A stretch of DNA of 64,000 nt from a virus, in IMG/VR virus record IMGVR_UViG_3300048080_000231; one strand, written 5' to 3'. The position numbers and the translations under genes are program-made. The notes under the pieces are model-generated. The model searched no databases, had not been told where the DNA came from, and was given only the letters and a program-made list of their open reading frames with translations. Of this stretch, positions 1 through 64,000 are shown one piece after another (within the stretch, counting starts at the first letter, position 1; every line of letters starts with the position of its first letter).

Positions 1-207
1 TATGCTATTGGTTAGACAGACCGGATTTGGGCTGATACTTAGAATAATAGTCGGTTGCTTGGTAACGCCCATGATCGTTGCACTATCAATATTGCAGCAA
101 TATGCCCTAAATTCGCGCGTTTCTCTTAAAACCGCTTCAAATCTAAAACTTTGACTTCTTGCCTCAATTTTTGCAATTAGCCCTGCCGGTAATGATGGTG
201 TCGGCAT
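1..207 (-). CDS. Partial tail protein (5' part, runs off the left edge)
   Basis: ATG at 207, open frame MPTPSLPAGLIAKIEARSQSFRFEAVLRETREFRAYCCNIDSATIMG... to position 1; lies downstream of tape measure and distal-tail genes. Confidence 0.55.
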   Translation of the reverse strand, partial: MPTPSLPAGLIAKIEARSQSFRFEAVLRETREFRAYCCNIDSATIMGVTKQPTIILSISPNPVCLTNSI

Positions 208-224
208 TTTATATCATATCCAAC

Positions 225-252
225 TTGCTAAAATAAAACATATCTTTATACT
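225..252 (+). promoter_or_regulatory. sigma70-type promoter for the antisense ORF 289-810
   Basis: TTGCTA-N16-TATACT upstream of GAAAGG RBS and ATG 289. Confidence 0.4.
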
Positions 253-288
253 TACCTTACTATACTATACCTAGAGAAAGGTAATCTT

Positions 289-810
289 ATGTCTGATTTT
301 ATTACTCTTAAAAACCTAGCAGCAGAACTTGGAATTGATAAATCAAATCTCCGAAAGTATATCCTAGAAAAGATTGCTGAAGTCCAACTTGTTAAGATAA
401 GAACTCCCGAAACACATAGACAATTAGTATCAGCTTTATCTCTTGAAGATGCTGAGATTGTTAGACAATTTAGGGCAAAATTGGGATTTGCAGCTAATAA
501 AACCTTTGCCATTGAAGATGGTCAAGGCGTTTTTTATGTTATCCAACTTATCCCAGAACTTGACCCGAATCGCATTAAACTTGGTTTTGCCAATAGCATT
601 GAACCCCGATTGCAAGCGCACCGAACCGCCGCCCCTACCGCTAAACTTATTAAGGTTTGGAGCTGTAAAAGAACTTGGGAAATTGCAGCCATGGATAGCG
701 CAACTAGGATTGAGTGCCAATTGATTGCTAATGAAGTTTTTACATGTGATAATCTTGATAATCTTGTTAATCGAATTAACTCCTTTTTTGAACAATTACC
801 TATCCTGTAA
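289..810 (+). CDS. HTH + GIY-YIG/T5orf172-like domain protein (free-standing endonuclease-like insert)
   Basis: N-terminal HTH (TLKNLAAELGIDKSNLRKYI); C-terminal VFYVIQ...IKLGFANSIEPRLQAHRT...NEVF resembles T5orf172/GIY-YIG superfamily; antisense to the tail operon. Confidence 0.6.
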   Translation: MSDFITLKNLAAELGIDKSNLRKYILEKIAEVQLVKIRTPETHRQLVSALSLEDAEIVRQFRAKLGFAANKTFAIEDGQGVFYVIQLIPELDPNRIKLGFANSIEPRLQAHRTAAPTAKLIKVWSCKRTWEIAAMDSATRIECQLIANEVFTCDNLDNLVNRINSFFEQLPIL

Positions 811-1186
811 AAATCTCAAAAGTAACAGTTACGCTATCATAAAATGGTTGCCCGCGCGTACGAGGGGCAATGTTACGAATGATAAAATCCGTATAGGTTA
901 TTGTGCTATAATCCAAATCTTGTCGGGTTGCATCATACGGGTCAGTTTCTAACTCCTGAAGCTGCGCGTTTCCATTTTGCTGACTTGCAAAAAGAGTAGC
1001 TAAATCTTCATAATCGCATCCTTCGAGATTTGTAAAATTCCAAGTATGCAATTTGTAGCCCGAATTGATAGGGATACCATTAAGTCCCGCGGCTATCTCT
1101 TGCTCATTCCAAGCCGTTGAAATAGGATATTCAAAAGTTTTATTCAAGCTGCTTGACCTGATACGATACGTTCCGCCACTAGACAT
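800..1186 (-). CDS. Distal tail (Dit-like) protein
   Basis: 128 aa, beta-rich, directly downstream of and overlapping the tape measure gene; call by synteny. Confidence 0.5.
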   Translation of the reverse strand: MSSGGTYRIRSSSLNKTFEYPISTAWNEQEIAAGLNGIPINSGYKLHTWNFTNLEGCDYEDLATLFASQQNGNAQLQELETDPYDATRQDLDYSTITYTDFIIRNIAPRTRGQPFYDSVTVTFEIFTG

Positions 1187-3653
1187 TTCTTCGTGTCAGC
1201 CTTTCAAGTGAAATTTCAATCGCACTAATCGTTTGCTCAATTGCCGCTTGTACTATGGCTTGCCCGGCTGCATCGCCGCCTGTAATACCAAAACCACCTG
1301 AAATAGCTACATTCAACATTTGGGAAGGAATAATAGGCGTGCTCATTTTATGAGTTGGCAAGATGGTTTCGCCTCCTTCAGCCCGAATAAGTTGAGGCGA
1401 ACCGATAGGGCCGGGAACTACGCCACCCTCTTGGAAAGAAGGAACGCCCAACAATTGCGCTGCTGCCCGACCTGTAGGCGTTGTAGGTGCTGTTGTGGTC
1501 GGTGCGCTGCTTCTTACAATATCCTCTATATTAGCAAATAAATCTTTGAAGTCCGATTCCGTCCTATCCTTGAAACCGCCAAAAATAGCATCTGCTACCC
1601 CTTCAACGCCAAACACTTTTTCCAATTCCGTAGCAATAGCCAAAGCTCCAGCTGCGGTCAGGTCTTTTTGCTCTGCTAAATTACGTCCCAAATCCTCAAG
1701 CTGTCGTTCCTGGTTAATGCGTCTGTCTTCCTCTTGCTCAGCAAAACTCTCAAGCATGGCCTGCCGTTGTTCTGCTTGCGCCGTTTGTTGTTCTAATAAT
1801 TGCTCATCAAAGCCAGTTAGAAGTTCTGCCCGCTGTTCTTCTAAGTTAATCTCTAAATCTTTTCGTTCCTGGTCTAAATTGGCTTTGAGTTCTTCTAATC
1901 GCGCCTGCTGCTCTTGTACTCGACTTTCCGATTGCGCTTGTTCACCCTCTTTTGTCTGTTTTTGCTGTAAGTCAAAGTTTTCTTGCGCTTCCAATTGTTC
2001 AATTGTGTGATTTTCTCTAAGCTGTTGTAAGCCAAGAATATCCCCCTCGGCGCGTAGTCGTTTTTCGTCTAATTGGAATCGTCGTTCCGATTGAGATTGA
2101 GATAATCTAAATTGTTCTGCCTGTTGCGCTAATTGCTTTTGTAGCTGTTTCTGTGCGTCTATCTTTTCCTTATTGGCTCGCTCTTGTTCCTTGGCTATAT
2201 CTTGTTCAGCCTTAGCAATGGCTTTAGCTCTACTCTCTTCATTCTCAGCCAGTTCCGAAAGTCGGTTTTTTTCAAACTTATCTAAGTCTTTTTGCTGCTT
2301 GATAAGCAACTTTTCACGGTCTTTGGCTTGAGTTCTGCCTAGTTTCTCCTGTTGTCTCTCCAATTTTCTAGCTGCATCTTCAGCCGCCCGCGCGAAAGAT
2401 AATTCTAAATCTTCAGCCTGTTTAAGTGAGCTTTGCAAGCCATCTATTAGCTCTTGATTAGTTTCAACAGCTTGAGAATTTTCTTCTATAGCTGCTGTGC
2501 TACTTTTGACTTTATCCTCTGGAAAAGTAATTCCTTGCGTTCTGGCTATGGCCTTAAAGCGTTCATTAAAAGTTTCTCCGGCTGCGTCTGCTGCCTTTTC
2601 AATTGAGCCTGGCTGAAAGAGTTCGGTAAAGTCTATGCCGGTCAAAAGTATATCAGGTCTAAAGGCTTGCAAGCCCTTTTCTCTGATATTTTCTAAGATA
2701 TTAAGGCTTCCTCCTAATTGCTCAAAAAATGCGCCAATGGCCGCCCCACCAGCACCAATAATAGTAATAAGTTGCTGAGCTGTTATGACTGCATCAGAAA
2801 GCAGGCCTCCCATCTCACTTATAGAAGGTAAAACCGCTTCACCAAAAGCAAGTTTAAGATTTTCGCTTTGCGCTGCTAAACGATCAAAATTAGCCGCTGC
2901 TGCTCCTGATTCCTCACCAATCGTAGCTGCTGCTTCCCCAGCCACTTTTAAGGCCGCTTGCATAAATAGCGCGTCTTTTGCACTTTCATCTAATGCGCTT
3001 AGAGCTTCCCCAAATTGAACTTGGGCTAATTGCTCCATTTCGGCTCGAACTTGTTTTGAGGATATACCAAAGTTATCAAGAATGAGAAGCGATTTACGTC
3101 CTAAAGCCGTTGTAAATTGTTCTATAGCTTGAGTAGCATCAAGTCCCATAGCCCGACCGAGTGTAATAGCTGTACTAGTGATTTCCTCAAATTGTTCTGG
3201 CGTCTTTGCCACACCAAGCAAAAGAGCCTGGTTAGCCGCCTGAATAATAGCCGATTCGGATAGTACGCCATTAGAAGCTGTACGCATTGCATCCCGAATA
3301 GCATTGCCCGATTCGCCATATTGCGCCGCCAAATTATTTAAGCCAATGCTTTGTCCATCAAAAGCTGCGGCTGCTTTAGCTAATTCCACCGTCGCTTGTA
3401 GAGTTCGTTGCGAAAATGCGCCAAGCGCAATACCTGCTAAGGTATTGCCAAATTGAGATTGTGATTGAGAAGTTTTCTTCAATTGTTGTTCGTAATCTTT
3501 GGCTGCGCGTGTTATCTGGTCATAGCTTTTAGCCGTATCTTTGAATTGTTGATCAAAAACTGCGCGTTGTTTCTTTTCAATCGCATCTAATTTACGAAGA
3601 TAATCCTGGAAACCTTTTGCTTGGAGATCAACACCGGCTTGCTCTAATGCCAT
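1179..3653 (-). CDS. Tail tape measure protein
   Basis: 824 aa Ala/Gln/Glu-rich helical and coiled-coil protein, TMP-like segment (AITLGRAMGLDATQAIEQFTTALGR), C-terminal FQEGGVVPG motif; follows the tail chaperone. Confidence 0.9.
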   Translation of the reverse strand: MALEQAGVDLQAKGFQDYLRKLDAIEKKQRAVFDQQFKDTAKSYDQITRAAKDYEQQLKKTSQSQSQFGNTLAGIALGAFSQRTLQATVELAKAAAAFDGQSIGLNNLAAQYGESGNAIRDAMRTASNGVLSESAIIQAANQALLLGVAKTPEQFEEITSTAITLGRAMGLDATQAIEQFTTALGRKSLLILDNFGISSKQVRAEMEQLAQVQFGEALSALDESAKDALFMQAALKVAGEAAATIGEESGAAAANFDRLAAQSENLKLAFGEAVLPSISEMGGLLSDAVITAQQLITIIGAGGAAIGAFFEQLGGSLNILENIREKGLQAFRPDILLTGIDFTELFQPGSIEKAADAAGETFNERFKAIARTQGITFPEDKVKSSTAAIEENSQAVETNQELIDGLQSSLKQAEDLELSFARAAEDAARKLERQQEKLGRTQAKDREKLLIKQQKDLDKFEKNRLSELAENEESRAKAIAKAEQDIAKEQERANKEKIDAQKQLQKQLAQQAEQFRLSQSQSERRFQLDEKRLRAEGDILGLQQLRENHTIEQLEAQENFDLQQKQTKEGEQAQSESRVQEQQARLEELKANLDQERKDLEINLEEQRAELLTGFDEQLLEQQTAQAEQRQAMLESFAEQEEDRRINQERQLEDLGRNLAEQKDLTAAGALAIATELEKVFGVEGVADAIFGGFKDRTESDFKDLFANIEDIVRSSAPTTTAPTTPTGRAAAQLLGVPSFQEGGVVPGPIGSPQLIRAEGGETILPTHKMSTPIIPSQMLNVAISGGFGITGGDAAGQAIVQAAIEQTISAIEISLERLTRRNV

Positions 3654-3668
3654 AGTTTGATTAACTCA

Positions 3669-4160
3669 CTATATCTTTGCTGCTTCAATAAGTGCCTGGA
3701 CAAATCGCTTTTTGCGTTTCCGAATGGCTAACACGCTCCACCCTCTAGCTTTTGTACCCGGATGTGGCACTTCAAATTTAGAAACAAATGGCCCAAATGA
3801 ACCACCAGGAAATGAGCCAAAAAAGCCCACTTTTGTCTTTGGAGAATAGCCAGATTGAAAGACTAAATTAGGCTTGCGTTTCGCTCTAATCTTATGTGGT
3901 TTTGTGCCTTCATCTAACCAAACCCACTTATTAACCGCTTTATCCGTTCCCGTAGGCCCAACCAATATACTTGCATCTTTCCCCGAAATATCAACTAAAA
4001 CTTCAAATTTTGGCTTTTCACCTTTCCACGAAGCTGTAGTTTTTTTGAACTCATCGGCAATGGCTTTTCCTTCAGCTTCTAATGTTTTCAATATGTTTTG
4101 TCGTATTTTAGGAGTATTTAATTTCTTAGGGGAAAGTGGCTTATAAAGTTCTGCTACCAT
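3669..4160 (-). CDS. HK97 gp10-like tail completion/neck protein
   Basis: Basic 163 aa protein with LDEGTKPHKIRAK...VPHPGTKAR motif typical of the gp10 family. Confidence 0.7.
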   Translation of the reverse strand: MVAELYKPLSPKKLNTPKIRQNILKTLEAEGKAIADEFKKTTASWKGEKPKFEVLVDISGKDASILVGPTGTDKAVNKWVWLDEGTKPHKIRAKRKPNLVFQSGYSPKTKVGFFGSFPGGSFGPFVSKFEVPHPGTKARGWSVLAIRKRKKRFVQALIEAAKI

Positions 4161-4405
4161 TATTTTTTTATCCTTGTCGTCTCAATAATGGCATTATGTA
4201 TATCCACTTTCGTTTCCACCGTGGCTACTATCCACTCCCGTTGCCATATCGGAAGATTAAACCATTGGCTTAGACATCCCGCCTCATAAGCTGCACTTGC
4301 CTCGCGCCAAAACATAGGATTTTCAGAGACAATAGAGATACTACCACCGCCACTATCTCTGCCTACTCCTATTCGCTTTCTTCCGACTTTAACTCCGAAT
4401 TTTTT
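4160..4405 (-). other. -1 programmed frameshift extension of the tail assembly chaperone (gpGT-like)
   Basis: Slippery A-AAA-AAT at 4405-4399; the -1 frame has TAA just before the slip site, then reads KFGVKVGRKRIG...WQREWIVATVETK...RIKK to a TAA overlapping the ATG of the next gene (4160). Confidence 0.75.
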
Positions 4406-4911
4406 TTAATTTCATCTACATTATTGGCGTTAGTTCCCCCGCCAAGTTCAATCATCGCTAAGTTAATCTGAGTTAAATTTCGCGCATGGGCAAATAAAGA
4501 ATGGTCAAGCCATAACTTCTTACGTAGTATCGGATGCACCGGATAGTTGCCATTTAGAAACATGGCCGCAATTGGAGGAGGTTGGGAAGTGTCAGGATAT
4601 TCAATATCCCGCAAAGCTAATACATATCTGGCTGCTAATCGAATATCTGTAAGTTCATTTTCGTAAGCAGCATAATCCTTTTGCCATTCTTCCCAACCCT
4701 TATCACCTTCCTTCATTACTCTATTTTGGCGTCCACCCGTAGCCAATTTCATTTGTATCATTGGTTGGATTGGCTCAGGTCTATCAGGTCGATAAGTCCA
4801 AATCATTGGCTCTGGCGTATGATAGACGCGCACAGTACCGATACCTTCGAGTTCAACATCCTTGTAGGTTTCTTCTACTTGTTTGGCTAAAGCTAATAAG
4901 TCAATTTTCAT
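4369..4911 (-). CDS. Tail assembly chaperone (gpG-like)
   Basis: 180 aa, between tail tube and TMP, ends at a slippery A8 run. Confidence 0.7.
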   Translation of the reverse strand: MKIDLLALAKQVEETYKDVELEGIGTVRVYHTPEPMIWTYRPDRPEPIQPMIQMKLATGGRQNRVMKEGDKGWEEWQKDYAAYENELTDIRLAARYVLALRDIEYPDTSQPPPIAAMFLNGNYPVHPILRKKLWLDHSLFAHARNLTQINLAMIELGGGTNANNVDEIKKNSELKSEESE

Positions 4912-4947
4912 ATATTCTTATCTCTAAAATTAGTACTAATGGCCTAC

Positions 4948-4976
4948 TTGTAATTTGTTTCAATTTGTGATACAAT
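4948..4976 (+). promoter_or_regulatory. sigma70 promoter of the antisense cassette
   Basis: TTGTAA-N17-TACAAT with TG extension; GAAAGGAAACG RBS before ATG 5018. Confidence 0.6.
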
Positions 4977-5017
4977 GTATCTAAGATTGAAATTAGATTA
5001 CTTGAAAGGAAACGAAA

Positions 5018-5251
5018 ATGGAAACAAAAATCATCGTACAGGAAGAAAAAGAAGGCAAATATGACCGATGGTTTGAGACCATTGGCGAGTACGTGATAAC
5101 CGATTACAAAGTCATCAGGGAAAATATTGAAGGCATCGTAATTGAATTTAGCCGCCCGGAAGATGGTCAAATTACGCGGGCCTTTAAGGACGCCCGCGAC
5201 CGTAGTGAAAGAAAAAACTTTTTTGTTGAACGACGGTATCTTGATGAATAA
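5018..5251 (+). CDS. Hypothetical protein (antisense cassette)
   Basis: 77 aa ORF with own promoter and RBS; stop overlaps the HTH gene. Confidence 0.6.
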   Translation: METKIIVQEEKEGKYDRWFETIGEYVITDYKVIRENIEGIVIEFSRPEDGQITRAFKDARDRSERKNFFVERRYLDE

Positions 5252-5444
5252 TCTCCCCACCCTCATTCGCCAAACCCGCCGCGCTCGAAACCTGACCCAG
5301 CAGCAGGTCGCGGATTACCTCGGTTTCGCTCACCGCTCTCAAGTGAGCAAAATCGAAAAGGGGCAACTTGAATTATCGGCCAAGCATCTGCTAATGCTGG
5401 CTCGGCTGCTGGAAATAGACTTAAATGAGTTAAAAAATTCATAG
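5244..5444 (+). CDS. XRE-family HTH_3 regulator
   Basis: IRQTRRARNLTQQQVADYLGFAHRSQVSKIEKGQ is a classic Cro/XRE HTH; start set at MNNLPT. Confidence 0.85.
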   Translation: MNNLPTLIRQTRRARNLTQQQVADYLGFAHRSQVSKIEKGQLELSAKHLLMLARLLEIDLNELKNS

Positions 5445-5476
5445 TTTTTAGACCTATCTAAATAAAGGAGCATAAG

Positions 5477-5679
5477 ATGTATACAGTATTAGCCAAAGAG
5501 TACCGGGGTAGTGGACGCCCCGAAATGTTCGAGGTTATACCCTCGGATTGGAAAGACATATTAAGCGTCTTATTGAAGGTTTTGGCTATTTCATAATCAA
5601 GCCCTCAGTTGATAAGAACTTTGACCCCTGGACAGAATTTACATATAGAGATAGTGACGGATTTACTCAATGGAAATGA
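5477..5679 (+). pseudogene. Probably frameshifted small gene
   Basis: AAGGAG RBS + MYTVLAKEYRG; at a G run the coding-like frame shifts to WTPRNVRGYTLGLERHIKRLIEGFGYF...WK*. Confidence 0.35.
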
Positions 5680-5707
5680 AATAATTCAAAGCCCCGACTA
5701 TCCCCTC

Positions 5708-5736
5708 AAAGAGCGGACGCCCCTCCGCTCTTTTTT
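5708..5736. terminator. Bidirectional intrinsic terminator
   Basis: aaagagcgga-cgcccc-tccgctctttttt between convergent genes. Confidence 0.8.
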
Positions 5737-5738
5737 AT

Positions 5739-7205
5739 TTATGCGCTATCTCTAAAACTCTCTCCGGTCAGGCTAAAAATCAATCCATTATCTCCAACCC
5801 CATAATAAGCATTTACATCACAACAGGTCAAGGCATTGATACTTTCCGCCCCAGCCGCCGGTGTCGTCACTTTGTTAAATGTATTTCCGCCATCAATACT
5901 TTCATACACCGACCCTAGGCCATTCGCGTCGTTACCAGAAATAAGCACCCGATTACATTCACAGATAGCAATATCACTAATGCCCGCTGCCAAGGTAGTC
6001 AATGCGCTTAAAACCGTAGTCCAAACATCGCCATTATCCTCAGAGCGATAAAGTTCCCCGCCGGCATCGCCTACAAAAACAATATCAGTATTTGGTATAG
6101 CCCTAACCACATTCAAGTTAATTCCCACCGCTGGCCCTGTTACCGCTGCCCAAGTCGAGCCACCATTTGTGGTACGAAGGAAGGCATTACTATTTCCAAC
6201 CGCATACCCTATCTGGCTATCAGCAAAATGGATAGAATTAAGATTTTGCACAGTAAGCGTACCCGCCGTTTGTGTTTCGACTGATGCGCCTTTATCATCG
6301 GAGAAGTAGATATAGCCCCCGTTTGCCGCGAACCAGGCCTTAACATCGGTAAGTACAAAAACATCATTCATCACCTGCGTTGGAGTAGTAACAAGTGTCC
6401 AAGTCGTTCCGCCATCATTGCTATATTGATATTCTGAAGAAGTGGAATTGATAACGATAACCACATCGCCGCTACAAGAAACGCCGCCAAGATTATCAGT
6501 ATCAATAGTCATAGCGTTATCTTGTTCTACCCAAGTCGCGCCAGCATCGGTACTTTTATAGATGCGTGCATCGCCATAAAAGCCAGGTGAGCCATTAGTG
6601 ATAATCCAAAGCGTCTGACATCCTATCGTGTTATCTTCGCATTCACCACAGGTCGGGTCAGGATCGCAGACCGCAATATCATCTACAATCATTCCGGTTA
6701 AGGCAGCGATATTGATGTCAGTCGAGGCAAGCGGTTTAATCGTAAAGACGCCATCCAATTCTGAAGTGGCTTCAACCACGATGTCAACGCCCACATCCGT
6801 TGCATCGTCTGGCGCAATGGCATTTATCACGCCGGCCTGGGTAGTTTCCGTGATACGTACTCCCTCAAGCACATCAATGAAGTCCCAGTTAGTTGGGTCT
6901 TCATCACTGCCACAAGATGAATAAAAAACCAAGATATTGGGAGGGCAAGGTAATTCATCAAGCAGGTTGGATACTTGTCTAAACCATCGGAAGGTAACTG
7001 AAGGGTTATCTGGAATCGCTTGACGGGTTGAGATAACCTTAAATTTATTCTTGCCGGTTCTACACCGGCTTGAGGTAACCGCCCCACGTGGTACGGTCAA
7101 GTCACTGACATCATAACAGCCAAGAAATTCAAAGGGAGATACGCAATCCCTTTGCAACCACAAAGCATTTTTATCACTTGAGTATATTTGACTCGGAGTA
7201 GCCAT
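5739..7205 (-). CDS. Major tail tube protein with C-terminal BNR/Asp-box beta-propeller
   Basis: Position before the chaperone; C-terminal two-thirds has repeated SxDxGxTW motifs (KSTDAGATW, SNDGGTTW, TTNGGSTW, SEDNGDVW, SIDGGNTF). Confidence 0.75.
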   Translation of the reverse strand: MATPSQIYSSDKNALWLQRDCVSPFEFLGCYDVSDLTVPRGAVTSSRCRTGKNKFKVISTRQAIPDNPSVTFRWFRQVSNLLDELPCPPNILVFYSSCGSDEDPTNWDFIDVLEGVRITETTQAGVINAIAPDDATDVGVDIVVEATSELDGVFTIKPLASTDINIAALTGMIVDDIAVCDPDPTCGECEDNTIGCQTLWIITNGSPGFYGDARIYKSTDAGATWVEQDNAMTIDTDNLGGVSCSGDVVIVINSTSSEYQYSNDGGTTWTLVTTPTQVMNDVFVLTDVKAWFAANGGYIYFSDDKGASVETQTAGTLTVQNLNSIHFADSQIGYAVGNSNAFLRTTNGGSTWAAVTGPAVGINLNVVRAIPNTDIVFVGDAGGELYRSEDNGDVWTTVLSALTTLAAGISDIAICECNRVLISGNDANGLGSVYESIDGGNTFNKVTTPAAGAESINALTCCDVNAYYGVGDNGLIFSLTGESFRDSA

Positions 7206-7261
7206 TAGTTTATTTCCTTTTCAACTAAAGTTTATTCTGCCGATTTCGCGCTCTCCGAAAT

Positions 7262-7354
7262 AAAAAGGCTCACCTGATTATCAGATGAGCCTTAAGCGAA
7301 TCTGTGAAACTTTGCGGGTCTTACGACGGGCTTATTTATGTTAATTATAGCACA
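7262..7354 (-). promoter_or_regulatory. Extended -10 late promoter, short leader and intrinsic terminator before the tail tube gene
   Basis: TGTGCTATAAT (7354-7344), AGACCCGC (7321-7314), hairpin aggctcatctg-ataat-caggtgagcct + T5 (7293-7262). Confidence 0.6.
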
Positions 7355-7365
7355 AGATAAAATTA

Positions 7366-8574
7366 TTACCTATATCCTCGTCCCATTTTACCACCTTGTC
7401 CCATCGCAAAACGCTTCACGATTCGCCATGCTTCTAGCGCACCTTGTTTGTATAAATCCCAAGGTAAACTAGCCGCTTCAGGCGTTAGCGGGTCTATATC
7501 TTTCCTGTCTTGCGCCCATCGTGCCTTAGCCGGATCGCAGAAACCGCAAGGAGGTTCGGATAGCAAAGCATTAGTCAATTTGACAATGGCTCGCTCTAAT
7601 TGGCTGTTCATTCGACAATTGCCATGTGTATCAAATGGATAACCCGCGCGATAAGCAACTGTTACCGATTCGGGTGGTATCCAATAAGTTGGCGCAGCCT
7701 CAATATTAGCTGTTCCATTCCAAGTAGCAGTCCGTGGTACAAAAAAGCCACGTTTATTATCTGTAGCATAAGCACAAGCTGTTTGCGTTTTATGTGAACA
7801 AGGAGAAGTGCAAGTGCAAACACCATCCCATCGAACTGTGACTGGTATCTGTTTGTCAATCGTCCGACAATATACATCTACTTGAGAAACAAGATTGGTT
7901 GTGTTGAAGTTTACTTTCCAAGCATCGTTATTAGGACTTCCTTGGCAATCCAATTCGGTTAAAGCCCATAATTCAGGACGCACAAATAGGCTACTTTCCG
8001 CCGTAATGTGCATAGTAGTCCCATCTATGTCAACTTTAATTGGTCGTATTTCCCATCGTGAATCGGCTGCATCTTCTGCCCCGTCAGCTACACGAAAGAA
8101 TACTGCGACTTCGCAAAGCTCATCACAAGCCGGTAAATCAGCGTAGATAGCCGTACCTATGGTAGCCGTTTCCGCCCGACCAAATGGGTCATTATCTTCA
8201 TCGGTATATTGCACCCCGGCATTAGCTTGAAGTAATGTAAGCTCCTCAGTTCCATAACATTCAACTTGCGCCCATTCCGTTCTAACCTCAGCGTTCCACC
8301 AATCACCGCGCACACCGGGCAAGCCAAAGGCGATAAGTTCATTGGTAACAAACTTTGGTGCTTCCCAAAAGCCAAGAGATTTAGCTATCATCTCTTCTGC
8401 TACTTGAATAGTCCAAGCTAAATCATCTCTAGCGTCTTGGTCCCAAATGTCAGAACAACCTTTAACCTCTGGTGCCTGAGTACCATTAAGTTGGTTGAAA
8501 TGGGTTAAAGGAATTCCAAGTAACGTAGAGAAACGATCCAAAGGGAGCAAAGTAACCGTATCAGACCTTGCCAT
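7366..8574 (-). CDS. Head-tail adaptor/connector (large)
   Basis: Adaptor-like motifs (AEEMIAKSLGF; SVTVAYRAGYP...LERAIVKLT), last gene before the tail tube. Confidence 0.65.
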   Translation of the reverse strand: MARSDTVTLLPLDRFSTLLGIPLTHFNQLNGTQAPEVKGCSDIWDQDARDDLAWTIQVAEEMIAKSLGFWEAPKFVTNELIAFGLPGVRGDWWNAEVRTEWAQVECYGTEELTLLQANAGVQYTDEDNDPFGRAETATIGTAIYADLPACDELCEVAVFFRVADGAEDAADSRWEIRPIKVDIDGTTMHITAESSLFVRPELWALTELDCQGSPNNDAWKVNFNTTNLVSQVDVYCRTIDKQIPVTVRWDGVCTCTSPCSHKTQTACAYATDNKRGFFVPRTATWNGTANIEAAPTYWIPPESVTVAYRAGYPFDTHGNCRMNSQLERAIVKLTNALLSEPPCGFCDPAKARWAQDRKDIDPLTPEAASLPWDLYKQGALEAWRIVKRFAMGQGGKMGRGYR

Positions 8575-9968
8575 TAAACCAATCCTTTAGCACTATCAAT
8601 AATAGCTTGAGCACGTTTCAGGCCAATTCCTTTATACGGCGTCAAGTTCTCTGGCTTGCTTCGTGCCAATTTTTCAATTGTCCAACTTTCAGCTTGTAAC
8701 ATGTCTTGAATTTGCCGAGATAGGCCAAGAAAAGAAAGATCATAGGTTGCTGTTGAAGAAATTGGTAAAGGCGATTCAATAGCAATAGGTTTAGGCGCAA
8801 CTATAGGAGTAATGGCAATGGGCAAAGGAATATTGATAGACGTTTCAGGTTCGACTTGTCTGGTCATCATTGCCACTTTATCAAGCCTTTCTATTCGCGC
8901 TAATTGTGGCTGAGGCGAAGGAGGCAAAATGGTTTCAGTCATACGGATAGGTTCGCTACCCATTGGTGCAGGGATACCTACTAAAAAGTCACGCCCCCGA
9001 TTCAGCTCCTTGAATTTCTGCAAATGGCGAATATGCACTTCAAATTTATGCCCTGTACCAAAAATCACATAGGGGTCTCTTTTTCCTACCACCATTATAC
9101 TAAATCGCGCTGACTTTGGCCCAACATATTCTACCCATACCTTTTCATTATCTGGCACATCGTCAAGGGTAGTAATTCGCGCTTGCTGTTGGAAATTAAC
9201 TACTCCATTACCGCTTTGTTTACTTCCACAAGATTTGCAGCCCATTGGACTTTTCCCCTCGTAAGTATCTTTGTGCATTACCATGATCTTAATTTCCATC
9301 TCACGCTGTTTACCTGCTTGACGTAAATAGAAAGCCCGACTATCCTGATGTCTTCGATAAAGCAATGTGGTATGGTTTATATGTATCCCAGGAAAATCAT
9401 GTTCCGCGCAAGATAGCCAATATTCTACATCTTCTAATCCCGCTTCAAGTTCTGGTTTCCATCCTCCCGCTGCTAAATGTGCGTTTACGGAATGTAAAGC
9501 CGTAACCGGAAAAAGGCCGCCTACATTTTGGACATTCTCCCAGGAATATTCCCCCATTACAATGGTCTTTTCGCGTACCCATCGGTCACTATCCAAAATT
9601 AATCTTTGGAGATTGCCATAGACTATTCGGCTTTTATCTTGCCGCCAAACTTCGTATAGCCTTTCTAGAGTTGCTTCCGTGCCAAATTGGTCATCAGCAT
9701 CAAGGGCTATAATAGCCTCCGATTCGGCCAGACTTACCGCTGTATTACGACATCGCGCTGGCCCCTGATTATGACTTGCCTTAAACCACCGGAAGCGACT
9801 ATCTAAATTATTATTTTGCTGAATAGGAATAGGAGAAGCGTCATCAATAATAATAGCTTCCCAGTCCTCAAAAGTTTGGCGTCTAATGCTATCCAGACAT
9901 TCAATAAGCCAGATAGCTTTATCAGGAATATTTATATAAGCTGGAATTAAAACACTAATCGCTGGCAT
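8574..9968 (-). CDS. GT2 glycosyltransferase fused to CxxC/linker and C-terminal helix-hairpin-helix domain
   Basis: ISVLIPAY...IIIDDAS...ALDADD...EDVEYW (GT2); internal MGCKSCG; C-terminal LTPYKGIGLKRAQAII (HhH). Confidence 0.85.
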   Translation of the reverse strand: MPAISVLIPAYINIPDKAIWLIECLDSIRRQTFEDWEAIIIDDASPIPIQQNNNLDSRFRWFKASHNQGPARCRNTAVSLAESEAIIALDADDQFGTEATLERLYEVWRQDKSRIVYGNLQRLILDSDRWVREKTIVMGEYSWENVQNVGGLFPVTALHSVNAHLAAGGWKPELEAGLEDVEYWLSCAEHDFPGIHINHTTLLYRRHQDSRAFYLRQAGKQREMEIKIMVMHKDTYEGKSPMGCKSCGSKQSGNGVVNFQQQARITTLDDVPDNEKVWVEYVGPKSARFSIMVVGKRDPYVIFGTGHKFEVHIRHLQKFKELNRGRDFLVGIPAPMGSEPIRMTETILPPSPQPQLARIERLDKVAMMTRQVEPETSINIPLPIAITPIVAPKPIAIESPLPISSTATYDLSFLGLSRQIQDMLQAESWTIEKLARSKPENLTPYKGIGLKRAQAIIDSAKGLV

Positions 9969-9978
9969 AGTTACCTTG

Positions 9979-10983
9979 CTATAATTTTACTTGCATTTTG
10001 TCAGACTTCAAAACTGGCGTCTTAGCTTTCAAGCGTTCCGCTTCATACCAGGCTATAGTCTCTTTTAGTCCCTCAATTAAAGAGGTTTTAGCCTCGAAAT
10101 TAAAAGCGTGTTTAGCTTGTGAAATATCTAAGCTGCGTCTTGGCTGCCCATCGGGTTTGTTTGTATCCCATCGGATAGAGCCGTGGTAATCACACATCTC
10201 AGCTAAATGATAGACAAGCCAAGCGATTCTAGTTTCTTGTCCGCTGCCGAGATTGATAGGAAATTGATTATTGTAATGTTCTGCTGCCAACAGGATAGCT
10301 TCAGCGCAATCCTTTACATAAAGAAATTCACGTGAAGCGTTTCCCGTTCCCCACACATCTACAGTAGACCAGCCCACTTCGCGCGCATCAATGAACTTGC
10401 GAATTAAAGCCGGTATAACGTGCGAGCGTTCCGGTTCAAATGTATCTCCTGGCCCGTAGAGGTTGGTAGGTAAGAGATAGATACCATTAAAGCCGTATTC
10501 ATCCCGCGCTGTCTGGAGTTGGATAAGCAGCATCTTTTTAGCCAATCCATAAGGTGCGTTGGTTTCTTCTGGGTAGCCATCCCATAATGTTTTTTCATTA
10601 AAGGGAGGCTTAGCCCACTTCGGATAAGCGCAAACCGTACCTATTTGGACAAACTTCTTTACCTTATGCCTGATACTCTCATCTATCAAGTTTAAGCCAA
10701 GCTGAAGATTATCGTATAGCAATTCGTAGGGATGATTTTGATTATAGCCAATACCACCTACATTAGCTGCCAAATTAATAAGTATATCAATTGGTTTGCC
10801 AATATAATCAAATAGTCTCTGTGCTGCTACTGCATAACGTAGATCATAATCTGCTTGTCTTGGTACAATAGGATAGCAATGTTGTTCCCATAATAAACTA
10901 ACAAGATGCTGACCCACAAAACCCGTGCCGCCAGGAATAAGTACCTTTTTATCTTTCCAGAAATTACTCATCATATCTACCAA
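9979..10983 (-). CDS. fcl: GDP-L-fucose synthase (extended SDR epimerase/reductase)
   Basis: GGTGFVG, AANVGGI, GTVCAYPK, YPEETNAPYGLAKK, PTNLYGP, SHVIPALIRKF, WGTGNASREFLYV, DGQPRRSLD. Confidence 0.92.
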   Translation of the reverse strand: MVDMMSNFWKDKKVLIPGGTGFVGQHLVSLLWEQHCYPIVPRQADYDLRYAVAAQRLFDYIGKPIDILINLAANVGGIGYNQNHPYELLYDNLQLGLNLIDESIRHKVKKFVQIGTVCAYPKWAKPPFNEKTLWDGYPEETNAPYGLAKKMLLIQLQTARDEYGFNGIYLLPTNLYGPGDTFEPERSHVIPALIRKFIDAREVGWSTVDVWGTGNASREFLYVKDCAEAILLAAEHYNNQFPINLGSGQETRIAWLVYHLAEMCDYHGSIRWDTNKPDGQPRRSLDISQAKHAFNFEAKTSLIEGLKETIAWYEAERLKAKTPVLKSDKMQVKL

Positions 10984-11266
10984 ATAAAAGTGGTTGATTT
11001 ATAGTCTGATTACCCTCATCATCTACTGCGGTAAAAACAGTTGGGATAAAGGCAGGGTATTTATCTCTCAATGATTTAGCCACATCCATTGTAATTATAC
11101 AATATTCAAAGACGCCCAATTTATCGGCATGCTTGTCTGGCCGCCATATCATTTGCCCCTGGACACCTAACAAATGCAAAATAGCGCTATCATTTGGATT
11201 ACCATAAATATAGCCAAGATATTTTGCAATTGACTTTGTAGATTTTCTTCCTTCTACCATCGCCAA
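10964..11266 (-). CDS. Hypothetical protein
   Basis: 100 aa ORF overlapping both neighbours. Confidence 0.55.
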   Translation of the reverse strand: MAMVEGRKSTKSIAKYLGYIYGNPNDSAILHLLGVQGQMIWRPDKHADKLGVFEYCIITMDVAKSLRDKYPAFIPTVFTAVDDEGNQTINQPLLFGRYDE

Positions 11267-13026
11267 TTCTCCATTGTCTCAATTACTTTTTCAGGTTGTC
11301 CCCTTAATATTCCCATTAATTCTTGTATTCGCGCCTTAAACGAATGACGTTCAAAAGCTAATCGTTGTCCATTTTCAGCGATTCGCTTTCTCTCTTCATC
11401 TTTTGCCAGATAATATCTTAGCTTCTTTTCGAGGTCTGGATAAGTACGCCAAATAATGCAGGTATCCCCATCCTTTAATCCCAAATCTTCCATCCCTCGA
11501 AACCATTGGTGAGCCAAAGCCGCGCCGCCGGCTGCTAAAGCTTGAAAAACGCGGTTAGAGACAAAGCCACTATCAGGCCATTGTGAATCGCCAATGCTTA
11601 TCTTAGCTCCTTGATAAAGTTTGCAACCCTCCTTGAAATCGTAAAGCGTGTTACCTTTTGTTATTTCTTTGGGCCAGCCCGCCCCATAAATTCCTAAGGA
11701 AGGCCCGTTTAATCTTTGTAACCATCGGCCAAATTGTTGTCTAGCTTTACTATAGCCAGTCGCCAAGAAAATAATATCATGATATGTTTCCGCTTTATGG
11801 CCCACCCCATCAGGCTCAAAACCTATTTGCCAATAGTGCGCTTTAGCTCCCATCAGCCTTAGCTTTTCTACCGCTTCTAAATTTACGCTGCCAAAAAAGT
11901 CGAAGGCTTTAGCAAGTTTGACTCCTTCTTCACTGAGCAAATTATCAGGCCAATAGTCCCCATTCCAATTGATGAATATAGCTTGAGGCGCAAGCCGCTT
12001 CCAAAAAGCTATATCGTGATAGTTAATTTCAGCTCCACTATGAAGTTGAGTAAAAATCATTGTGGGCTGAATAGAAGTTATCCAATTGGCAAGCTCAGTC
12101 AACATTCCATCCTTGCCCAATTCCCGAAATTTGCCAACATAGTCATATTCAACGAGTAAGCCCAATTCTGCTAATGCTTCCCTTAGCCCCCGCTTTTGTT
12201 CTTTAAGCACTGGAAAGCCTGGTTCAAAAATGGGAAGATATAGTATCCTTTCTCGAACAGACGTGCTATTTGGTACTAGTGGTTTATCTCTTACCACTGC
12301 GCCTACCAGACCGTGTTTGTCCTTCCATTTCTGCCCCCAGGCCCAACTGTCAGGATTATGACCACGCACCTTTGGCCGACTATCATTATTTATCTTCCGT
12401 AAATCATCAGCTATTTCATTATCGTGTATTTTGGCTAGTAGCTTTTCTTCTGTGCCAATAGGTAAAATCTGAAAGCCTAATTCTAGCACCCGACTGGATA
12501 GCTCATTGTCGCCGCCATAGGTATGGAGATAATTTCCCCACCAACCAACTGAATCGCCAAGCCATTTGGGAACAATGCAGACTTGACCATAAATATTCCT
12601 ATCTTGTCTCCCATTCCTCACTGCTGGCATTGTTTCGACATGCCAACTACGCTTGTTTCGATCTTGGAAAAAGCAACCTATTCCGCAATCAGAATGCAAT
12701 TGCATAAAGAGCCACGCCTGAAATATGCTATCATCTACAAATTCTATATCATCATTAGCTAAGATAACATAATCCCCATGTGCTGCAAAAGCCCCATCAT
12801 TAAAAGCCCTGACTGCGCCTAGCAGGGTTTGATGTTTAATCAGCTTACAATCCGATTGGCTTTCTATCCATTGTTGCGTTCCATCCTGAGAGTTGCCATC
12901 TACTAAGACAAATTCATAGGATAAGCCATAGTGAAAAGTACCAAAAGAGACGCGCGCCGAGGCTACCATGCGCTGAAGCGAGGCAAGACGATTATAAGTA
13001 CCGCTAATAATACTTATGTCTATCAA
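11254..13026 (-). CDS. Bifunctional glycosyltransferase (GT2 + GT-B Glyco_trans_1_2/CgeB-like)
   Basis: N: ISIISGTYNR, LVDGNSQDGT, ILANDDIEF, YGGDNELS; C: SNRVFQALAAG...KRIAENGQRLAFERHSFKARIQEL; TTG start. Confidence 0.88.
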   Translation of the reverse strand: MIDISIISGTYNRLASLQRMVASARVSFGTFHYGLSYEFVLVDGNSQDGTQQWIESQSDCKLIKHQTLLGAVRAFNDGAFAAHGDYVILANDDIEFVDDSIFQAWLFMQLHSDCGIGCFFQDRNKRSWHVETMPAVRNGRQDRNIYGQVCIVPKWLGDSVGWWGNYLHTYGGDNELSSRVLELGFQILPIGTEEKLLAKIHDNEIADDLRKINNDSRPKVRGHNPDSWAWGQKWKDKHGLVGAVVRDKPLVPNSTSVRERILYLPIFEPGFPVLKEQKRGLREALAELGLLVEYDYVGKFRELGKDGMLTELANWITSIQPTMIFTQLHSGAEINYHDIAFWKRLAPQAIFINWNGDYWPDNLLSEEGVKLAKAFDFFGSVNLEAVEKLRLMGAKAHYWQIGFEPDGVGHKAETYHDIIFLATGYSKARQQFGRWLQRLNGPSLGIYGAGWPKEITKGNTLYDFKEGCKLYQGAKISIGDSQWPDSGFVSNRVFQALAAGGAALAHQWFRGMEDLGLKDGDTCIIWRTYPDLEKKLRYYLAKDEERKRIAENGQRLAFERHSFKARIQELMGILRGQPEKVIETMENWRW

Positions 13027-13206
13027 TTTTTATAGACCTACTAAAAAAGGTATGCCATAAATTGGCATCTCAGGTATTTTCATAAACTCAAGGTAATTTT
13101 ATACACTTGTCAAAAACTTCAATTAAATCAATACCTTTTTGGCATTTCAGGCGTTTTACGTTTTTGGTTTTATTTTTCTGTTCATTTATACACTACTTGG
13201 TGTTAA

Positions 13207-13263
13207 TTGATATACGATATAGTGTTATAAAGTAGCGTTTTATAACACTATATCGTATATCAA
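13207..13263. repeat. Perfect 25-bp inverted repeat with 7-nt loop
   Basis: TTGATATACGATATAGTGTTATAAA (13207-13231) / TTTATAACACTATATCGTATATCAA (13239-13263). Confidence 0.95.
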
Positions 13264-13295
13264 AAGGCTATTCTGAGGTTAAATCTTTCCATTTC

Positions 13296-13871
13296 TTAGC
13301 TTTTCCACCATATCCCGAAACCACCCCCCTGCTCAGCCCCATCATGCAATTTATCAATTCTTAGCTTATTCCCCTCTAGCCAATCCCAAAAGCCGCGCAT
13401 CTCTTGCCTGAATAAATCATCAAAGCAAACTACCGCTTTATCAGATAGATAAGGTTTCCATGCCAAAAGCTCATTAACTGTTTGCGTAAATGTGTGCGTT
13501 GTGTCAATGAAAAGAATATCTATTACGCCATATTCATTGTATATCTCCGGCGCACTCTTGATACTATCTCCAAGCCAAAAGCGAAAATTGGAGTAATTTT
13601 CTGTGATATGCTTGATATTCTCAGGATGGTCGTCTGCCATATCAACACCAATAACTTGCCCCTGATTATATCCCATCGCAAGGTGCAAACTACCCCCACC
13701 CCCGCATACGCCAAGTTCTACACTCAAGTTTGGCTGAAGATGCGCCGCCAAAACTTTAAGAAAACGATAATAGAGCGAGGGAGGGAAACGCGGGTCAGGA
13801 TAGACAGGTTCTCTCTCAGCTTGTTTTGCTAATTCTATTAAAATATAACTATCTATCAATTGATACCCCAA
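13296..13871 (-). CDS. Class I SAM methyltransferase (Methyltransf_24-like) 1
   Basis: VELGVCGGGGS, IGVDM, IDILFIDTTHTF, AVVCFDD. Confidence 0.85.
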   Translation of the reverse strand: MGYQLIDSYILIELAKQAEREPVYPDPRFPPSLYYRFLKVLAAHLQPNLSVELGVCGGGGSLHLAMGYNQGQVIGVDMADDHPENIKHITENYSNFRFWLGDSIKSAPEIYNEYGVIDILFIDTTHTFTQTVNELLAWKPYLSDKAVVCFDDLFRQEMRGFWDWLEGNKLRIDKLHDGAEQGGGFGIWWKS

Positions 13872-14389
13872 ATTTGTAACCGACTGCCAGCCAAAAGTAA
13901 GTCGGTAGGGTCATTATCTGTCTGTATGGTCACACGGTCTACAGCTGCCGTATTCTCCCATTGACCCACTTGGATACTTGTTAGTGAAATGGTTGTTGAC
14001 ATCCTACCATTAGAAATAGCATCATACATTTTATTTTGGGCAACCGTATAATACCATAATCGAATTTCACACATGCCAAAATAATTTGCCGGAGAAGAAC
14101 CCGCCGGAACGCCCGCCCCCAATATAGCGTCATCCTGTCCAACTGCGTGAACGGCATTATTGACCTGATGATAAGCCCGACGATAATTTGCTGCTGTTGT
14201 ATCATTATTCAGAATGATATTCAAATTATCAGTTGTGGCTACTACAGTGCCACGACTCAACAAATATATAAATAAATGATCATGAGTAGCGGGTATATTT
14301 TGAACATCAAACTTTCCATCTACAGCTAATGTTTCATCATGTAAAAGCGTCCAGGCTCCACCAGCTGAATTTGGATTATTTATTCCCAT
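13856..14389 (-). CDS. Putative virion decoration/fibre domain protein
   Basis: Beta-rich; C-terminal WENTAAVDRVTIQ...AGSRLQIWGI resembles a widespread phage virion domain. Confidence 0.5.
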   Translation of the reverse strand: MGINNPNSAGGAWTLLHDETLAVDGKFDVQNIPATHDHLFIYLLSRGTVVATTDNLNIILNNDTTAANYRRAYHQVNNAVHAVGQDDAILGAGVPAGSSPANYFGMCEIRLWYYTVAQNKMYDAISNGRMSTTISLTSIQVGQWENTAAVDRVTIQTDNDPTDLLLAGSRLQIWGIN

Positions 14390-14392
14390 TAG

Positions 14393-14806
14393 TTAAGCCT
14401 CCTTAGCTGTATAAGCCTGACCCAAAGTTGCGCCAATGACAGAAACGCTATCAGTAACAATGGCCGAACCTTCCATTACAAAACTCCCACCATCAGCAGC
14501 AAGTAAAATAGAAGGCTGATTCAGATTGGCATTAGCATTAAAATTTATCCAAAGACTTCCACTTGATACATTTTGCACTAATAAGTATCTCCGACTTAGA
14601 TTAGCTGCCATAATTTGTTGTGCTACTGAAGCTGCGCCTAGTGTGCCACTACGATCGGTAAAACTAATTTGCTGAGAAACAAACTCATTAGCTCCAGATG
14701 GTACTGTGACCTGAAGCGAATATGAGCCATCAGTATTACGCACTGCTGCTATAGGTCTGATGTCTTGCTCAGCTGTTAAAAAACCATAAACCGTTACTTC
14801 AGACAT
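14393..14806 (-). CDS. Putative virion decoration protein
   Basis: Ser/Thr/Ala-rich beta protein, AANLSRRYLLVQNVSSGSLWINF motif seen in phage spike/decoration proteins. Confidence 0.5.
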   Translation of the reverse strand: MSEVTVYGFLTAEQDIRPIAAVRNTDGSYSLQVTVPSGANEFVSQQISFTDRSGTLGAASVAQQIMAANLSRRYLLVQNVSSGSLWINFNANANLNQPSILLAADGGSFVMEGSAIVTDSVSVIGATLGQAYTAKEA

Positions 14807-14833
14807 TTCTTATTCTCCTTGAACTATTCTGAA

Positions 14834-15403
14834 TTAATAATATAATAGCACTCCCCACCCACAGACAGGATGTAATCTATCATCCTGTATTTTCGGATAG
14901 GGAAGTGACATAAAGTAACGTAACACTGCGTCTTCTTGCGCGTGTAAATCGTCAAAGATAACTATAGCTGGATTAGCCAATAAAGGCGAATAGGTTTCAA
15001 ATTCTACTCTTGCTTGTTCATAGCTATGTTCTGTATCAATGTGAAGTAAACCTATTTTTTGCTCCGGGTGTTCATTAAACCAACCTGGCAATGGCGTTGC
15101 GTCTTGCTGAAGAAAGACTACATTATCATAAGTCGCTTGTACCTTATCTATTCCCTCTGTGCGCGTATGGTCTACCCCCACCACTTGCGCGCCTTCTATT
15201 GCTAAAGCTATAAGCCCACGCCCAGTTTCGCAGCCAAGCTCAACTACAATGCTTCGTGGATAACGATTAGTCAACTGTGTGGCGGCCAGCCACATAAAGG
15301 CATAGTAAGGCGAGTAATAAGCCCCACAAAAGTCTAACAAACTTTTTGGCGGTCTAAAATCCATAGCTTTGTCTATCCAATCTGCAAGTCGGGTCAGGTT
15401 CAT
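14834..15403 (-). CDS. Class I SAM methyltransferase (Methyltransf_24-like) 2
   Basis: VELGCETGRG, VVGVD, IGLLHIDTEHSYEQ, IVIFDD. Confidence 0.85.
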   Translation of the reverse strand: MNLTRLADWIDKAMDFRPPKSLLDFCGAYYSPYYAFMWLAATQLTNRYPRSIVVELGCETGRGLIALAIEGAQVVGVDHTRTEGIDKVQATYDNVVFLQQDATPLPGWFNEHPEQKIGLLHIDTEHSYEQARVEFETYSPLLANPAIVIFDDLHAQEDAVLRYFMSLPYPKIQDDRLHPVCGWGVLLYY

Positions 15404-16002
15404 AAAAACACTAGCCCCATTGTGTTACCATAATGTAATGTATCTTTGAACAGCATCTTTTCACCTGGCAACTCGTTGAAATATTCTACCATTCCTTTGC
15501 CGGGTGGGTCTACTTTTGGATCATGAAAAGCGGGTGTAATATCATCGCATAGCCAGAACGCGCCCGTTTTGCAAAGAGGACTATATAGCTTCCATTCCCT
15601 TTTACTTTCAAGATAATGATGTGAACTATCTTGAAAAACTAATCCTATATCTTCCTTGGCTAATGTTTCTATCATTGGCTTTGCAACTTTACTATTCATT
15701 TGTAAGAAGTAATAGTTGTCATAATATTCTGACAATGTTGTGGCTGCCAATTCATTATAATTCAAGTCTATACCAATGATTTGTCCATTGTATTTCTTAG
15801 CCGCCACGCACATATAGGCTGAACCAATGCCATACCACGTGCCAATTTCTAAGGCAACAGCCGGCTTAAAAGTATCAACAAGATGATAAAGGAAACGATA
15901 ATAATTATGTCGTTCATTGTATTTTATTTGTAACCCTTCCAACCATTTGTCAGCTAATGGCTTTTGAGACTTAGCTACTAGCTTTTCAATGATTTGCTTC
16001 AT
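15400..16002 (-). CDS. Class I SAM methyltransferase (Methyltransf_24-like) 3
   Basis: LEIGTWYGIGS, IGIDL, LVFQDSSHHY, FWLCDDI; start set at MKQIIEK. Confidence 0.85.
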   Translation of the reverse strand: MKQIIEKLVAKSQKPLADKWLEGLQIKYNERHNYYRFLYHLVDTFKPAVALEIGTWYGIGSAYMCVAAKKYNGQIIGIDLNYNELAATTLSEYYDNYYFLQMNSKVAKPMIETLAKEDIGLVFQDSSHHYLESKREWKLYSPLCKTGAFWLCDDITPAFHDPKVDPPGKGMVEYFNELPGEKMLFKDTLHYGNTMGLVFL

Positions 16003-16621
16003 AGCGCATAAATCCCATTGGATACCCTGGATTAAGTGTCGCTGGTTCAAGCCATTTCTCCCCCGGTAAGTCATTCCAAAAGTCCAACATCCCGGAAATA
16101 ACCGCACCATAACCCCCGATTATATCATCACAGATAACTAGAGCAGGTGAGGCTAAAAGTGGTTTGTAATCATTCCAATCTCTCATAGCATGTTCGTAAT
16201 CGTGCCAACTATCTATGAAGAGAAGGTCTATTGGTCGGTTTTGTGCTGCAACCACTTGGTACATGTCCCATGTCCAACCTTGCAGATAGATTAGATTAGG
16301 ATACTGTGCCGTCGCTTCAAGCATCTTTATTTTATTCAAGTCATCACCCGGATCGCTGAGGTGGTCAATCGTGATAACCTGCGCTTTAGAATAGCCTGAA
16401 GCAAAATGCGCCGCCGCTGTTCCCTGCCAACCGCCAAGTTCAACCACTAACTCAGGCTCAAGCCACTTAGCAAGATGATAAAATAAGCGGTAATAGCGGA
16501 GATAACTGCCAAATTTCTCTTTGTGGAGATCGTAGCGTTTATCTATGAAGTCATCCCTAGTTGGTGCTTCTGAAAACGTCTTTACAAGTAAAATTATGTC
16601 ATTTAAGGTAAAGGTATTCAT
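15986..16621 (-). CDS. Class I SAM methyltransferase (Methyltransf_24-like) 4
   Basis: VELGGWQGTAA, ITIDH, IDLLFIDSWHDY, LVICDDI. Confidence 0.85.
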   Translation of the reverse strand: MNTFTLNDIILLVKTFSEAPTRDDFIDKRYDLHKEKFGSYLRYYRLFYHLAKWLEPELVVELGGWQGTAAAHFASGYSKAQVITIDHLSDPGDDLNKIKMLEATAQYPNLIYLQGWTWDMYQVVAAQNRPIDLLFIDSWHDYEHAMRDWNDYKPLLASPALVICDDIIGGYGAVISGMLDFWNDLPGEKWLEPATLNPGYPMGFMRYEANH

Positions 16622-16998
16622 GGTGCAATTCCCTTATCCCAATCATAGCCTTCAACATTTAATTCTTCTCGTAACTTTGTCAAATCCTTGCCCAGAGCTA
16701 TTAAGATTTCTTCCAAATACCATTGCTTATGCCACCACTCCGTATCCGTAAGCAAGCCAGAAATAGCTAAAGCAATTGCCTTATCCTGACCATTCGTCGA
16801 AGTGGGTTGCGGCGTCGGGGTGGGTGGGGTCGCGGGCTTGATATAGCCGGCCAGTTCTAGCCATCTGCGGATGATATAGCCAGCCATATCTCGGTCGGTG
16901 CGACGTTTCGTATTTGCTAACTGCATCAGCGCGGAACGTTCCGCGCGTTCCAACGTTACTGTAATTCGTGGTTTGCTCATAACTGAACTCCCTGACAA
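16618..16998 (-). CDS. RHH-like N-terminal domain + HKQWYLEEI domain protein
   Basis: RITVTLERAERSALMQLA..DMAGYIIR, Pro/Thr linker, C-terminal WWHKQWYLEEIL...YDWDKGIAP. Confidence 0.5.
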   Translation of the reverse strand: MSGSSVMSKPRITVTLERAERSALMQLANTKRRTDRDMAGYIIRRWLELAGYIKPATPPTPTPQPTSTNGQDKAIALAISGLLTDTEWWHKQWYLEEILIALGKDLTKLREELNVEGYDWDKGIAP

Positions 16999-17027
16999 AT
17001 GGCATTTCTAAAATTTCATTTATTGTC

Positions 17028-17354
17028 CTAATCACAAATGCAATGTACACGGTGTTCTATTAAACGGATTGCAGCTAAAACACCTTTGATATAATCCGAT
17101 TTATCTGCATCCTCTTCACGTTTATATTCAATCTTATTCTCAATAATATCTAGCTTAATTTGGTCACGGATATTATTCCAATTGCCAACTTTTACAAATT
17201 CATCATAAGGCAACCAGAATATGGGTTTATCCGCTTTTTGCAATTTTTCGCAATAAGCTATCAAATCCTCAACTATAGTACCCAAGTGATAAGGATTGAT
17301 ACCATAGCTTTTTAGAATTATATCTTTAATCTTGGCTACAATTTCATCCTTCAT
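17028..17354 (-). CDS. Hypothetical protein
   Basis: 108 aa ORF in operon. Confidence 0.55.
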   Translation of the reverse strand: MKDEIVAKIKDIILKSYGINPYHLGTIVEDLIAYCEKLQKADKPIFWLPYDEFVKVGNWNNIRDQIKLDIIENKIEYKREEDADKSDYIKGVLAAIRLIEHRVHCICD

Positions 17355-17680
17355 TTGGTTATCCTTTGCAGAAATGATTGTGTGCCAGCCAAGCCAAAGA
17401 TAAGCAAAAATAAATCAGCCCAATAATTGCCCCATAGCAGAAGCAAAGCACATCCCACTGCTATATATATGCCTATGCAAAATGGACAATTCAACCCCTC
17501 ATCTAAGTTACACCAAAAGCCTAAAGGTTGCCCCACGTCTTGCTGTACTTTAGCCTTCCTATCAGTCCAAGCTCGCAGTCGTTTGAAGATAAAGCCCGGC
17601 CCATCATCTTCTGAAAATAGCTGAGAGAGGCGATAAATAGCCAAGGCAGTTATGATAAGTCGGATAAGTTCACTACTCAT
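17351..17680 (-). CDS. DUF1360-like membrane protein
   Basis: LAIYRLSQLFSEDDGP..F..LR...LNCPFCIGIY plus hydrophobic helices. Confidence 0.7.
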   Translation of the reverse strand: MSSELIRLIITALAIYRLSQLFSEDDGPGFIFKRLRAWTDRKAKVQQDVGQPLGFWCNLDEGLNCPFCIGIYIAVGCALLLLWGNYWADLFLLIFGLAGTQSFLQRITK

Positions 17681-18534
17681 AAACCTACCAATTCCCTCGT
17701 ATCATCAGCCTTAATAGCCTCCAGCAATTCCCCTCTTAACTCGTATCGTGTTCTGCCCACGTGATACCTCATCACTTTTGGCAAATTAAATGGCGATTCC
17801 AACTTAGTCCAATCAGGATTTCGCCTTGCATTTTCTGCCCAAGTTGCCGCCTCTACGTTCTCGATTGTAGGGCTTTCATGCCAAAAGGGGGCGTGTAGTG
17901 CGCGTTTCTCTATGATATTATCTCGGAAACCCCCAACCGCTGAAACATCCATAATCATTTCGTGTACGTAAGGCTTTATCCCCTCATCTCCCAAACCGCC
18001 CCATTGCTGAAACCATTCAGCACCAAGATTAGAACATACTTTAGCGTCAAAAGTTCTATTACTATTCATCCCATCGCCTACAAAGTAGAAGTTTCCTTTT
18101 TGTCCCACTCTATGAACAAGATGAGGAAACCATTTAACACGCTGGAAGTTATCACGATATTGTATACGCCAGAAGCTAAGGTCAAATTGCCCCTCATTGA
18201 ACTTTTGGTTCATCAACCTTAATAAATCCTCGTGCCAAATCTCATCAGCCTGATAATATAACACATTGTCATAATGGCAAAAATCTATCAGATCATTGGC
18301 AAGCAACGCAAAGGCACTTGCATCTATCACCGGCCATTGCGTCATGATAAGTTTGAATTTGGAATTAGCTTTAACAATATCTTGCAGCACCTCTAGCGTC
18401 CCGTCCGTGCTCCCCAAGTCCATAACCACGAATTCGGTGGCAAAGGGTAAGAGTGTTGCGATGCTCTCGAAAACACAAAAAGCACCTTTGAGTGTGTCTT
18501 TTATAAAGCAGCAAACGGATAGATTATAACTCAT
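17677..18534 (-). CDS. GT2-like glycosyltransferase
   Basis: EFVVMDLGSTDGTLEVL, VLYYQADEIW. Confidence 0.8.
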   Translation of the reverse strand: MSYNLSVCCFIKDTLKGAFCVFESIATLLPFATEFVVMDLGSTDGTLEVLQDIVKANSKFKLIMTQWPVIDASAFALLANDLIDFCHYDNVLYYQADEIWHEDLLRLMNQKFNEGQFDLSFWRIQYRDNFQRVKWFPHLVHRVGQKGNFYFVGDGMNSNRTFDAKVCSNLGAEWFQQWGGLGDEGIKPYVHEMIMDVSAVGGFRDNIIEKRALHAPFWHESPTIENVEAATWAENARRNPDWTKLESPFNLPKVMRYHVGRTRYELRGELLEAIKADDTRELVGL

Positions 18535-19393
18535 TCTCCCTCATCTTCCTTAATCCATCTTCAACCTTTGACAGTATCAAGCCCGCGCTATCCAACTTCC
18601 TTAAATCGTAGCTTGTGTTTTTTGGTCGCTTAGCCATACTGGTAAATTGGCTAGAGGAAACAGGCGTTAAGAGTTTTTTATCAAATCCCCACACTTTAGC
18701 AATCTTAAGACCAAATTCGTATAGAGAAATGCTCTCAGAAGAAGCAACATTGTATATCTGCCTACTCTCTTTACTTAGCTGCCAAATGGCCCAGGCACAG
18801 TCCCAGGCATAGGTAGGTTGCCAAATCACATCATTAACCAATTTAACAGATTGATTGCCACCCAAAGTATGAATAAGATAAGTCGCCCAATTCCCGCGCG
18901 CGCCTGGGCTATTCCAACCATAGAGCATAAAAGGGCGAATGATAAGGTAATCTAAACTACTCTGTTTTACTATTTCCTCTGCTTGCTGTTTGATTAGACC
19001 ATAGCTATTAATTGGCTTAAGTGGGCTTTTTTCAGAGTAAGGTGGATTAGTTCCCTCGTAGACAGCATTAGTGCTTATATAAATAAACTTACTATTATAA
19101 GCCTCTGCCGCCCTGATAACGTTTTCAGTTCCTTTAGCATTAACCGCGTACACTTCGCTATAGTTTGTCCCTGCATAATCTACACTGCCAATAGCCGCAC
19201 AATGGATGATTAACTCGGGCTTAATCTTATCCATTACATAGCGTATCTGGCTTTTATTACCTACATCCATTTGGTGCATATTGGCAAGGTAATTTGTATA
19301 CCAGGTCGCTTCAATCTCATAACCGTGAGGTTTGGTTAGAATGAGATATTTTCCCAAAAGAGAATTGCCGCCCGTGATAAGAACTTTTACCAT
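18524..19393 (-). CDS. rmlD: dTDP-4-dehydrorhamnose reductase
   Basis: ITGGNSLLG, IIHCAAIGSVD, YISTNAVYEG, PINSYGLIKQQAE, IRPFMLYG, WQPTYAWD, AKRPKNTSYD. Confidence 0.85.
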   Translation of the reverse strand: MVKVLITGGNSLLGKYLILTKPHGYEIEATWYTNYLANMHQMDVGNKSQIRYVMDKIKPELIIHCAAIGSVDYAGTNYSEVYAVNAKGTENVIRAAEAYNSKFIYISTNAVYEGTNPPYSEKSPLKPINSYGLIKQQAEEIVKQSSLDYLIIRPFMLYGWNSPGARGNWATYLIHTLGGNQSVKLVNDVIWQPTYAWDCAWAIWQLSKESRQIYNVASSESISLYEFGLKIAKVWGFDKKLLTPVSSSQFTSMAKRPKNTSYDLRKLDSAGLILSKVEDGLRKMRENEL

Positions 19394-20115
19394 TTACTAT
19401 AGTCCGTCTCAAAAAGGCCATCAGTAGTTATTTTATTGTGATGCCAATACCTATATTCTGGCGGACAAACGTACCGCCATTGATTAGTTACTCTGCAATG
19501 TAATTCCATTCGCCCCTCAAGCATAGCCCAATATTCAGGTAGAGGCCCGCCTGAAATATTCACATTGCCATCCCATCTTGGCTGATTGAAGTTAGCTCGT
19601 CTAAATTCCTCTACCCGCGCCATGAACATCTGCTGAGACATGCGCCGGGTTAATCGTTCCGGTTCGCCATCATTGGGGGAAACAATGAAGATATTTTTAT
19701 CTGCTTCTAGCTTCTCTATACCAAATTGCACCCAACTTTGGAGTTGACTAACCATCCAACAATCAGCATCAGCAAATACGATATAATCAGTAGTGGCTTC
19801 GCTAATTGCCTTTAGATGATTAACAACGTGATACTTCCACCTATGTATTTTGTCAGTCGGACTAATATATTGTGGCTTATCTATATCAATCTCAAATGCC
19901 CGAAGTGTATCATCTATATCAGTAATCTCAACTTGAGTAATTGGTAAATAAGGAACAAGAGGCTTATAAAAATCGGGATTGCATAATTGATACATCACAA
20001 GAATTTCATCAAAAGCATAGCTGTTGCTTTCAACTTGCTTTCTCAATTGACCGGGTGCGTGTAACTTAAGCGCATCGCCGGCATGGCAGAAAGTAGCAAA
20101 GGTTACACTAGTCAT
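19387..20115 (-). CDS. GT-A fold glycosyltransferase-like protein
   Basis: DYIVFADADCW DxD motif; context among GT genes. Confidence 0.6.
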   Translation of the reverse strand: MTSVTFATFCHAGDALKLHAPGQLRKQVESNSYAFDEILVMYQLCNPDFYKPLVPYLPITQVEITDIDDTLRAFEIDIDKPQYISPTDKIHRWKYHVVNHLKAISEATTDYIVFADADCWMVSQLQSWVQFGIEKLEADKNIFIVSPNDGEPERLTRRMSQQMFMARVEEFRRANFNQPRWDGNVNISGGPLPEYWAMLEGRMELHCRVTNQWRYVCPPEYRYWHHNKITTDGLFETDYSKW

Positions 20116-20840
20116 ATTGTAGGTTCATATCTCGTCTGGCCCACCAATAATTTTAATACTATTGGAATGTTAAATGGCGTTGTTCTCCACGTCCAAAGCG
20201 GGTCAGCCAATTGCACTTGTTCTTCCTTTTCACTCAATTCGTAAGGTAAGGTAAAGTGGATCGGTACGGCTATATGTCTCGGTTGTCCGAATAAGATAGC
20301 TTGGTTTTGTTTCCGGGCATAGTAGTTATCCAAAAAACAGCCCGAAATATCCCATAAAAAGCCCGCTTCAGGCGGCAATATCTTTACTCCTTCCGGGCAA
20401 TTAGTAGGATGTAAGTGATAGCTTCCCTGTCCGGTCGGGAATATTCTATGAACAGGAATTGGATACCATTTACATCGTTGAAAGTTTTGCTCTAGCTGCA
20501 AGCGATAGACAGCAAGATTATGATTGCCTTGGAATATTTCTTTACGCACATTATAAAGCAACTTAGGATCGTAAACCTCATCAGCTTCAAAGAAGATGGT
20601 TACATCCTCCTGACACTGATGGCGTAATTCCCAAGCGACTAAGTGCGCCTCTTTTCCCCACCACGAAGATACTACCTTGATCCAGCTTATCTTTTCTAGT
20701 CTCTCTCTTGTCCCATCCGTGGAGGCCATATCTACGACTACAATCTCATCAACATAAGGAGTAACCGCTTCTATCGCCTCAAAAAGGGGATAGCCGCCCT
20801 CAACTGCGTTATGGATAAAGGTAAAGCCGCTAATTTTCAT
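20112..20840 (-). CDS. GT2-like glycosyltransferase
   Basis: MKISGFTFIHN..YP..EAI, IVVVDMASTDGT, FFEADEVY; paralog of 17677-18534. Confidence 0.8.
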   Translation of the reverse strand: MKISGFTFIHNAVEGGYPLFEAIEAVTPYVDEIVVVDMASTDGTRERLEKISWIKVVSSWWGKEAHLVAWELRHQCQEDVTIFFEADEVYDPKLLYNVRKEIFQGNHNLAVYRLQLEQNFQRCKWYPIPVHRIFPTGQGSYHLHPTNCPEGVKILPPEAGFLWDISGCFLDNYYARKQNQAILFGQPRHIAVPIHFTLPYELSEKEEQVQLADPLWTWRTTPFNIPIVLKLLVGQTRYEPTI

Positions 20841-21029
20841 TCTGCATTTCCTGCCAAAAAAGAAGCACTATTTTTCGCCCTTTTTCCTTTTCTTGCTCTA
20901 ACCATGTAGGAGGATAGATATTTAAATTTCATTTTCCGTAAACGTTTTATGTTCTGTAGATGTATAGGCCGTAGGGTCTATATCCCTATATGCAAAAGAT
21001 ACCTGATAAGTTATGAACCAAGTTTTCAT
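20830..21029 (-). pseudogene. Small gene apparently broken by a 1-nt deletion
   Basis: MKTWFITYQVSFAY...TENEI* continues as NIYPPTWLEQEKEKGRKIVLLFWQEMQNEN* if one T is restored in ATTT. Confidence 0.35.
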
Positions 21030-21871
21030 CGCCACTTTTCCGTACTCTCCCATACCGCTTGCCTGACCATCTTCCCAAATTGAAACTCCTCACACATTCT
21101 CTTTCTGGCCCTTTCTCCCATTTCGCGCCATTGCGCATAGTCACTTCTTAACACATCATTGGCGCGTTTCACAATAGCATCATAGCCGGCAAATATCATA
21201 TATTCGCCAGAAAAAGGATAGGCTTCAATTAAAGTTTCACTGATGATAGGCAAACCATAAGCGGCAAAAAGAGCGAAACGCAGAGGTTCTTGAAACGGGT
21301 GATTATCTTGGTGAATATTGAGCGCAAATTTGGATTGTTTCAATACCCTATCACGCTCAGGCGGCCAGCAATTAGGCCCAAGTCTATCATAGCCAAGGCG
21401 AGAATAAATCTCAGCACGCCGGGGAACTATAGCCGACATGTGAACGAAGTCATGCATTTTATAGTCGCTTGGTTCACCTAAACCGTAGTCAGAGCCAAGC
21501 ACTACGAAGCGTAAGTGTGTTTCATTTGCAAGTTTGCTATCCGAAACCCAAATTTCATCTACTTGACGATTGTAGATATAATTGCGGTTACTTTCTCCGT
21601 AATTGCCCACGCTTCCTTTGCTACCCGAAGGACGTTCAATATTCCATAAAATAAGATGGGCATTTCTTTCTTTATGTGCCTGATTATCTATGTGCGGATT
21701 CCATTCGCCATTATGAGGAGAGACAATGTAAACCTTATGCTGAGATACGTCCACTTCGCTTATCGGAATGATAGGAAAGCCTGATAGCTCAGCTAAACGA
21801 AAGAAGTCTGTGTACGAATCGTAGTGATGCCCTGTTCTAACAAAGATAATTTCAGCCATTGGATGCTTCAA
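21026..21871 (-). CDS. GT-B (Glyco_trans_1_2-like) glycosyltransferase
   Basis: RVLKQSKFALNIHQ..FQEPLRFALFAAYGLPIISE...REMGERARK. Confidence 0.75.
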   Translation of the reverse strand: MKHPMAEIIFVRTGHHYDSYTDFFRLAELSGFPIIPISEVDVSQHKVYIVSPHNGEWNPHIDNQAHKERNAHLILWNIERPSGSKGSVGNYGESNRNYIYNRQVDEIWVSDSKLANETHLRFVVLGSDYGLGEPSDYKMHDFVHMSAIVPRRAEIYSRLGYDRLGPNCWPPERDRVLKQSKFALNIHQDNHPFQEPLRFALFAAYGLPIISETLIEAYPFSGEYMIFAGYDAIVKRANDVLRSDYAQWREMGERARKRMCEEFQFGKMVRQAVWESTEKWR

Positions 21872-22067
21872 CCTTTATCTTGGTTTCACCATCACTTGCG
21901 CGATAAAAGGTAAATTTATAACAAGTTTCTCCATTATCAATTTTAAAGCCTCTAAATTGTTCACGTAATTCTAATTGGTCAGGCTTTACATAGTTTGTCC
22001 AAAATTGTCTAAAGGCTTCTTTTGCCTCGTATGGAGTTTCAAAGGCAGTGGTTATGGTTATTTCCAT
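21852..22067 (-). CDS. Hypothetical protein
   Basis: 71 aa ORF in operon. Confidence 0.5.
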   Translation of the reverse strand: MEITITTAFETPYEAKEAFRQFWTNYVKPDQLELREQFRGFKIDNGETCYKFTFYRASDGETKIKVEASNG

Positions 22068-22143
22068 TATTCTTCTTTCAAGGGGTATTCAAAAAGCCCT
22101 TTTAAGTTAGCCCTTTTTGATAATCTGCAAAATAAGATTGTGT

Positions 22144-22323
22144 CTATTGAGGAGAATGTACCAACTTAATATATATCCAAGCCGTTGAGGAAAATGTCAT
22201 CAATTCATTACCTGCATCATCAAGAATATCTAAAGACCCATCTTCGTCTATTGACCAAGTAGACCCTTCGACATTCATTCTTCTTTCTTCAATACCGACT
22301 AAGTAAGAAACTTCAAATGTCAT
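22144..22323 (-). CDS. Small hypothetical protein (not in ORF track)
   Basis: MTFEVSYLVGIEERRMNVEGSTWSIDEDGSLDILDDAGNELMTFSSTAWIYIKLVHSPQ*, abuts the upstream stop. Confidence 0.5.
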   Translation of the reverse strand: MTFEVSYLVGIEERRMNVEGSTWSIDEDGSLDILDDAGNELMTFSSTAWIYIKLVHSPQ

Positions 22324-23073
22324 TTATTCAATCTTCCTTAAATTGTAAAATGGATGACTTTTCATAATCTCAGGTAATCGGCTTTTATCAAATGGCATAG
22401 GGCTCCAGAAGCCTTTATCATTTGTCGGGTGACAATCAGCCGGGGGAGGCCAGACAGACCATTTATCAACAAACCAATCAGGACGCAATTCAGCTTTATG
22501 GCCGTGTATCAGCCACTTATAAGCCATAACAGAATCGCGTACAGCGTAGCCAAAATGGTATATCTCTCCAAATTCTTTGGGGATATAGCCAATCTCTTTA
22601 CCATCTTGGCGCAAGTCCATGAAGCGTACCGGCCAGCCTTCGTCACGGCAAACCCAATCGAAGCTGTGCCAAAAGTGAGTGAAGTTGATAAGCCAATTGC
22701 GCTTATTGCCATTGGCTACTAATTCCAAGGCCGCCTTAAGTGTAGCCTCTTGCCAAATCTCATCGCAATCTACTACTAGCACTACATCAGCCCCGGCCTT
22801 ACGGCATATCTCTACCGCCAAGTCCCGATGCTGGCCCTCATGCCATACATTTTCAATATCATACCATTTAATCTTGTGTTCCGGGTCATAAGTAGCAACA
22901 GCCGCCATGATCGCTTCGCGCGATTCAATTGGCGGCTGTTCTGTTTTGTAACCGTGAGTTGGATGAGGGGTATATAAGACGTGGATTTGTTCTACTTGGT
23001 TGTAAACTGATTGTAAGGCATAACTAACATAATCCACGCCATAATGTAAAATTTGATAAGCATGCGTTTTCAA
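22324..23073 (-). CDS. GT2-like glycosyltransferase
   Basis: YALQSVYNQVEQIHVLY, HEGQHRDLA, VLVVDCDEIW, IYHFGYA; first gene after the capsid gene. Confidence 0.75.
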   Translation of the reverse strand: MKTHAYQILHYGVDYVSYALQSVYNQVEQIHVLYTPHPTHGYKTEQPPIESREAIMAAVATYDPEHKIKWYDIENVWHEGQHRDLAVEICRKAGADVVLVVDCDEIWQEATLKAALELVANGNKRNWLINFTHFWHSFDWVCRDEGWPVRFMDLRQDGKEIGYIPKEFGEIYHFGYAVRDSVMAYKWLIHGHKAELRPDWFVDKWSVWPPPADCHPTNDKGFWSPMPFDKSRLPEIMKSHPFYNLRKIE

Positions 23074-23159
23074 GCCAGGTCTCTACCTTTCCAATGGCTA
23101 GAGCAACAACTATATGCCACTCTAGCCATATTATAGCACAAACTTTGCTAGATGCTAAA

Positions 23160-24623
23160 TTACGGACAGTCCACGCAGTCACCATAAAGAGTTGGGGGCG
23201 TAGTAATCGCACGTCCACCGCCGCGCTCGTACACTCTGCCGCTGCCGGTCGTATCAGGCAATGGTCTGCCTAAAACGTTGTGGCAGGCGTTCTGGATACG
23301 CCCTGTAAGCCACGGGGCTTTAGCCACGATACGCGGCTTGGTGTAGATCTGCACATCAAAACAGCCACGCTCATTGTCTCTCACTAGAGCATATCGGCCA
23401 TTGTCAGTAATAGCAATGTCGTCGCTTCCAAAGAGGCTAACGATTTCATTGCGCGTCCGGCCATAAGTCAAATTAAAGTCCTGATACTGGCCAAAGGTGA
23501 TCTCTTCACCGTTAATGGACTTGGTAATAAAGTAAATATCTGAACAAATCCCATTCGCTTGTCCAGTCGTTTCCGGTATCTGGCTATCCAAAACCACTGG
23601 ATACCATCGGCCATAAATCGGTAAAGCCATCCGACTAAGATACTCCTCATGCCGCGCTTGGGCCTGGTCTACCGAGGCGTTCATGCGGTTGCTGCCAGTG
23701 ACGGTAATATTGCACAGGTCTATACCTGCGCAGGCATATCGCTTAGCTACCCCATCCCACATATTTGGGGACATCACGATGTACATTTCTGCTGTCCCCC
23801 AGTCCATTCCCGCGCCGCCCGCACGCCGTTCAAACTCCAACACCATGCGCCGGAAGTAATCGGTGATCGCTAGTGCGCCATCGCTTGCCAGAGCATTGAA
23901 ATTGTAATCAAGCAGAAAAGCATCAATAGCCGCACAAGCTAATTGAGTGTAGGCATCAAACTTTCCGGTATTCACGATGCTTTGGAAACCGGAATATTCC
24001 TGATAAGCCGTACCGGTGCCATTACACGGGTCACCATTCCACAACATCGTGGCGTTCTTCAGGCGTAAGAGATAGCCGGCCGTGCGTGATTGCAACATAA
24101 ACGCATCGGTGATTTGCGCGCCCATTGGGATAAGCACGTTGCCCGCTGCATCAGTCACACTACCAAACAAACTTTTAATTGGCACTTGGGCATTATGTCG
24201 CGTACCAAGTCGGTCAAATTGCAACTCTTGGGTCTGGCGGCAGAAGCGGCCAAAACAATAAAGTTGAGCACAAGCATAAAGGGTCGGACTGATACAATCA
24301 CCACAGACCGCCGCTTGCTCAGTTGCGCTGCTTTCACCGATACTTGACCAGGCATCCACAAACTCATTTTCAGTATCAGTGCCAATCCAGGTCATCACCG
24401 CCTCGAAACCAACTGGCCCGACAAGTGCATTGATAAGCTGGCTTGGGCCATCACACCGGCCAAATAAGCCACCACCTGCATACAGGTACGCATTAGTTGC
24501 CGGCGTACCACCGGCTTTCAAACCATACGGCACATGGCCGCCATAAACTTTCTGACCTTCCAAGTACGGATTAAGTGCCTGGGCCAGAGCAAGTAAAAGA
24601 TTATTTTCTTGCATCGTATCCAT
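23160..24623 (-). CDS. Major capsid protein
   Basis: 487 aa immediately after protease/scaffold; HK97-fold expected from synteny; Cys-rich. Confidence 0.8.
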   Translation of the reverse strand: MDTMQENNLLLALAQALNPYLEGQKVYGGHVPYGLKAGGTPATNAYLYAGGGLFGRCDGPSQLINALVGPVGFEAVMTWIGTDTENEFVDAWSSIGESSATEQAAVCGDCISPTLYACAQLYCFGRFCRQTQELQFDRLGTRHNAQVPIKSLFGSVTDAAGNVLIPMGAQITDAFMLQSRTAGYLLRLKNATMLWNGDPCNGTGTAYQEYSGFQSIVNTGKFDAYTQLACAAIDAFLLDYNFNALASDGALAITDYFRRMVLEFERRAGGAGMDWGTAEMYIVMSPNMWDGVAKRYACAGIDLCNITVTGSNRMNASVDQAQARHEEYLSRMALPIYGRWYPVVLDSQIPETTGQANGICSDIYFITKSINGEEITFGQYQDFNLTYGRTRNEIVSLFGSDDIAITDNGRYALVRDNERGCFDVQIYTKPRIVAKAPWLTGRIQNACHNVLGRPLPDTTGSGRVYERGGGRAITTPPTLYGDCVDCP

Positions 24624-24637
24624 GATAGAGACCTGCT

Positions 24638-26830
24638 TTATTTTTTGTTAAAGAGACGCGAGGCTACACTTTCGCCTTCGCGTAACAAGGTGCTGCCAAT
24701 CATGTTCTCTTTTAGGCCATCACCTTCCTTGACCTGGGTCTCTACCGCTTCTGTTGCTCGCTGTAACATACTAAATGTAAATCGTGGGGTCTCTACCTTT
24801 GACTTTAAGGTTTCGGCTTTTTCCAGCTTCTCTAATCTGTCAGTCAAAGCCTTGATTTCAACACCAAGGGTCATTAGTGCCTCTGCGAATGGCTGATTAT
24901 CAACCGCAAATTGTTTGCCAACAAATGCCGCCAATTTCTCAAGATCAACTACCATTTCCGGCTTGACTTCCTCTACTACTTTCGGTTTAATGACTTCTAC
25001 TGACTTTGGTGTCACTTCCGGTTTAATAGCCTGTACCGGCTTTGGTGCTTCTTGCTGTTGTGCTTGGGCTTTATGCGCCACACCGGCCGCCTCTAGCTCA
25101 GCTGTACGTTTTTCGCCATCAACTTCAATTTGCTTTACAAATCCTTCACCAAAGATTTCAATTGCTGCTTTTCTTTGCTCATCACTTAACATAATTTGTT
25201 TCCCTTCCGTCCAAATATTAGCCGCTGCATAGCGGGGAAGTGTAGACGTTTTCGTAATCCAAATATGGTCAAAAATTGCATCCTCTCTGTCCTCTGGTAG
25301 AAATCTAAATTCAGGTGATGCGCCCCATCCCTCGGGTGCAATCGCCGGGTGTCCATTAGGATGTTGCCTAAAAAACTTCTTAGCCCGTTTACCTGCTTCA
25401 TTGTCGAGATATGGGCCAGCTTCGACTAGAAAGCGCCCTATAATTGCTTGCCATTCTTTCTTAGCAAATTCGGTTCCGGGAATATGCCAAAAGTCGAAAG
25501 TGCCTTTATCTCCATTTTTAGCATTTTCGCCTACATAGTTTTCTAATGCTTTAGTGCTGAAAATTTCTTCATCACGATCTTGGAAAGCATTGGTAGACCA
25601 AGTGAAATGCCAGAGGTCGCCTTTAATCGTTTTGATAGCTATACCAATCTCCTCTTCTAATTGTTCTTCTTTACCAAACACAGCATTAACCGCGCGTTTA
25701 GCCAGATCGGTTAATGGTTGCCACTTCTTATTTTTAGTAGCAGTCATAGTCTCATTAACCAGCGTGCCAAATTCAAAGACAAGATTTCTCAAAGCCTCTT
25801 GTTTGTCTGCTACTTCCGGGTTAAGCATAATGTTATTGATGAGGCCATGTAACTGTCCGGTTAGCTCATCTACCTCATGCGCGCTTTCCGTAGCTTGTTG
25901 CATTGCTGTTAAATCAGAAAAGGTAATTACGCCAAAAGGTATAGAATATTCCATTCCCTCATCCCACATCTTTTTATCTTTTTCTTCGCCCGTAGCTTCC
26001 TCAAGGCTTGTGTTCATATCATGTTCCTTTAACCAGGCGCGTGCTTCAGCCGGCGTGAATTTGTTACTGTCGAAACGAATTGATTGCAACTCGGTAGTAT
26101 CATCTTCTTGCACACCACTACCTAATTTATCATTTTGCCGCCTAATGCGCTTGTAGCCTTCAGGAGACATTTGGCGTGCTGCATGTTCATTCGGGAAAGG
26201 CATATCGTCACCTTCTTGTTTTTCGTCACTCAACTTTTTTTTAACTACTCTTAACCTTGGATTTCTCACCAAAGCCAGTTGATACAAAGGTAATTCCTCT
26301 AAATTAGGTTCATTGATAAATTCAGGTTCGCTATCATAGGTAGCTTTGAGAATAGTTTTTAGCTCATCTGTTTTTATCAGGTCACTGATAGCAATAAACT
26401 TACCATCGCTTAAAGCCAAAGCATTGTCATTAAGTATCACCGTTTTGGGTAATCGTCTAGCTTTTTCAATCAAAGCTCTTTCTTTTGTATCTGGTTGATA
26501 GGTTACAATTTTGCCATCTATAAATGTCTCAGGTAATTCATAAGGTTCAAAGCTTGCTATTTTATGGACATAAAACTTATCAGCTTCAGGCCAATAGCGT
26601 TTTCTTTCCTCTACGTAAATGCAATGTTGATCAAACCATTCTTGACTATCAAAAGCCTTAGCTTTTAATTGCGCTGGTTGATTTAATATTGCCTCCCCAA
26701 AGGCTTCCCCATCTGAAATAATCAAGATAGGCGCATCTGTTTCTAATGGCTTATCTGTAGCAATAGCAGTTTGCTTACCACGCCAAACGAGAAAGCCATG
26801 AGGTCGGGGAAGTTCAAGTATAGATGTCAT
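24638..26830 (-). CDS. Prohead protease/scaffold polyprotein with ASCH/PUA-like N-terminus
   Basis: N: LPRPHGFLVWRGKQTAI; middle MPFPNEHAARQ...QSIRFDSNKFTPAEARAWLKEH module; protease-like STNAFQDRDEEIF...FWH...RFLVEAG; acidic coiled scaffold tail. Confidence 0.65.
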   Translation of the reverse strand: MTSILELPRPHGFLVWRGKQTAIATDKPLETDAPILIISDGEAFGEAILNQPAQLKAKAFDSQEWFDQHCIYVEERKRYWPEADKFYVHKIASFEPYELPETFIDGKIVTYQPDTKERALIEKARRLPKTVILNDNALALSDGKFIAISDLIKTDELKTILKATYDSEPEFINEPNLEELPLYQLALVRNPRLRVVKKKLSDEKQEGDDMPFPNEHAARQMSPEGYKRIRRQNDKLGSGVQEDDTTELQSIRFDSNKFTPAEARAWLKEHDMNTSLEEATGEEKDKKMWDEGMEYSIPFGVITFSDLTAMQQATESAHEVDELTGQLHGLINNIMLNPEVADKQEALRNLVFEFGTLVNETMTATKNKKWQPLTDLAKRAVNAVFGKEEQLEEEIGIAIKTIKGDLWHFTWSTNAFQDRDEEIFSTKALENYVGENAKNGDKGTFDFWHIPGTEFAKKEWQAIIGRFLVEAGPYLDNEAGKRAKKFFRQHPNGHPAIAPEGWGASPEFRFLPEDREDAIFDHIWITKTSTLPRYAAANIWTEGKQIMLSDEQRKAAIEIFGEGFVKQIEVDGEKRTAELEAAGVAHKAQAQQQEAPKPVQAIKPEVTPKSVEVIKPKVVEEVKPEMVVDLEKLAAFVGKQFAVDNQPFAEALMTLGVEIKALTDRLEKLEKAETLKSKVETPRFTFSMLQRATEAVETQVKEGDGLKENMIGSTLLREGESVASRLFNKK

Positions 26831-27453
26831 CGTGGTAATGGCCCTTTGCTGATAGGTTCATTAGTTATCTCCAAAGTACATTTGCACCGCCAACCACCAC
26901 ATTCAATGGCCGGATTAGGTGGGTTCTGTGGTCTTATGCCTACCTTATTCCAGTAGCTAGCCCGTTTTACACGGCCATGCAAACGTGGACAAGTTTTACA
27001 ATGTTGCTCAGTTGCACCTAAACGCCACACTAGTTTTTGATCGGCACAAGCTATTATTTTAGCTTCATTAGTAATATCTAAGTAGCGATTAGTCCAAGTG
27101 TTTAGTCGTCCAAATAATGGCGTTAGTTGTCCCTTGTTTGTCTTACTATTCGCTTCAATTACTTCCCCAAAATCAGCGATATAAGACCGTTCCTTTACAA
27201 TTCTTTCGCTTAATGCCTTTTCTTCTTCTATTGAAAGTTCATCAGGCTTAATACCACATTCTAATGCTCCCTCATGCCATGCGCCTGTAAGTCCACGCGT
27301 AATGGCAGAATTCATTGCGCTAAAGAATTGATCGAAATCTAACACGCTAGACCAAAGCCCCCTTACCGCGCTTCGCAGATTACGCTGATAAGCGTCTATA
27401 CGTGACTGTTTGGCTTTGATCTGAACTTGTTGAAGCTCAATCGTTACCAACAT
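26827..27453 (-). CDS. Minor head morphogenesis protein (Mu gpF/SPP1 gp7-like)
   Basis: WRLGATEQHCKTCPRLHG...CGGWRCKCTL Cys motif after the portal. Confidence 0.75.
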   Translation of the reverse strand: MLVTIELQQVQIKAKQSRIDAYQRNLRSAVRGLWSSVLDFDQFFSAMNSAITRGLTGAWHEGALECGIKPDELSIEEEKALSERIVKERSYIADFGEVIEANSKTNKGQLTPLFGRLNTWTNRYLDITNEAKIIACADQKLVWRLGATEQHCKTCPRLHGRVKRASYWNKVGIRPQNPPNPAIECGGWRCKCTLEITNEPISKGPLPR

Positions 27454-28954
27454 CTGCCAACTCTGCTAATGCGTATTCCGCTATTTGTTCTACCGTAATT
27501 AAACCTTTACGATAGTTCTCTTTAGCTAAAGATAAAGCCATATTAACTTCACTTTTAATGGCCTTCGTTTTTCGTCTTGCCGGCCGCCACTTGCCAAGAC
27601 TATCTAATGTACCTATTGGCCCATGCGCCTTTTCGGTTTCCATATCAGTTTGAGTTATATCATCTGTTATGTCTACCTCTAGGAAATCCTCAGAGAAGTA
27701 AGTTACGTTGTCGGCCAACATTTGGCGTATTTCTTCAGGTGTTATTGGTTGAGAAATTGGATCCCACATCTTCATAATGGTAGTTGTTTTGGTATCCTCA
27801 ATTTGTGCGCGTAGTAAATCCTCTTCATCATCTTGGAAGTCGAACTTAAATTCAATTGAAGATGGTAAGACCTTCCAATTAATAGCGCGTTCCAAAGTAG
27901 AGATAACTTTGCCAATTCCCTTGCCTTTAGCCTTTTGGTGCATTACCTGAGTTTCAGTAGCCGTACCAAGTGAACCCGAAGAGAGAGGCCAAAATTCGCG
28001 CACATCTACACCAAAGGCAAGAGCTACTATTTTGGCGTATAAATCAACTGAAGCTATCTCGTCAAAATGGTCAGGAAGATTGGAAAAGCTAATTAGTTCT
28101 GCTGAAGCTGGCTGCGCCGGGTCAAGAGAAAAAAGTGTCATTACATTTGTCCAAATCTCTTGGCCTAATCGCCGCCTTTCTCTAGCATAATTGGCTTTGT
28201 TATCCTCAAATTGTTGAGGTAGCACATTATTAAGAATGAGTAAGCCGGCTTCCGGTAAATCATCTAGCTTCTCATTCTTGTATTTGGCTATTTTAATAAG
28301 CACCTGAGATGAGGCAATTACCCGACTAACCGCACAAAAGCCGGTATTGTGAAATAGTTCATTTGGACTTGGCATATCTACCAAATGAATTACTCTAGTA
28401 GCATGTAATTTATGTAAGCTATTCTGTTTAGCATTACGAAAAACAACAGGATAAGTGGGGTCGCCGGTTAGTTGGCAAAATTGGCTATCAAGGTGGGCAA
28501 TACCCAATATTGGCCCAATAATTGGCCCGTTAGGTTCACCCGCGCCTATCAGTTCCCAGAACGCGCCTTTATCCTGAGTAAAGAAATCGGTAAGCGTCTT
28601 GGTAAGTAACGTTCCCCATCCTTGCCCAAATTCCGCTTCAGCTAGAATTGGACTATATCGTGACACTGCTTTCTTTGGCCCTTCCAAAATATAGGAAAGC
28701 GCAACGAACTTATCCACAATAGAACTAATAGCACCTTGTAGAATATCATTGCCCAGGCGCATGTAGAACTCGCGCAGGTCTCGGTCACGCTGTTCTGTCC
28801 ACCAAGGGGCAATATCAGACCCGTCTTCCCTACGCGAAAACCAATAGATACTGGGCCAGGCGTCGGTAGCTTTAGGGTCTACGCGCTTCTGGATAGATAA
28901 CTTTTCTATTTTGCCATTATCAGGTTGTTTTGTGGCTATTTGTTCTTCAGACAT
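27437..28954 (-). CDS. Portal protein
   Basis: 505 aa after the terminase; GKAFWEL-like segment, IVALAFGVDVREF..SSGSLGTATE, ERAINWKVLP. Confidence 0.85.
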   Translation of the reverse strand: MSEEQIATKQPDNGKIEKLSIQKRVDPKATDAWPSIYWFSRREDGSDIAPWWTEQRDRDLREFYMRLGNDILQGAISSIVDKFVALSYILEGPKKAVSRYSPILAEAEFGQGWGTLLTKTLTDFFTQDKGAFWELIGAGEPNGPIIGPILGIAHLDSQFCQLTGDPTYPVVFRNAKQNSLHKLHATRVIHLVDMPSPNELFHNTGFCAVSRVIASSQVLIKIAKYKNEKLDDLPEAGLLILNNVLPQQFEDNKANYARERRRLGQEIWTNVMTLFSLDPAQPASAELISFSNLPDHFDEIASVDLYAKIVALAFGVDVREFWPLSSGSLGTATETQVMHQKAKGKGIGKVISTLERAINWKVLPSSIEFKFDFQDDEEDLLRAQIEDTKTTTIMKMWDPISQPITPEEIRQMLADNVTYFSEDFLEVDITDDITQTDMETEKAHGPIGTLDSLGKWRPARRKTKAIKSEVNMALSLAKENYRKGLITVEQIAEYALAELADVGND

Positions 28955-29072
28955 AAAAAAGTCCGGTAGTCTCTCGCAGTGAGGTAAACTACCGGACTGG
29001 ATATACGAAATGACGAGCTTAGCTTAAAGCGGGTCTAATTACATTTATCTTACCATAATTATATCAAAAGGC
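28955..29072 (-). promoter_or_regulatory. Extended -10 late promoter, leader and terminator before the portal gene
   Basis: TTGATATAAT (29067-29058), AGACCCGC (29036-29029), stem agtccggtagt/actaccggact + T run (28998-28955) directly before ATG 28954. Confidence 0.6.
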
Positions 29073-29210
29073 AAAACTATTTATCCGTATTAGCATTAGC
29101 CGCCTGCATATCTTCTATCCATTTCTGAATGATACCCAAACATCGTTTAACTACATTGATAAGAAAATGACGCACCCAAGGAGGGATAGTAGATAGTTCT
29201 TCGTTCTTGT

Positions 29211-29657
29211 TCATTTTATCTCTGGCCCTCTTAGCCAATCATAGTCAAGCGCATCGTAAGCTATGCGCCCTTCATCTTCAGGATTATACACTTTACTGGT
29301 AATGTACATAAGCATAGCCGGCCCTTGTAGTACCTTGCACCCGTGGGCTACACCAGGGGGAATACGTAAGATACCGACTTGATTATCTAAAATAAACTCA
29401 GCAATTTCATTATAAGTAGAACAGTCAGAACGTCGGTCGCATAATACCACTTTAATTGTTCCAAAAACTACGCGCCACCAATCAACTTGGAAAGCATGTA
29501 TATGCCAGGCTTTAATCACATCTTGATACATCAGCGATTCTGACCATTGCCCGAAACCCTCAGTAAAAAATTCATCTGTTACTCTGATAAGTTCCCGGAA
29601 ATAGCCGCGTTCATCGCTATGCGTAATAAGTGGTTTGAGTATCACACCTTCAATCAT
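29211..29657 (-). CDS. rmlC: dTDP-4-dehydrorhamnose 3,5-epimerase (cupin)
   Basis: HSDERGYFREL, VIKAWHIH..QVD, LRIPPGVAHGCK. Confidence 0.85.
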   Translation of the reverse strand: MIEGVILKPLITHSDERGYFRELIRVTDEFFTEGFGQWSESLMYQDVIKAWHIHAFQVDWWRVVFGTIKVVLCDRRSDCSTYNEIAEFILDNQVGILRIPPGVAHGCKVLQGPAMLMYITSKVYNPEDEGRIAYDALDYDWLRGPEIK

Positions 29658-29669
29658 TTTGTATCCTCT

Positions 29670-31193
29670 CTAGATATTATAATACATAATTTTTGCACAA
29701 CTCATAGAAGTTGCTACGATTCCATCCACTTTCAAACTAGGTGAACGTTTAACTATTCGTATTCCCTCTTGCCCTGCTTTCTTGATATTGGCATTATCTA
29801 CATGTTGACGTAAAAGCGGGTTTCCATCATGAGCAATTCGCCGCGCCATAATTAAATCTTGCAGTTGCTTATCAGCTTTTAGCCGGTCAGTACCTTGATT
29901 GAACTCCTTAAAATTGGCTATTCCAGCCTTGCGCAATCGCATAGCCATATCGTGAAGTTGATAAGGGTCATAAGCCACCTCTAATACTGAAAATTCACGG
30001 CATAAACGTATAAGTTCCTTTTCGATTGGCGCAAAATCTAATAGCTGCCCCGGTTGAGGCTGCCAGATACCGCAATAGCGTACAGCTACATTCGCTTTAT
30101 TTCCAGGATGACGAGTGACGCCGACCATGGCAAAACAATCTGGTACATTAGTTTCACCACCCTTGGCGGCATCAAGAGCAATGATAAGTGGCTCATGCCG
30201 AGACAAAGTAGGTAAAGTTTCACGGCAATTATCCCACCAAATGAGATTAACAAATTTCTCAATATCACTTTCATCTTCCCAACTCGCTTCAAGTAGTATT
30301 CTAATTTCTGATGCATCAAGGGTCTGGGCACGTTTCTGTGTAAAACCGGCTTGTAAATTGCCCATGGCTTCGTTCTCTTTGGTAAGAACCGTAGCCACAA
30401 AAGCATCGCGTTTGAAGTCAGAATATTTAGCTTGTGTTTCGACTGAAAGCAAAGACAAACTCTGCTCATCTCCTTTTGCACCAGCAAAATAATCGAATAG
30501 CCAATGTTTACGGGGAGTTGTGGTCAAATAGATTTGTGGTAATTCACCATTAGGGCCGGGGATACGCACCCGACCATCAAATGTCTTAATGGCCGCCGGC
30601 GTCTTATGTCTACGCGCTTCATCAAAATAGACAAAGTTCACATTAGGCCCTTCCCACGCGCCTATTTCGGTTTCAAGTGCGCCGCCGCAAATGAGTTCAG
30701 AGAAATTGCCAAGTTCATTTTTGAGAATCATCGTAAAGGCTTGCGAGGGTTGCCATCCTTCCTGTTTGCGGTACTGTTGCTTTTCAATCACAGTTTCCCA
30801 GGGACACCACTCCTTGAACATAGGCCATAGAGATTTTTTGAAGTGTTCAAGGTCGGGGGAAACCATGATACCGGAGCAACCACGTCTAAGCCGGTCAAGC
30901 GTTTTGCTTACGCCGGCCGAAGATTTACCTCCACCTTCGCCCCCTTTAAGCAGACTATAGCGGTAAGTATTATTGGCTATGAATTGCGCGACTTGTTCAT
31001 TTTGTGGCTGATAGATTTTACCTGTACGCGAATTGGTATATTGCGCCGGCCAGGTCTTATGCGCTAGTATCTCCTCAACTTGCGCCATTACATCAGCCAG
31101 GAATTGGCTTTGCAGTCGCTTGCCGAGGGACAAATACCACTTGGCTAACTTAGGGTCTATGCGCTTAAGGTCTATAGCTTTGAGGTCTATCAT
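29670..31193 (-). CDS. terL: Terminase large subunit
   Basis: Walker A GGEGGGKS, Walker B VYFDEARR, LTTTP coupling motif, RNase H-like ALDAAK and VDGIVATS. Confidence 0.92.
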   Translation of the reverse strand: MIDLKAIDLKRIDPKLAKWYLSLGKRLQSQFLADVMAQVEEILAHKTWPAQYTNSRTGKIYQPQNEQVAQFIANNTYRYSLLKGGEGGGKSSAGVSKTLDRLRRGCSGIMVSPDLEHFKKSLWPMFKEWCPWETVIEKQQYRKQEGWQPSQAFTMILKNELGNFSELICGGALETEIGAWEGPNVNFVYFDEARRHKTPAAIKTFDGRVRIPGPNGELPQIYLTTTPRKHWLFDYFAGAKGDEQSLSLLSVETQAKYSDFKRDAFVATVLTKENEAMGNLQAGFTQKRAQTLDASEIRILLEASWEDESDIEKFVNLIWWDNCRETLPTLSRHEPLIIALDAAKGGETNVPDCFAMVGVTRHPGNKANVAVRYCGIWQPQPGQLLDFAPIEKELIRLCREFSVLEVAYDPYQLHDMAMRLRKAGIANFKEFNQGTDRLKADKQLQDLIMARRIAHDGNPLLRQHVDNANIKKAGQEGIRIVKRSPSLKVDGIVATSMSCAKIMYYNI

Positions 31194-31735
31194 TCTTTAT
31201 GCGCCTGTTGTGCGATTGCCATTAGCTCAGCGAATTGCTTTTGCACTTCATCAGCGTTATATCCATCTGGCGTCTGTTCGCGCCAGGAGACTTCAATCTT
31301 ATCAGTGAATAGGCCAAAATGCTTGCCAATAAGTTCACGCGCCTTTTGAGCATCATGGAGCTCTATTTTTGGCCCGTATCGAGTAGCCGTAATGGACTTG
31401 ATAAGATAGCCATATTTACGGATATTAGACCAATTTAGTTCAAAGCTACCATTCTTTTGAATGATAAAATCACTGATACTTAATCTAGCTTCTTGCGCGA
31501 ATCGCCAAAGAACCTCCTCGGCACTCATTACATTTGCAGTCAAAAGCTCGCGTATCTTGTTCTGAATTTTAGCTTTTCTTAACAAACGGGAAGCGGTAAC
31601 AGCAAGGACACTATCATCTTGCTGATAGCCTACGCGCTCTGCCGCTCGTGTACCATTGAAGTCTTTAACATATTCAATTGCAAATAATATTTCACGATCT
31701 ACTTGCTCATTTTGATTCATCTTTAATATAGGCAT
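31190..31735 (-). CDS. terS: Terminase small subunit
   Basis: FAIEYVKDFNGTRAAERVGY...ASRLLRKAKIQ...KIELHDAQKARELIGKH. Confidence 0.9.
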   Translation of the reverse strand: MPILKMNQNEQVDREILFAIEYVKDFNGTRAAERVGYQQDDSVLAVTASRLLRKAKIQNKIRELLTANVMSAEEVLWRFAQEARLSISDFIIQKNGSFELNWSNIRKYGYLIKSITATRYGPKIELHDAQKARELIGKHFGLFTDKIEVSWREQTPDGYNADEVQKQFAELMAIAQQAHKE

Positions 31736-31898
31736 TATGACGCCCCTCCACTACCACCGCTTTGGCCGGGCTATAAAAAATCTTATCGTATGGCGACTGC
31801 CAGAACAGGCCGCCGTAACACTTACGCCAGCCGCGTTTAGTTAGTGTCGCTAACTGTTCTTTGGACGGATAATTACTTCGCCGTGTATATTTCAACAT
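31707..31898 (-). CDS. Hypothetical protein
   Basis: 63 aa overlapping ORF. Confidence 0.45.
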   Translation of the reverse strand: MLKYTRRSNYPSKEQLATLTKRGWRKCYGGLFWQSPYDKIFYSPAKAVVVEGRHNAYIKDESK

Positions 31899-32070
31899 AC
31901 TCCTCTGTTTGTAGTAGCCCTCTCAACCGCCTGATTTCTTCTGCCAACAAGTCAGCATCCTTTGCCGTATTAAACATTCTGGTGCGAAATAACGCTTGAC
32001 GCAGTGGCAGTTCAAAATCCTGATAGGCCAGATATGCTTCAGGGGGAATGACTACATAAGGCTCAGTCAT
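31873..32070 (-). CDS. Hypothetical protein
   Basis: 65 aa overlapping ORF. Confidence 0.45.
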   Translation of the reverse strand: MTEPYVVIPPEAYLAYQDFELPLRQALFRTRMFNTAKDADLLAEEIRRLRGLLQTEEYVEIYTAK

Positions 32071-32528
32071 TCTTTCTTTCGCCTTTCTTGTCGTCGGTGT
32101 TCTACATTTGACAACCCTTGGGCAATAAGTCGAATGTCATCAATGGACATTGTGTCTATTTTATCGGGCGCAATGAGAGGCTCAAGACCAAACTGCCGAA
32201 GTTGTAAAACGGTAATCGAAAAAACAAGCTGATATTTGAGTGCATTAGCTTGCAAATTATCTATAGCATTTTCTTGAGCCGAAAAATCGGCTCTCAACTC
32301 AGTTAATTTATTTTCAGTCTCCTTTAGTCTCTGAGTAATATCTTCACGCTCTTGACGTAAACGGGCAACATCTTCTTGTAACTCATCAACCAATTTCTTG
32401 GCTGCTCCAACCAAAACATCTTGAGTAACAGCGGATGTATGACGCCGGTTGAGAAGCGAAGTCGTAATCGCAGTTATCACGCCAGAACCAATTAAAGCTA
32501 ATAAGATAGTAAGATACTGTTCGGACAT
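32067..32528 (-). CDS. Membrane-anchored coiled-coil protein (lysis-cassette type)
   Basis: N-terminal TM (LLALIGSGVITAIT) then coiled coil. Confidence 0.6.
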   Translation of the reverse strand: MSEQYLTILLALIGSGVITAITTSLLNRRHTSAVTQDVLVGAAKKLVDELQEDVARLRQEREDITQRLKETENKLTELRADFSAQENAIDNLQANALKYQLVFSITVLQLRQFGLEPLIAPDKIDTMSIDDIRLIAQGLSNVEHRRQERRKKE

Positions 32529-32732
32529 TTATTCAATCGGCTGCTTAGTTACAAAGCGCAAGATAGTACCTACGATGCTGACAAATAAAGTTGCCAAACC
32601 AATGTATTGAATTGGCAAACTATCAATAACAGCTTGAAATTCTGGCAAGGCAATAATAGCCAGACCAAGGATAGCTAGAGGAACTTGTAGGGCTATAATA
32701 GTTTTAGATTTATACCAAGATTTCATTTGCAT
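32529..32732 (-). CDS. Holin-like protein
   Basis: KSWYKSKTI...two TM helices...ILRFVTKQPI, typical of small two-TM holins. Confidence 0.65.
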   Translation of the reverse strand: MQMKSWYKSKTIIALQVPLAILGLAIIALPEFQAVIDSLPIQYIGLATLFVSIVGTILRFVTKQPIE

Positions 32733-32998
32733 TGTGCTTCAATCTCCTTTTGTGCTTCTTTCTCATATACGCGCTTAATTTCTTGTTTAGTTTCGCCGTT
32801 CAAGCGGCTTTCCAAGATATTGATATATTGCTTCTGGTATCGCGCCTCGACTGCAATCCGACACCGTACCATTTCGCTTTCTGGTAAGGCCCACCACGCC
32901 GGGCGGGAAAAGGGAAGAATGAGCATAAAGGCTATAAATACAAGTTTGGCTTGCCTTTTATTTATCCCCTGCGATTGCGCCATTTTCTCCAAAACCAT
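32723..32998 (-). CDS. Small membrane protein
   Basis: One hydrophobic segment, 91 aa. Confidence 0.45.
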   Translation of the reverse strand: MVLEKMAQSQGINKRQAKLVFIAFMLILPFSRPAWWALPESEMVRCRIAVEARYQKQYINILESRLNGETKQEIKRVYEKEAQKEIEAQCK

Positions 32999-33276
32999 TT
33001 AAGTTTAAGTTCCCACATGAACAAAGTTACTGCCACTACCTTGAAAGCATCTAATGGCAATTTGGCAATGATGTTTTCAGTTGGCAATGAAGGAAATGAG
33101 TTGATGAGCCAAATAGCATTAAAGATGCTGCCAAGCGAAAGGAGAAACATAGCCGTGGTAAGCCAATTTTCACCATGAAAAATACTGCGGGCAAAAGTAA
33201 TTACCAGGATACAATACCAAAAAATAAAGCCTGCCTCAATGGCTATGGCGATGAATAAAAGCCATTTGTAAGACAT
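32962..33276 (-). CDS. Three-TM membrane protein
   Basis: MSYKWLLFIAIAIEAG... three hydrophobic segments, basic C-terminus. Confidence 0.55.
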   Translation of the reverse strand: MSYKWLLFIAIAIEAGFIFWYCILVITFARSIFHGENWLTTAMFLLSLGSIFNAIWLINSFPSLPTENIIAKLPLDAFKVVAVTLFMWELKLKWFWRKWRNRRG

Positions 33277-33395
33277 CTCGTATCCTCTGGCAATCCAAAT
33301 AAAGCAAATTAGATAATTTTCTATCCTCAAGGGGGAGAAAAGGTTTTGCCCTCTCTCCCCCACAGGAAGGAGGAAAAGGAGATTATCCTGACAGG

Positions 33396-33406
33396 ATTAT
33401 AGCACA
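33396..33406 (-). promoter_or_regulatory. Extended -10 promoter heading the late arm
   Basis: TGTGCTATAAT identical to the 7354-7344 element; no consensus -35. Confidence 0.55.
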
Positions 33407-33430
33407 TGAAGAGGATAACATAAAAAACAC

Positions 33431-33515
33431 AACCTTAAATTTCCTAAAAAGGTATTGACTTTATTATGTTTTGCGGTTATAATTATTATAAGGTTATAAA
33501 AAAGGAGGAACAAAA
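33431..33515 (+). promoter_or_regulatory. Strong early promoter/RBS cassette, copy 1
   Basis: AACCTTAAAT..AAAAAGGTA-TTGACT-N17-TATAAT-TATTATAAGGTTATAAAA-AGGAG. Confidence 0.85.
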
Positions 33516-33755
33516 ATGAAAATTATCAAATGGACAAAATCAACCGTAAGTGAACATCACCGAACCGAGAAGTTTGGTAATTTGCTTTCCGACACTTATC
33601 AAGGAGATGTGTACTCTAATAATGATAGCACCTGGTCAGGCTGGCTGATGAATTTAAGTCAGACAGGTGGGAGTCTTTATCGGTTCGATTTTATCTCAAA
33701 ACGTGCTGCTATCAAATGGGTAAATAGCAAATTAAGAAAGAGAATAAATGCCTAA
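33516..33755 (+). CDS. Early hypothetical protein
   Basis: 79 aa with strong RBS after the promoter. Confidence 0.7.
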   Translation: MKIIKWTKSTVSEHHRTEKFGNLLSDTYQGDVYSNNDSTWSGWLMNLSQTGGSLYRFDFISKRAAIKWVNSKLRKRINA

Positions 33756-33972
33756 GCCATACGGAACAACTACATTAGGAAAAATAGATAACTGGCTAAG
33801 AAATCAACCCCCAGGGCGAGGTTTTACTTCCAAATTTCTTTGGGAATATTTATTCAAATATGAAATCTCGCGCTCTACTATCAATGCCGCCTTAAAACAA
33901 TTGGCCGCTAACAATAAAATCAGAAAAAGCCCAAAATGCCGTGGGCCAAAAACAAGATGGATAGTTCTGTAA
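33748..33972 (+). CDS. Winged-HTH-like small protein
   Basis: ISRSTINAALKQLAANNKIRK. Confidence 0.55.
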   Translation: MPKPYGTTTLGKIDNWLRNQPPGRGFTSKFLWEYLFKYEISRSTINAALKQLAANNKIRKSPKCRGPKTRWIVL

Positions 33973-33978
33973 ATATCT

Positions 33979-34063
33979 AACCTTAAATTATCTAAAAAGG
34001 TATTGACTTAATGGAGGATTGCGGTTATAATTATTATAAGGTTATAAAAAGGAGAAACAAAAA
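33979..34063 (+). promoter_or_regulatory. Strong early promoter/RBS cassette, copy 2
   Basis: Near-identical direct repeat of 33431-33515 (TTGACT 34003-34008, TATAAT 34026-34031). Confidence 0.85.
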
Positions 34064-34272
34064 ATGAAACCCGCAGATAAAGCCCACATTTTGAGCCTGC
34101 TCCCCAAGTTAAATAAAATCAACGCCCTAGACGTACTAGAGCGTACCTGCAATGTGGCGGAGACGTTCCACGCACTCAGATTTCAAATTATCTGGTTGAA
34201 CTTCACGCTTAAGGGCTTTTGAAAGCAGTAGGCGTTAGCCCGATGGGTTTTACTGAATATCAGTTAAAGTAA
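34064..34272 (+). pseudogene. Disrupted wHTH-like gene
   Basis: MKPADKAHILSLLPK...; shifted frame gives PRTQISNYLVELHA*GLLKAVG...YQLK* (frameshift plus internal TAA). Confidence 0.35.
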
Positions 34273-34577
34273 AGGTACAAAATGGAAACTTACAAAGGTT
34301 ATCAAGTTCGCAAGTCAGGAAAAGAACATTTCAGGATTTATCAAAATGGGCAATCCTGCTTTTATATGCGGGTTAAAACATTGAAGCGGCTAAAGTTCTC
34401 ATTAGTTCAAGTGGCCGCGTAATGACCCGCAAAGAAAAGAGCATTGTTTATAGTGAGCCGATGTCTCAACAGCCCACTCCACAACAAGCAGCTGTTGAAG
34501 AAATGATAAGAGCCAGAAAAATTGAAGGATTGATTTAACCTATCAGACTGAGCAAGTCATTAAAAGGCTCAAAGGCT

Positions 34578-34832
34578 TTGAAAATGCTAGCCGAAATGTC
34601 CGCCAAAGAAATGAGAAATATAAATCCAACAATCGCACAATTGTGTGAGGCGGTTGACATTCTCATCGCCGCCGGCTGGTCATTTCGGAACGCTCAACGT
34701 CCAGGCGTCCCCTGGAATGAAGGTTGGTGGATTAACCAGGCGCATTCAACTAAATGCCGCCCGGTGGGTGATAGCAAGGATTTTCACCTGGCCGCGTGGG
34801 ATACTATTAAATGTTACGTGAAGGAGAACTAA
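34578..34832 (+). CDS. Hypothetical protein
   Basis: 84 aa ORF. Confidence 0.5.
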   Translation: MKMLAEMSAKEMRNINPTIAQLCEAVDILIAAGWSFRNAQRPGVPWNEGWWINQAHSTKCRPVGDSKDFHLAAWDTIKCYVKEN

Positions 34833-35023
34833 TGGCTGGCCGTAAACCGAAACCCGAAACCAAGCTAATTCGTACAAGTATCCAACTCTCCCCTGTTCAG
34901 CGTAAGGCAATCAAAGCCTTGGCCGAACATCATGGATTAAGCAAAAGTGAAGTTATTAGATTAGCGATTGACAACTATGCCCGAAGTTGGATTTATGATT
35001 ATCAGAAAGAGAATCAAGCATGA
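34832..35023 (+). CDS. Ribbon-helix-helix (CopG-like) regulator
   Basis: RTSIQLSPVQRKAIKALAEHHGLSKSEVIRLAID. Confidence 0.8.
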   Translation: MAGRKPKPETKLIRTSIQLSPVQRKAIKALAEHHGLSKSEVIRLAIDNYARSWIYDYQKENQA

Positions 35024-35214
35024 AGAACGATAATATTGAAAGCCTCACCCGCCTCATTGGTATCGCTCTTGACCGCAAATGGCAAAAATGTTCCTGGTTT
35101 GCCGATGCGATTATCAGCTTGGATATTGAAGTATGCCAAGCTGAAGGGAATGAAAAAGGCGTACAAGAGGCAATGAAATTGGCTAAGATTTTAGAGGAGA
35201 GAAAAAGGAAATGA
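35020..35214 (+). CDS. Hypothetical protein
   Basis: 64 aa coupled ORF. Confidence 0.5.
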   Translation: MKNDNIESLTRLIGIALDRKWQKCSWFADAIISLDIEVCQAEGNEKGVQEAMKLAKILEERKRK

Positions 35215-35376
35215 AAATAACACTCGAAATTACAAACAAGCAATGCCAAAGTTGGAAATATTTTTTAACTAATCGCTATGGTAAACGGTTAATTGAAAAT
35301 CTTTTCAAAAAAGCCATAACTGAAATTGTAACCCAAGAAGCCAATAAATATCTAGCTGAAGAAGGATATACAGAAA

Positions 35377-35637
35377 ATGCCGAAATGTAGAGTTTGCCAT
35401 GAAAATGAAGCTCTATGGGCCTGGCAACCCTTTGGCCCTGGAAAGCCAAGTGAAGGATTTACTCTCTTGGGAAATCATTATCGGAGCTTTCCGGTTATTA
35501 AGATTTGTGAAAGTTGTAAGAGGAGTTACGAGGTTGGAAATGCAAAAGTTTTTACTTTTAAGCATAATTTTTATTGTATAACCAAGAATGTGGTAGAAAA
35601 ATACAACGGAGAAACTTATGAAACTTTATCACATTGA
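35377..35637 (+). CDS. Zn-binding (CxxC...CxxC) hypothetical protein
   Basis: CRVC...CESC. Confidence 0.5.
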   Translation: MPKCRVCHENEALWAWQPFGPGKPSEGFTLLGNHYRSFPVIKICESCKRSYEVGNAKVFTFKHNFYCITKNVVEKYNGETYETLSH

Positions 35638-35705
35638 AATTAAGTATCTTGGGTCTATCATCAAAGTCGTTGGTATTCACGCCCGAAACGCTTTAGACGC
35701 CTGCA

Positions 35706-35984
35706 ATGACATTGGCCGCCCCTACCCTATTGGCCCATTTGAATTTTGCGCAAGGGAGGTGGTGGTCAATGCCTGACAAAAACCGTTACGCTGCTAAATT
35801 TTTTGGTCTGCCAGTAGAACAGGTCAAATTCTACTCCGAATTGACACCGGAGCAGAAAATAAAAGTAGCTTGGATTTTTAACGCACTGAAACCAGACGAT
35901 TATATCTATGCCATAAAACGTGATGGCACTCTGGTATCAAAACGTGAAAAGCGCGTACCGTTAATGGAAGTAGAAGGTGAATGA
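35706..35984 (+). CDS. Hypothetical protein
   Basis: ORF; true start may be MPDKNRY. Confidence 0.45.
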   Translation: MTLAAPTLLAHLNFAQGRWWSMPDKNRYAAKFFGLPVEQVKFYSELTPEQKIKVAWIFNALKPDDYIYAIKRDGTLVSKREKRVPLMEVEGE

Positions 35985-36139
35985 ATCTCTATTCAATTTA
36001 TAGAAAGGAATAAGAATAATGGCAACAAAAACGATAGTTAAGGTAATTCGAATAGTTCCAGAAACAATCCAAGTTGAAAAATTATTGAAGTGGCTAGACA
36101 AGTTAGCCGCTAAAAAGTAAATTCCCTCTCTATTAATTC

Positions 36140-36167
36140 AAAAAAGGCTAGTTAACTAGCCTTTTTT
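36140..36167. terminator. Bidirectional terminator (28-bp perfect palindrome)
   Basis: AAAAAAGGCTAGTT|AACTAGCCTTTTTT between convergent units. Confidence 0.75.
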
Positions 36168-36199
36168 TATCTGCCAATTTATCGTAGTGTTATCTTCTG

Positions 36200-36601
36200 T
36201 CAGAAAGGGGTAGCCCGCGAGGATGTTTGCGAGGGAGAAGATTGGCAGATAATCAAGCGTTGTAAAGCAGACAAGGAAATATACTTAAATTCCGATTGTG
36301 ATTTTAACCACCAGAACGCAAAGATGTAGCCATAATCTATCTTACGCTTCATCCGTGCATTGCTTCGTACTAAAGTTTTTATCTCTAATTTTATCTCATG
36401 GGATTTGAATAAGCCAATAAAGTCAAGATCGGCTTGTTCAAATCCCCTATCATTGGCAAATTTCAAAATAGCCTCACGGATAAAATCACTTCTCGAACCA
36501 TTAAGGCTATCTAAAATTGCTTTTGTTTCTTCCGTATGTTGCACTGCCGGAAGCCCCTGAACCCTGAAGAATTTTCTATTACCTTGATAATTTCTACCGA
36601 T
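36200..36601 (-). CDS. RHH-type putative repressor with ATC (non-canonical or mutated) start
   Basis: SRSDFIREAILKF helix motif; AGGAGG SD 6 nt before ATC-GGT-AGA; own promoter. Confidence 0.5.
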   Translation of the reverse strand: MGRNYQGNRKFFRVQGLPAVQHTEETKAILDSLNGSRSDFIREAILKFANDRGFEQADLDFIGLFKSHEIKLEIKTLVRSNARMKRKIDYGYIFAFWWLKSQSEFKYISLSALQRLIICQSSPSQTSSRATPF

Positions 36602-36622
36602 AACACACCTCCTATTAAAATA

Positions 36623-36701
36623 ATTATAGCACAAATTATAACTTTGTCAAAGGAAATTTGGTAATAAAATTCTTGACAAGATTATAAAATAGTGGTATAA
36701 T
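36623..36701. promoter_or_regulatory. Back-to-back divergent sigma70 promoters (switch region)
   Basis: Minus: TTGACA(36650-36645)-N16-TATAAT(36628-36623); plus: TTGACA(36673-36678)-N17-TATAAT(36696-36701). Confidence 0.85.
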
Positions 36702-36959
36702 TTAGGTGCATTGATAAGCCTTATCGACATCAAAGTTACAATCAAACTGGATAAGATTATCATAGCTCAAAATATCAGGAGGTGCTTATGAGGAAACATA
36801 CTTTAGCTTCGTAGTAAAATAATTTTCATCCGGCCATTACATTTTTTAGGAGGTCTCCGGCTTGCCAAACCTGCTCATCAAATTTAATTCAAATGTCAAA
36901 GCTCTAACATTCTCTTTCAGCCTAGCCAGTTCGAGGAGAATGTAATACCTTTAATAAGT

Positions 36960-37064
36960 CAGACGCCGGTAGTGGCTACGTCGGCGTAAAGCTCGTGGAC
37001 AGAATGTAAGACCCCCCGGGGCGGCTCTGGTTGAAGCGAGTACTTAAACATACATTTGAGTATG
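36960..37064 (+). ncRNA. TnpB omega-RNA (reRNA)-like element without tnpB
   Basis: Hairpin acgccg..cggcgt then AAAGCTCGTGGACAGAATGTAAGACC-hairpin-GGCTCTGGTTGAAGCGAG, resembling the 3' core of IS200/IS605/IS607 tnpB loci; translates as ARGQNVRP..ALVEAS, like TnpB C-termini. Confidence 0.5.
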
Positions 37065-37157
37065 AAAAAGATAGCAGAATGTAATAAAATTATGCGTAAT
37101 TTGTCATTGGCGATGGTCGCCCGTGGCTATTTATTTTCAGAAAGAAAGGTATTTGTT

Positions 37158-37952
37158 ATGACAAGCATTAAAGAATTTTTAGCAGAAATGACCGCCGAGG
37201 GCGAAAAAGCTACAGGCGGAGGCGCAGGTATCGTAGGCCGAGTTTTAATTCAACTTGGTTTACATCGCTTCGTGAAAGATCATGACTTCTGGCAGTTTTG
37301 GCTCGTTACACCGGAAAAGTCAGAAGTTGTAAGAAAAACAGCGGAACTCCAAGAGCGGCTTAATCAGGCCGGTTCAACCGAGAAGCCAAACTTTGGTCTT
37401 CGTGTAACCATTTTCTCCGATGTGTTAGGACACGCGCCATACAAAAAGAACCTGGATGAATTTATCCCTAGCTGGCAAAAAGAAGCTTATGGCCTGTTAG
37501 CGCAGCATGTTATTGATGCTAACCTGCCAATCGGTAAAGAGTTTTGGGGACATGTCCAAATGAAAGCTAATCCATTCGCTGTGGCGAAAGGAGAGGCTGG
37601 CAAAACGGATAAAGACCAAAATGATGTACCACGTTTTCCGACCATTCGCGTCCCGGTAAAGATGTTTACCGATAGGGCCGAAGCTCAAACATTTGTCAAT
37701 GCCAATGGTCAAGTCACCTCAAGACCATTCAGTCCAACAGCCAAGGCGAACTATCCTGACCTGTCTATTTTAGAAACTCAGGGGGATGACATTGCAGTAT
37801 GGCTCAATCGCGCGCAACAGGGAACACCGTATAATAATGATGCAACCAATTTCCCACTCCCCACGCCGCTGACACCGCCAAATGTGAAAAAGTATATTGC
37901 CAACATTTTTCTTGTCGAGCCAGAAGACGTTGACTTTTTCCTCCCATTCTAA
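37158..37952 (+). CDS. Putative single-stranded DNA-binding protein
   Basis: First gene of the recombination module; acidic-aromatic C-terminus EPEDVDFFLPF like SSB tails. Confidence 0.45.
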   Translation: MTSIKEFLAEMTAEGEKATGGGAGIVGRVLIQLGLHRFVKDHDFWQFWLVTPEKSEVVRKTAELQERLNQAGSTEKPNFGLRVTIFSDVLGHAPYKKNLDEFIPSWQKEAYGLLAQHVIDANLPIGKEFWGHVQMKANPFAVAKGEAGKTDKDQNDVPRFPTIRVPVKMFTDRAEAQTFVNANGQVTSRPFSPTAKANYPDLSILETQGDDIAVWLNRAQQGTPYNNDATNFPLPTPLTPPNVKKYIANIFLVEPEDVDFFLPF

Positions 37953-38115
37953 CTATGACTACATACACCTATCATTGCCAGTGTGAATATTGCAGTATGC
38001 CGGTACAAATTGAGGAGCAAGAGCCACTGGATACCAATGAGGCTTGCGCTGGTATTATCTGCGATGCTTGCGCCTGGCTATTAGAGGAAGGCGAACTAGA
38101 GGAAAAGGAAGTTGA

Positions 38116-39024
38116 ATGACAATCTACATAGACCCGTCAGAGTTGCGTGAAAATTCCAATCTCCTCAAATATCTCTCTGATGTGGTCTATGTCCCTCTCT
38201 CTGACTTGGAAGCGCAAACTGGGGCAGACTTGATGGTATCTCCTGATGGTCTGCCCCATCCATCTGAAAATTTAGAAACACACATCCTTTCTGGCGCAAA
38301 ACTGATACAAGTCAAATTCGGGCAAGACATCGCTGCCAGTATCGTAGATGGCCGGCTTGATGAGCAGCTAGCGCGTATGCAAGCATTGCCTACGCACTGG
38401 TGGCAAAGGATATTACTCTTTGTCGGTATCTTCTCATATGACGCCACGAAAGGCATGGCGACGATAAACGGCCAGCTAAGCTATACTAATCCCCCTCTCG
38501 CCTGGCGCAATATGCAAGGCATGTTCATCGCCTGGGCTGAGGGAGGCGCACTAGACTTTCCTCTAGCTTCTGGAAAGCTAATGAAAAACCATCTGGAATT
38601 ACACCAGATGCATGCTAACTACATTTATAAACACGGTGGCCGGGAAAAGATAATTATGCCCAAGCCAGAAAGGTTTATTGTCGGCTTACCTCATCCCAAT
38701 TCGCTTATTAGGGAATGGCAAGCCCGACAAACTAGGCTGATAAACGATATTCGTACCATTCTATGCGCTATTCCCGATGCTCATATTGGCCCAGATAAAG
38801 CGACGGCCATTTTTGATTACATGGCTGAGCATAGCATATCACAAAATTTAGATGGCTTGCTTGGTATGGTAATCGGGAAAAAGCCAGAATTGCTAAAAGT
38901 GGATGGTATCGGGAAAAAAACAGTAGAAGCGATTAAAGCTATTTTCGGTGAACTTGCTACAGAAAGGAGAATATCATTGCCAGAAAAAACGCACACGCCA
39001 AGAAAAAATGCGAAGGAAAAATAA
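38116..39024 (+). CDS. ERCC4/XPF-family structure-specific nuclease with HhH
   Basis: IYIDPSE, GADLMV, QVKFGQDIAASIVDGRLDEQLARM, C-terminal LLKVDGIGKKTVEAI. Confidence 0.75.
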   Translation: MTIYIDPSELRENSNLLKYLSDVVYVPLSDLEAQTGADLMVSPDGLPHPSENLETHILSGAKLIQVKFGQDIAASIVDGRLDEQLARMQALPTHWWQRILLFVGIFSYDATKGMATINGQLSYTNPPLAWRNMQGMFIAWAEGGALDFPLASGKLMKNHLELHQMHANYIYKHGGREKIIMPKPERFIVGLPHPNSLIREWQARQTRLINDIRTILCAIPDAHIGPDKATAIFDYMAEHSISQNLDGLLGMVIGKKPELLKVDGIGKKTVEAIKAIFGELATERRISLPEKTHTPRKNAKEK

Positions 39025-39166
39025 GACATGCTTCTAAGGACGCAGCATACTGGCATTTAAGAAATCACTTGAAGATTTTTCAACCTAATATGATAGCTAG
39101 AATCTATCGGTGCAATACTGTGATGGCTATCATATTGGACATAATAAAATGAAGTGGAGGTAATAA

Positions 39167-40261
39167 ATGAGGATTTCAATTCTTCCCCCTGAGATGAAGG
39201 GGGTTATAGTCCCGTCAGGTTATCGCGGGAAAGGAAAAACGCTTTTCGCTTCACAAGCTGATTTGCCAGAAAACATAGCATTTTTCGATTTTGAAGATAA
39301 AGCCGAAGGGCTTCATGCACAATTGCACTTTGGCTATTACAAATCTATTAGCCAACAGGAAAATACCCCTCTCTCCCGTGGTGACTTATTTTTGAGAGAG
39401 ATTGCCAACCTACCAGAAGATAAATTTACTGTAGCTATCATTGATAATATTTTACCATTAGAGAAGTCGTTACAAGCCCTGGTTTATCGTGATGCTAGAA
39501 AATATGCTGACATCTACGGCTATAGCATACCGGACATCATGAAAGATAGCTATGGCAAAGCGCGTGGTATTACCAATGACTTGATTGGTGATGCTATTTG
39601 TAAACCGCTCTACGCTAAAGGTATTCAGCTTGTTATTGCTACGTCACATGCTAAAGCAACTTACAATGTGCCAGGCAAGATGACCATTTATGGCCGAGAT
39701 CGTTGGCAAGATTTAAGTATCCTTACACTTATCTTAATAGACGGAGACCATCACCCCATTCCATCGGCTATTGTACAAAAGGAGCAACTTGCTTCTATTT
39801 CTTCCTTGGATAATCTAACCAACGAACAAATTCAAGCCATTATGCGCGGCGAACTGGCAAGCCATATTATTACGCGCCGGCTGCCGTATCGCTTACCCAA
39901 ATGCGATTGGCAGAGTATTAGATACTATCTTCATCATCCTGCAAACTTAAAAGAGCCAGGGTCGGGCGAAGCGTTAAATTTAGAGGAAGCTGAGCCATTC
40001 TCAGAACGATTAAGCAAAGAGCAAATAGCTTACCAATTACGCGCGCTTGAAGTTGAACAGCGCGCTGAGCAAGAAATGAGTAGCTTGGAATTGCTATTGT
40101 CTCAGGAGAAAGTCACGGCCATTAAAAAGTATCTGGCTGAAACGCTAAACGGGCAGCCCGTGCCAGTAAAAATCAACCAGCTAAAGAAAGCTATTGAATT
40201 GGGAGAACTCGCTTACGATGGCGAGATAACGCCTGGAAAAATAATAGAATGGAGCAAGTGA
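39167..40261 (+). CDS. AAA ATPase (AAA_24/Sak4-like recombinase)
   Basis: Walker A GYRGKGKT, FFDFE, Walker B VAIIDN, IATSHAK. Confidence 0.7.
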   Translation: MRISILPPEMKGVIVPSGYRGKGKTLFASQADLPENIAFFDFEDKAEGLHAQLHFGYYKSISQQENTPLSRGDLFLREIANLPEDKFTVAIIDNILPLEKSLQALVYRDARKYADIYGYSIPDIMKDSYGKARGITNDLIGDAICKPLYAKGIQLVIATSHAKATYNVPGKMTIYGRDRWQDLSILTLILIDGDHHPIPSAIVQKEQLASISSLDNLTNEQIQAIMRGELASHIITRRLPYRLPKCDWQSIRYYLHHPANLKEPGSGEALNLEEAEPFSERLSKEQIAYQLRALEVEQRAEQEMSSLELLLSQEKVTAIKKYLAETLNGQPVPVKINQLKKAIELGELAYDGEITPGKIIEWSK

Positions 40262-40425
40262 ATATGAAACCGCCTGAATTTATCCATATCCCCATCGGTA
40301 TTTACAATGGCGTAGACCTGCTAGATACTTATGTAGACGAGAATTATATCGTCTGGCTGATTACGCCAAATCCTGAATTGGAGTGCGAAATAGTGTACGA
40401 ATAGAGACAGTTAAACGGTAACTAT

Positions 40426-40458
40426 AAAAAAGAGAGGTAGAAATTACCTCTCTTTTTT
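40426..40458. terminator. Intrinsic terminator
   Basis: aaaaaagagaggta-gaaat-tacctctctttttt. Confidence 0.8.
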
Positions 40459-40481
40459 AATGTAACTCATATACTTTTTCC

Positions 40482-40511
40482 TTGACAATGTTATAAAAAG
40501 TGTGATATAAT
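40482..40511 (+). promoter_or_regulatory. sigma70 promoter
   Basis: TTGACA-N18-TG-A-TATAAT type; contains TTGACAAnnTTATAA. Confidence 0.7.
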
Positions 40512-40671
40512 TGATATTAAGAAGTAAAATTTTCAGGAGGTAAATAATGTGGATATTGATGATAGGAAAAAGACAAGTTGGCAAGCCGATGAATTATGAA
40601 AATGTCTGCTATTGGCAAGAGCGCATTGCTGAAATTTTCCCCGAAGTAACAATAAAAATGAGGAAACCATA

Positions 40672-41202
40672 ATGAGCAACTTATCCCAAAGAGTACAAAA
40701 AAGCAAAAGCTTAAAATTTGGCGCAGCTATTACCGGCCAAATTTCAAGCCATAAATACGTAGCTTATGGTTTCGTTTCCCCCCACTCCGAAAAAACCTAC
40801 GAAGTAAAACTGCAAAGGGAACGCCAAAATTCTCCCTTTGGAGACCAAGAAATTACCCACGATGTCATAACGGTCAATTGCAAGTTCTTTCATCCCCGGA
40901 ATGGTAATTTACAGTTGATGGATAATTGCCCCGGCAACAGCAAAAACACTATCTGCTATCACGGCTTGGGCGCAATCAGACATCACCTGGCGCAGAAAGG
41001 CTATACGATTGCTTTTTGTGCCAATGTGTTTGACGCCGTGAAACTTCGTAAGCCCAACCAAACCTTGGTGAAAGTTGTATCAGACCAGGGAGAGGGAATT
41101 TTATGGGCAGTGGTAGCGGAAAAGCCTAAACCAATTGAGGTTGAAGATTGGCAAGCCCAAGTTGAATTAATGCGCGGCCCGGAAGAAGCCGGCATAGATT
41201 GA
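40672..41202 (+). CDS. SWIM-like zinc finger protein
   Basis: YEVKL...VNC...CPGN..TICYHGLG. Confidence 0.5.
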   Translation: MSNLSQRVQKSKSLKFGAAITGQISSHKYVAYGFVSPHSEKTYEVKLQRERQNSPFGDQEITHDVITVNCKFFHPRNGNLQLMDNCPGNSKNTICYHGLGAIRHHLAQKGYTIAFCANVFDAVKLRKPNQTLVKVVSDQGEGILWAVVAEKPKPIEVEDWQAQVELMRGPEEAGID

Positions 41203-41214
41203 AAGGAATAAGAT

Positions 41215-41418
41215 ATGAAATATATTTTTATTCACCCTCCTATCCATTCCAAGAGCAAGACACAACGTTATCGCCTCAAAAATATGCCAGATGGTTCATA
41301 TCGCGCTGTTTGGCTTGAAATCAAAAGCAGTGCGGTTGCTTATTTCACCTCCAATGGCAAACAAAAAAAACGACTAACTACCCATAAAGATTTTTTAGAA
41401 TATAGCAGATTACCATGA
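41215..41418 (+). CDS. Hypothetical protein
   Basis: 67 aa ORF. Confidence 0.45.
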   Translation: MKYIFIHPPIHSKSKTQRYRLKNMPDGSYRAVWLEIKSSAVAYFTSNGKQKKRLTTHKDFLEYSRLP

Positions 41419-42788
41419 GTATTGAAACTTTTACTAAACAAGAGTTTGAAATCTATCTAAGCCAGCATCAGCCATATCAACCGCTTGGCCTCGTAGACGG
41501 AGAAGAAACCTATCTGCTCCCCCTCGATGGTCAAGTGGCTATCGCCATTCGCTCATCTGTAAAAGCAAATGGTATCTCAGCCGCCACCGGAGAGGATAGC
41601 ATCCGGCTTTGGCTAGTAGATAATGATAGCCAACCGCTTGGCAGCAAAGTGTCACGCTGGACAACTCGCCTGGCTGGCTGGCAAGATAGACTATCTCAAA
41701 ATATCAAAACACTATGCGAATGGCGCGCCGCGGCTGGTGATTGCCCAGAGTGCCAAAAACCAAAAGGTATTTTTAAGGTTAAAAAAGTCGGCGAGAATAA
41801 AGGCCGGCCATTCGCAAAGTGTAATGAGCATAATAATTTCATTTGGTTAGATGAAGAAAGGAAAGAAAATGTCTACTTCAGTAAAGCAAGCCACGGCGAT
41901 AATGGTAAAATCGAGCTTGTGGCACAAATGGCATGTGAAATCAGCCAATTCCAAGCTAACTTTATGCAATTTGAAGATACCATCAACGGCTTTCCAGATA
42001 CCAAACCAGAACCAATACCTGACCCCGCTCTGTTACGAGTGTGCGAACCAGTATCGCGCACTCCAAATGAGAAACAAGGATTAGCAATTGAAGCTGATGT
42101 AAATGCTAATTTGCGCGTGCTTGCTCCTCCGGGAAGCGGTAAGACATTTGTAATTGAGCACCGTTATAAGTTCCTAGTTGACAATGGTATCTCTCCCGAT
42201 TCTATCCTTGTCGTCACATTCTCAAAGCAGATGGCTGATGAAATGGGGAAGCGCATCATTAAAACTTGTCCTATCGCCAATTTAGAACAGATTAGTACCA
42301 TCCATGCTTTCTGTTTTCGATTGCTAACCAAATGGGATATAACTAGCCAATATCGCGGCTGGCAAGTTCCTGAGAATTGGAAGGTAAAAAAGCAACTTGA
42401 GGATACCATTGGTCTGGTCTGGAAAGAAAAAGAAAAACCGGGATACAATGAGGTATTAGATCAAATCAACCTCTCGAAGTATCATGGTTTTACCTCAGAT
42501 GAAGCGTACACCTTTTTCGTAAATACGCTTGGTCAAACTTATGGTAAGTGGCTCTATGACTTGCGGTGTCGTTTCGATGCTTGGCTAAAAAGTAACCGCT
42601 TTATGCTCTTTGCCGATATGCTTTATCTAGTGGAGCAACGGTTAAAAAAGGATGCGGCTTGGCGCGCGTGGTTACAGGGGAAATTTAGCCATATAATAAT
42701 TGATGAAAGCCAGGATATCAATTATCAAGCTATGCGCATCTTGGTAACAATCAGCTTAGAAAGTGGGAAGAACACAGTCTATGAATAA
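41415..42788 (+). CDS. UvrD/PcrA-like SF1 helicase, N-terminal half (with GRF zinc finger)
   Basis: CPEC...KKVGENKGRPFAKC..HNNFIWLD; Q motif NEKQ; Walker A APPGSGKT; VTFSKQMA; STIHAFCFRLL; Walker B IIIDESQD; then stop. Confidence 0.88.
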   Translation: MSIETFTKQEFEIYLSQHQPYQPLGLVDGEETYLLPLDGQVAIAIRSSVKANGISAATGEDSIRLWLVDNDSQPLGSKVSRWTTRLAGWQDRLSQNIKTLCEWRAAAGDCPECQKPKGIFKVKKVGENKGRPFAKCNEHNNFIWLDEERKENVYFSKASHGDNGKIELVAQMACEISQFQANFMQFEDTINGFPDTKPEPIPDPALLRVCEPVSRTPNEKQGLAIEADVNANLRVLAPPGSGKTFVIEHRYKFLVDNGISPDSILVVTFSKQMADEMGKRIIKTCPIANLEQISTIHAFCFRLLTKWDITSQYRGWQVPENWKVKKQLEDTIGLVWKEKEKPGYNEVLDQINLSKYHGFTSDEAYTFFVNTLGQTYGKWLYDLRCRFDAWLKSNRFMLFADMLYLVEQRLKKDAAWRAWLQGKFSHIIIDESQDINYQAMRILVTISLESGKNTVYE

Positions 42789-42996
42789 TAATCTGAATAA
42801 CAATCAACTAGTTAAAATTTATTCTGAAGCATCCATTCTTCTAATAAAACAGGATATTACCATTGAAAAATGCCTCAAAGCTATGGCTATCGTGAAAACA
42901 TATCTCCTGAATAAGGACACAACACCTCCAGAAACTTTAGTATTAGCATATTCTCTACTAGCAAGTATTATCAATGAGGCAGATAAATGTCCTTAA
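42781..42996 (+). CDS. Small ORF inserted between the helicase halves
   Basis: ATG overlaps the upstream stop; its stop overlaps the downstream ATG. Confidence 0.55.
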   Translation: MNNNLNNNQLVKIYSEASILLIKQDITIEKCLKAMAIVKTYLLNKDTTPPETLVLAYSLLASIINEADKCP

Positions 42997-44324
42997 TACT
43001 TGTGGCAGATGTAGACCAAATGATGTATAGATTTCAAGGTGCAAAGCCGGAAATCGTCACTGAAGAAATTCAGCGATACATTCTCGACGTTGAAACTATC
43101 AAGCTGGCCGTAAATTATCGCAGCTATGATGAAATTATCAATGCAGCTAGCAAACTAATCAGCCACAATTATAGCGACCTTAATGGCCCATATTCTCAAG
43201 AATTTATGAAAAATACAAGAGGAGTAAAAGGGCCTGGCGGCTTTATCGGCTTCCAAATGTACCTCGATGCTGAGGCCGAAGCGCAAGCGACGGTAGATAC
43301 TATCAGGGAATTATTTTGCCAAGGTTATCTTTCTGGCGATTTCTTTATTGGCTCACGTACCAGAGCGCAACTAGCTTACATTGAAGGCGCATTAGTTAAA
43401 GCTGGTATCAAGTTTCTGAGCACTGTTGGCGGCAGCTTCTGGACAAATAAGCACGTCGCTGATGTGGTAGCTTATTTGAAGTTGGCGCATAATACCAACG
43501 ATGGCGAAGCACTAAAGCGCATCTACAATATCCCCTCCGCTTCGCATAGCTATACCTGGAATGATAAGGAAGGGAAATTCCAGGCCGGGGATTATTGCCA
43601 TACGCGGTATCTCGGTCAGGAATTTTTAGCCAAGATAGATAACAATTTTAACAATATCAATAAGATATTCTCCTCTTCTGATGCTTGGCGATACAAAACC
43701 AAGCCACAGGATTACGAAAAGTACGGTGCAACTAAAGCGCAAGACCTGCAAGAATTTGTGTGGGCTGTTAAAGATGCGCTTAAGACCGCTAATGATATGG
43801 GCCGGGTTATTCAATTCATCATTGATAATTGCTATGAGAAATACCTTAGACACGAAGGTGCAAGTGATGAAGGTCTGGTCACGGCCAAATTGGATGATTT
43901 AGCAACAGTGCAAGAATTAGCTTCAAAATATTCTCAGGCTAATACTTTCCTTGCTTATGTGGCTGAAATGGAGAAGGCCGCAACAGATAAGGAAAATAAA
44001 GACTGGGCTGAATATGTAGTTATCTCAACTTACCATCGGCTTAAGGGCTTAGAGCGTAAGGTTGTTTTTGGCCTTGGCTGGTGCGAGGGGATAGACACTA
44101 AGACTGAAGAACCACGAGGCTTACTGCCACACACTTTTAGCATGGTGCCTCCGCCTCAATTTGGCATATTACCATCAAATGGTGTGTCACCGATGGAAGA
44201 TGAGAGATGTATAGCTTTTGTGGCTACCACGCGCGCTGCTGAGAGAGTATATCTTAGTGGCATTAAAACCTATCGGACTTGGATATTAGAGCCAAGTCGA
44301 TTTATAAAGGAGATGGGATTATGA
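42987..44324 (+). CDS. UvrD/PcrA-like SF1 helicase, C-terminal half
   Basis: Motif III VADVDQMMYRFQGA, IV LAVNYRS, RTRAQ, V STYHRLKGLE, VI EDERCIAFVATTRA; own GAGG RBS with in-frame TAA before the ATG. Confidence 0.88.
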   Translation: MSLILVADVDQMMYRFQGAKPEIVTEEIQRYILDVETIKLAVNYRSYDEIINAASKLISHNYSDLNGPYSQEFMKNTRGVKGPGGFIGFQMYLDAEAEAQATVDTIRELFCQGYLSGDFFIGSRTRAQLAYIEGALVKAGIKFLSTVGGSFWTNKHVADVVAYLKLAHNTNDGEALKRIYNIPSASHSYTWNDKEGKFQAGDYCHTRYLGQEFLAKIDNNFNNINKIFSSSDAWRYKTKPQDYEKYGATKAQDLQEFVWAVKDALKTANDMGRVIQFIIDNCYEKYLRHEGASDEGLVTAKLDDLATVQELASKYSQANTFLAYVAEMEKAATDKENKDWAEYVVISTYHRLKGLERKVVFGLGWCEGIDTKTEEPRGLLPHTFSMVPPPQFGILPSNGVSPMEDERCIAFVATTRAAERVYLSGIKTYRTWILEPSRFIKEMGL

Positions 44325-44875
44325 ATAAAATACATTATAATTTAATTGTATCGGGCGTTCTAATTTGGAACAAATGGCGACAAGAAAATCCCGCCATTGT
44401 CCCCGACTTGCGATGGGTTGACTTACATGAGGCTGACTTACATGAGGCTGACTTACATGAGGCTGACTTATATGAGGCTGACTTATATGAGGCTAGCTTG
44501 ATCGGGGCTAGCTTGTATGGGGCTAACTTACATGGGGCTAACTTGCGCGGGGCTAGCTTGATCAAAACTAACTTACATGGGGCTGACTTACATGGGGCTG
44601 ACTTGAGCGAAGCTAACTTGCGCGAGGCTAGCTTGAGCGGGGCTGACTTGAGCGAGGCCAAGGGAATTGTCCAGCTACTGTGGGCCGGTTTTACAATCCT
44701 CATCTGGCAGCGAGAAGGCGTAAAGTACGCAAAAATTGGCTGCCGAGAAAAAACCGTCAGCGACTGGCTTTTACTCTCGGATGATAAGGCGATTTTGCTT
44801 GGCGCAAAATCGGAGCATCTGATTGGCTATCGTCTTGTTATGGAATTCGCAACAGCTTTTTTGTTTGATGAATAA
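44321..44875 (+). CDS. Pentapeptide repeat protein
   Basis: W N.WR..NP..PDL then ADLHE/ADLYE/ANLHG/ASLSG repeats encoded by 15-bp tandem repeats (gaggctgacttacat). Confidence 0.9.
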   Translation: MNKIHYNLIVSGVLIWNKWRQENPAIVPDLRWVDLHEADLHEADLHEADLYEADLYEASLIGASLYGANLHGANLRGASLIKTNLHGADLHGADLSEANLREASLSGADLSEAKGIVQLLWAGFTILIWQREGVKYAKIGCREKTVSDWLLLSDDKAILLGAKSEHLIGYRLVMEFATAFLFDE

Positions 44876-44980
44876 TAATTCCTTTTTAGGTTACTTTGAT
44901 GCTATTGGTATTGATAATACATGGCAAGATGCTAAAGGAAATAGTATCAAGCCATTATTAGACGAATTGGAGAAAGTAAA

Positions 44981-45163
44981 ATGATTAGCATTACATACGA
45001 AGCAGGTAAAAGCCAATGTTTGCACTGCTTAAAAAAAGATAAGGCTATTTACGATTTACGTATAAGCTCATTATCATTATCGCTGTGCTTGGCTTGTTTG
45101 GAGAAGATAAAACAAGCAATAGAAAATGTCCAGGACTATCAAAAAGAGAATAAACTACAATGA
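44981..45163 (+). CDS. Small Zn-binding protein
   Basis: CLHC...CLAC. Confidence 0.45.
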   Translation: MISITYEAGKSQCLHCLKKDKAIYDLRISSLSLSLCLACLEKIKQAIENVQDYQKENKLQ

Positions 45164-46659
45164 CCTACCTTATTCATCCCCTTGACCGTCCCGGCCAGCA
45201 AGCCGCTTTTGACTTTATCCTAAATAGTCAAAAAAAATATATTATCATCAATGCTCCCACCGGGTCAGGTAAGTCCGCCTGGGCTGCTGAGATGTCTAAG
45301 CACTATCGAACATTAGTTCTGACAGAGCACAAGAGCTTGCAGTCTACAAATTATAGAGACCAGTACCAATTTGATATTCTCTACGGTAAATCAAACTATC
45401 CCTGTGAAGATAAAGAACGAAAAAAGCTACACTGGACTTGCTTTGACTGTGGAAATCCCGACTGCCAATGTCCTTATAATTTGGCTGAAATGAATTGCCT
45501 TAAATCTCTCCGTGTTTCGCTTAACTATGCGAAATTTCTGATGAGTGGGGATTTTGTAGATAGATACAATCCTGAAATTTTATTTTTGGATGAAGGCCAT
45601 AATGTGCCTGACATCGTAACTGAATTTATTGGCTTTGGTCTCGAATGGAAGAATGAATTTATTAAATATCTTTCCCCGCCTGAACCAATGCGTTTAACCT
45701 TTTCCGAGGCTATGCACATCTTCAAACAATGCCTTGGCGCACTGGAAAAGAATAAGCCCAAGCGTCCTGAAACAAACAGTAACTTGAGCCAAAAAGATGT
45801 GAAATACGCCATGGAAAAATGGCGTAAGTGGAAGCATCTAAAGCAGAAGTTGGAAATTACAGCAGCCTTGCTTGAAAAAGGCGAACCGCTGGATTGGTAT
45901 TTTGAAGCGGAAAAAGAGAAATTGATTATTAAACCACTTACGGCTAAATACCACTTCAAGCGCATGTTTGATGCAGCTGATAAAGTAGTTCTGATGTCAG
46001 CCACAATTAAACCGTCAATTGCCGAGGAACTTGGTATTGGCGAAAATGAATTTGATTATTATGAAGTACCTCATATCTGGCCCGCTCCTCTGCGCCTGGT
46101 TCATGATCTTGGTTGCCCACGTATGAATTGGGAAAGCACGGACTATGATAAAGGCAAGCAAGCTGAAATAATAGCTAAATTTCTTAGCCGGTCAGTGTCA
46201 GGTATCATCCATGTTTCTTCGAAAGCACAAGCTGCCGAGTTAAAAGAGAAATTGAATTATCATGGCTTTGACATTTGGCTGCCACCAGATGGCCAGGGAA
46301 CTGATGAGCAATTGCAAGCCTGGTACGAAGCGCGCCGGCCGGGGATGTATTGTATCTCCTGGAATTTTCACGAAGGCGTTGATTTAGGAAATGATGCTAT
46401 AAATATCATTGCTAAAATTCCTTATACTAATATCGGAAGCGGCTACGAGTATGCTAAAATGGAATATAATCAGCAGGCATATTTAGAGCGAGCCGCTTAT
46501 CGGCTAGAGCAAGCGTCTGGCCGGAACAGGCGCGGGGAGTTTGGACATTACCAGCCAGGTGCGCGTTTTGTGGCTATTGCTGATGGAGCCTGGCATAGGT
46601 TGAAGTCGCTATTATCTGTGGAATATGTAAAAAGTATCAGAAAATGGAATGGAAAATAA
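45160..46659 (+). CDS. DinG/Rad3-like SF2 helicase
   Basis: APTGSGKS, NYPC, LFLDEGHN, LMSATI, EGVDL..IIAKIPY, QASGRNRR. Confidence 0.82.
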   Translation: MTYLIHPLDRPGQQAAFDFILNSQKKYIIINAPTGSGKSAWAAEMSKHYRTLVLTEHKSLQSTNYRDQYQFDILYGKSNYPCEDKERKKLHWTCFDCGNPDCQCPYNLAEMNCLKSLRVSLNYAKFLMSGDFVDRYNPEILFLDEGHNVPDIVTEFIGFGLEWKNEFIKYLSPPEPMRLTFSEAMHIFKQCLGALEKNKPKRPETNSNLSQKDVKYAMEKWRKWKHLKQKLEITAALLEKGEPLDWYFEAEKEKLIIKPLTAKYHFKRMFDAADKVVLMSATIKPSIAEELGIGENEFDYYEVPHIWPAPLRLVHDLGCPRMNWESTDYDKGKQAEIIAKFLSRSVSGIIHVSSKAQAAELKEKLNYHGFDIWLPPDGQGTDEQLQAWYEARRPGMYCISWNFHEGVDLGNDAINIIAKIPYTNIGSGYEYAKMEYNQQAYLERAAYRLEQASGRNRRGEFGHYQPGARFVAIADGAWHRLKSLLSVEYVKSIRKWNGK

Positions 46660-47730
46660 AATGAAACAAGCTAATCCCGAAATAGCAGGCAAGCCAATTG
46701 TTCGTAAAGCAATCAAGGTTATTCAAAAATATCTAAAAAAGGGGTGGTGGGCAGAGGCAATCATCACCCCTGATGGAGCTTCGTTTCACTTGGATAGCAT
46801 ACTCAAAATAAGCATAGAGGATAGAAGAAATAATGTTACTTAATTTTTTGGGAATAGGGATTATTGAGGATATTCAGGGGACAATAATCGGTGGAGATAG
46901 TTGGAAATATACATTTCATGTAACCGAATCGCGTCAAGAGTATCAAGATAAGCATAATATTCCTCTACGGAAAATAGCTGAGGAATACTTCACCAATGAT
47001 GATCAAGCTATCGCCTGGTGGAAAGCGAACTATGGTTCTAAATATCCAAATGGAGCCGAGATGAGATGCTATGACAGATAAAATTTATATAGACCTTGAA
47101 CTCATAACCCACTTCGATTATGAAGAAAACAAACGCAACTATACGCTAAATATTACTGCTGGTGCAATTCAGCTACAAATATATTTAGACGCTGAAGATA
47201 TGATGAAGTTACTACAACTAAAGTCGAATGGCAGCAGGCTAAGGCTAAAAGGCTATTTTAAGGAAGTAGTAGGAGTGGCAAAGAATTTTCATATTAGGGA
47301 GAGAGGGGATTATATCTGCCTCACACCGGAAACGCTGAATATGATAAAGGAGAATAAAGAATGAAATGGTATTTAATCTCAAGTAAAAATGTAGAAGAAA
47401 TTCAATTGGCTTTACAGGAAGCTACCCTTATTTTGTCAATCGAAGAGTATCCCACGTTACATAAATATTTCGAGGATGCTTTGCATACTCTAAATACAGG
47501 GTTGCATATTACAGATGCTATACCCGCTGATGAAAACAAGGATGAATAAGACCCAAAAGAATGTATTAGCACGAATGATCTTCAACCAATGGTATAATGC
47601 TTATACTCTCCGATGTTCATTGGCTACCTTAGAAGCATTACGTCGAAAAAAATTAGTAGAAGAAAAAACAAGTATAGGTAGTTTCTTTTCTCCGCGCATA
47701 GTCATACTTGGAAAAAAATCAAGGAATTAG
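46649..47730 (+). CDS. Run of five short coupled hypothetical ORFs (46649-46843, 46833-47081, 47071-47364, 47361-47549, 47515-47730)
   Basis: Overlapping start/stop codons, same strand, no recognisable motifs. Confidence 0.5.
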
Positions 47731-47733
47731 ATA

Positions 47734-48222
47734 ATGGATAAAGCTATAGAATTTACACTTAAAACTTGGTATCCCCCTGACCATCCTCTACATAATAATC
47801 CCCATCATCCACCAGGCAAATTACTTGGCGAATGGGGCGAGCTATTGGATGATTATATGAAGTTACTTTATAAGCCGAATTTTAAGCCAAATTTCACCGA
47901 CGAATTAGGCGACATCTGGTATTACATTCGCATCCTGAGTTATCAGCAGGATTACGAACCTAAAGTATTCAGAATGGAAAGGGAATATTCGCCGGACATG
48001 CTGATTGCCATGGCAATCAGCATGGTTTGCCAATCCTTTGAGAGTTTGCAGCCGGGCAGCAATGAGGTTCGTTTTGCTCAGTATGCTATAAATACGAGCT
48101 ACACAGTATTATTGCTGTTACTGGAGAGTTGGGGACTTACCTTAGACGAACTCACTGAACGCAATTGGCAGAAGCTGCAACCTGGAAGTATGAGAGGTAA
48201 AGAATGGATGAAAGCGCGATAA
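47734..48222 (+). CDS. MazG-like nucleotide pyrophosphohydrolase
   Basis: KLLGEWGEL...DELGDIWYY...LDELTERNWQKL. Confidence 0.75.
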   Translation: MDKAIEFTLKTWYPPDHPLHNNPHHPPGKLLGEWGELLDDYMKLLYKPNFKPNFTDELGDIWYYIRILSYQQDYEPKVFRMEREYSPDMLIAMAISMVCQSFESLQPGSNEVRFAQYAINTSYTVLLLLLESWGLTLDELTERNWQKLQPGSMRGKEWMKAR

Positions 48223-48589
48223 CCTGGTGGGACACACAACATCCACTTGTGCTATGCGTAAAACTTAACTGGCCGCCTCATCTCGCTTTTGTATCTACAA
48301 GTAACTTACTTGAGGTTGAGGTAGAAGAACTTAGAAACGCGAAATCGGAAGTATTGAGAGAATTACACGATAACGTTATTTAATAACATTATAATTTCAT
48401 AATGTCACGAAAGGAAAAAATTCACTTGAAATTTGGCATTAGCGGACTTTTCGCTTATCATAATAGTATGCCAAAAGAGAAGTGGCTATCAAAGATGGTA
48501 GCCACTTCTGCCAAACCCGATTTTCAAGTGTGAGATATGAACTTATGAATAATAATAGCTCAAACCTTAAGAAAAGTCAAATAGAGAAT

Positions 48590-48618
48590 TTGACATTTTA
48601 TCTTAATAAGAGTATAAT
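48590..48618 (+). promoter_or_regulatory. Consensus sigma70 promoter
   Basis: TTGACA-N17-TATAAT. Confidence 0.85.
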
Positions 48619-48624
48619 TTTCAG

Positions 48625-48840
48625 TAGTTAAATAGTCCTTCGCCTGGCAAACGGAGGGGAAAGAAAAGCGAAAGTAGGATGATAAAACATTTTGCATATA
48701 AGTCCGTTTCTCTGCGATGCAACCCCGTTTCGGAGGGGCTGCTAACCCCAAAATTCCTACTTTCGCTTTGGGGGTTGTATCACAGAGCAACGGACTTTTC
48801 ATTTCGAGGCGCAAGGCATAATGGCTTTGCGCCTTTTTTA
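48625..48840 (+). ncRNA. Structured 5' leader ending in an intrinsic terminator
   Basis: Interleaved inverted repeats A (48665-48679)/A' (48755-48769), 15 bp perfect; B (48700-48726)/B' (48771-48797), 27 bp with 2 mismatches and 1 G-U; terminator 48806-48840. Confidence 0.6.
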
Positions 48841-48858
48841 TTTCTCAAAGGAGATGAT

Positions 48859-49656
48859 ATGAAAAATACAAGTATCGCCTGGACTGACCACACTCTTAAT
48901 TTTTGGTGGGGTTGTCAAAAGGTTTCACCCGGCTGTCAACACTGTTACGCTGAAACATTCAGTAAACGAGTAGGTAAAGATATTTGGGGACCAGCACAAA
49001 TAACAGAACGCTGGCGCACTAAAAACCCCTGGAGAGATATTTTTAAGTGGGATAAAGAAGCTGGCAATCAAGGCGTCCGGCGAAAGGTTTTTGTACAAAG
49101 CATGTCAGACTTTTTTGAAGATCATTCACAAGTTGTGCCCTGGCGAGTTGAAGCCTGCCAAATTCTGGAAAGCCTCAAAAACTTAGATGTCCAACTGCTC
49201 ACCAAACGACCTGAAAATGTACTTCTGATGACACCACCCGCCTGGCTTAAAAATTGGCCGCTTCATATCTGGCTTGGCGCATCGGCTGAAAACCAAAAAT
49301 ACTTAGATAGTCGAATGTTAGAGCTATGCCAAATACCAGCTAAAAATAAGTTTCTTAGCTGTGAACCTCTTTTAACGGAAATTAACCTTAGTCGTTGGCT
49401 GAGTAATGTTGATTGGATTATCATTGGTGGTGAAAGTGGTGCAAAAGCCCGACCATTTAACCTGTGTTGGGGTATTAGCATTATTAAACAATGTTATGCG
49501 GCTGGTATACCCGCGTTTATGAAACAAGTTGGAGCTAATCCGTATATTGGAGAGAATATCAACGGCGAAAAGCATCTCTTCGCCCCGACAGATCGCAAAG
49601 GTGAAAATCCTGATGAATGGCCGGAAGTTATGAGAATAAGAGAATTTCCCACTTGA
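48859..49656 (+). CDS. DUF5131 (phage Gp37/Gp68, radical-SAM-like) protein
   Basis: TSIAWTDHTLNFWWGCQKVSPGCQHCYAE, VFVQSMSDFF, LLTKRPEN, FLSCEPLL, WIIIGGESG. Confidence 0.9.
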   Translation: MKNTSIAWTDHTLNFWWGCQKVSPGCQHCYAETFSKRVGKDIWGPAQITERWRTKNPWRDIFKWDKEAGNQGVRRKVFVQSMSDFFEDHSQVVPWRVEACQILESLKNLDVQLLTKRPENVLLMTPPAWLKNWPLHIWLGASAENQKYLDSRMLELCQIPAKNKFLSCEPLLTEINLSRWLSNVDWIIIGGESGAKARPFNLCWGISIIKQCYAAGIPAFMKQVGANPYIGENINGEKHLFAPTDRKGENPDEWPEVMRIREFPT

Positions 49657-49690
49657 GGCGCAAGCGTAATAGCTTTGCGCCTTTTTTATT
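49655..49690 (+). terminator. Repeated terminator, copy 2
   Basis: gaggcgcaagcgtaatagctttgcgccttttttattt, near-identical to 48806-48840. Confidence 0.8.
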
Positions 49691-49704
49691 TCTAATTGGA
49701 GTAG

Positions 49705-50925
49705 TTGATTATGGCTAAATTTCAATTATTACCTCTTCTCTCAGCAGAAGAACGTATAAGATTAGAAATAAGCATTAAGGATAAAGGAACTTGCAGCATA
49801 GAAGTTGATGAAAATGGAGATATTTTAGACGGCCATCACCGTTATGAAATATGCCAAAAGCTAGATATTGTTCCTGAGAAAATTCAGGTCAATAACTTTA
49901 AGAATGACCTTGAAAAAATGGCTTATGTTATCAAAATCAACAGTGCTCGCCGCCAAATGTCAGGAGACCAGGAAAAGGAAGTTGATAAAGAACGACAAAG
50001 AATAGCTAAAGATTTGTATGCAATCGGAGAATATACTCAGGAAAATATTAGTAATTTGCTTGGCGTAACTCAACAAGCAGTTTCACTATGGCTTAATTCA
50101 AAACCGGATAATGTAAGCGGTACAAGCGCTTGTACCGCTTACATTATCCGTAAACGTGTAGGACAAAAAATTGGCAAAGAAGAAAAAGAAGCTATTTTAG
50201 AACAACTCGATTCAGGTTTAACTCATGAGAAAGTAGCGGCAAACTTCAAAGTAGCGCGACCGCGTATTACTCAAATTAAGCGTAATGCCGAAAAGAAAAA
50301 AATAAAAGCAGAAGAACGCGCAGCAGAGCTATCAATTAACCAAGACAATATTTGGCTGGGCGATATTCGAGATTTAGGACAAAAAATCTCTGATAATTCT
50401 ATAGACTTTATTTTTACCGATCCTCCCTATGGCAAAAAGGTAATTGAAGATTATGAAGAACTTGCTAAGTTTGCAGCCAGAACACTTAAACCGGGAGCAA
50501 GTTTATTGGTTTATTCCGGCCAAAGTGTACTGCCTGAAGTGTATGCCATTATGTGCCAACACCTTAATTATTGGTGGACAATGTGTATGGAACATGGCGG
50601 ACAAAATCAAAGGCTTCCCGGTAAATTCGTTTATGTGGAGTGGAAACCAATCATCTGGTTTGTAAAGGGTAATCGGAGAGATAGTCATTTTGTGAGTGAT
50701 TTGGTAAAATCAAAACAGGATAAAGACCATCACGAATGGGGGCAAGGCGTAGAAGAAGCATCATATTATATCGAACAATTGACCCAACTTGGCGAATTGG
50801 TTTGCGATCCATTCTTGGGTGGTGGTACAACTGGTATTGCTGCTCAAAGGTTAAATAGAAAATTCTTAGGATTTGAAAAAGACCCTGAAGTATACAGAAA
50901 GGTAATCAATGGTAATCTGTCCTGA
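49705..50925 (+). CDS. ParB-N + HTH + N6-adenine/N4-cytosine DNA methyltransferase
   Basis: IEVDENGDILDGHHRY (ParB-N), TQENISNLLGVTQQAVSLWL (HTH), FIFTDPPY, CDPFLGGGTTG, FLGFEKD. Confidence 0.88.
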   Translation: MIMAKFQLLPLLSAEERIRLEISIKDKGTCSIEVDENGDILDGHHRYEICQKLDIVPEKIQVNNFKNDLEKMAYVIKINSARRQMSGDQEKEVDKERQRIAKDLYAIGEYTQENISNLLGVTQQAVSLWLNSKPDNVSGTSACTAYIIRKRVGQKIGKEEKEAILEQLDSGLTHEKVAANFKVARPRITQIKRNAEKKKIKAEERAAELSINQDNIWLGDIRDLGQKISDNSIDFIFTDPPYGKKVIEDYEELAKFAARTLKPGASLLVYSGQSVLPEVYAIMCQHLNYWWTMCMEHGGQNQRLPGKFVYVEWKPIIWFVKGNRRDSHFVSDLVKSKQDKDHHEWGQGVEEASYYIEQLTQLGELVCDPFLGGGTTGIAAQRLNRKFLGFEKDPEVYRKVINGNLS

Positions 50926-51346
50926 ATGTAATGCCAAAATTGACCTGAAATATATTCGCCAATCTATGAGAAATAAAAATATATCGAAAAGCGAATTGGG
51001 GCAATGGATACACGATAAAATGCCAAACGATTTTTATTGGCTCGATATAGATGGCATTGTCTATAAAAAAGCAACTAAAATATTAAGAATAATTGAAGAA
51101 AAGAAACCAGGACAAGAATTAAAACCAAGTCAATTATTAGTTCTAAAGAACTTGGCTATAGCAATAGATTATCTCGTTGAGCAAAACATTGTTTCTATTG
51201 GCAGTGGAGTTTTTGTATTGTGGACAACACAAGTATGGGGAACTATTTCTCAAATGACTTCATCTGGTGATTGTACTGAAAAATTGATATTATCTAAAAA
51301 TCAATTTGAAAACTTTGTTAGTGGTCAAGAACTAGTACAAACGTAA
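50909..51346 (+). CDS. PD-(D/E)XK nuclease-fold protein
   Basis: WLDIDGIVY...IIEEKKPG..L.PSQ resembles the D...ExK core. Confidence 0.5.
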   Translation: MVICPECNAKIDLKYIRQSMRNKNISKSELGQWIHDKMPNDFYWLDIDGIVYKKATKILRIIEEKKPGQELKPSQLLVLKNLAIAIDYLVEQNIVSIGSGVFVLWTTQVWGTISQMTSSGDCTEKLILSKNQFENFVSGQELVQT

Positions 51347-51370
51347 TAGCCTTGCGCTTTTTTTATTTCC
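51338..51370 (+). terminator. Repeated terminator, degenerate copy 3
   Basis: caaacgtaatagccttgcgctttttttatttc keeps loop, 3' arm and T tract; 5' arm lost. Confidence 0.5.
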
Positions 51371-51540
51371 AAAGGTTTAACTAAAGGAGTAACTATGATT
51401 ACAACAGACCAAGACCCCTACGAAGCCTTCCACCTCTGGCTGCTTGAAAATGGCTACGCTGATGTAGCTGAAGCTGAAGCGGAAGAAATTGATTTAGAGC
51501 GGTTAGAAAAAGCGATAATTGAATATCAAGGAGTAGCATC

Positions 51541-52470
51541 ATGATAATTACAAAAGAATATTTTGACGAAATGACAGCAGAAGCAATGGAAGCTGAAAAA
51601 CAGAATAAGAAAAAGCATTTTGCTCAGAAGCGAGACAAGGATTTTCCGCCAGAAGAAAGGGCAAAACTATGTTGTAAGGCCGGCAGGCGAGTTATCAATG
51701 ATGATGGCTCTTGGAGTTTCGCTCCTTTTCGATGTGGTGCTGAATGTGCATGTGCTGGATGTCGAAAATTGAAAGCTGATGAAGTAACAGGAGCATTAGC
51801 ACATAATATAAATCAGAAAATGGAACAAGGTAAATGCTTCAAAAAGTTACAAGGCGTTTATGAGGGACTTGAGGCTGATGCTTTAAAGAAACGATTTAGC
51901 CGGTATGGTATTGATTATTCCCAGCACGCTGGCGTCGAGGAAGGAACATTAGACTTTCTTCTGTTTGGCGAGGAGAAGATATTGGATCAATTAGACCGAG
52001 GCGAAAAGATTGAAATTGATCCAAACAAGGATACAGAGGAACAAATAAAAGAAATTTACGATTGGGAAGCAGCCGCAGCGCGCAATGATAAAAGAAAGAA
52101 ACAGTTTGCCGGGAAACTAAGCCGGCGTCATTCATCTCCCAAAAAGGAAGAAGTAGAACGCGAGGAGGAAAGTGTCAGGATAAAGAAAACAGAATTTATT
52201 ATTTCCGACCAATACGAGGAACTAGTAGATGAAATATTAGTTTGGATTGGCCCGGAACATGAAGTGACTGACGCCAAAACTTACCAAAAAATGATAGAGG
52301 AATCAGAAAAACGGTTTAAGGAGGAGATGGAAAAACGAACCATACCTTTTTATACTCAGGATACTTTTAAGAATATTTACTTCTCAGAAGTAAAAGAGAA
52401 GTGGAATACAAATGTACGAACATTTTCTTTGGATACAAAAAAGATAAGAGAAAACTTAGACATAGGATAG
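51541..52470 (+). CDS. Hypothetical protein with Cys cluster (possible replication protein)
   Basis: LCC...FRCGAECACAGCRKLKA; followed by an IR-rich intergenic region. Confidence 0.35.
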   Translation: MIITKEYFDEMTAEAMEAEKQNKKKHFAQKRDKDFPPEERAKLCCKAGRRVINDDGSWSFAPFRCGAECACAGCRKLKADEVTGALAHNINQKMEQGKCFKKLQGVYEGLEADALKKRFSRYGIDYSQHAGVEEGTLDFLLFGEEKILDQLDRGEKIEIDPNKDTEEQIKEIYDWEAAAARNDKRKKQFAGKLSRRHSSPKKEEVEREEESVRIKKTEFIISDQYEELVDEILVWIGPEHEVTDAKTYQKMIEESEKRFKEEMEKRTIPFYTQDTFKNIYFSEVKEKWNTNVRTFSLDTKKIRENLDIG

Positions 52471-52613
52471 TTAGGGAAAGACATTTATAAACTTTCCCTA
52501 GCCACCTGAAGCTTCGAAATTGCTGAAAACAGCATAGAAATTTCCTAAAAAACAAGCGCATGAGAAACGCTGATAATAGCACTATGCTTGTTTTATTTAT
52601 CTTGTTTTCGTTC

Positions 52614-52643
52614 TTGACAAGATTATAAAATGTATGATATAAT
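52614..52643 (+). promoter_or_regulatory. sigma70 promoter
   Basis: TTGACA-N18-TATAAT; TTCTTGACAAGATTATAAAAT is identical to 36670-36690. Confidence 0.75.
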
Positions 52644-52679
52644 TAGCTAGTTAAAACTTTAGAGAAAGGAAAGGATAAA

Positions 52680-53135
52680 ATGGCACAATTCAAAATCGGT
52701 AATATGTTCGACGCTCCCCTGCCCGACTTACTTTGCTTTACGGCTAACGCAACTATTAAAGCCAATGGCGCGTTAGTGATAGGGAAAGGAGCGGCTGAAG
52801 AGGTTAGAGATAGATTTCCAGGGATAGACTTGAAACTCGGAAACACAATAAGTTGCTATGGAAGAAACGGTAGATATGGACTTGCTATTATCTCTTGGCC
52901 TGCTTTAGATACAAAAATTGCTGCATTTCAAGTTAAATTTGATTATCTTGAACCGGCCAATCTTGGCCTTATTCGTTATTCTACCATTAAATTATTCGAG
53001 TATATTGTCTGTTTTCAACCTGCTTCAGTCTATCTAAATTTTCCCGACATCGGCAATGACGGCCTGGCTGAAGCCGATGCGCTGCCAATTGTTAGCCTGC
53101 TGCCAGATAATGTAACGATTTGGAAGCTGCCATGA
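52680..53135 (+). CDS. Macrodomain (Poa1p/DarG/TARG1-like) protein
   Basis: GNMFD..LCFTANATIKANGALVIGKGAA..RFPG, IAAFQVK, FPDIGNDGL. Confidence 0.75.
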   Translation: MAQFKIGNMFDAPLPDLLCFTANATIKANGALVIGKGAAEEVRDRFPGIDLKLGNTISCYGRNGRYGLAIISWPALDTKIAAFQVKFDYLEPANLGLIRYSTIKLFEYIVCFQPASVYLNFPDIGNDGLAEADALPIVSLLPDNVTIWKLP

Positions 53136-53356
53136 AAAAAATTCAGGAAGATGATAAAGAAATTGGTATATCCATCGCTGAGCATTGCCATTATGATGCA
53201 AAAAAGATTATGTCTATTTTCATGATCGCCTTAGAAGAAGCAGGCTGCGACTATGAAGCTGCTCATATACTTGGCTTGATTGAAGCTCTGCCGAAACCAT
53301 ATAGGCTATCAAAGATACAACCAATTAGATCAAGAAAAAAATTTGAAACCGAATGA
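53132..53356 (+). CDS. Hypothetical protein
   Basis: ORF coupled to the macrodomain gene. Confidence 0.45.
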   Translation: MKKIQEDDKEIGISIAEHCHYDAKKIMSIFMIALEEAGCDYEAAHILGLIEALPKPYRLSKIQPIRSRKKFETE

Positions 53357-53517
53357 GAGTAATATTCTTGGAAGCTACCACTTGGGGGAGGTATCTCCTC
53401 CGACGCCTATCATTATTATGGCAAGCTCAAAAGTATTCAGATGCGGATGCAGATGATATTGAACTACTTCACCCACTCAGTAAGAGAAAAGTATTTCATT
53501 CATAAAAAGAAAGTGCG

Positions 53518-54273
53518 ATGAAAAATCTCTCCCACACCCTCTTGTCTCATAAAGATGAAATTGAGCTATTCAAAGCCTACGAAGTCATCGAAACCCGACA
53601 AGAGGCTTATGAAAAACTTATCTTACACAATCAGCGATTAGTAATGAGCATTGCCAGCCGCTATAAAAACGTTGCGCTAGATGATGCTTTTCAGGACGGA
53701 AACTTGGGTCTAATTCAGGGTATCAAGCGATTTGACTATCGCCGGGGAACGCGATTTAGCACCTATGCCACTTGGTGGATACGCCAATCTATCAATCGCG
53801 CCATAGCCAGTCGGGGACATACTATCAGATTGCCGGCGTATAAGTATGATTTACTTATTAAAGCATTAGCTATCAAGAACAGAATAAAGATAGAAAGTGG
53901 ACAAGAGCCAAGTCTTAAAATATTAGCTGAATATGTAGGTGTGAAAGAAAGTGTATTAGTAGAAATATTAGAGAAAGGCCAAAACACTATCTCCCTTGAT
54001 GCGCCAGATCATGAGGATTGGAACGGGGATAGCAGTCTCTATGATAGCTTTCCTGCACACGATAAAGAAGCCGATCCTTATTTCAAAAAACAAATTCAGG
54101 ATGCGTTCCTTTCCCTTTCGCCGCGCGAGCAAAAGATAATCGAGTTGCGCTTTGGGTTTGATGCTGATGGGCCAATGACGCTCCGGGAAATAGCGAACAA
54201 ATTTGGTCTGACCAGGGAAAGGATAAGGCAGCTAGAAGCTAAGGCATTGGTGAAGTTGAAAGAGAAATTATAA
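53518..54273 (+). CDS. RpoD-like (sigma70 group 1/2-type) sigma factor
   Basis: HNQRLVMSIA, QDGNLGLI..IKRFDYRRGTRFSTYATWWIRQSI, TIRLP, ISLDAP, LSPREQKIIELRFG, TLREIANKFGLTRERIRQLE. Confidence 0.93.
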   Translation: MKNLSHTLLSHKDEIELFKAYEVIETRQEAYEKLILHNQRLVMSIASRYKNVALDDAFQDGNLGLIQGIKRFDYRRGTRFSTYATWWIRQSINRAIASRGHTIRLPAYKYDLLIKALAIKNRIKIESGQEPSLKILAEYVGVKESVLVEILEKGQNTISLDAPDHEDWNGDSSLYDSFPAHDKEADPYFKKQIQDAFLSLSPREQKIIELRFGFDADGPMTLREIANKFGLTRERIRQLEAKALVKLKEKL

Positions 54274-54323
54274 GTTATCCCCACTTGCCAGAAAACTCGT
54301 TAGAAATTGGCTGATATTTCTCC

Positions 54324-54361
54324 AAAAAGGTATTGACATCATCTTAGTTTTGTGGTACAAT
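54324..54361 (+). promoter_or_regulatory. Early-type promoter
   Basis: AAAAAGGTA-TTGACA-N17-TACAAT, same upstream motif as the 33.4/34.0 kb promoters. Confidence 0.8.
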
Positions 54362-54396
54362 TAAACTAAGATTGAGAGACGAAAGGAAACGGAAAA

Positions 54397-54804
54397 ATGA
54401 AATACGAAATAGAGGATACCGGGTACTTTGAGGAAAGAAAAACAGATTTTATTACAGACACCAATGGCATCAAACACGTCTTGAAGGATACCAAGGTAAT
54501 AATTTATAATTCGGATGGTTTTAATGCAAAACGTGTAGGGCATCTCGATCTTAAAATCGGCCAAATCGTTAGCGGTTATTTACCTGATAATGTCAAAAAA
54601 TTCCTTCTGAAATATTATCAAAAGGACATTGAGGGCTATAAAGTTGCTGCCGAAACCGTTGTGATCAATGAGGAAAAAATTCTCTATCCCCTCCCCGCCG
54701 AACAATTACGGGAAATGGGGAACGCCTCCGCCGCTTGGGAGCAGGCGGAAACTCGAACCTCAATTCGACAAGAGCAATATGATGGCGATGAAGATGAAGA
54801 TTAA
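54397..54804 (+). CDS. Hypothetical protein
   Basis: 135 aa, RBS GAAAGGAAACGG like that at 5018. Confidence 0.6.
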   Translation: MKYEIEDTGYFEERKTDFITDTNGIKHVLKDTKVIIYNSDGFNAKRVGHLDLKIGQIVSGYLPDNVKKFLLKYYQKDIEGYKVAAETVVINEEKILYPLPAEQLREMGNASAAWEQAETRTSIRQEQYDGDEDED

Positions 54805-54964
54805 GCATCCCGGCGGCCGCCCACCTACTGGCCGGGGCAAGCTCATCAAGGCCATCATCAGCGCCGCCCTCGACGCCGCCCTGCGCGCTGAGGCGAAGCG
54901 GCAGGGAGTAAGCATCTCGAAGGTAATTCAGCAAGCATTAAAAAGTTTTTTGAAAATTTCTTAG
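54779..54964 (+). CDS. RHH regulator
   Basis: GGRPPTGRG..AIISAALDAALRAEAKRQGVSISKVIQQAL. Confidence 0.75.
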   Translation: MMAMKMKIKHPGGRPPTGRGKLIKAIISAALDAALRAEAKRQGVSISKVIQQALKSFLKIS

Positions 54965-54997
54965 GCCCAATCCGGGGGAGAAGCCGGATAATGGAGA

Positions 54998-55249
54998 ATG
55001 ATGAAAAAGTTATATTCAAGTCCGGAACATAAAAAAATGGTGGCGGAGTACAAAGCGGAATTAGCTGCCCGCCCTGCACCGCGCCCGGTCGCTGTTCCTT
55101 GCAAATGCGAAGCCGCAGCCCTGCCTTCGGGCAGATGGGAGAAGACTTATTATTGCCCCGCCTGTGGGGCAGAATGGAAAGATAATTCTGCCATGATGGC
55201 CTGGGCCGAAGTGCAAGATATTTTGCAACTTCAAACTAATAAGGCTTAA
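54998..55249 (+). CDS. Zn-ribbon-like small protein
   Basis: CKC...YYCPACG. Confidence 0.5.
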   Translation: MMKKLYSSPEHKKMVAEYKAELAARPAPRPVAVPCKCEAAALPSGRWEKTYYCPACGAEWKDNSAMMAWAEVQDILQLQTNKA

Positions 55250-55253
55250 TATC

Positions 55254-55290
55254 AAGCCCCTGGGATCCCCCATCCCAGGGGCTTTTTTTT
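55254..55290 (+). terminator. Intrinsic terminator
   Basis: aagcccctgggat-ccccc-atcccaggggctttttttt. Confidence 0.85.
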
Positions 55291-55302
55291 CTCCCCTTAC
55301 AC

Positions 55303-55331
55303 TTGACAACATTTACATTTATTCATATAAT
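55303..55331 (+). promoter_or_regulatory. Consensus sigma70 promoter
   Basis: TTGACA-N17-TATAAT. Confidence 0.75.
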
Positions 55332-55374
55332 ATACTGTATGATAAAGTCATACTACAGAAAGCGAAGGCGACAA

Positions 55375-55578
55375 ATGGCTAAGAAGCGAATTGGCTGGAT
55401 TGCGCGAACCTTCTCTTTCAATGCCGAGAGGGATAGGGAGATATTAGATTGGCTTGATAATCAAGAAAATGCAAGTCAAGCCGTAAGGGACATCATTAGT
55501 GTGAGTTTGGAAGGTAGTATTACATTAGAGGATATTTACCGGGAGATTAAAAGGTTGCAAGAGGAGAAGAAATTATGA
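55375..55578 (+). CDS. RHH-like regulator
   Basis: RTFSFNAERDREILDWLDNQENASQAVRDII. Confidence 0.6.
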   Translation: MAKKRIGWIARTFSFNAERDREILDWLDNQENASQAVRDIISVSLEGSITLEDIYREIKRLQEEKKL

Positions 55579-56005
55579 TAGCTCAACTGCAAATAGATTA
55601 TGAAAGTAAAAAATTTACCTTTATAGAGGTTAATCCCCCCGAAAGGTATTTAATCAGATGTTCTATTTGTGAAAGTAACATAATGAATACTCCCTTCCTT
55701 TTGCGCCTTTATCGGTCACGAAAAGGAACACTTACGGAAGCATCTAGTATATGTAAAAATTGTTATGAGGAAATAAAATGAACAATAAAATTAGTTTGAT
55801 TAAGCTCGTTAGTTTGGCTGAATTTGTTGAAAAAGCTAAAGGCGATTTAGAAAATTTTCAATTATTTTGGCAACGGAAGCAAGAAAAATCACCAAAGCAA
55901 TACCCCGATACCCTTTTATCTGGCGATTGGGATGAGCAACTTATTTTCTTTCTTGCCGATAAAATGGGGATAGATGCAACAAATTTGTTTAATGCGCTTA
56001 ATTAA
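55575..56005 (+). CDS. Two short hypothetical ORFs (55575-55781 with CxxC pairs; 55778-56005)
   Basis: Coupled ORFs. Confidence 0.45.
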
Positions 56006-56010
56006 AAGTT

Positions 56011-56041
56011 ACCGCGTCTAAGCAGTGGGCTTAGACGCGGT
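56011..56041. repeat. 13-bp perfect GC-rich hairpin without U tract
   Basis: accgcgtctaagc-agtgg-gcttagacgcggt. Confidence 0.8.
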
Positions 56042-56060
56042 TAGAAACTCATAATAAACT

Positions 56061-56696
56061 ATGCCAATAGATACTAGTACCATTCTCCCAAAAAGTAAAA
56101 TAGACCAGGCCGCTATTTTGAAAGTGGCTACCGTAGCTATCGCCGCTCCCCGTTGGATTGGAGCTTTTGCGGCCGCTATTGGTGTGGATGCTCTTAGCGA
56201 ATATTCGTTACTGGCCCATGCCGAGGCATTTAGTGGCGGAGCAATGGCGATACTTGAAGGATTTGCTATTGCTTACGTGCTTGGCAAATGGAGAAGCCTG
56301 AAAAATAATAGCTTACAATGGTGGATATTGCTTATCTTCACTTTCCTATTAGCTATTACGCTTCCATTGGTCGCAACGCCATATCTGCTAATTGAACAAG
56401 ATAAGAGCACAATTAGCTTACTTTTTGCAGAGCATCGTCTTATGCAGATAGCATGGAGTATCCTGGTTGCAGGCGTGCCGGTGCTTATCATTATGGCCGT
56501 GGGTTATGCTGATAGTGAGGAACATGAACATAGCAAAAAACAAGAATATTCCATAAATATACTTCCTATAGAAATACCATCTAATGGACAAATGAAGCAT
56601 GATTATATTTGTCTGAACTGTGAAAGAAAATTTATCAGTCCTAAAGCACTCGGAGCACATAGTAGATTTTGCATAAGAAAGGAAAGTAATGTTTGA
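56061..56696 (+). CDS. Multi-TM membrane protein with C-terminal C2HC zinc finger
   Basis: About four hydrophobic helices; CLNCERKFISPKALGAHSRFC. Confidence 0.7.
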   Translation: MPIDTSTILPKSKIDQAAILKVATVAIAAPRWIGAFAAAIGVDALSEYSLLAHAEAFSGGAMAILEGFAIAYVLGKWRSLKNNSLQWWILLIFTFLLAITLPLVATPYLLIEQDKSTISLLFAEHRLMQIAWSILVAGVPVLIIMAVGYADSEEHEHSKKQEYSINILPIEIPSNGQMKHDYICLNCERKFISPKALGAHSRFCIRKESNV

Positions 56697-57156
56697 ACCA
56701 CAAAATGAGCAAGGTGTTATTGTCTTTTTTGCTCAACAAATAGATTTTGAAATAAGTGCTGCATATCCAGATGCTATCATTAAGCATGGTGATACTCTTT
56801 ACAAGGTAGAATTTGAATATCAATCTTCTAATTTCTTGCTCCACAAGCATGATCCTGAAGCATGCGACTTGCTTATATGCTGGATACACGATTGGGAAGA
56901 ATGTCCATTATCAGTTTTTGAGCTTTCTAATCCAGTATGGAAGCATACAGAGATTAAACCTATATCCATAGAAGCACTTGTAAATTACTGGAAACAAAGA
57001 GCACTCAAAGCCGAAAAGCATAGTGAAAAAATAATGGAAAAGGCAAGGGAAACGATCGAGCTTAATCAAGCTGAAGATTATGCATGCCCAAAATGTGAAC
57101 GTTCTTTTACCACCTTACAAGCACATAGTCGTTTTTGCTCAAAAAGTAAGTTGTAG
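56689..57156 (+). CDS. Restriction-endonuclease-fold protein with C-terminal zinc finger
   Basis: NEQGV...YPDAII...VEFEYQSSNF..HKHDPEACDLLICW.HDW; CPKCERSFTTLQAHSRFC. Confidence 0.65.
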   Translation: MFEPQNEQGVIVFFAQQIDFEISAAYPDAIIKHGDTLYKVEFEYQSSNFLLHKHDPEACDLLICWIHDWEECPLSVFELSNPVWKHTEIKPISIEALVNYWKQRALKAEKHSEKIMEKARETIELNQAEDYACPKCERSFTTLQAHSRFCSKSKL

Positions 57157-57160
57157 CATG

Positions 57161-57216
57161 TACGTTCTGGTACGTTCTGGTCTAGTCTGGCACGTTCTGG
57201 TACGAACTGGACTAGA
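57161..57216 (+). repeat. Intergenic 10-bp tandem repeat (5 copies)
   Basis: tacgttctgg tacgttctgg tctagtctgg cacgttctgg tacgaactgg. Confidence 0.9.
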
Positions 57217-57259
57217 TGTAACTCAAAAACAAGAATAGATATAAAAGAAAGTAGGGGAT

Positions 57260-57541
57260 ATGAATATTAAATACGTATACGTAGCAGATTTTAGCAGTTG
57301 GTATACAGTTCGATTATCTGAAATAGAAGTAAAAAGCGAAACGGAAAAAACGATAACTATTGCCAAGATACATGATATTATCAGTGGTCAATATTTCAAT
57401 AATCGTATTGAAAAGCGCGCGCACAACATCTTTGAAACCAAAGAGGCTGCACTTGACTGGCTAAAACAAAAAGCAACTACCGCGCTCTTGGAATTGCAAA
57501 AAGAGATAGAGAAAATTGACGAATGTATATTATCAAATTAA
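57260..57541 (+). CDS. Hypothetical protein
   Basis: 93 aa, VKSETEKTI motif common in phage early proteins. Confidence 0.55.
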   Translation: MNIKYVYVADFSSWYTVRLSEIEVKSETEKTITIAKIHDIISGQYFNNRIEKRAHNIFETKEAALDWLKQKATTALLELQKEIEKIDECILSN

Positions 57542-57711
57542 GAGCTCCAAAAGATATGATGCTTATATGTTTCCTTTGCAACAATATTCTTACGGATTTT
57601 GTAATGCCGGTTTACTACTCAAAGTACAAAAGATATTACTTCCCGTATATCAAAGCAATGCAAATATTTTATGCCCGGATTGCGCTGCTAAATTTGAGTT
57701 CGAGGGAATAA

Positions 57712-58341
57712 TTGACCAAACTTAATGCTAGAAATATTCTAACGCTTACTGCAACCACTACCGGCCTAAGCCTCGGCTTTGGCTTAATTGGTAGCTATAT
57801 GTTGCAAGAGCTAGGATATAAGCCACAAGATTATATTTTTAATACTTCAGTCGCCTGGCTTGCCTTTCACGCGCCGGTTATCTCTACGGCTATTAGCAGT
57901 TTAAAGTATGCACTTGGCGAAAAGCAATTACCAAGCGTAACAGCTAATAGCCACAGTATAAGCCGCCGTATCCCGTTCACTGCCAATGGTCATACTTCTC
58001 ATATCTTTGCTTCATTGTTACCCGGAATTATGCCAAAAGTAGTAGAAAAGAATAGCAAAAAGCCAATTGTCTTTTTTGTTACTTTTAATCGGCAAGATTA
58101 CGCTTTAACCATTATGGAAATAGAGAAATTTGTTTACATTGCCTGGCGTCGTCAAAATCAAGGTAAAAATGGTCTTAGTCGCCAATATTGGACACGAGAA
58201 TGTAGACCGAGATTGAAAACTCTTGAGTATAATTGTCGAATGGCGATTCTATCTCAAGCAGGTCTTATCATAGATAGGTCAGATCGGCGAAGTGGGCGTC
58301 TTGTTCTTTCGCCGGAATTAGCGATGAAGGAATTAATATAA
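57712..58341 (+). CDS. Membrane-anchored hypothetical protein
   Basis: N-terminal hydrophobic segments; basic C-terminal domain. Confidence 0.5.
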   Translation: MTKLNARNILTLTATTTGLSLGFGLIGSYMLQELGYKPQDYIFNTSVAWLAFHAPVISTAISSLKYALGEKQLPSVTANSHSISRRIPFTANGHTSHIFASLLPGIMPKVVEKNSKKPIVFFVTFNRQDYALTIMEIEKFVYIAWRRQNQGKNGLSRQYWTRECRPRLKTLEYNCRMAILSQAGLIIDRSDRRSGRLVLSPELAMKELI

Positions 58342-58803
58342 TGAAGTTTAAGAATGTACAAAAAGCTATTGCTCATTATGTGGCAAATAATTCTTTTTTG
58401 CAGCAAGTGCTAGACAAGAGAGGGTTTACAGAAAAGAATGTAGATGTAAGTTCCTTACCGGATATTTATGATGATACGCCGTATGATACTATTTTTAATG
58501 GCAATCGCTATCAAACTGTTGGTGAATACAAGCAAGCTCTTGAAAAATTCTATAGATACCGAGGTTAAAATGATTTTATTAAAACTTGCAATGACAACAC
58601 CAACAGGAAGATCAAGGGTTACGTACTCACCATCACGAATGATACCAAATAAGGAAATTAGCCCAAGCGAATTTGCTAAAAAATATGCAAAGCATGGTCG
58701 TACATTAAAAGTAGATATGAATCGCGATGGAAATATTAAAGATATATCTGCTTATTCTCGCGGATTAGACGGTTGGTGGATAATAGAAAGCGAATGTCGA
58801 TAA
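58341..58803 (+). CDS. Two short hypothetical ORFs (58341-58568; 58570-58803)
   Basis: Coupled ORFs ending the plus arm. Confidence 0.45.
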
Positions 58804-58804
58804 T

Positions 58805-58840
58805 AAAATAAGTCCCTGGATTGCTTATCCGGGGACTTTT
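58805..58840. terminator. Bidirectional terminator between the two genome arms
   Basis: aagtccctgga-ttgctta-tccggggactttt. Confidence 0.75.
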
Positions 58841-58857
58841 ATTGTTTCCCGTTTAAT

Positions 58858-60132
58858 TTATATCCAAAGAACATCAACATTTACTTTAATCGTACCCGCG
58901 CCCGCCTGTCGCACGCATGATAATTCCCCCCCAGCTGATACGCTAAATCGAAGCGTATCAGCACCTAAAACGATATCATTGTTATTTGTCGGTATGATGC
59001 CGAATTGCCCCTCTCCTACACTGCCGGCTGATGTGCGCGCTACATAATGCACGGATGCCATGTAAAGCACGTCCCCCGTTCCATCAGGAATGATCACTTG
59101 AGAAACCCCGGCCAAGCCATCATATTTCCAATTATGGAGTGAGCCGCCAATGGTATCATAGGTATGTAGTTTGGCTTGAGGTGATGTTGTGCCAATGCCA
59201 ACTCCAGTACTAGTTAATGATACCATATCGCCAACTGTAGATAAAAAAAATCTTAAATCAAGAGAGGAGGCTACTTTGTAAATTGACCAGCCATCATTGC
59301 CCGTTGTGCGCCGTATACGTAATTCTGCTTGGGAAGCATCGGGGCTTTGGATAGCTACAGTAACATTTCCAGAAGATGCGCCAACATGCAATTTGCCCAA
59401 AGTAGGAATAACACCAATTCCTACTTCCTCGTTTTCCGTAATTACCAGACCGAGTGTGGATGCAGCATCGTTTATTACAATATTAAGGTAATCGGCGGCC
59501 GCATCTACCACAAATAGATTGGCAAAAATTGTACCAGTTCCATCACTTTCACGGATGATTACGCCATAAGCATTGTCTTCCGTTCTAATATCCAAATATT
59601 GATTTGCGTCATTTCCACCCGTCAAATCAATAAAAAGTTCTCCGCCGTTACCAACATAGAAATCAGCAATTTCGGTCGTTTCAGCCAAACCACGCAACCT
59701 GATACCAGACGTATTGCTGCCAGCGTCAATGTCTAGTTTAGTTGCTGGCGTTGTTGTACCTATGCCAATTTGCCCAGTTGCATCAGCCTGAAGCGCAACC
59801 GCTCCAAAGTCGCTTTCCCAAACCTGATAAACCTTAAATCCTCCGCTTGGCGAATTACTACCATGTTGGAAGGCGATAGGCTCAGTTCCCTTTACAAATA
59901 GCAAATTAACATAATCATTGATGGCATAAGCCATTCCTGCTACTTTTACCGCCGTAATATAGTTTCCATCTCGCGGGTCACGCACAATGATATAGTTAGC
60001 CAGGCCGGAAGGCGCATCATTGATTACGATGGCATTAGGTAAGATGGTAGTCTGTTCTTGTTTACCGCCAAGAATAATAAGCCCATTTAGTAAATTTTCT
60101 AGCTGGGATAGAAGCGTTTCACTAGCTGGCAT
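58858..60132 (-). CDS. Tail fibre protein
   Basis: Repeated GIGTTTPATKLDI / EVGIGVIPTLGKLHV / GVGIGTTSPQAKLH fibre motifs. Confidence 0.75.
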   Translation of the reverse strand: MPASETLLSQLENLLNGLIILGGKQEQTTILPNAIVINDAPSGLANYIIVRDPRDGNYITAVKVAGMAYAINDYVNLLFVKGTEPIAFQHGSNSPSGGFKVYQVWESDFGAVALQADATGQIGIGTTTPATKLDIDAGSNTSGIRLRGLAETTEIADFYVGNGGELFIDLTGGNDANQYLDIRTEDNAYGVIIRESDGTGTIFANLFVVDAAADYLNIVINDAASTLGLVITENEEVGIGVIPTLGKLHVGASSGNVTVAIQSPDASQAELRIRRTTGNDGWSIYKVASSLDLRFFLSTVGDMVSLTSTGVGIGTTSPQAKLHTYDTIGGSLHNWKYDGLAGVSQVIIPDGTGDVLYMASVHYVARTSAGSVGEGQFGIIPTNNNDIVLGADTLRFSVSAGGELSCVRQAGAGTIKVNVDVLWI

Positions 60133-61237
60133 AGAGAGTCCCTACAATATTCTCTTGCTGAAGTCCTAACTCCGTTACCGCGCCAAAAGTATTAGATCGT
60201 GATACTCGTATCTTATCAATGTAAAATGGCTCAGCCACAAAAGCTAAGCTAACTCCATTTCTGGCCGTTCCTGTATAGGTCAAGCTGATACGGTCAAATA
60301 ATTCGAGGTAAAGCCCCCACGCGCCCGCAATTTGGATACGTAAATCATAAGGCCGCGATTCAAAGCTAAACACCCGTTGCGCCAATTGGTCAAGCCGCGC
60401 TTGGGCATTACACCGCAGATTAGTTACTTGCAGTTTCCGGCCATTGGAAGCGATATTAGCTGGATATTCAGATCTTAAAATCACACCTGTATCAGTCAGC
60501 GCGCTTAGCACCACCTGATCCATTTGCACCCTATCGCGGTAAACAGCTTCTGGCTGAGCCACTATCATATCATCGTCTATAGCCAATGTTATGGTATTTA
60601 ATATCGCTTCAAAAACCGGATGAGGCTCATAGATAAAATCGTCTTGCTTATTCATATAGACGACATAATATTCATTTCTGGCAATAGCTTGAAGTGTCTG
60701 CCAAATTGAATTACTGGCCCTCACCGTGTACACATCCACCTTTGTACTTACTGTGGTATCTATTCCTGTCGTATCTACCCATCCCCCTACTAATGTTGCT
60801 GAATAAGTACCATTTGTATTCTGAATAAAAGCGGTAGAGGAAATATTAGTATGTTGCTCTATAATATGTTGGACAATGTGGCCCAGACGCAAATTAGTAT
60901 TTTGATGAGGATTAGAAAGTACCGCCGGATCGGAGAAGTAAATCCCTTGAAGTGCTGCATTTTGGAGAAAGACATCCGTAGTGGCTACCGTTACATCGGT
61001 GCTACTTTGGCGTATGTCCCATCGCACTGACTGAGGAAGCACAGAACCACGCATAGCTAATATCGCCGCTGCTTCCCATAAACCCCCACCTTCAGCGGTA
61101 AGATATAAGTCTATGCGCCGGCCAAATTCAACCTCATCTTGATCATTGGCAAAACTTCCAGAGGCTTGCCAACCGCCTCTTTGCCCATCGGCTTCGATTT
61201 GATTTATAATAAAGGTGGTAGATGCTTCAATAGTCAA
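60122..61237 (-). CDS. Tail tip/baseplate hub (Tal-like) protein
   Basis: SIWQTLQAIARNEYYVVYMNKQDDFIYEP, YLELFDRISLT...FYIDKIRV hub-like motifs. Confidence 0.6.
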   Translation of the reverse strand: MTIEASTTFIINQIEADGQRGGWQASGSFANDQDEVEFGRRIDLYLTAEGGGLWEAAAILAMRGSVLPQSVRWDIRQSSTDVTVATTDVFLQNAALQGIYFSDPAVLSNPHQNTNLRLGHIVQHIIEQHTNISSTAFIQNTNGTYSATLVGGWVDTTGIDTTVSTKVDVYTVRASNSIWQTLQAIARNEYYVVYMNKQDDFIYEPHPVFEAILNTITLAIDDDMIVAQPEAVYRDRVQMDQVVLSALTDTGVILRSEYPANIASNGRKLQVTNLRCNAQARLDQLAQRVFSFESRPYDLRIQIAGAWGLYLELFDRISLTYTGTARNGVSLAFVAEPFYIDKIRVSRSNTFGAVTELGLQQENIVGTLYAS

Positions 61238-61261
61238 TTTAATCGCCTGAAATCTGATTTT

Positions 61262-62950
61262 TTAGTTGACAATAACGCCCGTTACATCTTGCGTAACTGG
61301 CAAAGTTAAAGTGTAATCTGCCAAATTTTGTCCCGTATTCACGCTATAATCTACCACGTGAGTTGCTCCACTATCATTACCAAAAACCACTTCCTCCACA
61401 TTTATATCCAGCCTATCTAGCGCATGGCAATCGTAGCCTAAGCCTGTTTTCTTTTGTGACCAGGAGACGCCATCATCTATTGTTTCCGAAATTTCGCCAT
61501 CGGCGCTATCAAATATCAACACTCTCTCATCACTATCTGGGCCAACAATAAAAGCCGATACTGCGCCAAACGTTCCTGGGTCTTTGACTGCAAACGAAGT
61601 CCCTGCATTTTCGGACTTCTCAACTGCGTTTGTGCCGTCGAAGTCGCCTGCTACCCAAACCACATCAGCATCAAAACGTCCACACTGGACGCCTATATCA
61701 GTTCCCGCGCCAGGTTCAAATACTATTTCTCCATCAGCATTTAGAGCCGTAGCAAATTTTACCAGGATAGGCGTTGTATCACTGGCAATAAGACCAAGAT
61801 AAATATACGCACCATCTGCATCCACATCGCAGGGTTTGGCTGCTATTGCACCAATTGTAAAATCGGTTGAACTAATACCCGGAGGAGTTACATCGGTTGT
61901 GATTACTGCTACCGTTACAGTTGCATTTCCCCAACAAGCCAAAATATGCGAATTATCTAATCGGGTCATGCTACCGCGTGTAGTAGCATTTTCATCCCCA
62001 GTAGATGTAATCTCATTGGTTTGTGTTAAAGTAGTGCCTGAGATTGTTACCTCTGTCCAACGAGGCCCACCACTACTAACCAGATGCGAATAAATAACCG
62101 CTGACCCTGCATGAAATTTTTCGCACCAAGAAATAAAATCTGTCCCAAGGATTTCTAAAATACTCCCCTCTGTCAAATTACTTTGAATTATCTTATATCG
62201 TCTATCTCCTCCGGTATCTATATATCCGATAAGACAATTAGAACTATCTATTTTTATCGCGCCAAAAGGCGTATTTGATGCAGCAACATTTGAAGTATCA
62301 ATGGTAAAAGGTGTACCTGCTGTTAAGGTACTACCAGTCCTTGTAAGTTCCACTCCCATAAAATCGTTAGAAGTGCTTTGCTTATAAAGCATAATACCAT
62401 TACCGCCACCAAAAGCAGCAAAGGTCGGAATAGCTCCAAGAGGTGCTGTAGCAGGCGAGAAAACTACCACATTGCCTTGTGTAGTATCATCAGCCAGAGA
62501 TAGATAGAAAGCCGTAGGTGCATCAACACGCAAAACTACAACTAGAGTATAATCATCCCAGGGATAGGCGGCATTAACAAAACTACTACTTACGTCATCA
62601 GGATACGTAAGTGTCAGAATTGAACCAGCAACAAGGTCTGTAGCCGTTTTGGTAATGGGAATTAAATGCACTACCCCTGAAGGACTGCTATCATCTACGG
62701 TCAGAAGTCTTAATTTATTAGCATTAACTGGAACTAATTGGGCGCGTTGAAGTGGGCCAGTAATAGCAGTATCTAATGTTGCTTCTCCACCAAGCGTAGT
62801 TACAACTGTACCTGAAATATTTAATAAATATCCTTTTGCTCCTCCTGATAAATAAGCGATACCAGCTAAGGAAGAACTAAAAGCTGCTACTGAAATAGAA
62901 TCACTTGTCCCAGAAGTGATACCTACATTTGCGCCTTTGGAAATCGTCAT
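61262..62950 (-). CDS. Tail tip receptor-binding/propeller-like protein
   Basis: Ser/Thr/Gly-rich beta protein; ATG overlaps the TadE stop (ATGA). Confidence 0.55.
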   Translation of the reverse strand: MTISKGANVGITSGTSDSISVAAFSSSLAGIAYLSGGAKGYLLNISGTVVTTLGGEATLDTAITGPLQRAQLVPVNANKLRLLTVDDSSPSGVVHLIPITKTATDLVAGSILTLTYPDDVSSSFVNAAYPWDDYTLVVVLRVDAPTAFYLSLADDTTQGNVVVFSPATAPLGAIPTFAAFGGGNGIMLYKQSTSNDFMGVELTRTGSTLTAGTPFTIDTSNVAASNTPFGAIKIDSSNCLIGYIDTGGDRRYKIIQSNLTEGSILEILGTDFISWCEKFHAGSAVIYSHLVSSGGPRWTEVTISGTTLTQTNEITSTGDENATTRGSMTRLDNSHILACWGNATVTVAVITTDVTPPGISSTDFTIGAIAAKPCDVDADGAYIYLGLIASDTTPILVKFATALNADGEIVFEPGAGTDIGVQCGRFDADVVWVAGDFDGTNAVEKSENAGTSFAVKDPGTFGAVSAFIVGPDSDERVLIFDSADGEISETIDDGVSWSQKKTGLGYDCHALDRLDINVEEVVFGNDSGATHVVDYSVNTGQNLADYTLTLPVTQDVTGVIVN

Positions 62951-63630
62951 TGTGGCAACCTCATAATGGTATAAGCCCAAAGCGGAATCGGGTCATAAAA
63001 CCAATAAAAGCCAGTTAGTTGAGGCTGATCATAAAACGCTTCGACTAACACGCTATCGTTATCAAAATCGTCGGTGTTCACATTGGTCGCCATAAGTTGC
63101 CGGCAGGTATCTTCCAACTTGCCGCTGTTTAGACATATTTGCCAGAAGCGTAGTTGTTTCTGACAATTAAGCATCAGGTTTTGTGCCATTAACAAAGCCA
63201 ATTGTTTCGTGTCACTTATTTTAGATGTCCGGGTAATACCTTGCATATCTGACCAAAATAAAGCCTCATCATCTATTTGATATGCGGGTTGACATTCATT
63301 ATTACATGGTTGCGTTTCGCATGGCGTTCCGGTATAGGCTTGATAACGATGAATGACAAGCGTCCCCCCTTCTGGTTTGCCTCCCGCTATCCGAAATTGA
63401 GTGGCTACCATTTGATAGGCTTTCTCATTATCCTTATTCCAAAATTCGGCTACATCTTGCCGTACCGCAAATCGCGCTGCTTCTCGTGTGGCTTGGGAAA
63501 GGCGCATATAACCAAGAATAGCCCAGCCAATTTCGATTAAGCCAATAAAGATAAGTATAAGTAATGGCAAAGTGACTGCCATCTCTACCATGCTTTGTCC
63601 TAAGTTGCTATCACGCCTCTGCTTGTCCAT
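62947..63630 (-). CDS. tadE: TadE/TadG-family Flp pseudopilin (prepilin)
   Basis: MDKQRRDSNLG|QSMVEMAVTLPLLILIFIGLIEIGWAILGYMRLSQATREAARFAV: basic leader, Gly cleavage site, Glu+5, TadE AxxxP..G..E.G...AxREAAR signature; GGGGAG RBS. Confidence 0.85.
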   Translation of the reverse strand: MDKQRRDSNLGQSMVEMAVTLPLLILIFIGLIEIGWAILGYMRLSQATREAARFAVRQDVAEFWNKDNEKAYQMVATQFRIAGGKPEGGTLVIHRYQAYTGTPCETQPCNNECQPAYQIDDEALFWSDMQGITRTSKISDTKQLALLMAQNLMLNCQKQLRFWQICLNSGKLEDTCRQLMATNVNTDDFDNDSVLVEAFYDQPQLTGFYWFYDPIPLWAYTIMRLPQ

Positions 63631-63980
63631 GTCTCCCCGCTGTTCGTTGTCTTGTATATCCAAATTCGACTTGCACTTGCTTTGGCCGCCATGATAAAAA
63701 TTGTCTCTTTATCCAGTGGGTCATAATCTACCCAATGAAAAGTTAGTTGCCCGACTGTGGCTGCCGGGCTATCACCAAATTCAGCGTTAGACGGGTCAGG
63801 AAGTGGAAACTTATTCCATCCCCGCCCGCCATTAGTAGAACGAAATACACCGCCATCTGTAGCTATTAGTAGCTCGTGATTGGCATTATTCAAATGGCGA
63901 GTACGCGGGTTTTGTACAATGAAATTGACATTCTTTTCCGTCCCGCTTAATCCAGTATTGCGCTCAGTCCAGGTAGGCAC
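63600..63980 (-). CDS. BNR/Asp-box repeat virion protein
   Basis: ATDGGVFRSTNGGRGW, YKTTNSGETW. Confidence 0.6.
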   Translation of the reverse strand: MPTWTERNTGLSGTEKNVNFIVQNPRTRHLNNANHELLIATDGGVFRSTNGGRGWNKFPLPDPSNAEFGDSPAATVGQLTFHWVDYDPLDKETIFIMAAKASASRIWIYKTTNSGETWTSRGVIAT

Positions 63981-64000
63981 AAGTCACCGCTTCATAGAAG

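Follow-up and report, generated by a model that had tools for sequence, protein, structure and literature searches.

What does a phage build with a block of sugar genes that lies inside its head operon, and on which molecule? We analysed a window of 64,000 nucleotides from an uncultured phage of sediment (IMG/VR virus record IMGVR_UViG_3300048080_000231), in which an island of about 14.5-14.6 kb, about a fifth of the phage genome, follows the major capsid gene. The island contains seven glycosyltransferase (GT) genes, four Methyltransf_24 genes, RmlD-like and Fcl-like reductases and a DUF1360 protein, and an RmlC-like gene lies upstream. The original prediction was that this island makes a glycan coat for the virion. 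The flanks and the putative control elements are as follows.

23160..24623, minus strand: major capsid protein, 487 aa, 15 Cys (Atlas features SU10_MCP 0.97)
7366..8574, minus strand: 402-aa Cys-rich protein, last of the head operon, 66-70% identity in relatives
7265..7293, minus strand: strong intrinsic terminator-like hairpin, 13-bp stem followed by a T-run, at the operon end
13027..13295, minus strand: AT-rich gap of 269 bp; contains a long hairpin, and the portal-leader 13-mer occurs here again

Every gene in 1-31735 is on the minus strand. The genes that start with the capsid gene and end with the 402-aa gene form 21 junctions, of which 13 are overlaps of 1-20 nt and one is an overlap of 125 nt (as called); at the remaining seven the genes are 3 to 269 nt apart. 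Thus, the island is co-oriented with the capsid operon and mostly coupled to it, as predicted, with overlaps at 14 of 21 junctions. The head operon is bounded on one side by a promoter-like leader (at about 29072) and on the other by the strong terminator (7293-7265). The overlapping co-oriented genes, the leader and the terminator point to one predicted transcription unit for the island and the head genes. The AT-rich gap may be an internal promoter or attenuator. The island had been placed between capsid and head-tail genes. The capsid side of this placement holds, both by Atlas features and by structure (viral 'major capsid protein family' clusters are matched with TM 0.73); capsid identity is 62-67% in relatives and 24% in G005. 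The other side is only weakly adaptor-like; the 402-aa protein, whose AF2 model has a pLDDT of 31, gave a weak Atlas lead to head-completion/Phage_connect_1 families and is possibly a head-tail adaptor.

The following GT genes were identified in the island.

22324..23073, minus strand: GT-A fold GT, first enzyme after the capsid gene (AF2, hhalign and motif)
21026..21871, minus strand: GT-B-type GT, PF13524 (Glyco_trans_1_2; Pfam 7.8e-7)
20112..20840, minus strand: GT2, core gene (PF00535 1.9e-7; ADE motif)
19387..20115, minus strand: GT2, core gene (PF00535 1.6e-5; DAD motif)
17677..18534, minus strand: GT2, core gene (PF00535 7.8e-6; ADE motif)
11254..13026, minus strand: two-domain GT, N-terminal GT2 and C-terminal PF13524 GT-B-type (Pfam 1e-15, 2e-19)
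8574..9968, minus strand: multi-domain GT2 (PF00535 8e-21; HHH_5 3.7e-4, below cut-off)

Seven GT genes with eight GT domains had been predicted; six of the genes were recognized by Pfam and the seventh (22324-23073) by its fold. This seventh gene has no match in Pfam or PHROG, is found in seven of seven genomes and carries an invariant DxD(E) motif. Its AF2 model (pLDDT 93.5) has a GT-A fold; SpsA is the best PDB fold match in Foldseek (2e-7), Swiss-Prot fold matches include SunS, SpsA and CgeD, and viral GT-A proteins were also matched, among them one Gordonia phage GT that it resembles at the fold level only. By hhalign it matches the island GT2 profile with 89% probability (E 2.4e-6). The GT at 21026..21871 is found in all relatives with 47-65% identity, and its PF13524 domain is one that we take to be of the CgeB/YkvP type. 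In 8574..9968, a Cys motif comes after the GT2 domain, then a beta-rich domain that is conserved, a linker rich in Pro and, optionally, a helix-hairpin-helix (HhH) tail; in the alignment, the middle domain is present in all genomes and the tail in some. The fusion at 11254..13026 is the signature gene of the island.

Four class I methyltransferases had also been predicted, and four PF13578 genes, each with a glycine-rich SAM loop, were found.

15986..16621, minus strand: Methyltransf_24 SAM methyltransferase, rhamnosyl O-methyltransferase/CmcI-like (PF13578 1.5e-11; PF04989 3.8e-5)
15400..16110, minus strand: Methyltransf_24 SAM methyltransferase (PF13578 2e-12; PF04989 4.6e-6)
14834..15403, minus strand: Methyltransf_24 SAM methyltransferase (PF13578 1.6e-10)
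13296..13871, minus strand: Methyltransf_24 SAM methyltransferase, the paralogue with the highest conservation (PF13578 4.8e-14)

All four are over the cut-off for PF13578 and three of the four for PF04989, and 15400..16110 has a weak match to the rhamnosyl O-methyltransferase family NF045824. The enzyme at 13296..13871 is 53-54% identical in G001, G002 and G003 and has matches in G004 and G006 too (E 6e-58 and 1.5e-67). These family matches suggest that the four enzymes are sugar O-methyltransferases. Transmembrane (TM) segments are not predicted in any island GT or methyltransferase; thus, the island enzymes are predicted to be soluble.

Which sugars would these enzymes handle? Three genes bear on this.

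29211..29657, minus strand: RmlC-like dTDP-4-dehydrorhamnose 3,5-epimerase, in the terminase-portal interval (PF00908 4e-18)
18524..19393, minus strand: RmlD-like dTDP-4-dehydrorhamnose reductase (PF04321 2.9e-51)
9979..10983, minus strand: Fcl-like (GDP-L-fucose synthase-like) SDR epimerase/reductase (PF01370 1e-47)

GDP-fucose synthase, RmlD and RmlC had been named as such. The family matches stand and are full-length and the best ones, yet equivalog-level identity is not reached at the NCBIfam cut-offs: the Fcl-like protein scores 256 bits against 500 (NF047922, best match by far), the RmlD-like protein 177 against 224 (TIGR01214) and the RmlC-like protein 52 against 156 (TIGR01221). We infer the sugar identities from these below-cut-off matches, and the sugars may therefore differ. 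The RmlC-like gene has an identical position in L003 and L004, the RmlD-like gene is missing in G001, and an Fcl-like gene is confined to the window, G001 and G002. It was also claimed that only terminal sugar-nucleotide steps are encoded. Consistent with this, neither a PF00483 nucleotidyltransferase nor a second PF16363 enzyme is found in the four complete relatives (0/4 each), RmlA and RmlB are found neither in the window nor in these four, and Gmd was not found. The dTDP-L-rhamnose pathway (RmlABCD) is thus incomplete, with only the RmlC-like and RmlD-like steps, both below cut-off.

The remaining genes of the island are small.

21852..22067, minus strand: 71-aa ORF, kept only in the near-identical fragment L001
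17351..17680, minus strand: DUF1360 small membrane protein with one TM-like segment (PF07098 6e-7; phrog_781)
17028..17354, minus strand: strain-specific 108-aa ORF, with neither a family match nor a homologue in relatives
16618..16998, minus strand: strain-specific 126-aa ORF, N-terminus of the Arc-like ribbon-helix-helix type (phrog_3431 4e-6), no counterpart in relatives
14393..14806, minus strand: strain-specific 137-aa beta-rich ORF (phrog_22789, function unassigned, 1.5e-11), not in relatives
13856..14389, minus strand: strain-specific 177-aa beta-rich ORF, no family match, not in relatives
10964..11266, minus strand: 100-aa ORF with a homologue in G003 and a weak one in L023

The two beta-rich proteins had been described as virion-like; they are strain-specific extras that no relative keeps. 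The predicted DUF1360-like membrane protein is present (PF07098) and is found in the island of six of seven genomes, being missing from G005.

Is the island a conserved part of this phage lineage? The post-capsid gene order is common to seven genomes, four of which are complete with terminal repeats. It is kept even in G005, where the GTs are 36-52% identical although the capsid protein is 24% identical. Island enzymes are conserved at 50-65%, on par with structural proteins. The island is thus, as far as gene order and identity tell, a conserved core of the clade, which is widespread and uncultivated, with genomes of 71-103 kb with terminal repeats. The island measures 10.7 kb at its shortest and 28.4 kb at its longest, as sugar-tailoring genes are gained and lost; Fcl, RmlD, methyltransferase copy number, a C-methyltransferase, nucleotidyltransferases, NUDIX and an acetyltransferase-like gene vary between relatives. 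The GT fusion has 509 metagenomic homologues (the best 120 of 509 are full-length and 52-91% identical) and is common on metagenomic contigs of 60-90 kb. It has one match, on a tiny MAG contig, in 185,579 bacterial and archaeal species genomes and no match in GenBank phages. The GT-A enzyme, the fusion and one methyltransferase showed no detectable similarity by tblastn to 50,697 GenBank phages, with no actinophage match. These distributions suggest that the signature enzymes are phage-specific and not host-derived. No PF00589 tyrosine integrase was found in five relatives (0/5), no lysogeny genes were found, and the clade is apparently virulent.

A different target for such enzymes would be the host envelope. 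The GTs and methyltransferases could extend an undecaprenyl-linked primer (ABC-type O-antigen, S-layer glycan or teichoic-acid-like) or glycosylate pilins or flagellins, and the resulting late surface change could, for example, block adsorption of progeny or competitors. We regard both the envelope target and the surface change as unlikely. ABC-transporter-dependent O-antigen synthesis typically has cytoplasmic peripheral GTs and terminal O-methylation, and the GT and O-methyltransferase kit of the island fits this pattern. Soluble GTs work on lipid-linked acceptors in these pathways, so solubility is compatible with an envelope target. The nearest NCBIfam names for the island GTs are EPS, teichuronic-acid and colanic-acid GTs, the DUF1360 membrane protein is conserved in the island, and cyanophage clusters of GTs and epimerases are usually so interpreted (PMC12801897). 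However, the window contains no priming phosphoglycosyltransferase, flippase, polymerase, ligase or ABC exporter; the predicted lack of flippase and polymerase is borne out, since all window proteins have four or fewer TM-like segments. Furthermore, the complete relatives lack an integrase, every relative has the island embedded among its head genes and not placed like a moron, and its signature enzymes appear phage-specific. An O-antigen/capsule serotype-conversion locus, which would call for a flippase (Wzx or GtrA), a polymerase (Wzy) or a membrane GT (GtrB/GtrC) and for a temperate phage, was considered separately and rejected, with no protein of more than four TM-like segments in the window, soluble enzymes and no PF00589 in the five relatives.

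Phage DNA is another conceivable acceptor. The GTs would act on modified phage bases, and the HhH tail of one GT2 would tether it to DNA. Phage GTs build diverse glycans on 5hmC or 5hmU DNA (bioRxiv 10.1101/2023.12.21.572611), which is a precedent, and the C-terminus of 8574-9968 has a weak HhH match. This tail is, however, missing from G002, G003 and G006. Five relatives have no thymidylate-synthase-like hydroxymethylase (PF00303, 0/5), and Pfam scans of the early genes in the window showed N6/N4 DNA methylase and DUF5131 only, with no hydroxymethylase seen. For the other kind of base-modifying enzyme, TET/5mYOX, a PF12851 search gave no match, and its control was uninformative. The genes lie in the head operon and not in the replication module, and deoxyhexose donors with four sugar-type O-methyltransferases make up no known DNA-glycan kit. 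DNA hypermodification is thus very improbable. Somewhat less so, but still improbable, is another product, such as a free or secreted methylated oligosaccharide, a small-molecule glycoside or a non-structural phage protein target. Methyltransf_24/CmcI-type enzymes and deoxysugar GTs are known in natural-product pathways (PF04989 description), but the island has no scaffold genes (PKS, NRPS or terpene), and a fixed head-operon position over deep divergence is hard to square with a metabolite.

The reading that we favour, and consider reasonably probable, is that the island glycosylates the phage's own virion as a soluble, lipid-carrier-independent cytoplasmic factory for a methylated deoxyhexose coat. 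The restriction to terminal steps, the lack of flippase and polymerase, the predicted solubility and the head-operon position support this part of the original prediction, and so does the synteny kept over deep divergence, whereas the expected acceptor features were not found. Unlike the mycobacteriophage acceptors, the capsid protein lacks a Ser/Thr-rich tail at its C-terminus, which is conserved and Cys- and Gly-rich. Its N-x-S/T sites are few and none is conserved, and a Ser/Thr-rich or mucin-like tract is absent from all real ORFs in the window. In the proposed mechanism, dTDP- and GDP-4-keto-6-deoxyhexoses would come from host enzymes, and the RmlC/RmlD-like and Fcl-like phage enzymes would complete L-rhamnose-type and L-fucose-type donors. 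Eight soluble GT domains would assemble the oligosaccharide, with the GT-A enzyme adjoining the capsid gene (22324-23073) as the candidate for the priming step, and the four Methyltransf_24 enzymes would O-methylate the sugars. The acceptor would most likely be at least one virion protein, with the capsid as first candidate in view of the position of the island among the head genes. Coat composition would differ among related phages as tailoring genes are gained and lost. We infer both the acceptor and the role of the coat (shielding, stability or adhesion) from genomic context.

A bolder version, which we put forward tentatively and with some doubt, is a hypervariable, O-antigen-like 'serotype locus' for the phage's own capsid, in which a conserved core of six to seven soluble GTs acts on the assembled shell with swappable tailoring, and which would be the largest and most elaborate phage particle-glycosylation system known, unrelated to that of mycobacteriophages. 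The tailoring modules would make the coat differ from strain to strain and would include fucose/rhamnose finishing, O-methylation (one to four times), C-methylation and perhaps the addition of phosphonate. This version also describes the clade as globally distributed and virulent, in sediment and aquatic habitats, with a cytoplasmic build as in spore-crust glycosylation. If virion glycosylation is true, heavy strain-variable glycan coats would be central to a phage lineage that is abundant in the environment and devotes 15-28% of its genome to them. This bears on particle stability and adsorption in sediments, on evasion of recognition by host or grazer and on the reading of 'auxiliary metabolic' sugar genes in viromes. 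It would also offer soluble lipid-independent GTs and sugar O-methyltransferases with which protein shells could be glyco-engineered.

To our knowledge, virion glycosylation by phage enzymes is proven only in a few actinobacteriophages and on a small scale, and giant algal viruses also glycosylate their particles. According to the accounts of Freeman et al. (2023) in PMC11600133 and PMC12619734, mycobacteriophage enzymes modify their own capsid and tail tube in Che8, Myrna and cluster O phages of the Corndog type, the last with an O-methyltransferase and three GTs. As far as these accounts go, both systems use phage-encoded soluble GTs and O-methyltransferase without export machinery, and there are two to four GTs there against seven GT genes, four methyltransferases and three nucleotide-sugar enzymes here. 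In contrast to the mycobacteriophage genes, the island is fixed within the head operon and reaches 28 kb in relatives, three of its enzymes have no sequence homology to Che8/Corndog enzymes by tblastn, the capsid protein lacks the Ser/Thr-rich acceptor tail, and glycosylation of the virion is a prediction. In PBCV-1, A064R and A061L build and di-O-methylate the terminal L-rhamnose of the capsid glycan, and GMD/GMER rely on host GDP-mannose (PMC9614988). By analogy, the island may share a cytoplasmic virus-encoded pathway, multi-domain GT fusions (A064R is a two-GT-plus-methyltransferase protein), host sugar-nucleotide precursors, a GMER/Fcl-type enzyme and methylation by separate SAM enzymes, which in PBCV-1 act stepwise on terminal L-rhamnose. 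However, PBCV-1 is a giant virus that infects a eukaryote; its capsid is of the double-jelly-roll type, its glycans are N-linked and its genes are dispersed and do not form one operon. This phage, in turn, has no GMD. In the spore crust of Bacillus subtilis, CgeB acts on CgeA, and SpsA-L also take part (PMC13577073, PMC11708026). The protein shell there, which self-assembles in the mother cell, is coated by soluble GTs, and no lipid carrier is evident. This is a possible parallel, although that system is cellular, not viral, and the likeness of its SpsA to the GT-A enzyme is at the fold/family level only. The 'LPS/cell-wall' clusters of the cyanomyoviruses P-SSM2, S-SCSM1 and S-SCSM2R (PMC12801897) likewise belong to environmental lytic phages with many GTs, NDP-sugar epimerases and RmlC. 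Their place is outside the structural module, and the usual reading is host-surface modification, whereas the block described here has a fixed position, with the capsid gene on one side and the next head gene on the other. In summary, the island is most likely a far larger, unrelated version of the particle glycosylation of mycobacteriophages and giant algal viruses.

Our sequence covers 64,000 of 65,272 bp of metagenomic sequence from a sediment metagenome. The source is a tailed bacteriophage. Genes for helicases, DUF5131, an N6/N4 DNA methylase and a sigma-70-type factor lie in the plus-strand half; the sigma factor points to a bacterial host and is a possible driver of the late operon. This factor is complete with regions 2, 3 and 4, and the intervals 53518-54273 and 44279-44875 hold the sigma factor and a pentapeptide-repeat protein. 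The minus strand carries every gene from 1 to 31735, and the glycosyltransferase (GT) and methyltransferase island lies in this block between the capsid gene and a 402-aa gene.

Genes flanking the island, in transcription order
first in the minus-strand block, (-): small ORF
29670-31193, (-): large terminase (PF20441, phrog_9)
29211-29657, (-): RmlC-like
27437-28954, (-): weakly portal-like gene (phrog_146)
between the portal-like gene and the capsid gene, (-): two unknown genes
23160-24623, (-): capsid protein, 487 aa
7366-8574, (-): 402-aa gene, after the island
5739-7205, (-): BNR-repeat protein, after the 402-aa gene
downstream of the BNR-repeat gene, (-): small genes, then an 824-aa protein, whose position is occupied in relatives by a TMP_3 tape-measure protein

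The 487-aa protein was identified as the capsid protein by its Atlas features (SU10_MCP, 0.97) and by its structural match to viral capsid clusters (TM 0.73). The 402-aa protein gave a weak head-completion/adaptor lead in Atlas, and its AF2 model, built from a 4-sequence alignment, failed with a pLDDT of 31; the adaptor identity remains a weak lead. Cysteines are numerous in the capsid (15), 402-aa (13) and BNR (14) proteins, many of them invariant in the first two, and number 0-2 in the portal, 730-aa and tape-measure-like proteins.

No close relative was found among 50,697 GenBank phages, and the terminase was at most 22-33% identical to known terminases. Megablast and tblastn searches of GenBank phages with the capsid region, capsid protein, GT fusion (11254-13026) and GT-A gene (22324-23073) gave no match, and tblastn with one methyltransferase gave a single match, 24% identical, in an unannotated megaphage. 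The capsid protein had no match in a scan of bacterial and archaeal genome contigs, and PDB sequence searches with the capsid protein, GT-A, GT-B and one methyltransferase returned nothing useful. Homologues of GT-A (proteins P0127 and P0191) lie on short or medium contigs with MAG labels of Planctomycetota and Candidatus Hodarchaeales; the labels probably reflect mis-binning of phage contigs.

The enzymes originally predicted for the island were recovered. Six of the seven GT genes, one of them the GT2+PF13524 fusion, were identified by Pfam and the seventh, GT-A, by fold; Pfam also confirmed the four Methyltransf_24 enzymes, RmlD, the Fcl-like SDR and DUF1360. GT-A, the first gene past the capsid gene, matched neither Pfam nor PHROG. 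In an alignment from five genomes, D102-x-D104-E105 is invariant, and its profile matched the island GT2 genes (probability 89%, E 2.4e-6). Foldseek with its AF2 model (35 sequences, pLDDT 93.5) gave GT-A enzymes as neighbours (SpsA, 2e-7), with the peptide glycosyltransferases SunS and ThuS among the matches, as well as viral "Fringe-like/GT17" proteins at TM up to 0.69. By its predicted structure, this protein is a GT-A-fold glycosyltransferase. Every GT-A domain of the island retains a DxD-type motif, and all four methyltransferases retain the glycine-rich SAM loop. The best NCBIfam matches of the three nucleotide-sugar enzymes were Fcl, RmlD and RmlC, full-length and below the equivalog cut-offs; because of these scores, the sugar identities stay putative.

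IMG/VR was searched with the capsid protein and GT-A, giving eleven distinct loci, and full islands were read in six further genomes. Four of these six have direct terminal repeats and are complete, at 71.4, 74.1, 77.8 and 103.2 kb. Gene order past the capsid gene is identical in all relatives read.

Conserved order of the island, starting past the capsid gene
1-4: GT-A; PF13524 GT; GT2; GT2
5-7: RmlD (optional); GT2; DUF1360 (optional)
8-9: one to four Methyltransf_24 genes; GT2+PF13524 fusion
10-12: Fcl (optional); GT2 with Cys motif and beta domain; 402-aa gene or positional analogue

In six genomes, the capsid gene and the 402-aa gene are 10.7, 11.0, 14.6 (window), 18.3, 24.5 and 28.4 kb apart; the stretch read in the seventh, G006, stops about 18 kb beyond the capsid gene, short of the 402-aa gene. 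The extra island DNA holds homing endonucleases, small ORFs and additional genes for tailoring (a TylC3-type sugar C-methyltransferase, NTP_transf_3 nucleotidyltransferases, NUDIX, BKACE and a PglD_N-like protein). The endonucleases, of GIY-YIG/NUMOD3 and HNH types, were located in the relatives' stretches L008 (1567-2553), L022 (923-1932) and L023 (2400-3278, 7479-7847). PhnD-like proteins with ABC permeases occur in one genome, G001 (IMGVR_UViG_3300009499_000114), where L008:9713-18607 encodes two PhnD-like phosphonate-binding proteins and two ABC permeases, together with NTP_transf_3 nucleotidyltransferases and the TylC3-type enzyme. These genes could add phosphonate and C-methyl decoration to the glycan, or could be an unrelated phosphorus-uptake insertion.

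In the relative G005 (IMGVR_UViG_3300031553_000001; L027/L020), the capsid and portal proteins are 24% and 35% identical to those of the window, whereas the GTs are 36-52% identical in unchanged order; DUF1360 and Fcl are missing. Either the enzymes are more strongly constrained or the cassette was transferred between lineages. Metagenomes yielded 509 homologues of the GT fusion; the best 120 are full-length, 52-91% identical and located on contigs reaching about 60-92 kb, and two NCBI assemblies carry the fusion in the same context. The fusion hardly occurs in 185,579 species genomes of bacteria and archaea, where a single 1.8-kb MAG contig carries it. Because the order is kept in relatives and the fusion is nearly absent from cellular genomes, the island is an old, phage-specific and selected portion of the head module, not a recent host-derived moron.

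Some parts of the island fall outside this core. Two beta-rich ORFs (14393-14806 and 13856-14389), which the original prediction had taken as virion-like, are missing from all relatives, as are a 108-aa and a 126-aa ORF; all four are strain-specific passengers. In the 126-aa ORF (16618-16998), the N-terminus is of the Arc-like ribbon-helix-helix type (phrog_3431, 4e-6).

Upstream of the portal gene, there are a promoter-like TGATATAAT element, a AGACCCGC box and a hairpin; after the 402-aa gene, there are a similar leader and a 13-bp-stem terminator (7293-7265). Most genes between this portal leader and the terminator overlap, and the only sizeable internal gap, 13027-13295, contains a long hairpin together with a 13-mer identical to one in the portal leader. 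Since the head genes and the island lie between this leader and the terminator and mostly overlap, the island appears to be co-transcribed with the head genes. The leaders and the shared 13-mer look like a late-operon antitermination design, judging from sequence. Both leaders (28975-29075 and 7265-7350) contain an extended -10-like TG-n-TATAAT, the AGACCCGC box and a terminator hairpin. Consensus scans for promoters and terminators gave, overall, no excess over shuffled expectation, and a single feature was retained from them, the strong hairpin at 7293-7265.

What does the island glycosylate? We consider it reasonably likely that the acceptor is the phage's own particle. An RmlA-type nucleotidyltransferase and a second PF16363 enzyme are both absent from the four complete genomes. 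This confirms that only terminal sugar steps are encoded, and therefore that the phage depends on host 4-keto-6-deoxy precursors. Host enzymes would provide dTDP- and GDP-4-keto-6-deoxyhexose, which the phage enzymes would complete into L-rhamnose-type and L-fucose-type donors. In the cytoplasm, soluble GTs would then build an oligosaccharide straight onto a protein acceptor, to be O-methylated by the Methyltransf_24 paralogues. The simplest acceptor would be the capsid or another head protein. However, the capsid protein has no Ser/Thr-rich tail of the kind in mycobacteriophage acceptors and no conserved sequon, and a search across the window found no mucin-like tract. An acceptor other than particle or envelope is improbable in our estimate.

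Alternatively, the enzymes could remodel the host envelope through a hijacked lipid-linked pathway, which we regard as unlikely, though more probable than an acceptor other than particle or envelope. As predicted, flippase and polymerase are lacking: zero window proteins have more than four TM-like segments, and therefore none is of Wzx, Wzy or GtrB type. The island enzymes have no TM segments, and a tyrosine integrase, as a sign of lysogeny, is absent in five relatives. DNA modification is very improbable: a ThyA-like hydroxymethylase was searched for in five relatives and not found, and the HhH tail of the last GT2 (8574-9968) is absent in three of the seven genomes. The middle beta domain of this enzyme is present in all, so its conserved partner is the beta domain, not HhH; the Cys motif and beta-rich domain occur together in 7/7 genomes.

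The proposed glycosylation of the phage particle has parallels elsewhere. PBCV-1 is a second precedent for virion glycosylation: its A064R combines two rhamnosyltransferase domains with a 2-O-methyltransferase, A061L is a 3-O-methyltransferase, and its GMD/GMER rely on host GDP-mannose (PMC9614988). Among cellular systems, a comparable case is the spore crust, which soluble CgeB and Sps enzymes glycosylate (PMC13577073). tblastn of GT-A, the GT fusion and one methyltransferase against the 50,697 GenBank phages revealed no homology to the mycobacteriophage glycosylation family. Compared with these systems, the island is a new and much larger form of an already known type.

Follow-up and report, generated by a model that had tools for sequence, protein, structure and literature searches.

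Gene layout and motif distribution

The window analysed here is the whole 64,000-nucleotide stretch of virus record IMGVR_UViG_3300048080_000231, and all of the features described below lie on its + strand. A UvrD/PcrA-type helicase is encoded there by two open reading frames (ORFs) in the ORF listing: an N-terminal half (N-half) of 457 amino acids at 41415..42788 and a C-terminal half (C-half) of 445 amino acids at 42987..44324. Between them lies a 71-aa ORFan, or minigene, at 42781..42996 (ATG at 42781, TAA at 42994-42996), which overlaps both neighbours: its ATG and the N-half stop codon overlap by 8 nt (tATGAATAA), and its end and the C-half ATG overlap by 10 nt. The C-half has its own translation start region in the sequence at 42976..42989, in which a Shine-Dalgarno GAGG at 42976-42979 is followed by an in-frame TAA at 42984-42986 that abuts the ATG. 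The two halves share one reading frame in the window, and nine stops occur in that frame across the gap. An earlier, sequence-only reading of this DNA had placed motifs Q, I, Ia, Ib and II on one ORF and motifs III-VI on the other, with a 71-aa ORF filling the gap and overlapping both halves and with a ribosome-binding site and an in-frame TAA ahead of the second ATG; the ORFs, the Pfam matches and the start-region sequence agree with this description throughout.

The split helicase is part of a coupled gene string. A 67-aa ORF without a Pfam family precedes it (41215..41418, ORF listing), and the stop codon of this ORF overlaps the N-half start (ATGA). The next cistron after the C-half encodes a pentapeptide-repeat protein (44321..44875; Pfam Pentapeptide, E 8.6e-33), and its ATG overlaps the C-half stop codon (ATGA). 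A sigma-70-type promoter-like site (TTGACA, 18 nt, TG-TATAAT) with 12/12 hexamer matches lies at 40482..40511, ahead of the gene string to which the split helicase belongs, and no terminator-like site was found on the + strand between this site and 44324.

SF1A helicases (UvrD, PcrA and Rep) are single-chain motors, and SF1 motifs III-VI contribute the rest of the ATP site and link ATP hydrolysis to DNA. The N-half consists, in order, of a beta-rich N-terminal domain, a GRF-like zinc ribbon, a disordered linker and an SF1A part that carries all of the ATP-binding core motifs Q, I (GxGxGKT), Ia, Ib and II (DExQD). N-half residues 218-448 match positions 2-237 of the 271 in the Pfam UvrD-helicase profile (PF00580, E 2.7e-30), residues 223-439 align to residues 18-232 of PcrA 1PJR, and Q221, G240, G242, K243, D430, E431 and D434 are invariant in the family alignment. 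The AF2 model of the N-half has a mean pLDDT of 86, and Foldseek matches it to PcrA, UvrD and Rep with a probability of 1.0. The putative zinc ribbon (aa 109-149, 41739..41861; CxxC ... GRPF ... CxxH ... FIWLD) falls slightly short of the Pfam threshold for Zn_ribbon_GRF_2 (PF23549; 25.4 bits, cutoff 27, E 1.2e-5) and scores 18.8 bits against PF06839 (cutoff 25.9). C110, C113 and L145 of the ribbon are invariant in the family alignment, C136, R131, F133, W144 and D146 are nearly so, and several N-half homologues are listed with PF23549, PF06839 or PF01396 in precomputed Pfam annotations. The N-half ends in a short tail (SLESGKNTVYE, 42756..42785) with the family-specific motif G-x-N-x-[V/I]-Y, which is absent from single-chain relatives. 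The tail forms a coil after helix 437-447 in the AF2 model of the N-half alone. Its codons vary synonymously between loci while the peptide is kept, which indicates that selection acts on the peptide.

The C-half contains the motif III strand of domain 1A and, after it, domains 2A and 2B, which carry motifs IV, V and VI. Its residues 3-29 match positions 242-268 of the UvrD-helicase profile in Pfam, so that the profile, which ends at position 237 on the N-half, is cut cleanly between motifs II and III. Residues 38-426 match UvrD_C (PF13361, E 7e-25), and the C-half aligns to PcrA residues 246-433 and 493-621. Motifs III (GDxDQ..Y.F.GA), IV (NYRS), V (H..KGLE) and VI (TRA) thus all lie on the second polypeptide. 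Together, the two halves hold every SF1A motif of UvrD, PcrA and Rep (1PJR, 3PJR, 2IS1, 3LFU, 1UAA), and the N-half model superposes on domains 1A and 1B of these enzymes over about 240 columns (Foldseek 1.0). The window helicase differs from them in being encoded as two polypeptides, in its additional N-terminal domain with a GRF-like zinc ribbon, in its sequence (~23-25% identity) and in its phage replication-module context.

Conservation of the split among relatives

The break recurs unchanged in dozens of divergent lineages that were sampled independently. At least 55 N-half protein clusters (37-68% identity) terminate 28-37 residues downstream of DExQD in a G-x-N-x-[V/I]-Y tail, and about 75 stand-alone C-half clusters begin with M-x(3-4)-[V/I]GD, in which the Met lies 4-5 residues before (V/I)GD. 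One C-half relative, P0124, is 88% identical. More than 20 N-half and C-half pairs apparently share a contig, as judged by identical longest-contig values of their clusters. DNA was read for nine further distinct split loci; a Shine-Dalgarno sequence precedes every readable C-half ATG in these loci, and the reading frame of one half relative to the other varies. All SF1 motifs are intact across the N-half and C-half. Both halves are under purifying selection, with dN of 0.29-0.41 and saturated dS.

Single-chain, in-frame relatives also exist (L004-L009, P0034, P0051, P0052, P0064, P0066 and others), and their junction reads AMRILTTLAEPQNRFYIVGDTDQ. These forms branch basally in the tree, and an AU test does not reject one common origin of the split (p 0.234). 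A quick tree places three single-chain forms within the split clade, and the history of the family may therefore include re-fusions or more than one split. A species-genome scan returned only distant cellular UvrD/Rep matches with identities of 31% or less. The window had no match at nucleotide level in phage or plasmid collections, and viral contigs scanned with a single protein gave no match.

Gap contents and alternative explanations

The content of the gap varies among relatives; it is known for loci with readable DNA, which are a minority of family members. Some gaps hold nothing. Others hold a 72-aa Cys-rich ORF, a ~60-aa ORF, a ~110-aa ORF, a pair of 64 and 113 aa, an HNH_3 endonuclease with a 107-aa ORF, a 378-aa ORF, or more than 2.5 kb of small ORFs. 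In L001 and L138 the N-half stop codon overlaps the C-half ATG with nothing in between, so that the split needs no intervening element. The endonuclease, in the L002/L141 gap, matches HNH_3 with E 2.9e-10 and also matches PHROG HNH endonucleases. The only homology among gap ORFs of different loci is a weak match between the Cys-rich pair of L140 and L139 (E 2e-4). Gap GC content is below that of both flanking halves in all but one locus; the L140 gap exceeds its N-half fragment. Pfam and PHROG searches of the window gap gave no HNH or GIY-YIG match and no homing endonuclease. A target-site duplication around the gap was also considered and rejected, with only 8-12-nt repeats present and five pairs found against about five expected by chance (a hand estimate); the TGAGGCAGAT / TGTGGCAGAT repeat pair near the C-half start is among these chance-level repeats.

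The minigene could encode a dedicated regulator or assembly factor that binds one half and controls formation of the heterodimer. Such a role would suit its tight coupling to both halves through the 8-nt and 10-nt overlaps, its predicted fold as a three-helix bundle and the improbability of a gap-filling ORF by chance (34 of 5000 dinucleotide shuffles produced one). Small coupled ORFs are also present in L140 and L142, each with a single ORF tightly coupled to the C-half start, and that of L140 overlaps both halves. We nevertheless consider a regulatory role unlikely. The minigene has no homologue anywhere searched: it has one member on one contig among 5.8 billion protein clusters, matches only itself among 1.84 billion representatives, belongs to no Pfam or PHROG family and has no tblastn match in related loci. 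The gaps of relatives are empty or contain unrelated genes, and the GC content of the minigene (0.32) is far below that of its flanks (0.43), as expected of a recent passenger. Atlas leads to a function remained below 0.8, and structure matches were to generic helical bundles only. The minigene is a lineage-specific ORF that is probably translated yet is no conserved partner of the helicase. Regulation by the intervening protein, suggested as a possibility in the sequence-only reading, is therefore not borne out for an ORF that is a singleton in a family whose other members have empty or unrelated gaps; the other part of that proposal, a naturally split SF1 helicase of two polypeptides, is strongly supported by the shared break, the shared start codon position and the retention of both halves throughout a large clade of viral or metagenomic origin.

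The two products might instead have separate jobs, with the N-half as a zinc-finger DNA-binding ATPase fragment or adaptor and the C-half as an independent accessory protein, and no joint helicase. The modularity of the N-halves is compatible with this, because L001 (273 aa) is without the GRF module and P0036 and P0048 have longer N-termini, as is L139, for which no C-half was found within 2.5 kb downstream. However, with motifs I and II in one half and motifs III-VI in the other, neither product alone could hydrolyse ATP, yet both retain their motifs, and wherever the two halves were found they lie side by side in the same orientation. Separate functions are thus very unlikely.

Production of a single chain, through a group I or II intron, an intein or split intein, programmed frameshifting or ribosome hopping, is less probable still. 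The shared frame of the window halves is in its favour, and the motif III region hosts inteins elsewhere, in P0067 (an intein-like insertion) and in the annotated UvrD-like helicase of phage CampHawk. In these SPO1-like Bacillus phage helicases (CampHawk annotation) and in P0067, a mobile element is likewise located around motif III, but in-frame protein splicing restores one chain, whereas the window has stops, separate start codons and no intein motifs. The N-half tail extends 5-25 residues past the last shared residue without a conserved Cys or Ser at the intein +1 position, and position 2 of the C-half is occupied by T, S, P or A, so that a conserved nucleophile is missing; the absence of a nucleophile and of block motifs at the junction led to rejection of an intein or split intein. 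An intron was likewise rejected: a scan of 40000-46000 against Rfam gave no intron match even with E values up to 10, and the gap RNA folds no better than shuffled sequence (z -0.32). Readthrough, frameshifting and hopping are opposed by the nine in-frame stops in the gap and by the different frame relations among loci, and L001 is split without any gap. A decaying pseudogene or an assembly error, in which an intact helicase was recently disrupted by insertion, is barely credible even with single-chain relatives and a foreign-looking gap composition, given the identical break in divergent lineages, intact catalytic motifs, a conserved start position and Shine-Dalgarno sequence, and dN of ~0.3 with saturated dS.

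Proposed two-chain assembly and comparison with other genes in pieces

We conclude, with a probability of roughly 80%, that the locus encodes an anciently split, two-cistron SF1A helicase whose chains assemble non-covalently and whose break serves as a passenger slot. A working split enzyme is favoured over a broken gene because the cut is old and common to dozens of phages while the minigene is a one-off. The N-subunit joins a DNA-binding-like module, composed of the beta-rich domain and the GRF-type zinc ribbon, to motifs Q, I, Ia, Ib and II. The break falls in the loop that connects the helix behind motif II to the motif III strand, at about PcrA residues 233-245; this position lies inside domain 1A, and both chains would therefore be needed to complete that domain. 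One polycistronic mRNA with overlapping stop and start codons would carry both cistrons, each chain would be made from its own start codon, and the two chains, which we infer to form a heterodimer, would most likely come together non-covalently as a single active helicase in the phage replication/recombination module. The split may have originated through a homing-endonuclease-type insertion. The break is now a slot that passenger genes enter and leave.

It is possible, although doubtful, that the split is itself an adaptation. The strictly conserved tail of the N-half (G-x-N-x-V-Y) looks like the beginning of the strand that bears motif III in single-chain relatives (N-RFY-IVGD), and it might act as a place-holder strand or zipper that times the completion of domain 1A. 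The helicase would then be switched on by assembly, and the break would be a protected landing slot in which homing endonucleases and accessory genes could be exchanged at no cost to the phage.

The closest parallels are T4-type genes in pieces. The nrdA gene of Aeromonas phage Aeh1 is split by mobE and T4 topoisomerase genes 39/60 by mobA, DNA polymerase genes 43A/43B are in pieces in phages 25 and 44RR, and the gene 43 break is filled by a seg gene or an untranslated spacer (PMC2988022). Split Aeh1 NrdA and phage 25 gp43A/B function as two-chain enzymes (PMC2988022). The comparison with Aeh1 nrdA/mobE made in the sequence-only reading is apt, with one relative of the window helicase carrying an HNH endonuclease in its gap. 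As in the T4-type cases, an essential phage DNA-metabolism enzyme is cut in its conserved core into two cistrons whose products would have to reassemble, the cut site may house a free-standing homing endonuclease (here HNH in L002), stop and start codons overlap with translational coupling, single-chain relatives exist, and both pieces evolve under purifying selection and are translated from separate starts. The helicase differs from them in being an SF1A enzyme cut inside its RecA-like domain 1A, and its split is common to a large, deep clade (37-68% identity) rather than to a few phages. Most readable helicase loci are without an endonuclease, and the window has an ORFan in its place. The helicase N-half also bears a conserved extra tail (G-x-N-x-V-Y), and two-chain activity is presumptive here. 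A full-text literature search found the T4 precedents and no description of a split phage UvrD helicase.

If this interpretation is correct, the family would be a ready-made system for understanding how a motor core tolerates fragmentation between motifs II and III. It might reveal how the partner chains locate one another, and it points to a way of designing split helicases under assembly control. The few phage genes in pieces would gain an old case that spans a whole family, and breaks in genes would prove able to last as slots that house passenger genes and homing endonucleases. For annotation, pairs that are mostly labelled "hypothetical protein" and "PcrA" would represent one enzyme rather than pseudogenes.

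The two halves and their gene string

The interval 41415-44324 consists of three overlapping + strand ORFs in the ORF listing of the window. The first, the N-half (41415-42788, 457 aa), matches the Pfam UvrD-helicase profile over positions 2-237 of 271 (E 2.7e-30). The last, the C-half (42987-44324, 445 aa), matches positions 242-268 with residues 3-29, followed by UvrD_C (E 7e-25). The profile stops in one ORF and resumes in the other, which agrees with the sequence-only reading that the motifs of a UvrD/PcrA helicase are divided between two ORFs. Aligned to PcrA (1PJR), the N-half ends at PcrA residue 232, just past DEYQD, and the C-half begins at residue 246, which is the motif III strand. 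An AF2 model of the N-half (mean pLDDT 86) superposes on PcrA, UvrD, and Rep, with the motif II strand at residues 426-429, a helix at 437-447, and a coil tail at 448-457. These alignments and this model place the cut in the loop preceding the motif III strand. On published PcrA/UvrD domain maps, this loop is internal to RecA-like domain 1A and does not mark a boundary between domains. The GRF zinc finger also ascribed to the N-half corresponds to a GRF-like zinc ribbon at residues 109-149 whose Pfam score falls just under the threshold. A beta-rich N-terminal domain (residues 1-170, 41415-41930) with invariant RSS and DSIR motifs precedes the ribbon; its fold is confident (pLDDT about 90) and it has no family match. 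This domain is a swappable module, because it is missing from some split members (the N-half of related locus L001 has 273 aa) and the N-terminus is extended in others (protein clusters P0036, P0039, and P0048).

Between the halves lies a 71-aa + strand ORF (42781-42996) that shares 8 nt with the end of the N-half and 10 nt with the beginning of the C-half. The C-half ATG has GAGG 7 nt upstream and an in-frame TAA immediately before it, and the frame shared by both halves contains 9 stops within the gap; a minigene overlapping both halves and a C-half with its own ribosome binding site and preceding stop are thus as first read. Cistrons flanking the split helicase are likewise linked through ATGA overlaps. 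Five successive cistrons occupy 41215-44875 (a 67-aa ORF, the N-half, the 71-aa ORF, the C-half, and a pentapeptide-repeat protein), and their successive stop and start codons overlap (ATGA, 8 nt, 10 nt, ATGA), which suggests a single translationally coupled string. A promoter-like site with a perfect extended sigma-70 consensus (TTGACA, 18 nt, TG, TATAAT) at 40482-40511 precedes a 176-aa ORF at 40672, the first gene of the helicase-containing string, within which no + strand terminator-like sites were found. Neighbours at 38116-40261 and 45160-46659 form a replication and recombination module that includes a helix-hairpin-helix protein of 302 aa, an AAA_24-like P-loop protein of 364 aa, and a DinG/XPD-like helicase of 499 aa (Helicase_C_2). 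L001 shows synteny for the 364-aa, 176-aa, and 499-aa genes.

Conservation of the break

Homologues agree on the breakpoint. Searches with the N-half protein return dozens of homologues with only the N-terminal helicase domains (about 435-535 aa, 37-64% identity), and at least 55 N-half clusters end 28-37 residues past DExQD with a tail of the form ...SLEPG-x-N-x-[V/I]-Y followed by a few more residues. The C-half search returns about 75 stand-alone proteins (about 425-515 aa) whose starting Met lies 4-5 residues ahead of (V/I)GDxDQ. More than 20 N/C pairs have identical 'longest contig' values, which suggests that each pair shares one contig. DNA drawn from IMG/VR and metagenome scans contains 9 further distinct split loci, with a purine-rich Shine-Dalgarno sequence upstream of every readable C-half ATG. 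Conservation acts on the peptide and not on RNA or DNA, because N-half tail codons vary at synonymous positions among these loci. For both halves dN is 0.29-0.41 against saturated synonymous sites, so decay is not indicated. Close relatives turned up only in viral or metagenomic collections; a species-genome scan for them returned only distant cellular UvrD/Rep.

It is unlikely that the halves do independent jobs, since the conserved motifs are divided between them: the first chain has the ATP-binding motifs (I and II), and the second has motifs III to VI, which complete and couple the ATP site. We infer that the two chains assemble and have helicase activity. Recoding is rejected on the many stops in frame and on a frame relation between halves that differs between loci, and an intein on the very short tails and lack of a conserved nucleophile. 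An intron is rejected as well: Rfam families give no hit even with E allowed up to 10, the fold z-score of the gap is -0.32, and L001 is split without a gap. A pseudogene is ruled out by the conservation data.

Contents of the gap

The gap is a variable slot that swaps passengers. Its contents were read in the loci named here, a minority of the homologues. It is empty in L001/L137 and L138, where the N-half stop overlaps the C-half ATG (GGAATGA), and comprises 54 nt without an ORF in L143. Elsewhere it holds a Cys-rich ORF of 72 aa that overlaps both halves (L140), ORFs of about 60 aa (L142), about 110 aa (L003), or 378 aa (L144), or two ORFs of 64 and 113 aa (L136). In L002/L141, on a 109-kb contig, a free-standing HNH_3 homing endonuclease (L002:5389-5943; Pfam E 2.9e-10; PHROG HNH families) sits exactly at the break, shares about 30 nt with the N-half end, and is accompanied by a 107-aa ORF. 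In L139, >2.5 kb of small ORFs follow the N-half up to the contig end, before which no C-half was found; either the gap is very large or the C-half is lost. These ORFs (L139:1224-3774) are 57-94 aa long, and one is weakly similar to the Cys-rich ORF of L140. This weak pair excepted, gap fillers of different loci are mutually unrelated. GC content is lower in every gap than in both flanking halves (0.32 vs 0.43 in the window), except in L140 (gap 0.36, N-half fragment 0.34).

The 71-aa ORF of the window is without relatives: among 5.8 billion clusters it occurs as a single sequence on a single contig, among 1.84 billion representatives it matches only itself, and it has no family match and no tblastn match in the related loci. 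It probably represents a genuine small gene, because only 34 of 5000 shuffles fill the whole gap with an ORF and a three-helix bundle is predicted with moderate confidence. Nothing ties it to the helicase. The earlier proposal that the intervening protein regulates the enzyme is therefore unlikely, since this ORF lacks relatives and the gaps of related loci are empty or hold unrelated fillers.

Origin and comparison with split phage genes

Single-chain relatives include L004-L009, P0034, P0051, P0052, P0064, P0066, and many C-half homologues, with the junction AMRILTTLAEPQN-RFY-IVGDTDQ. A quick maximum-likelihood tree from 230 columns of the N-terminal core has single-chain forms at its base; the split forms are derived, and three single-chain forms fall within them. 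One old split is possible, because an AU test does not reject monophyly of the split forms (p 0.234); re-fusion or repeated splitting would also fit the tree. The N-half tail N-TVY and C-half head M-TLT-IVGD each resemble N-RFY-IVGD, which gives no more than a hint that a short stretch was duplicated at the split. Mobile elements seem to target the motif III region repeatedly. Single-chain P0067 has an intein-like insertion (CVLEGQKILTPTGY...) immediately past motif III VGDADQ, and in the SPO1-like Bacillus phage CampHawk, a UvrD-like helicase that matches the C-half from residue 13 onwards is annotated as intein-containing.

Full-text literature searches returned no description of a split phage UvrD helicase. 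The nearest published parallels are Aeh1 nrdA, which mobE splits, and T4 genes 39/60 with mobA (PMC2988022); a third is the 43A/43B gene pair of phages 25 and 44RR, whose parts are separated by a seg gene or by a spacer that is not translated (PMC2988022). Two chains yield active enzyme in the Aeh1 nrdA and 43A/43B cases (PMC2988022). The split helicase belongs with these phage 'genes in pieces'; here the enzyme is an SF1A helicase, the split is common to a deep clade, the N-half has a conserved extra tail, and the gap exchanges passengers.
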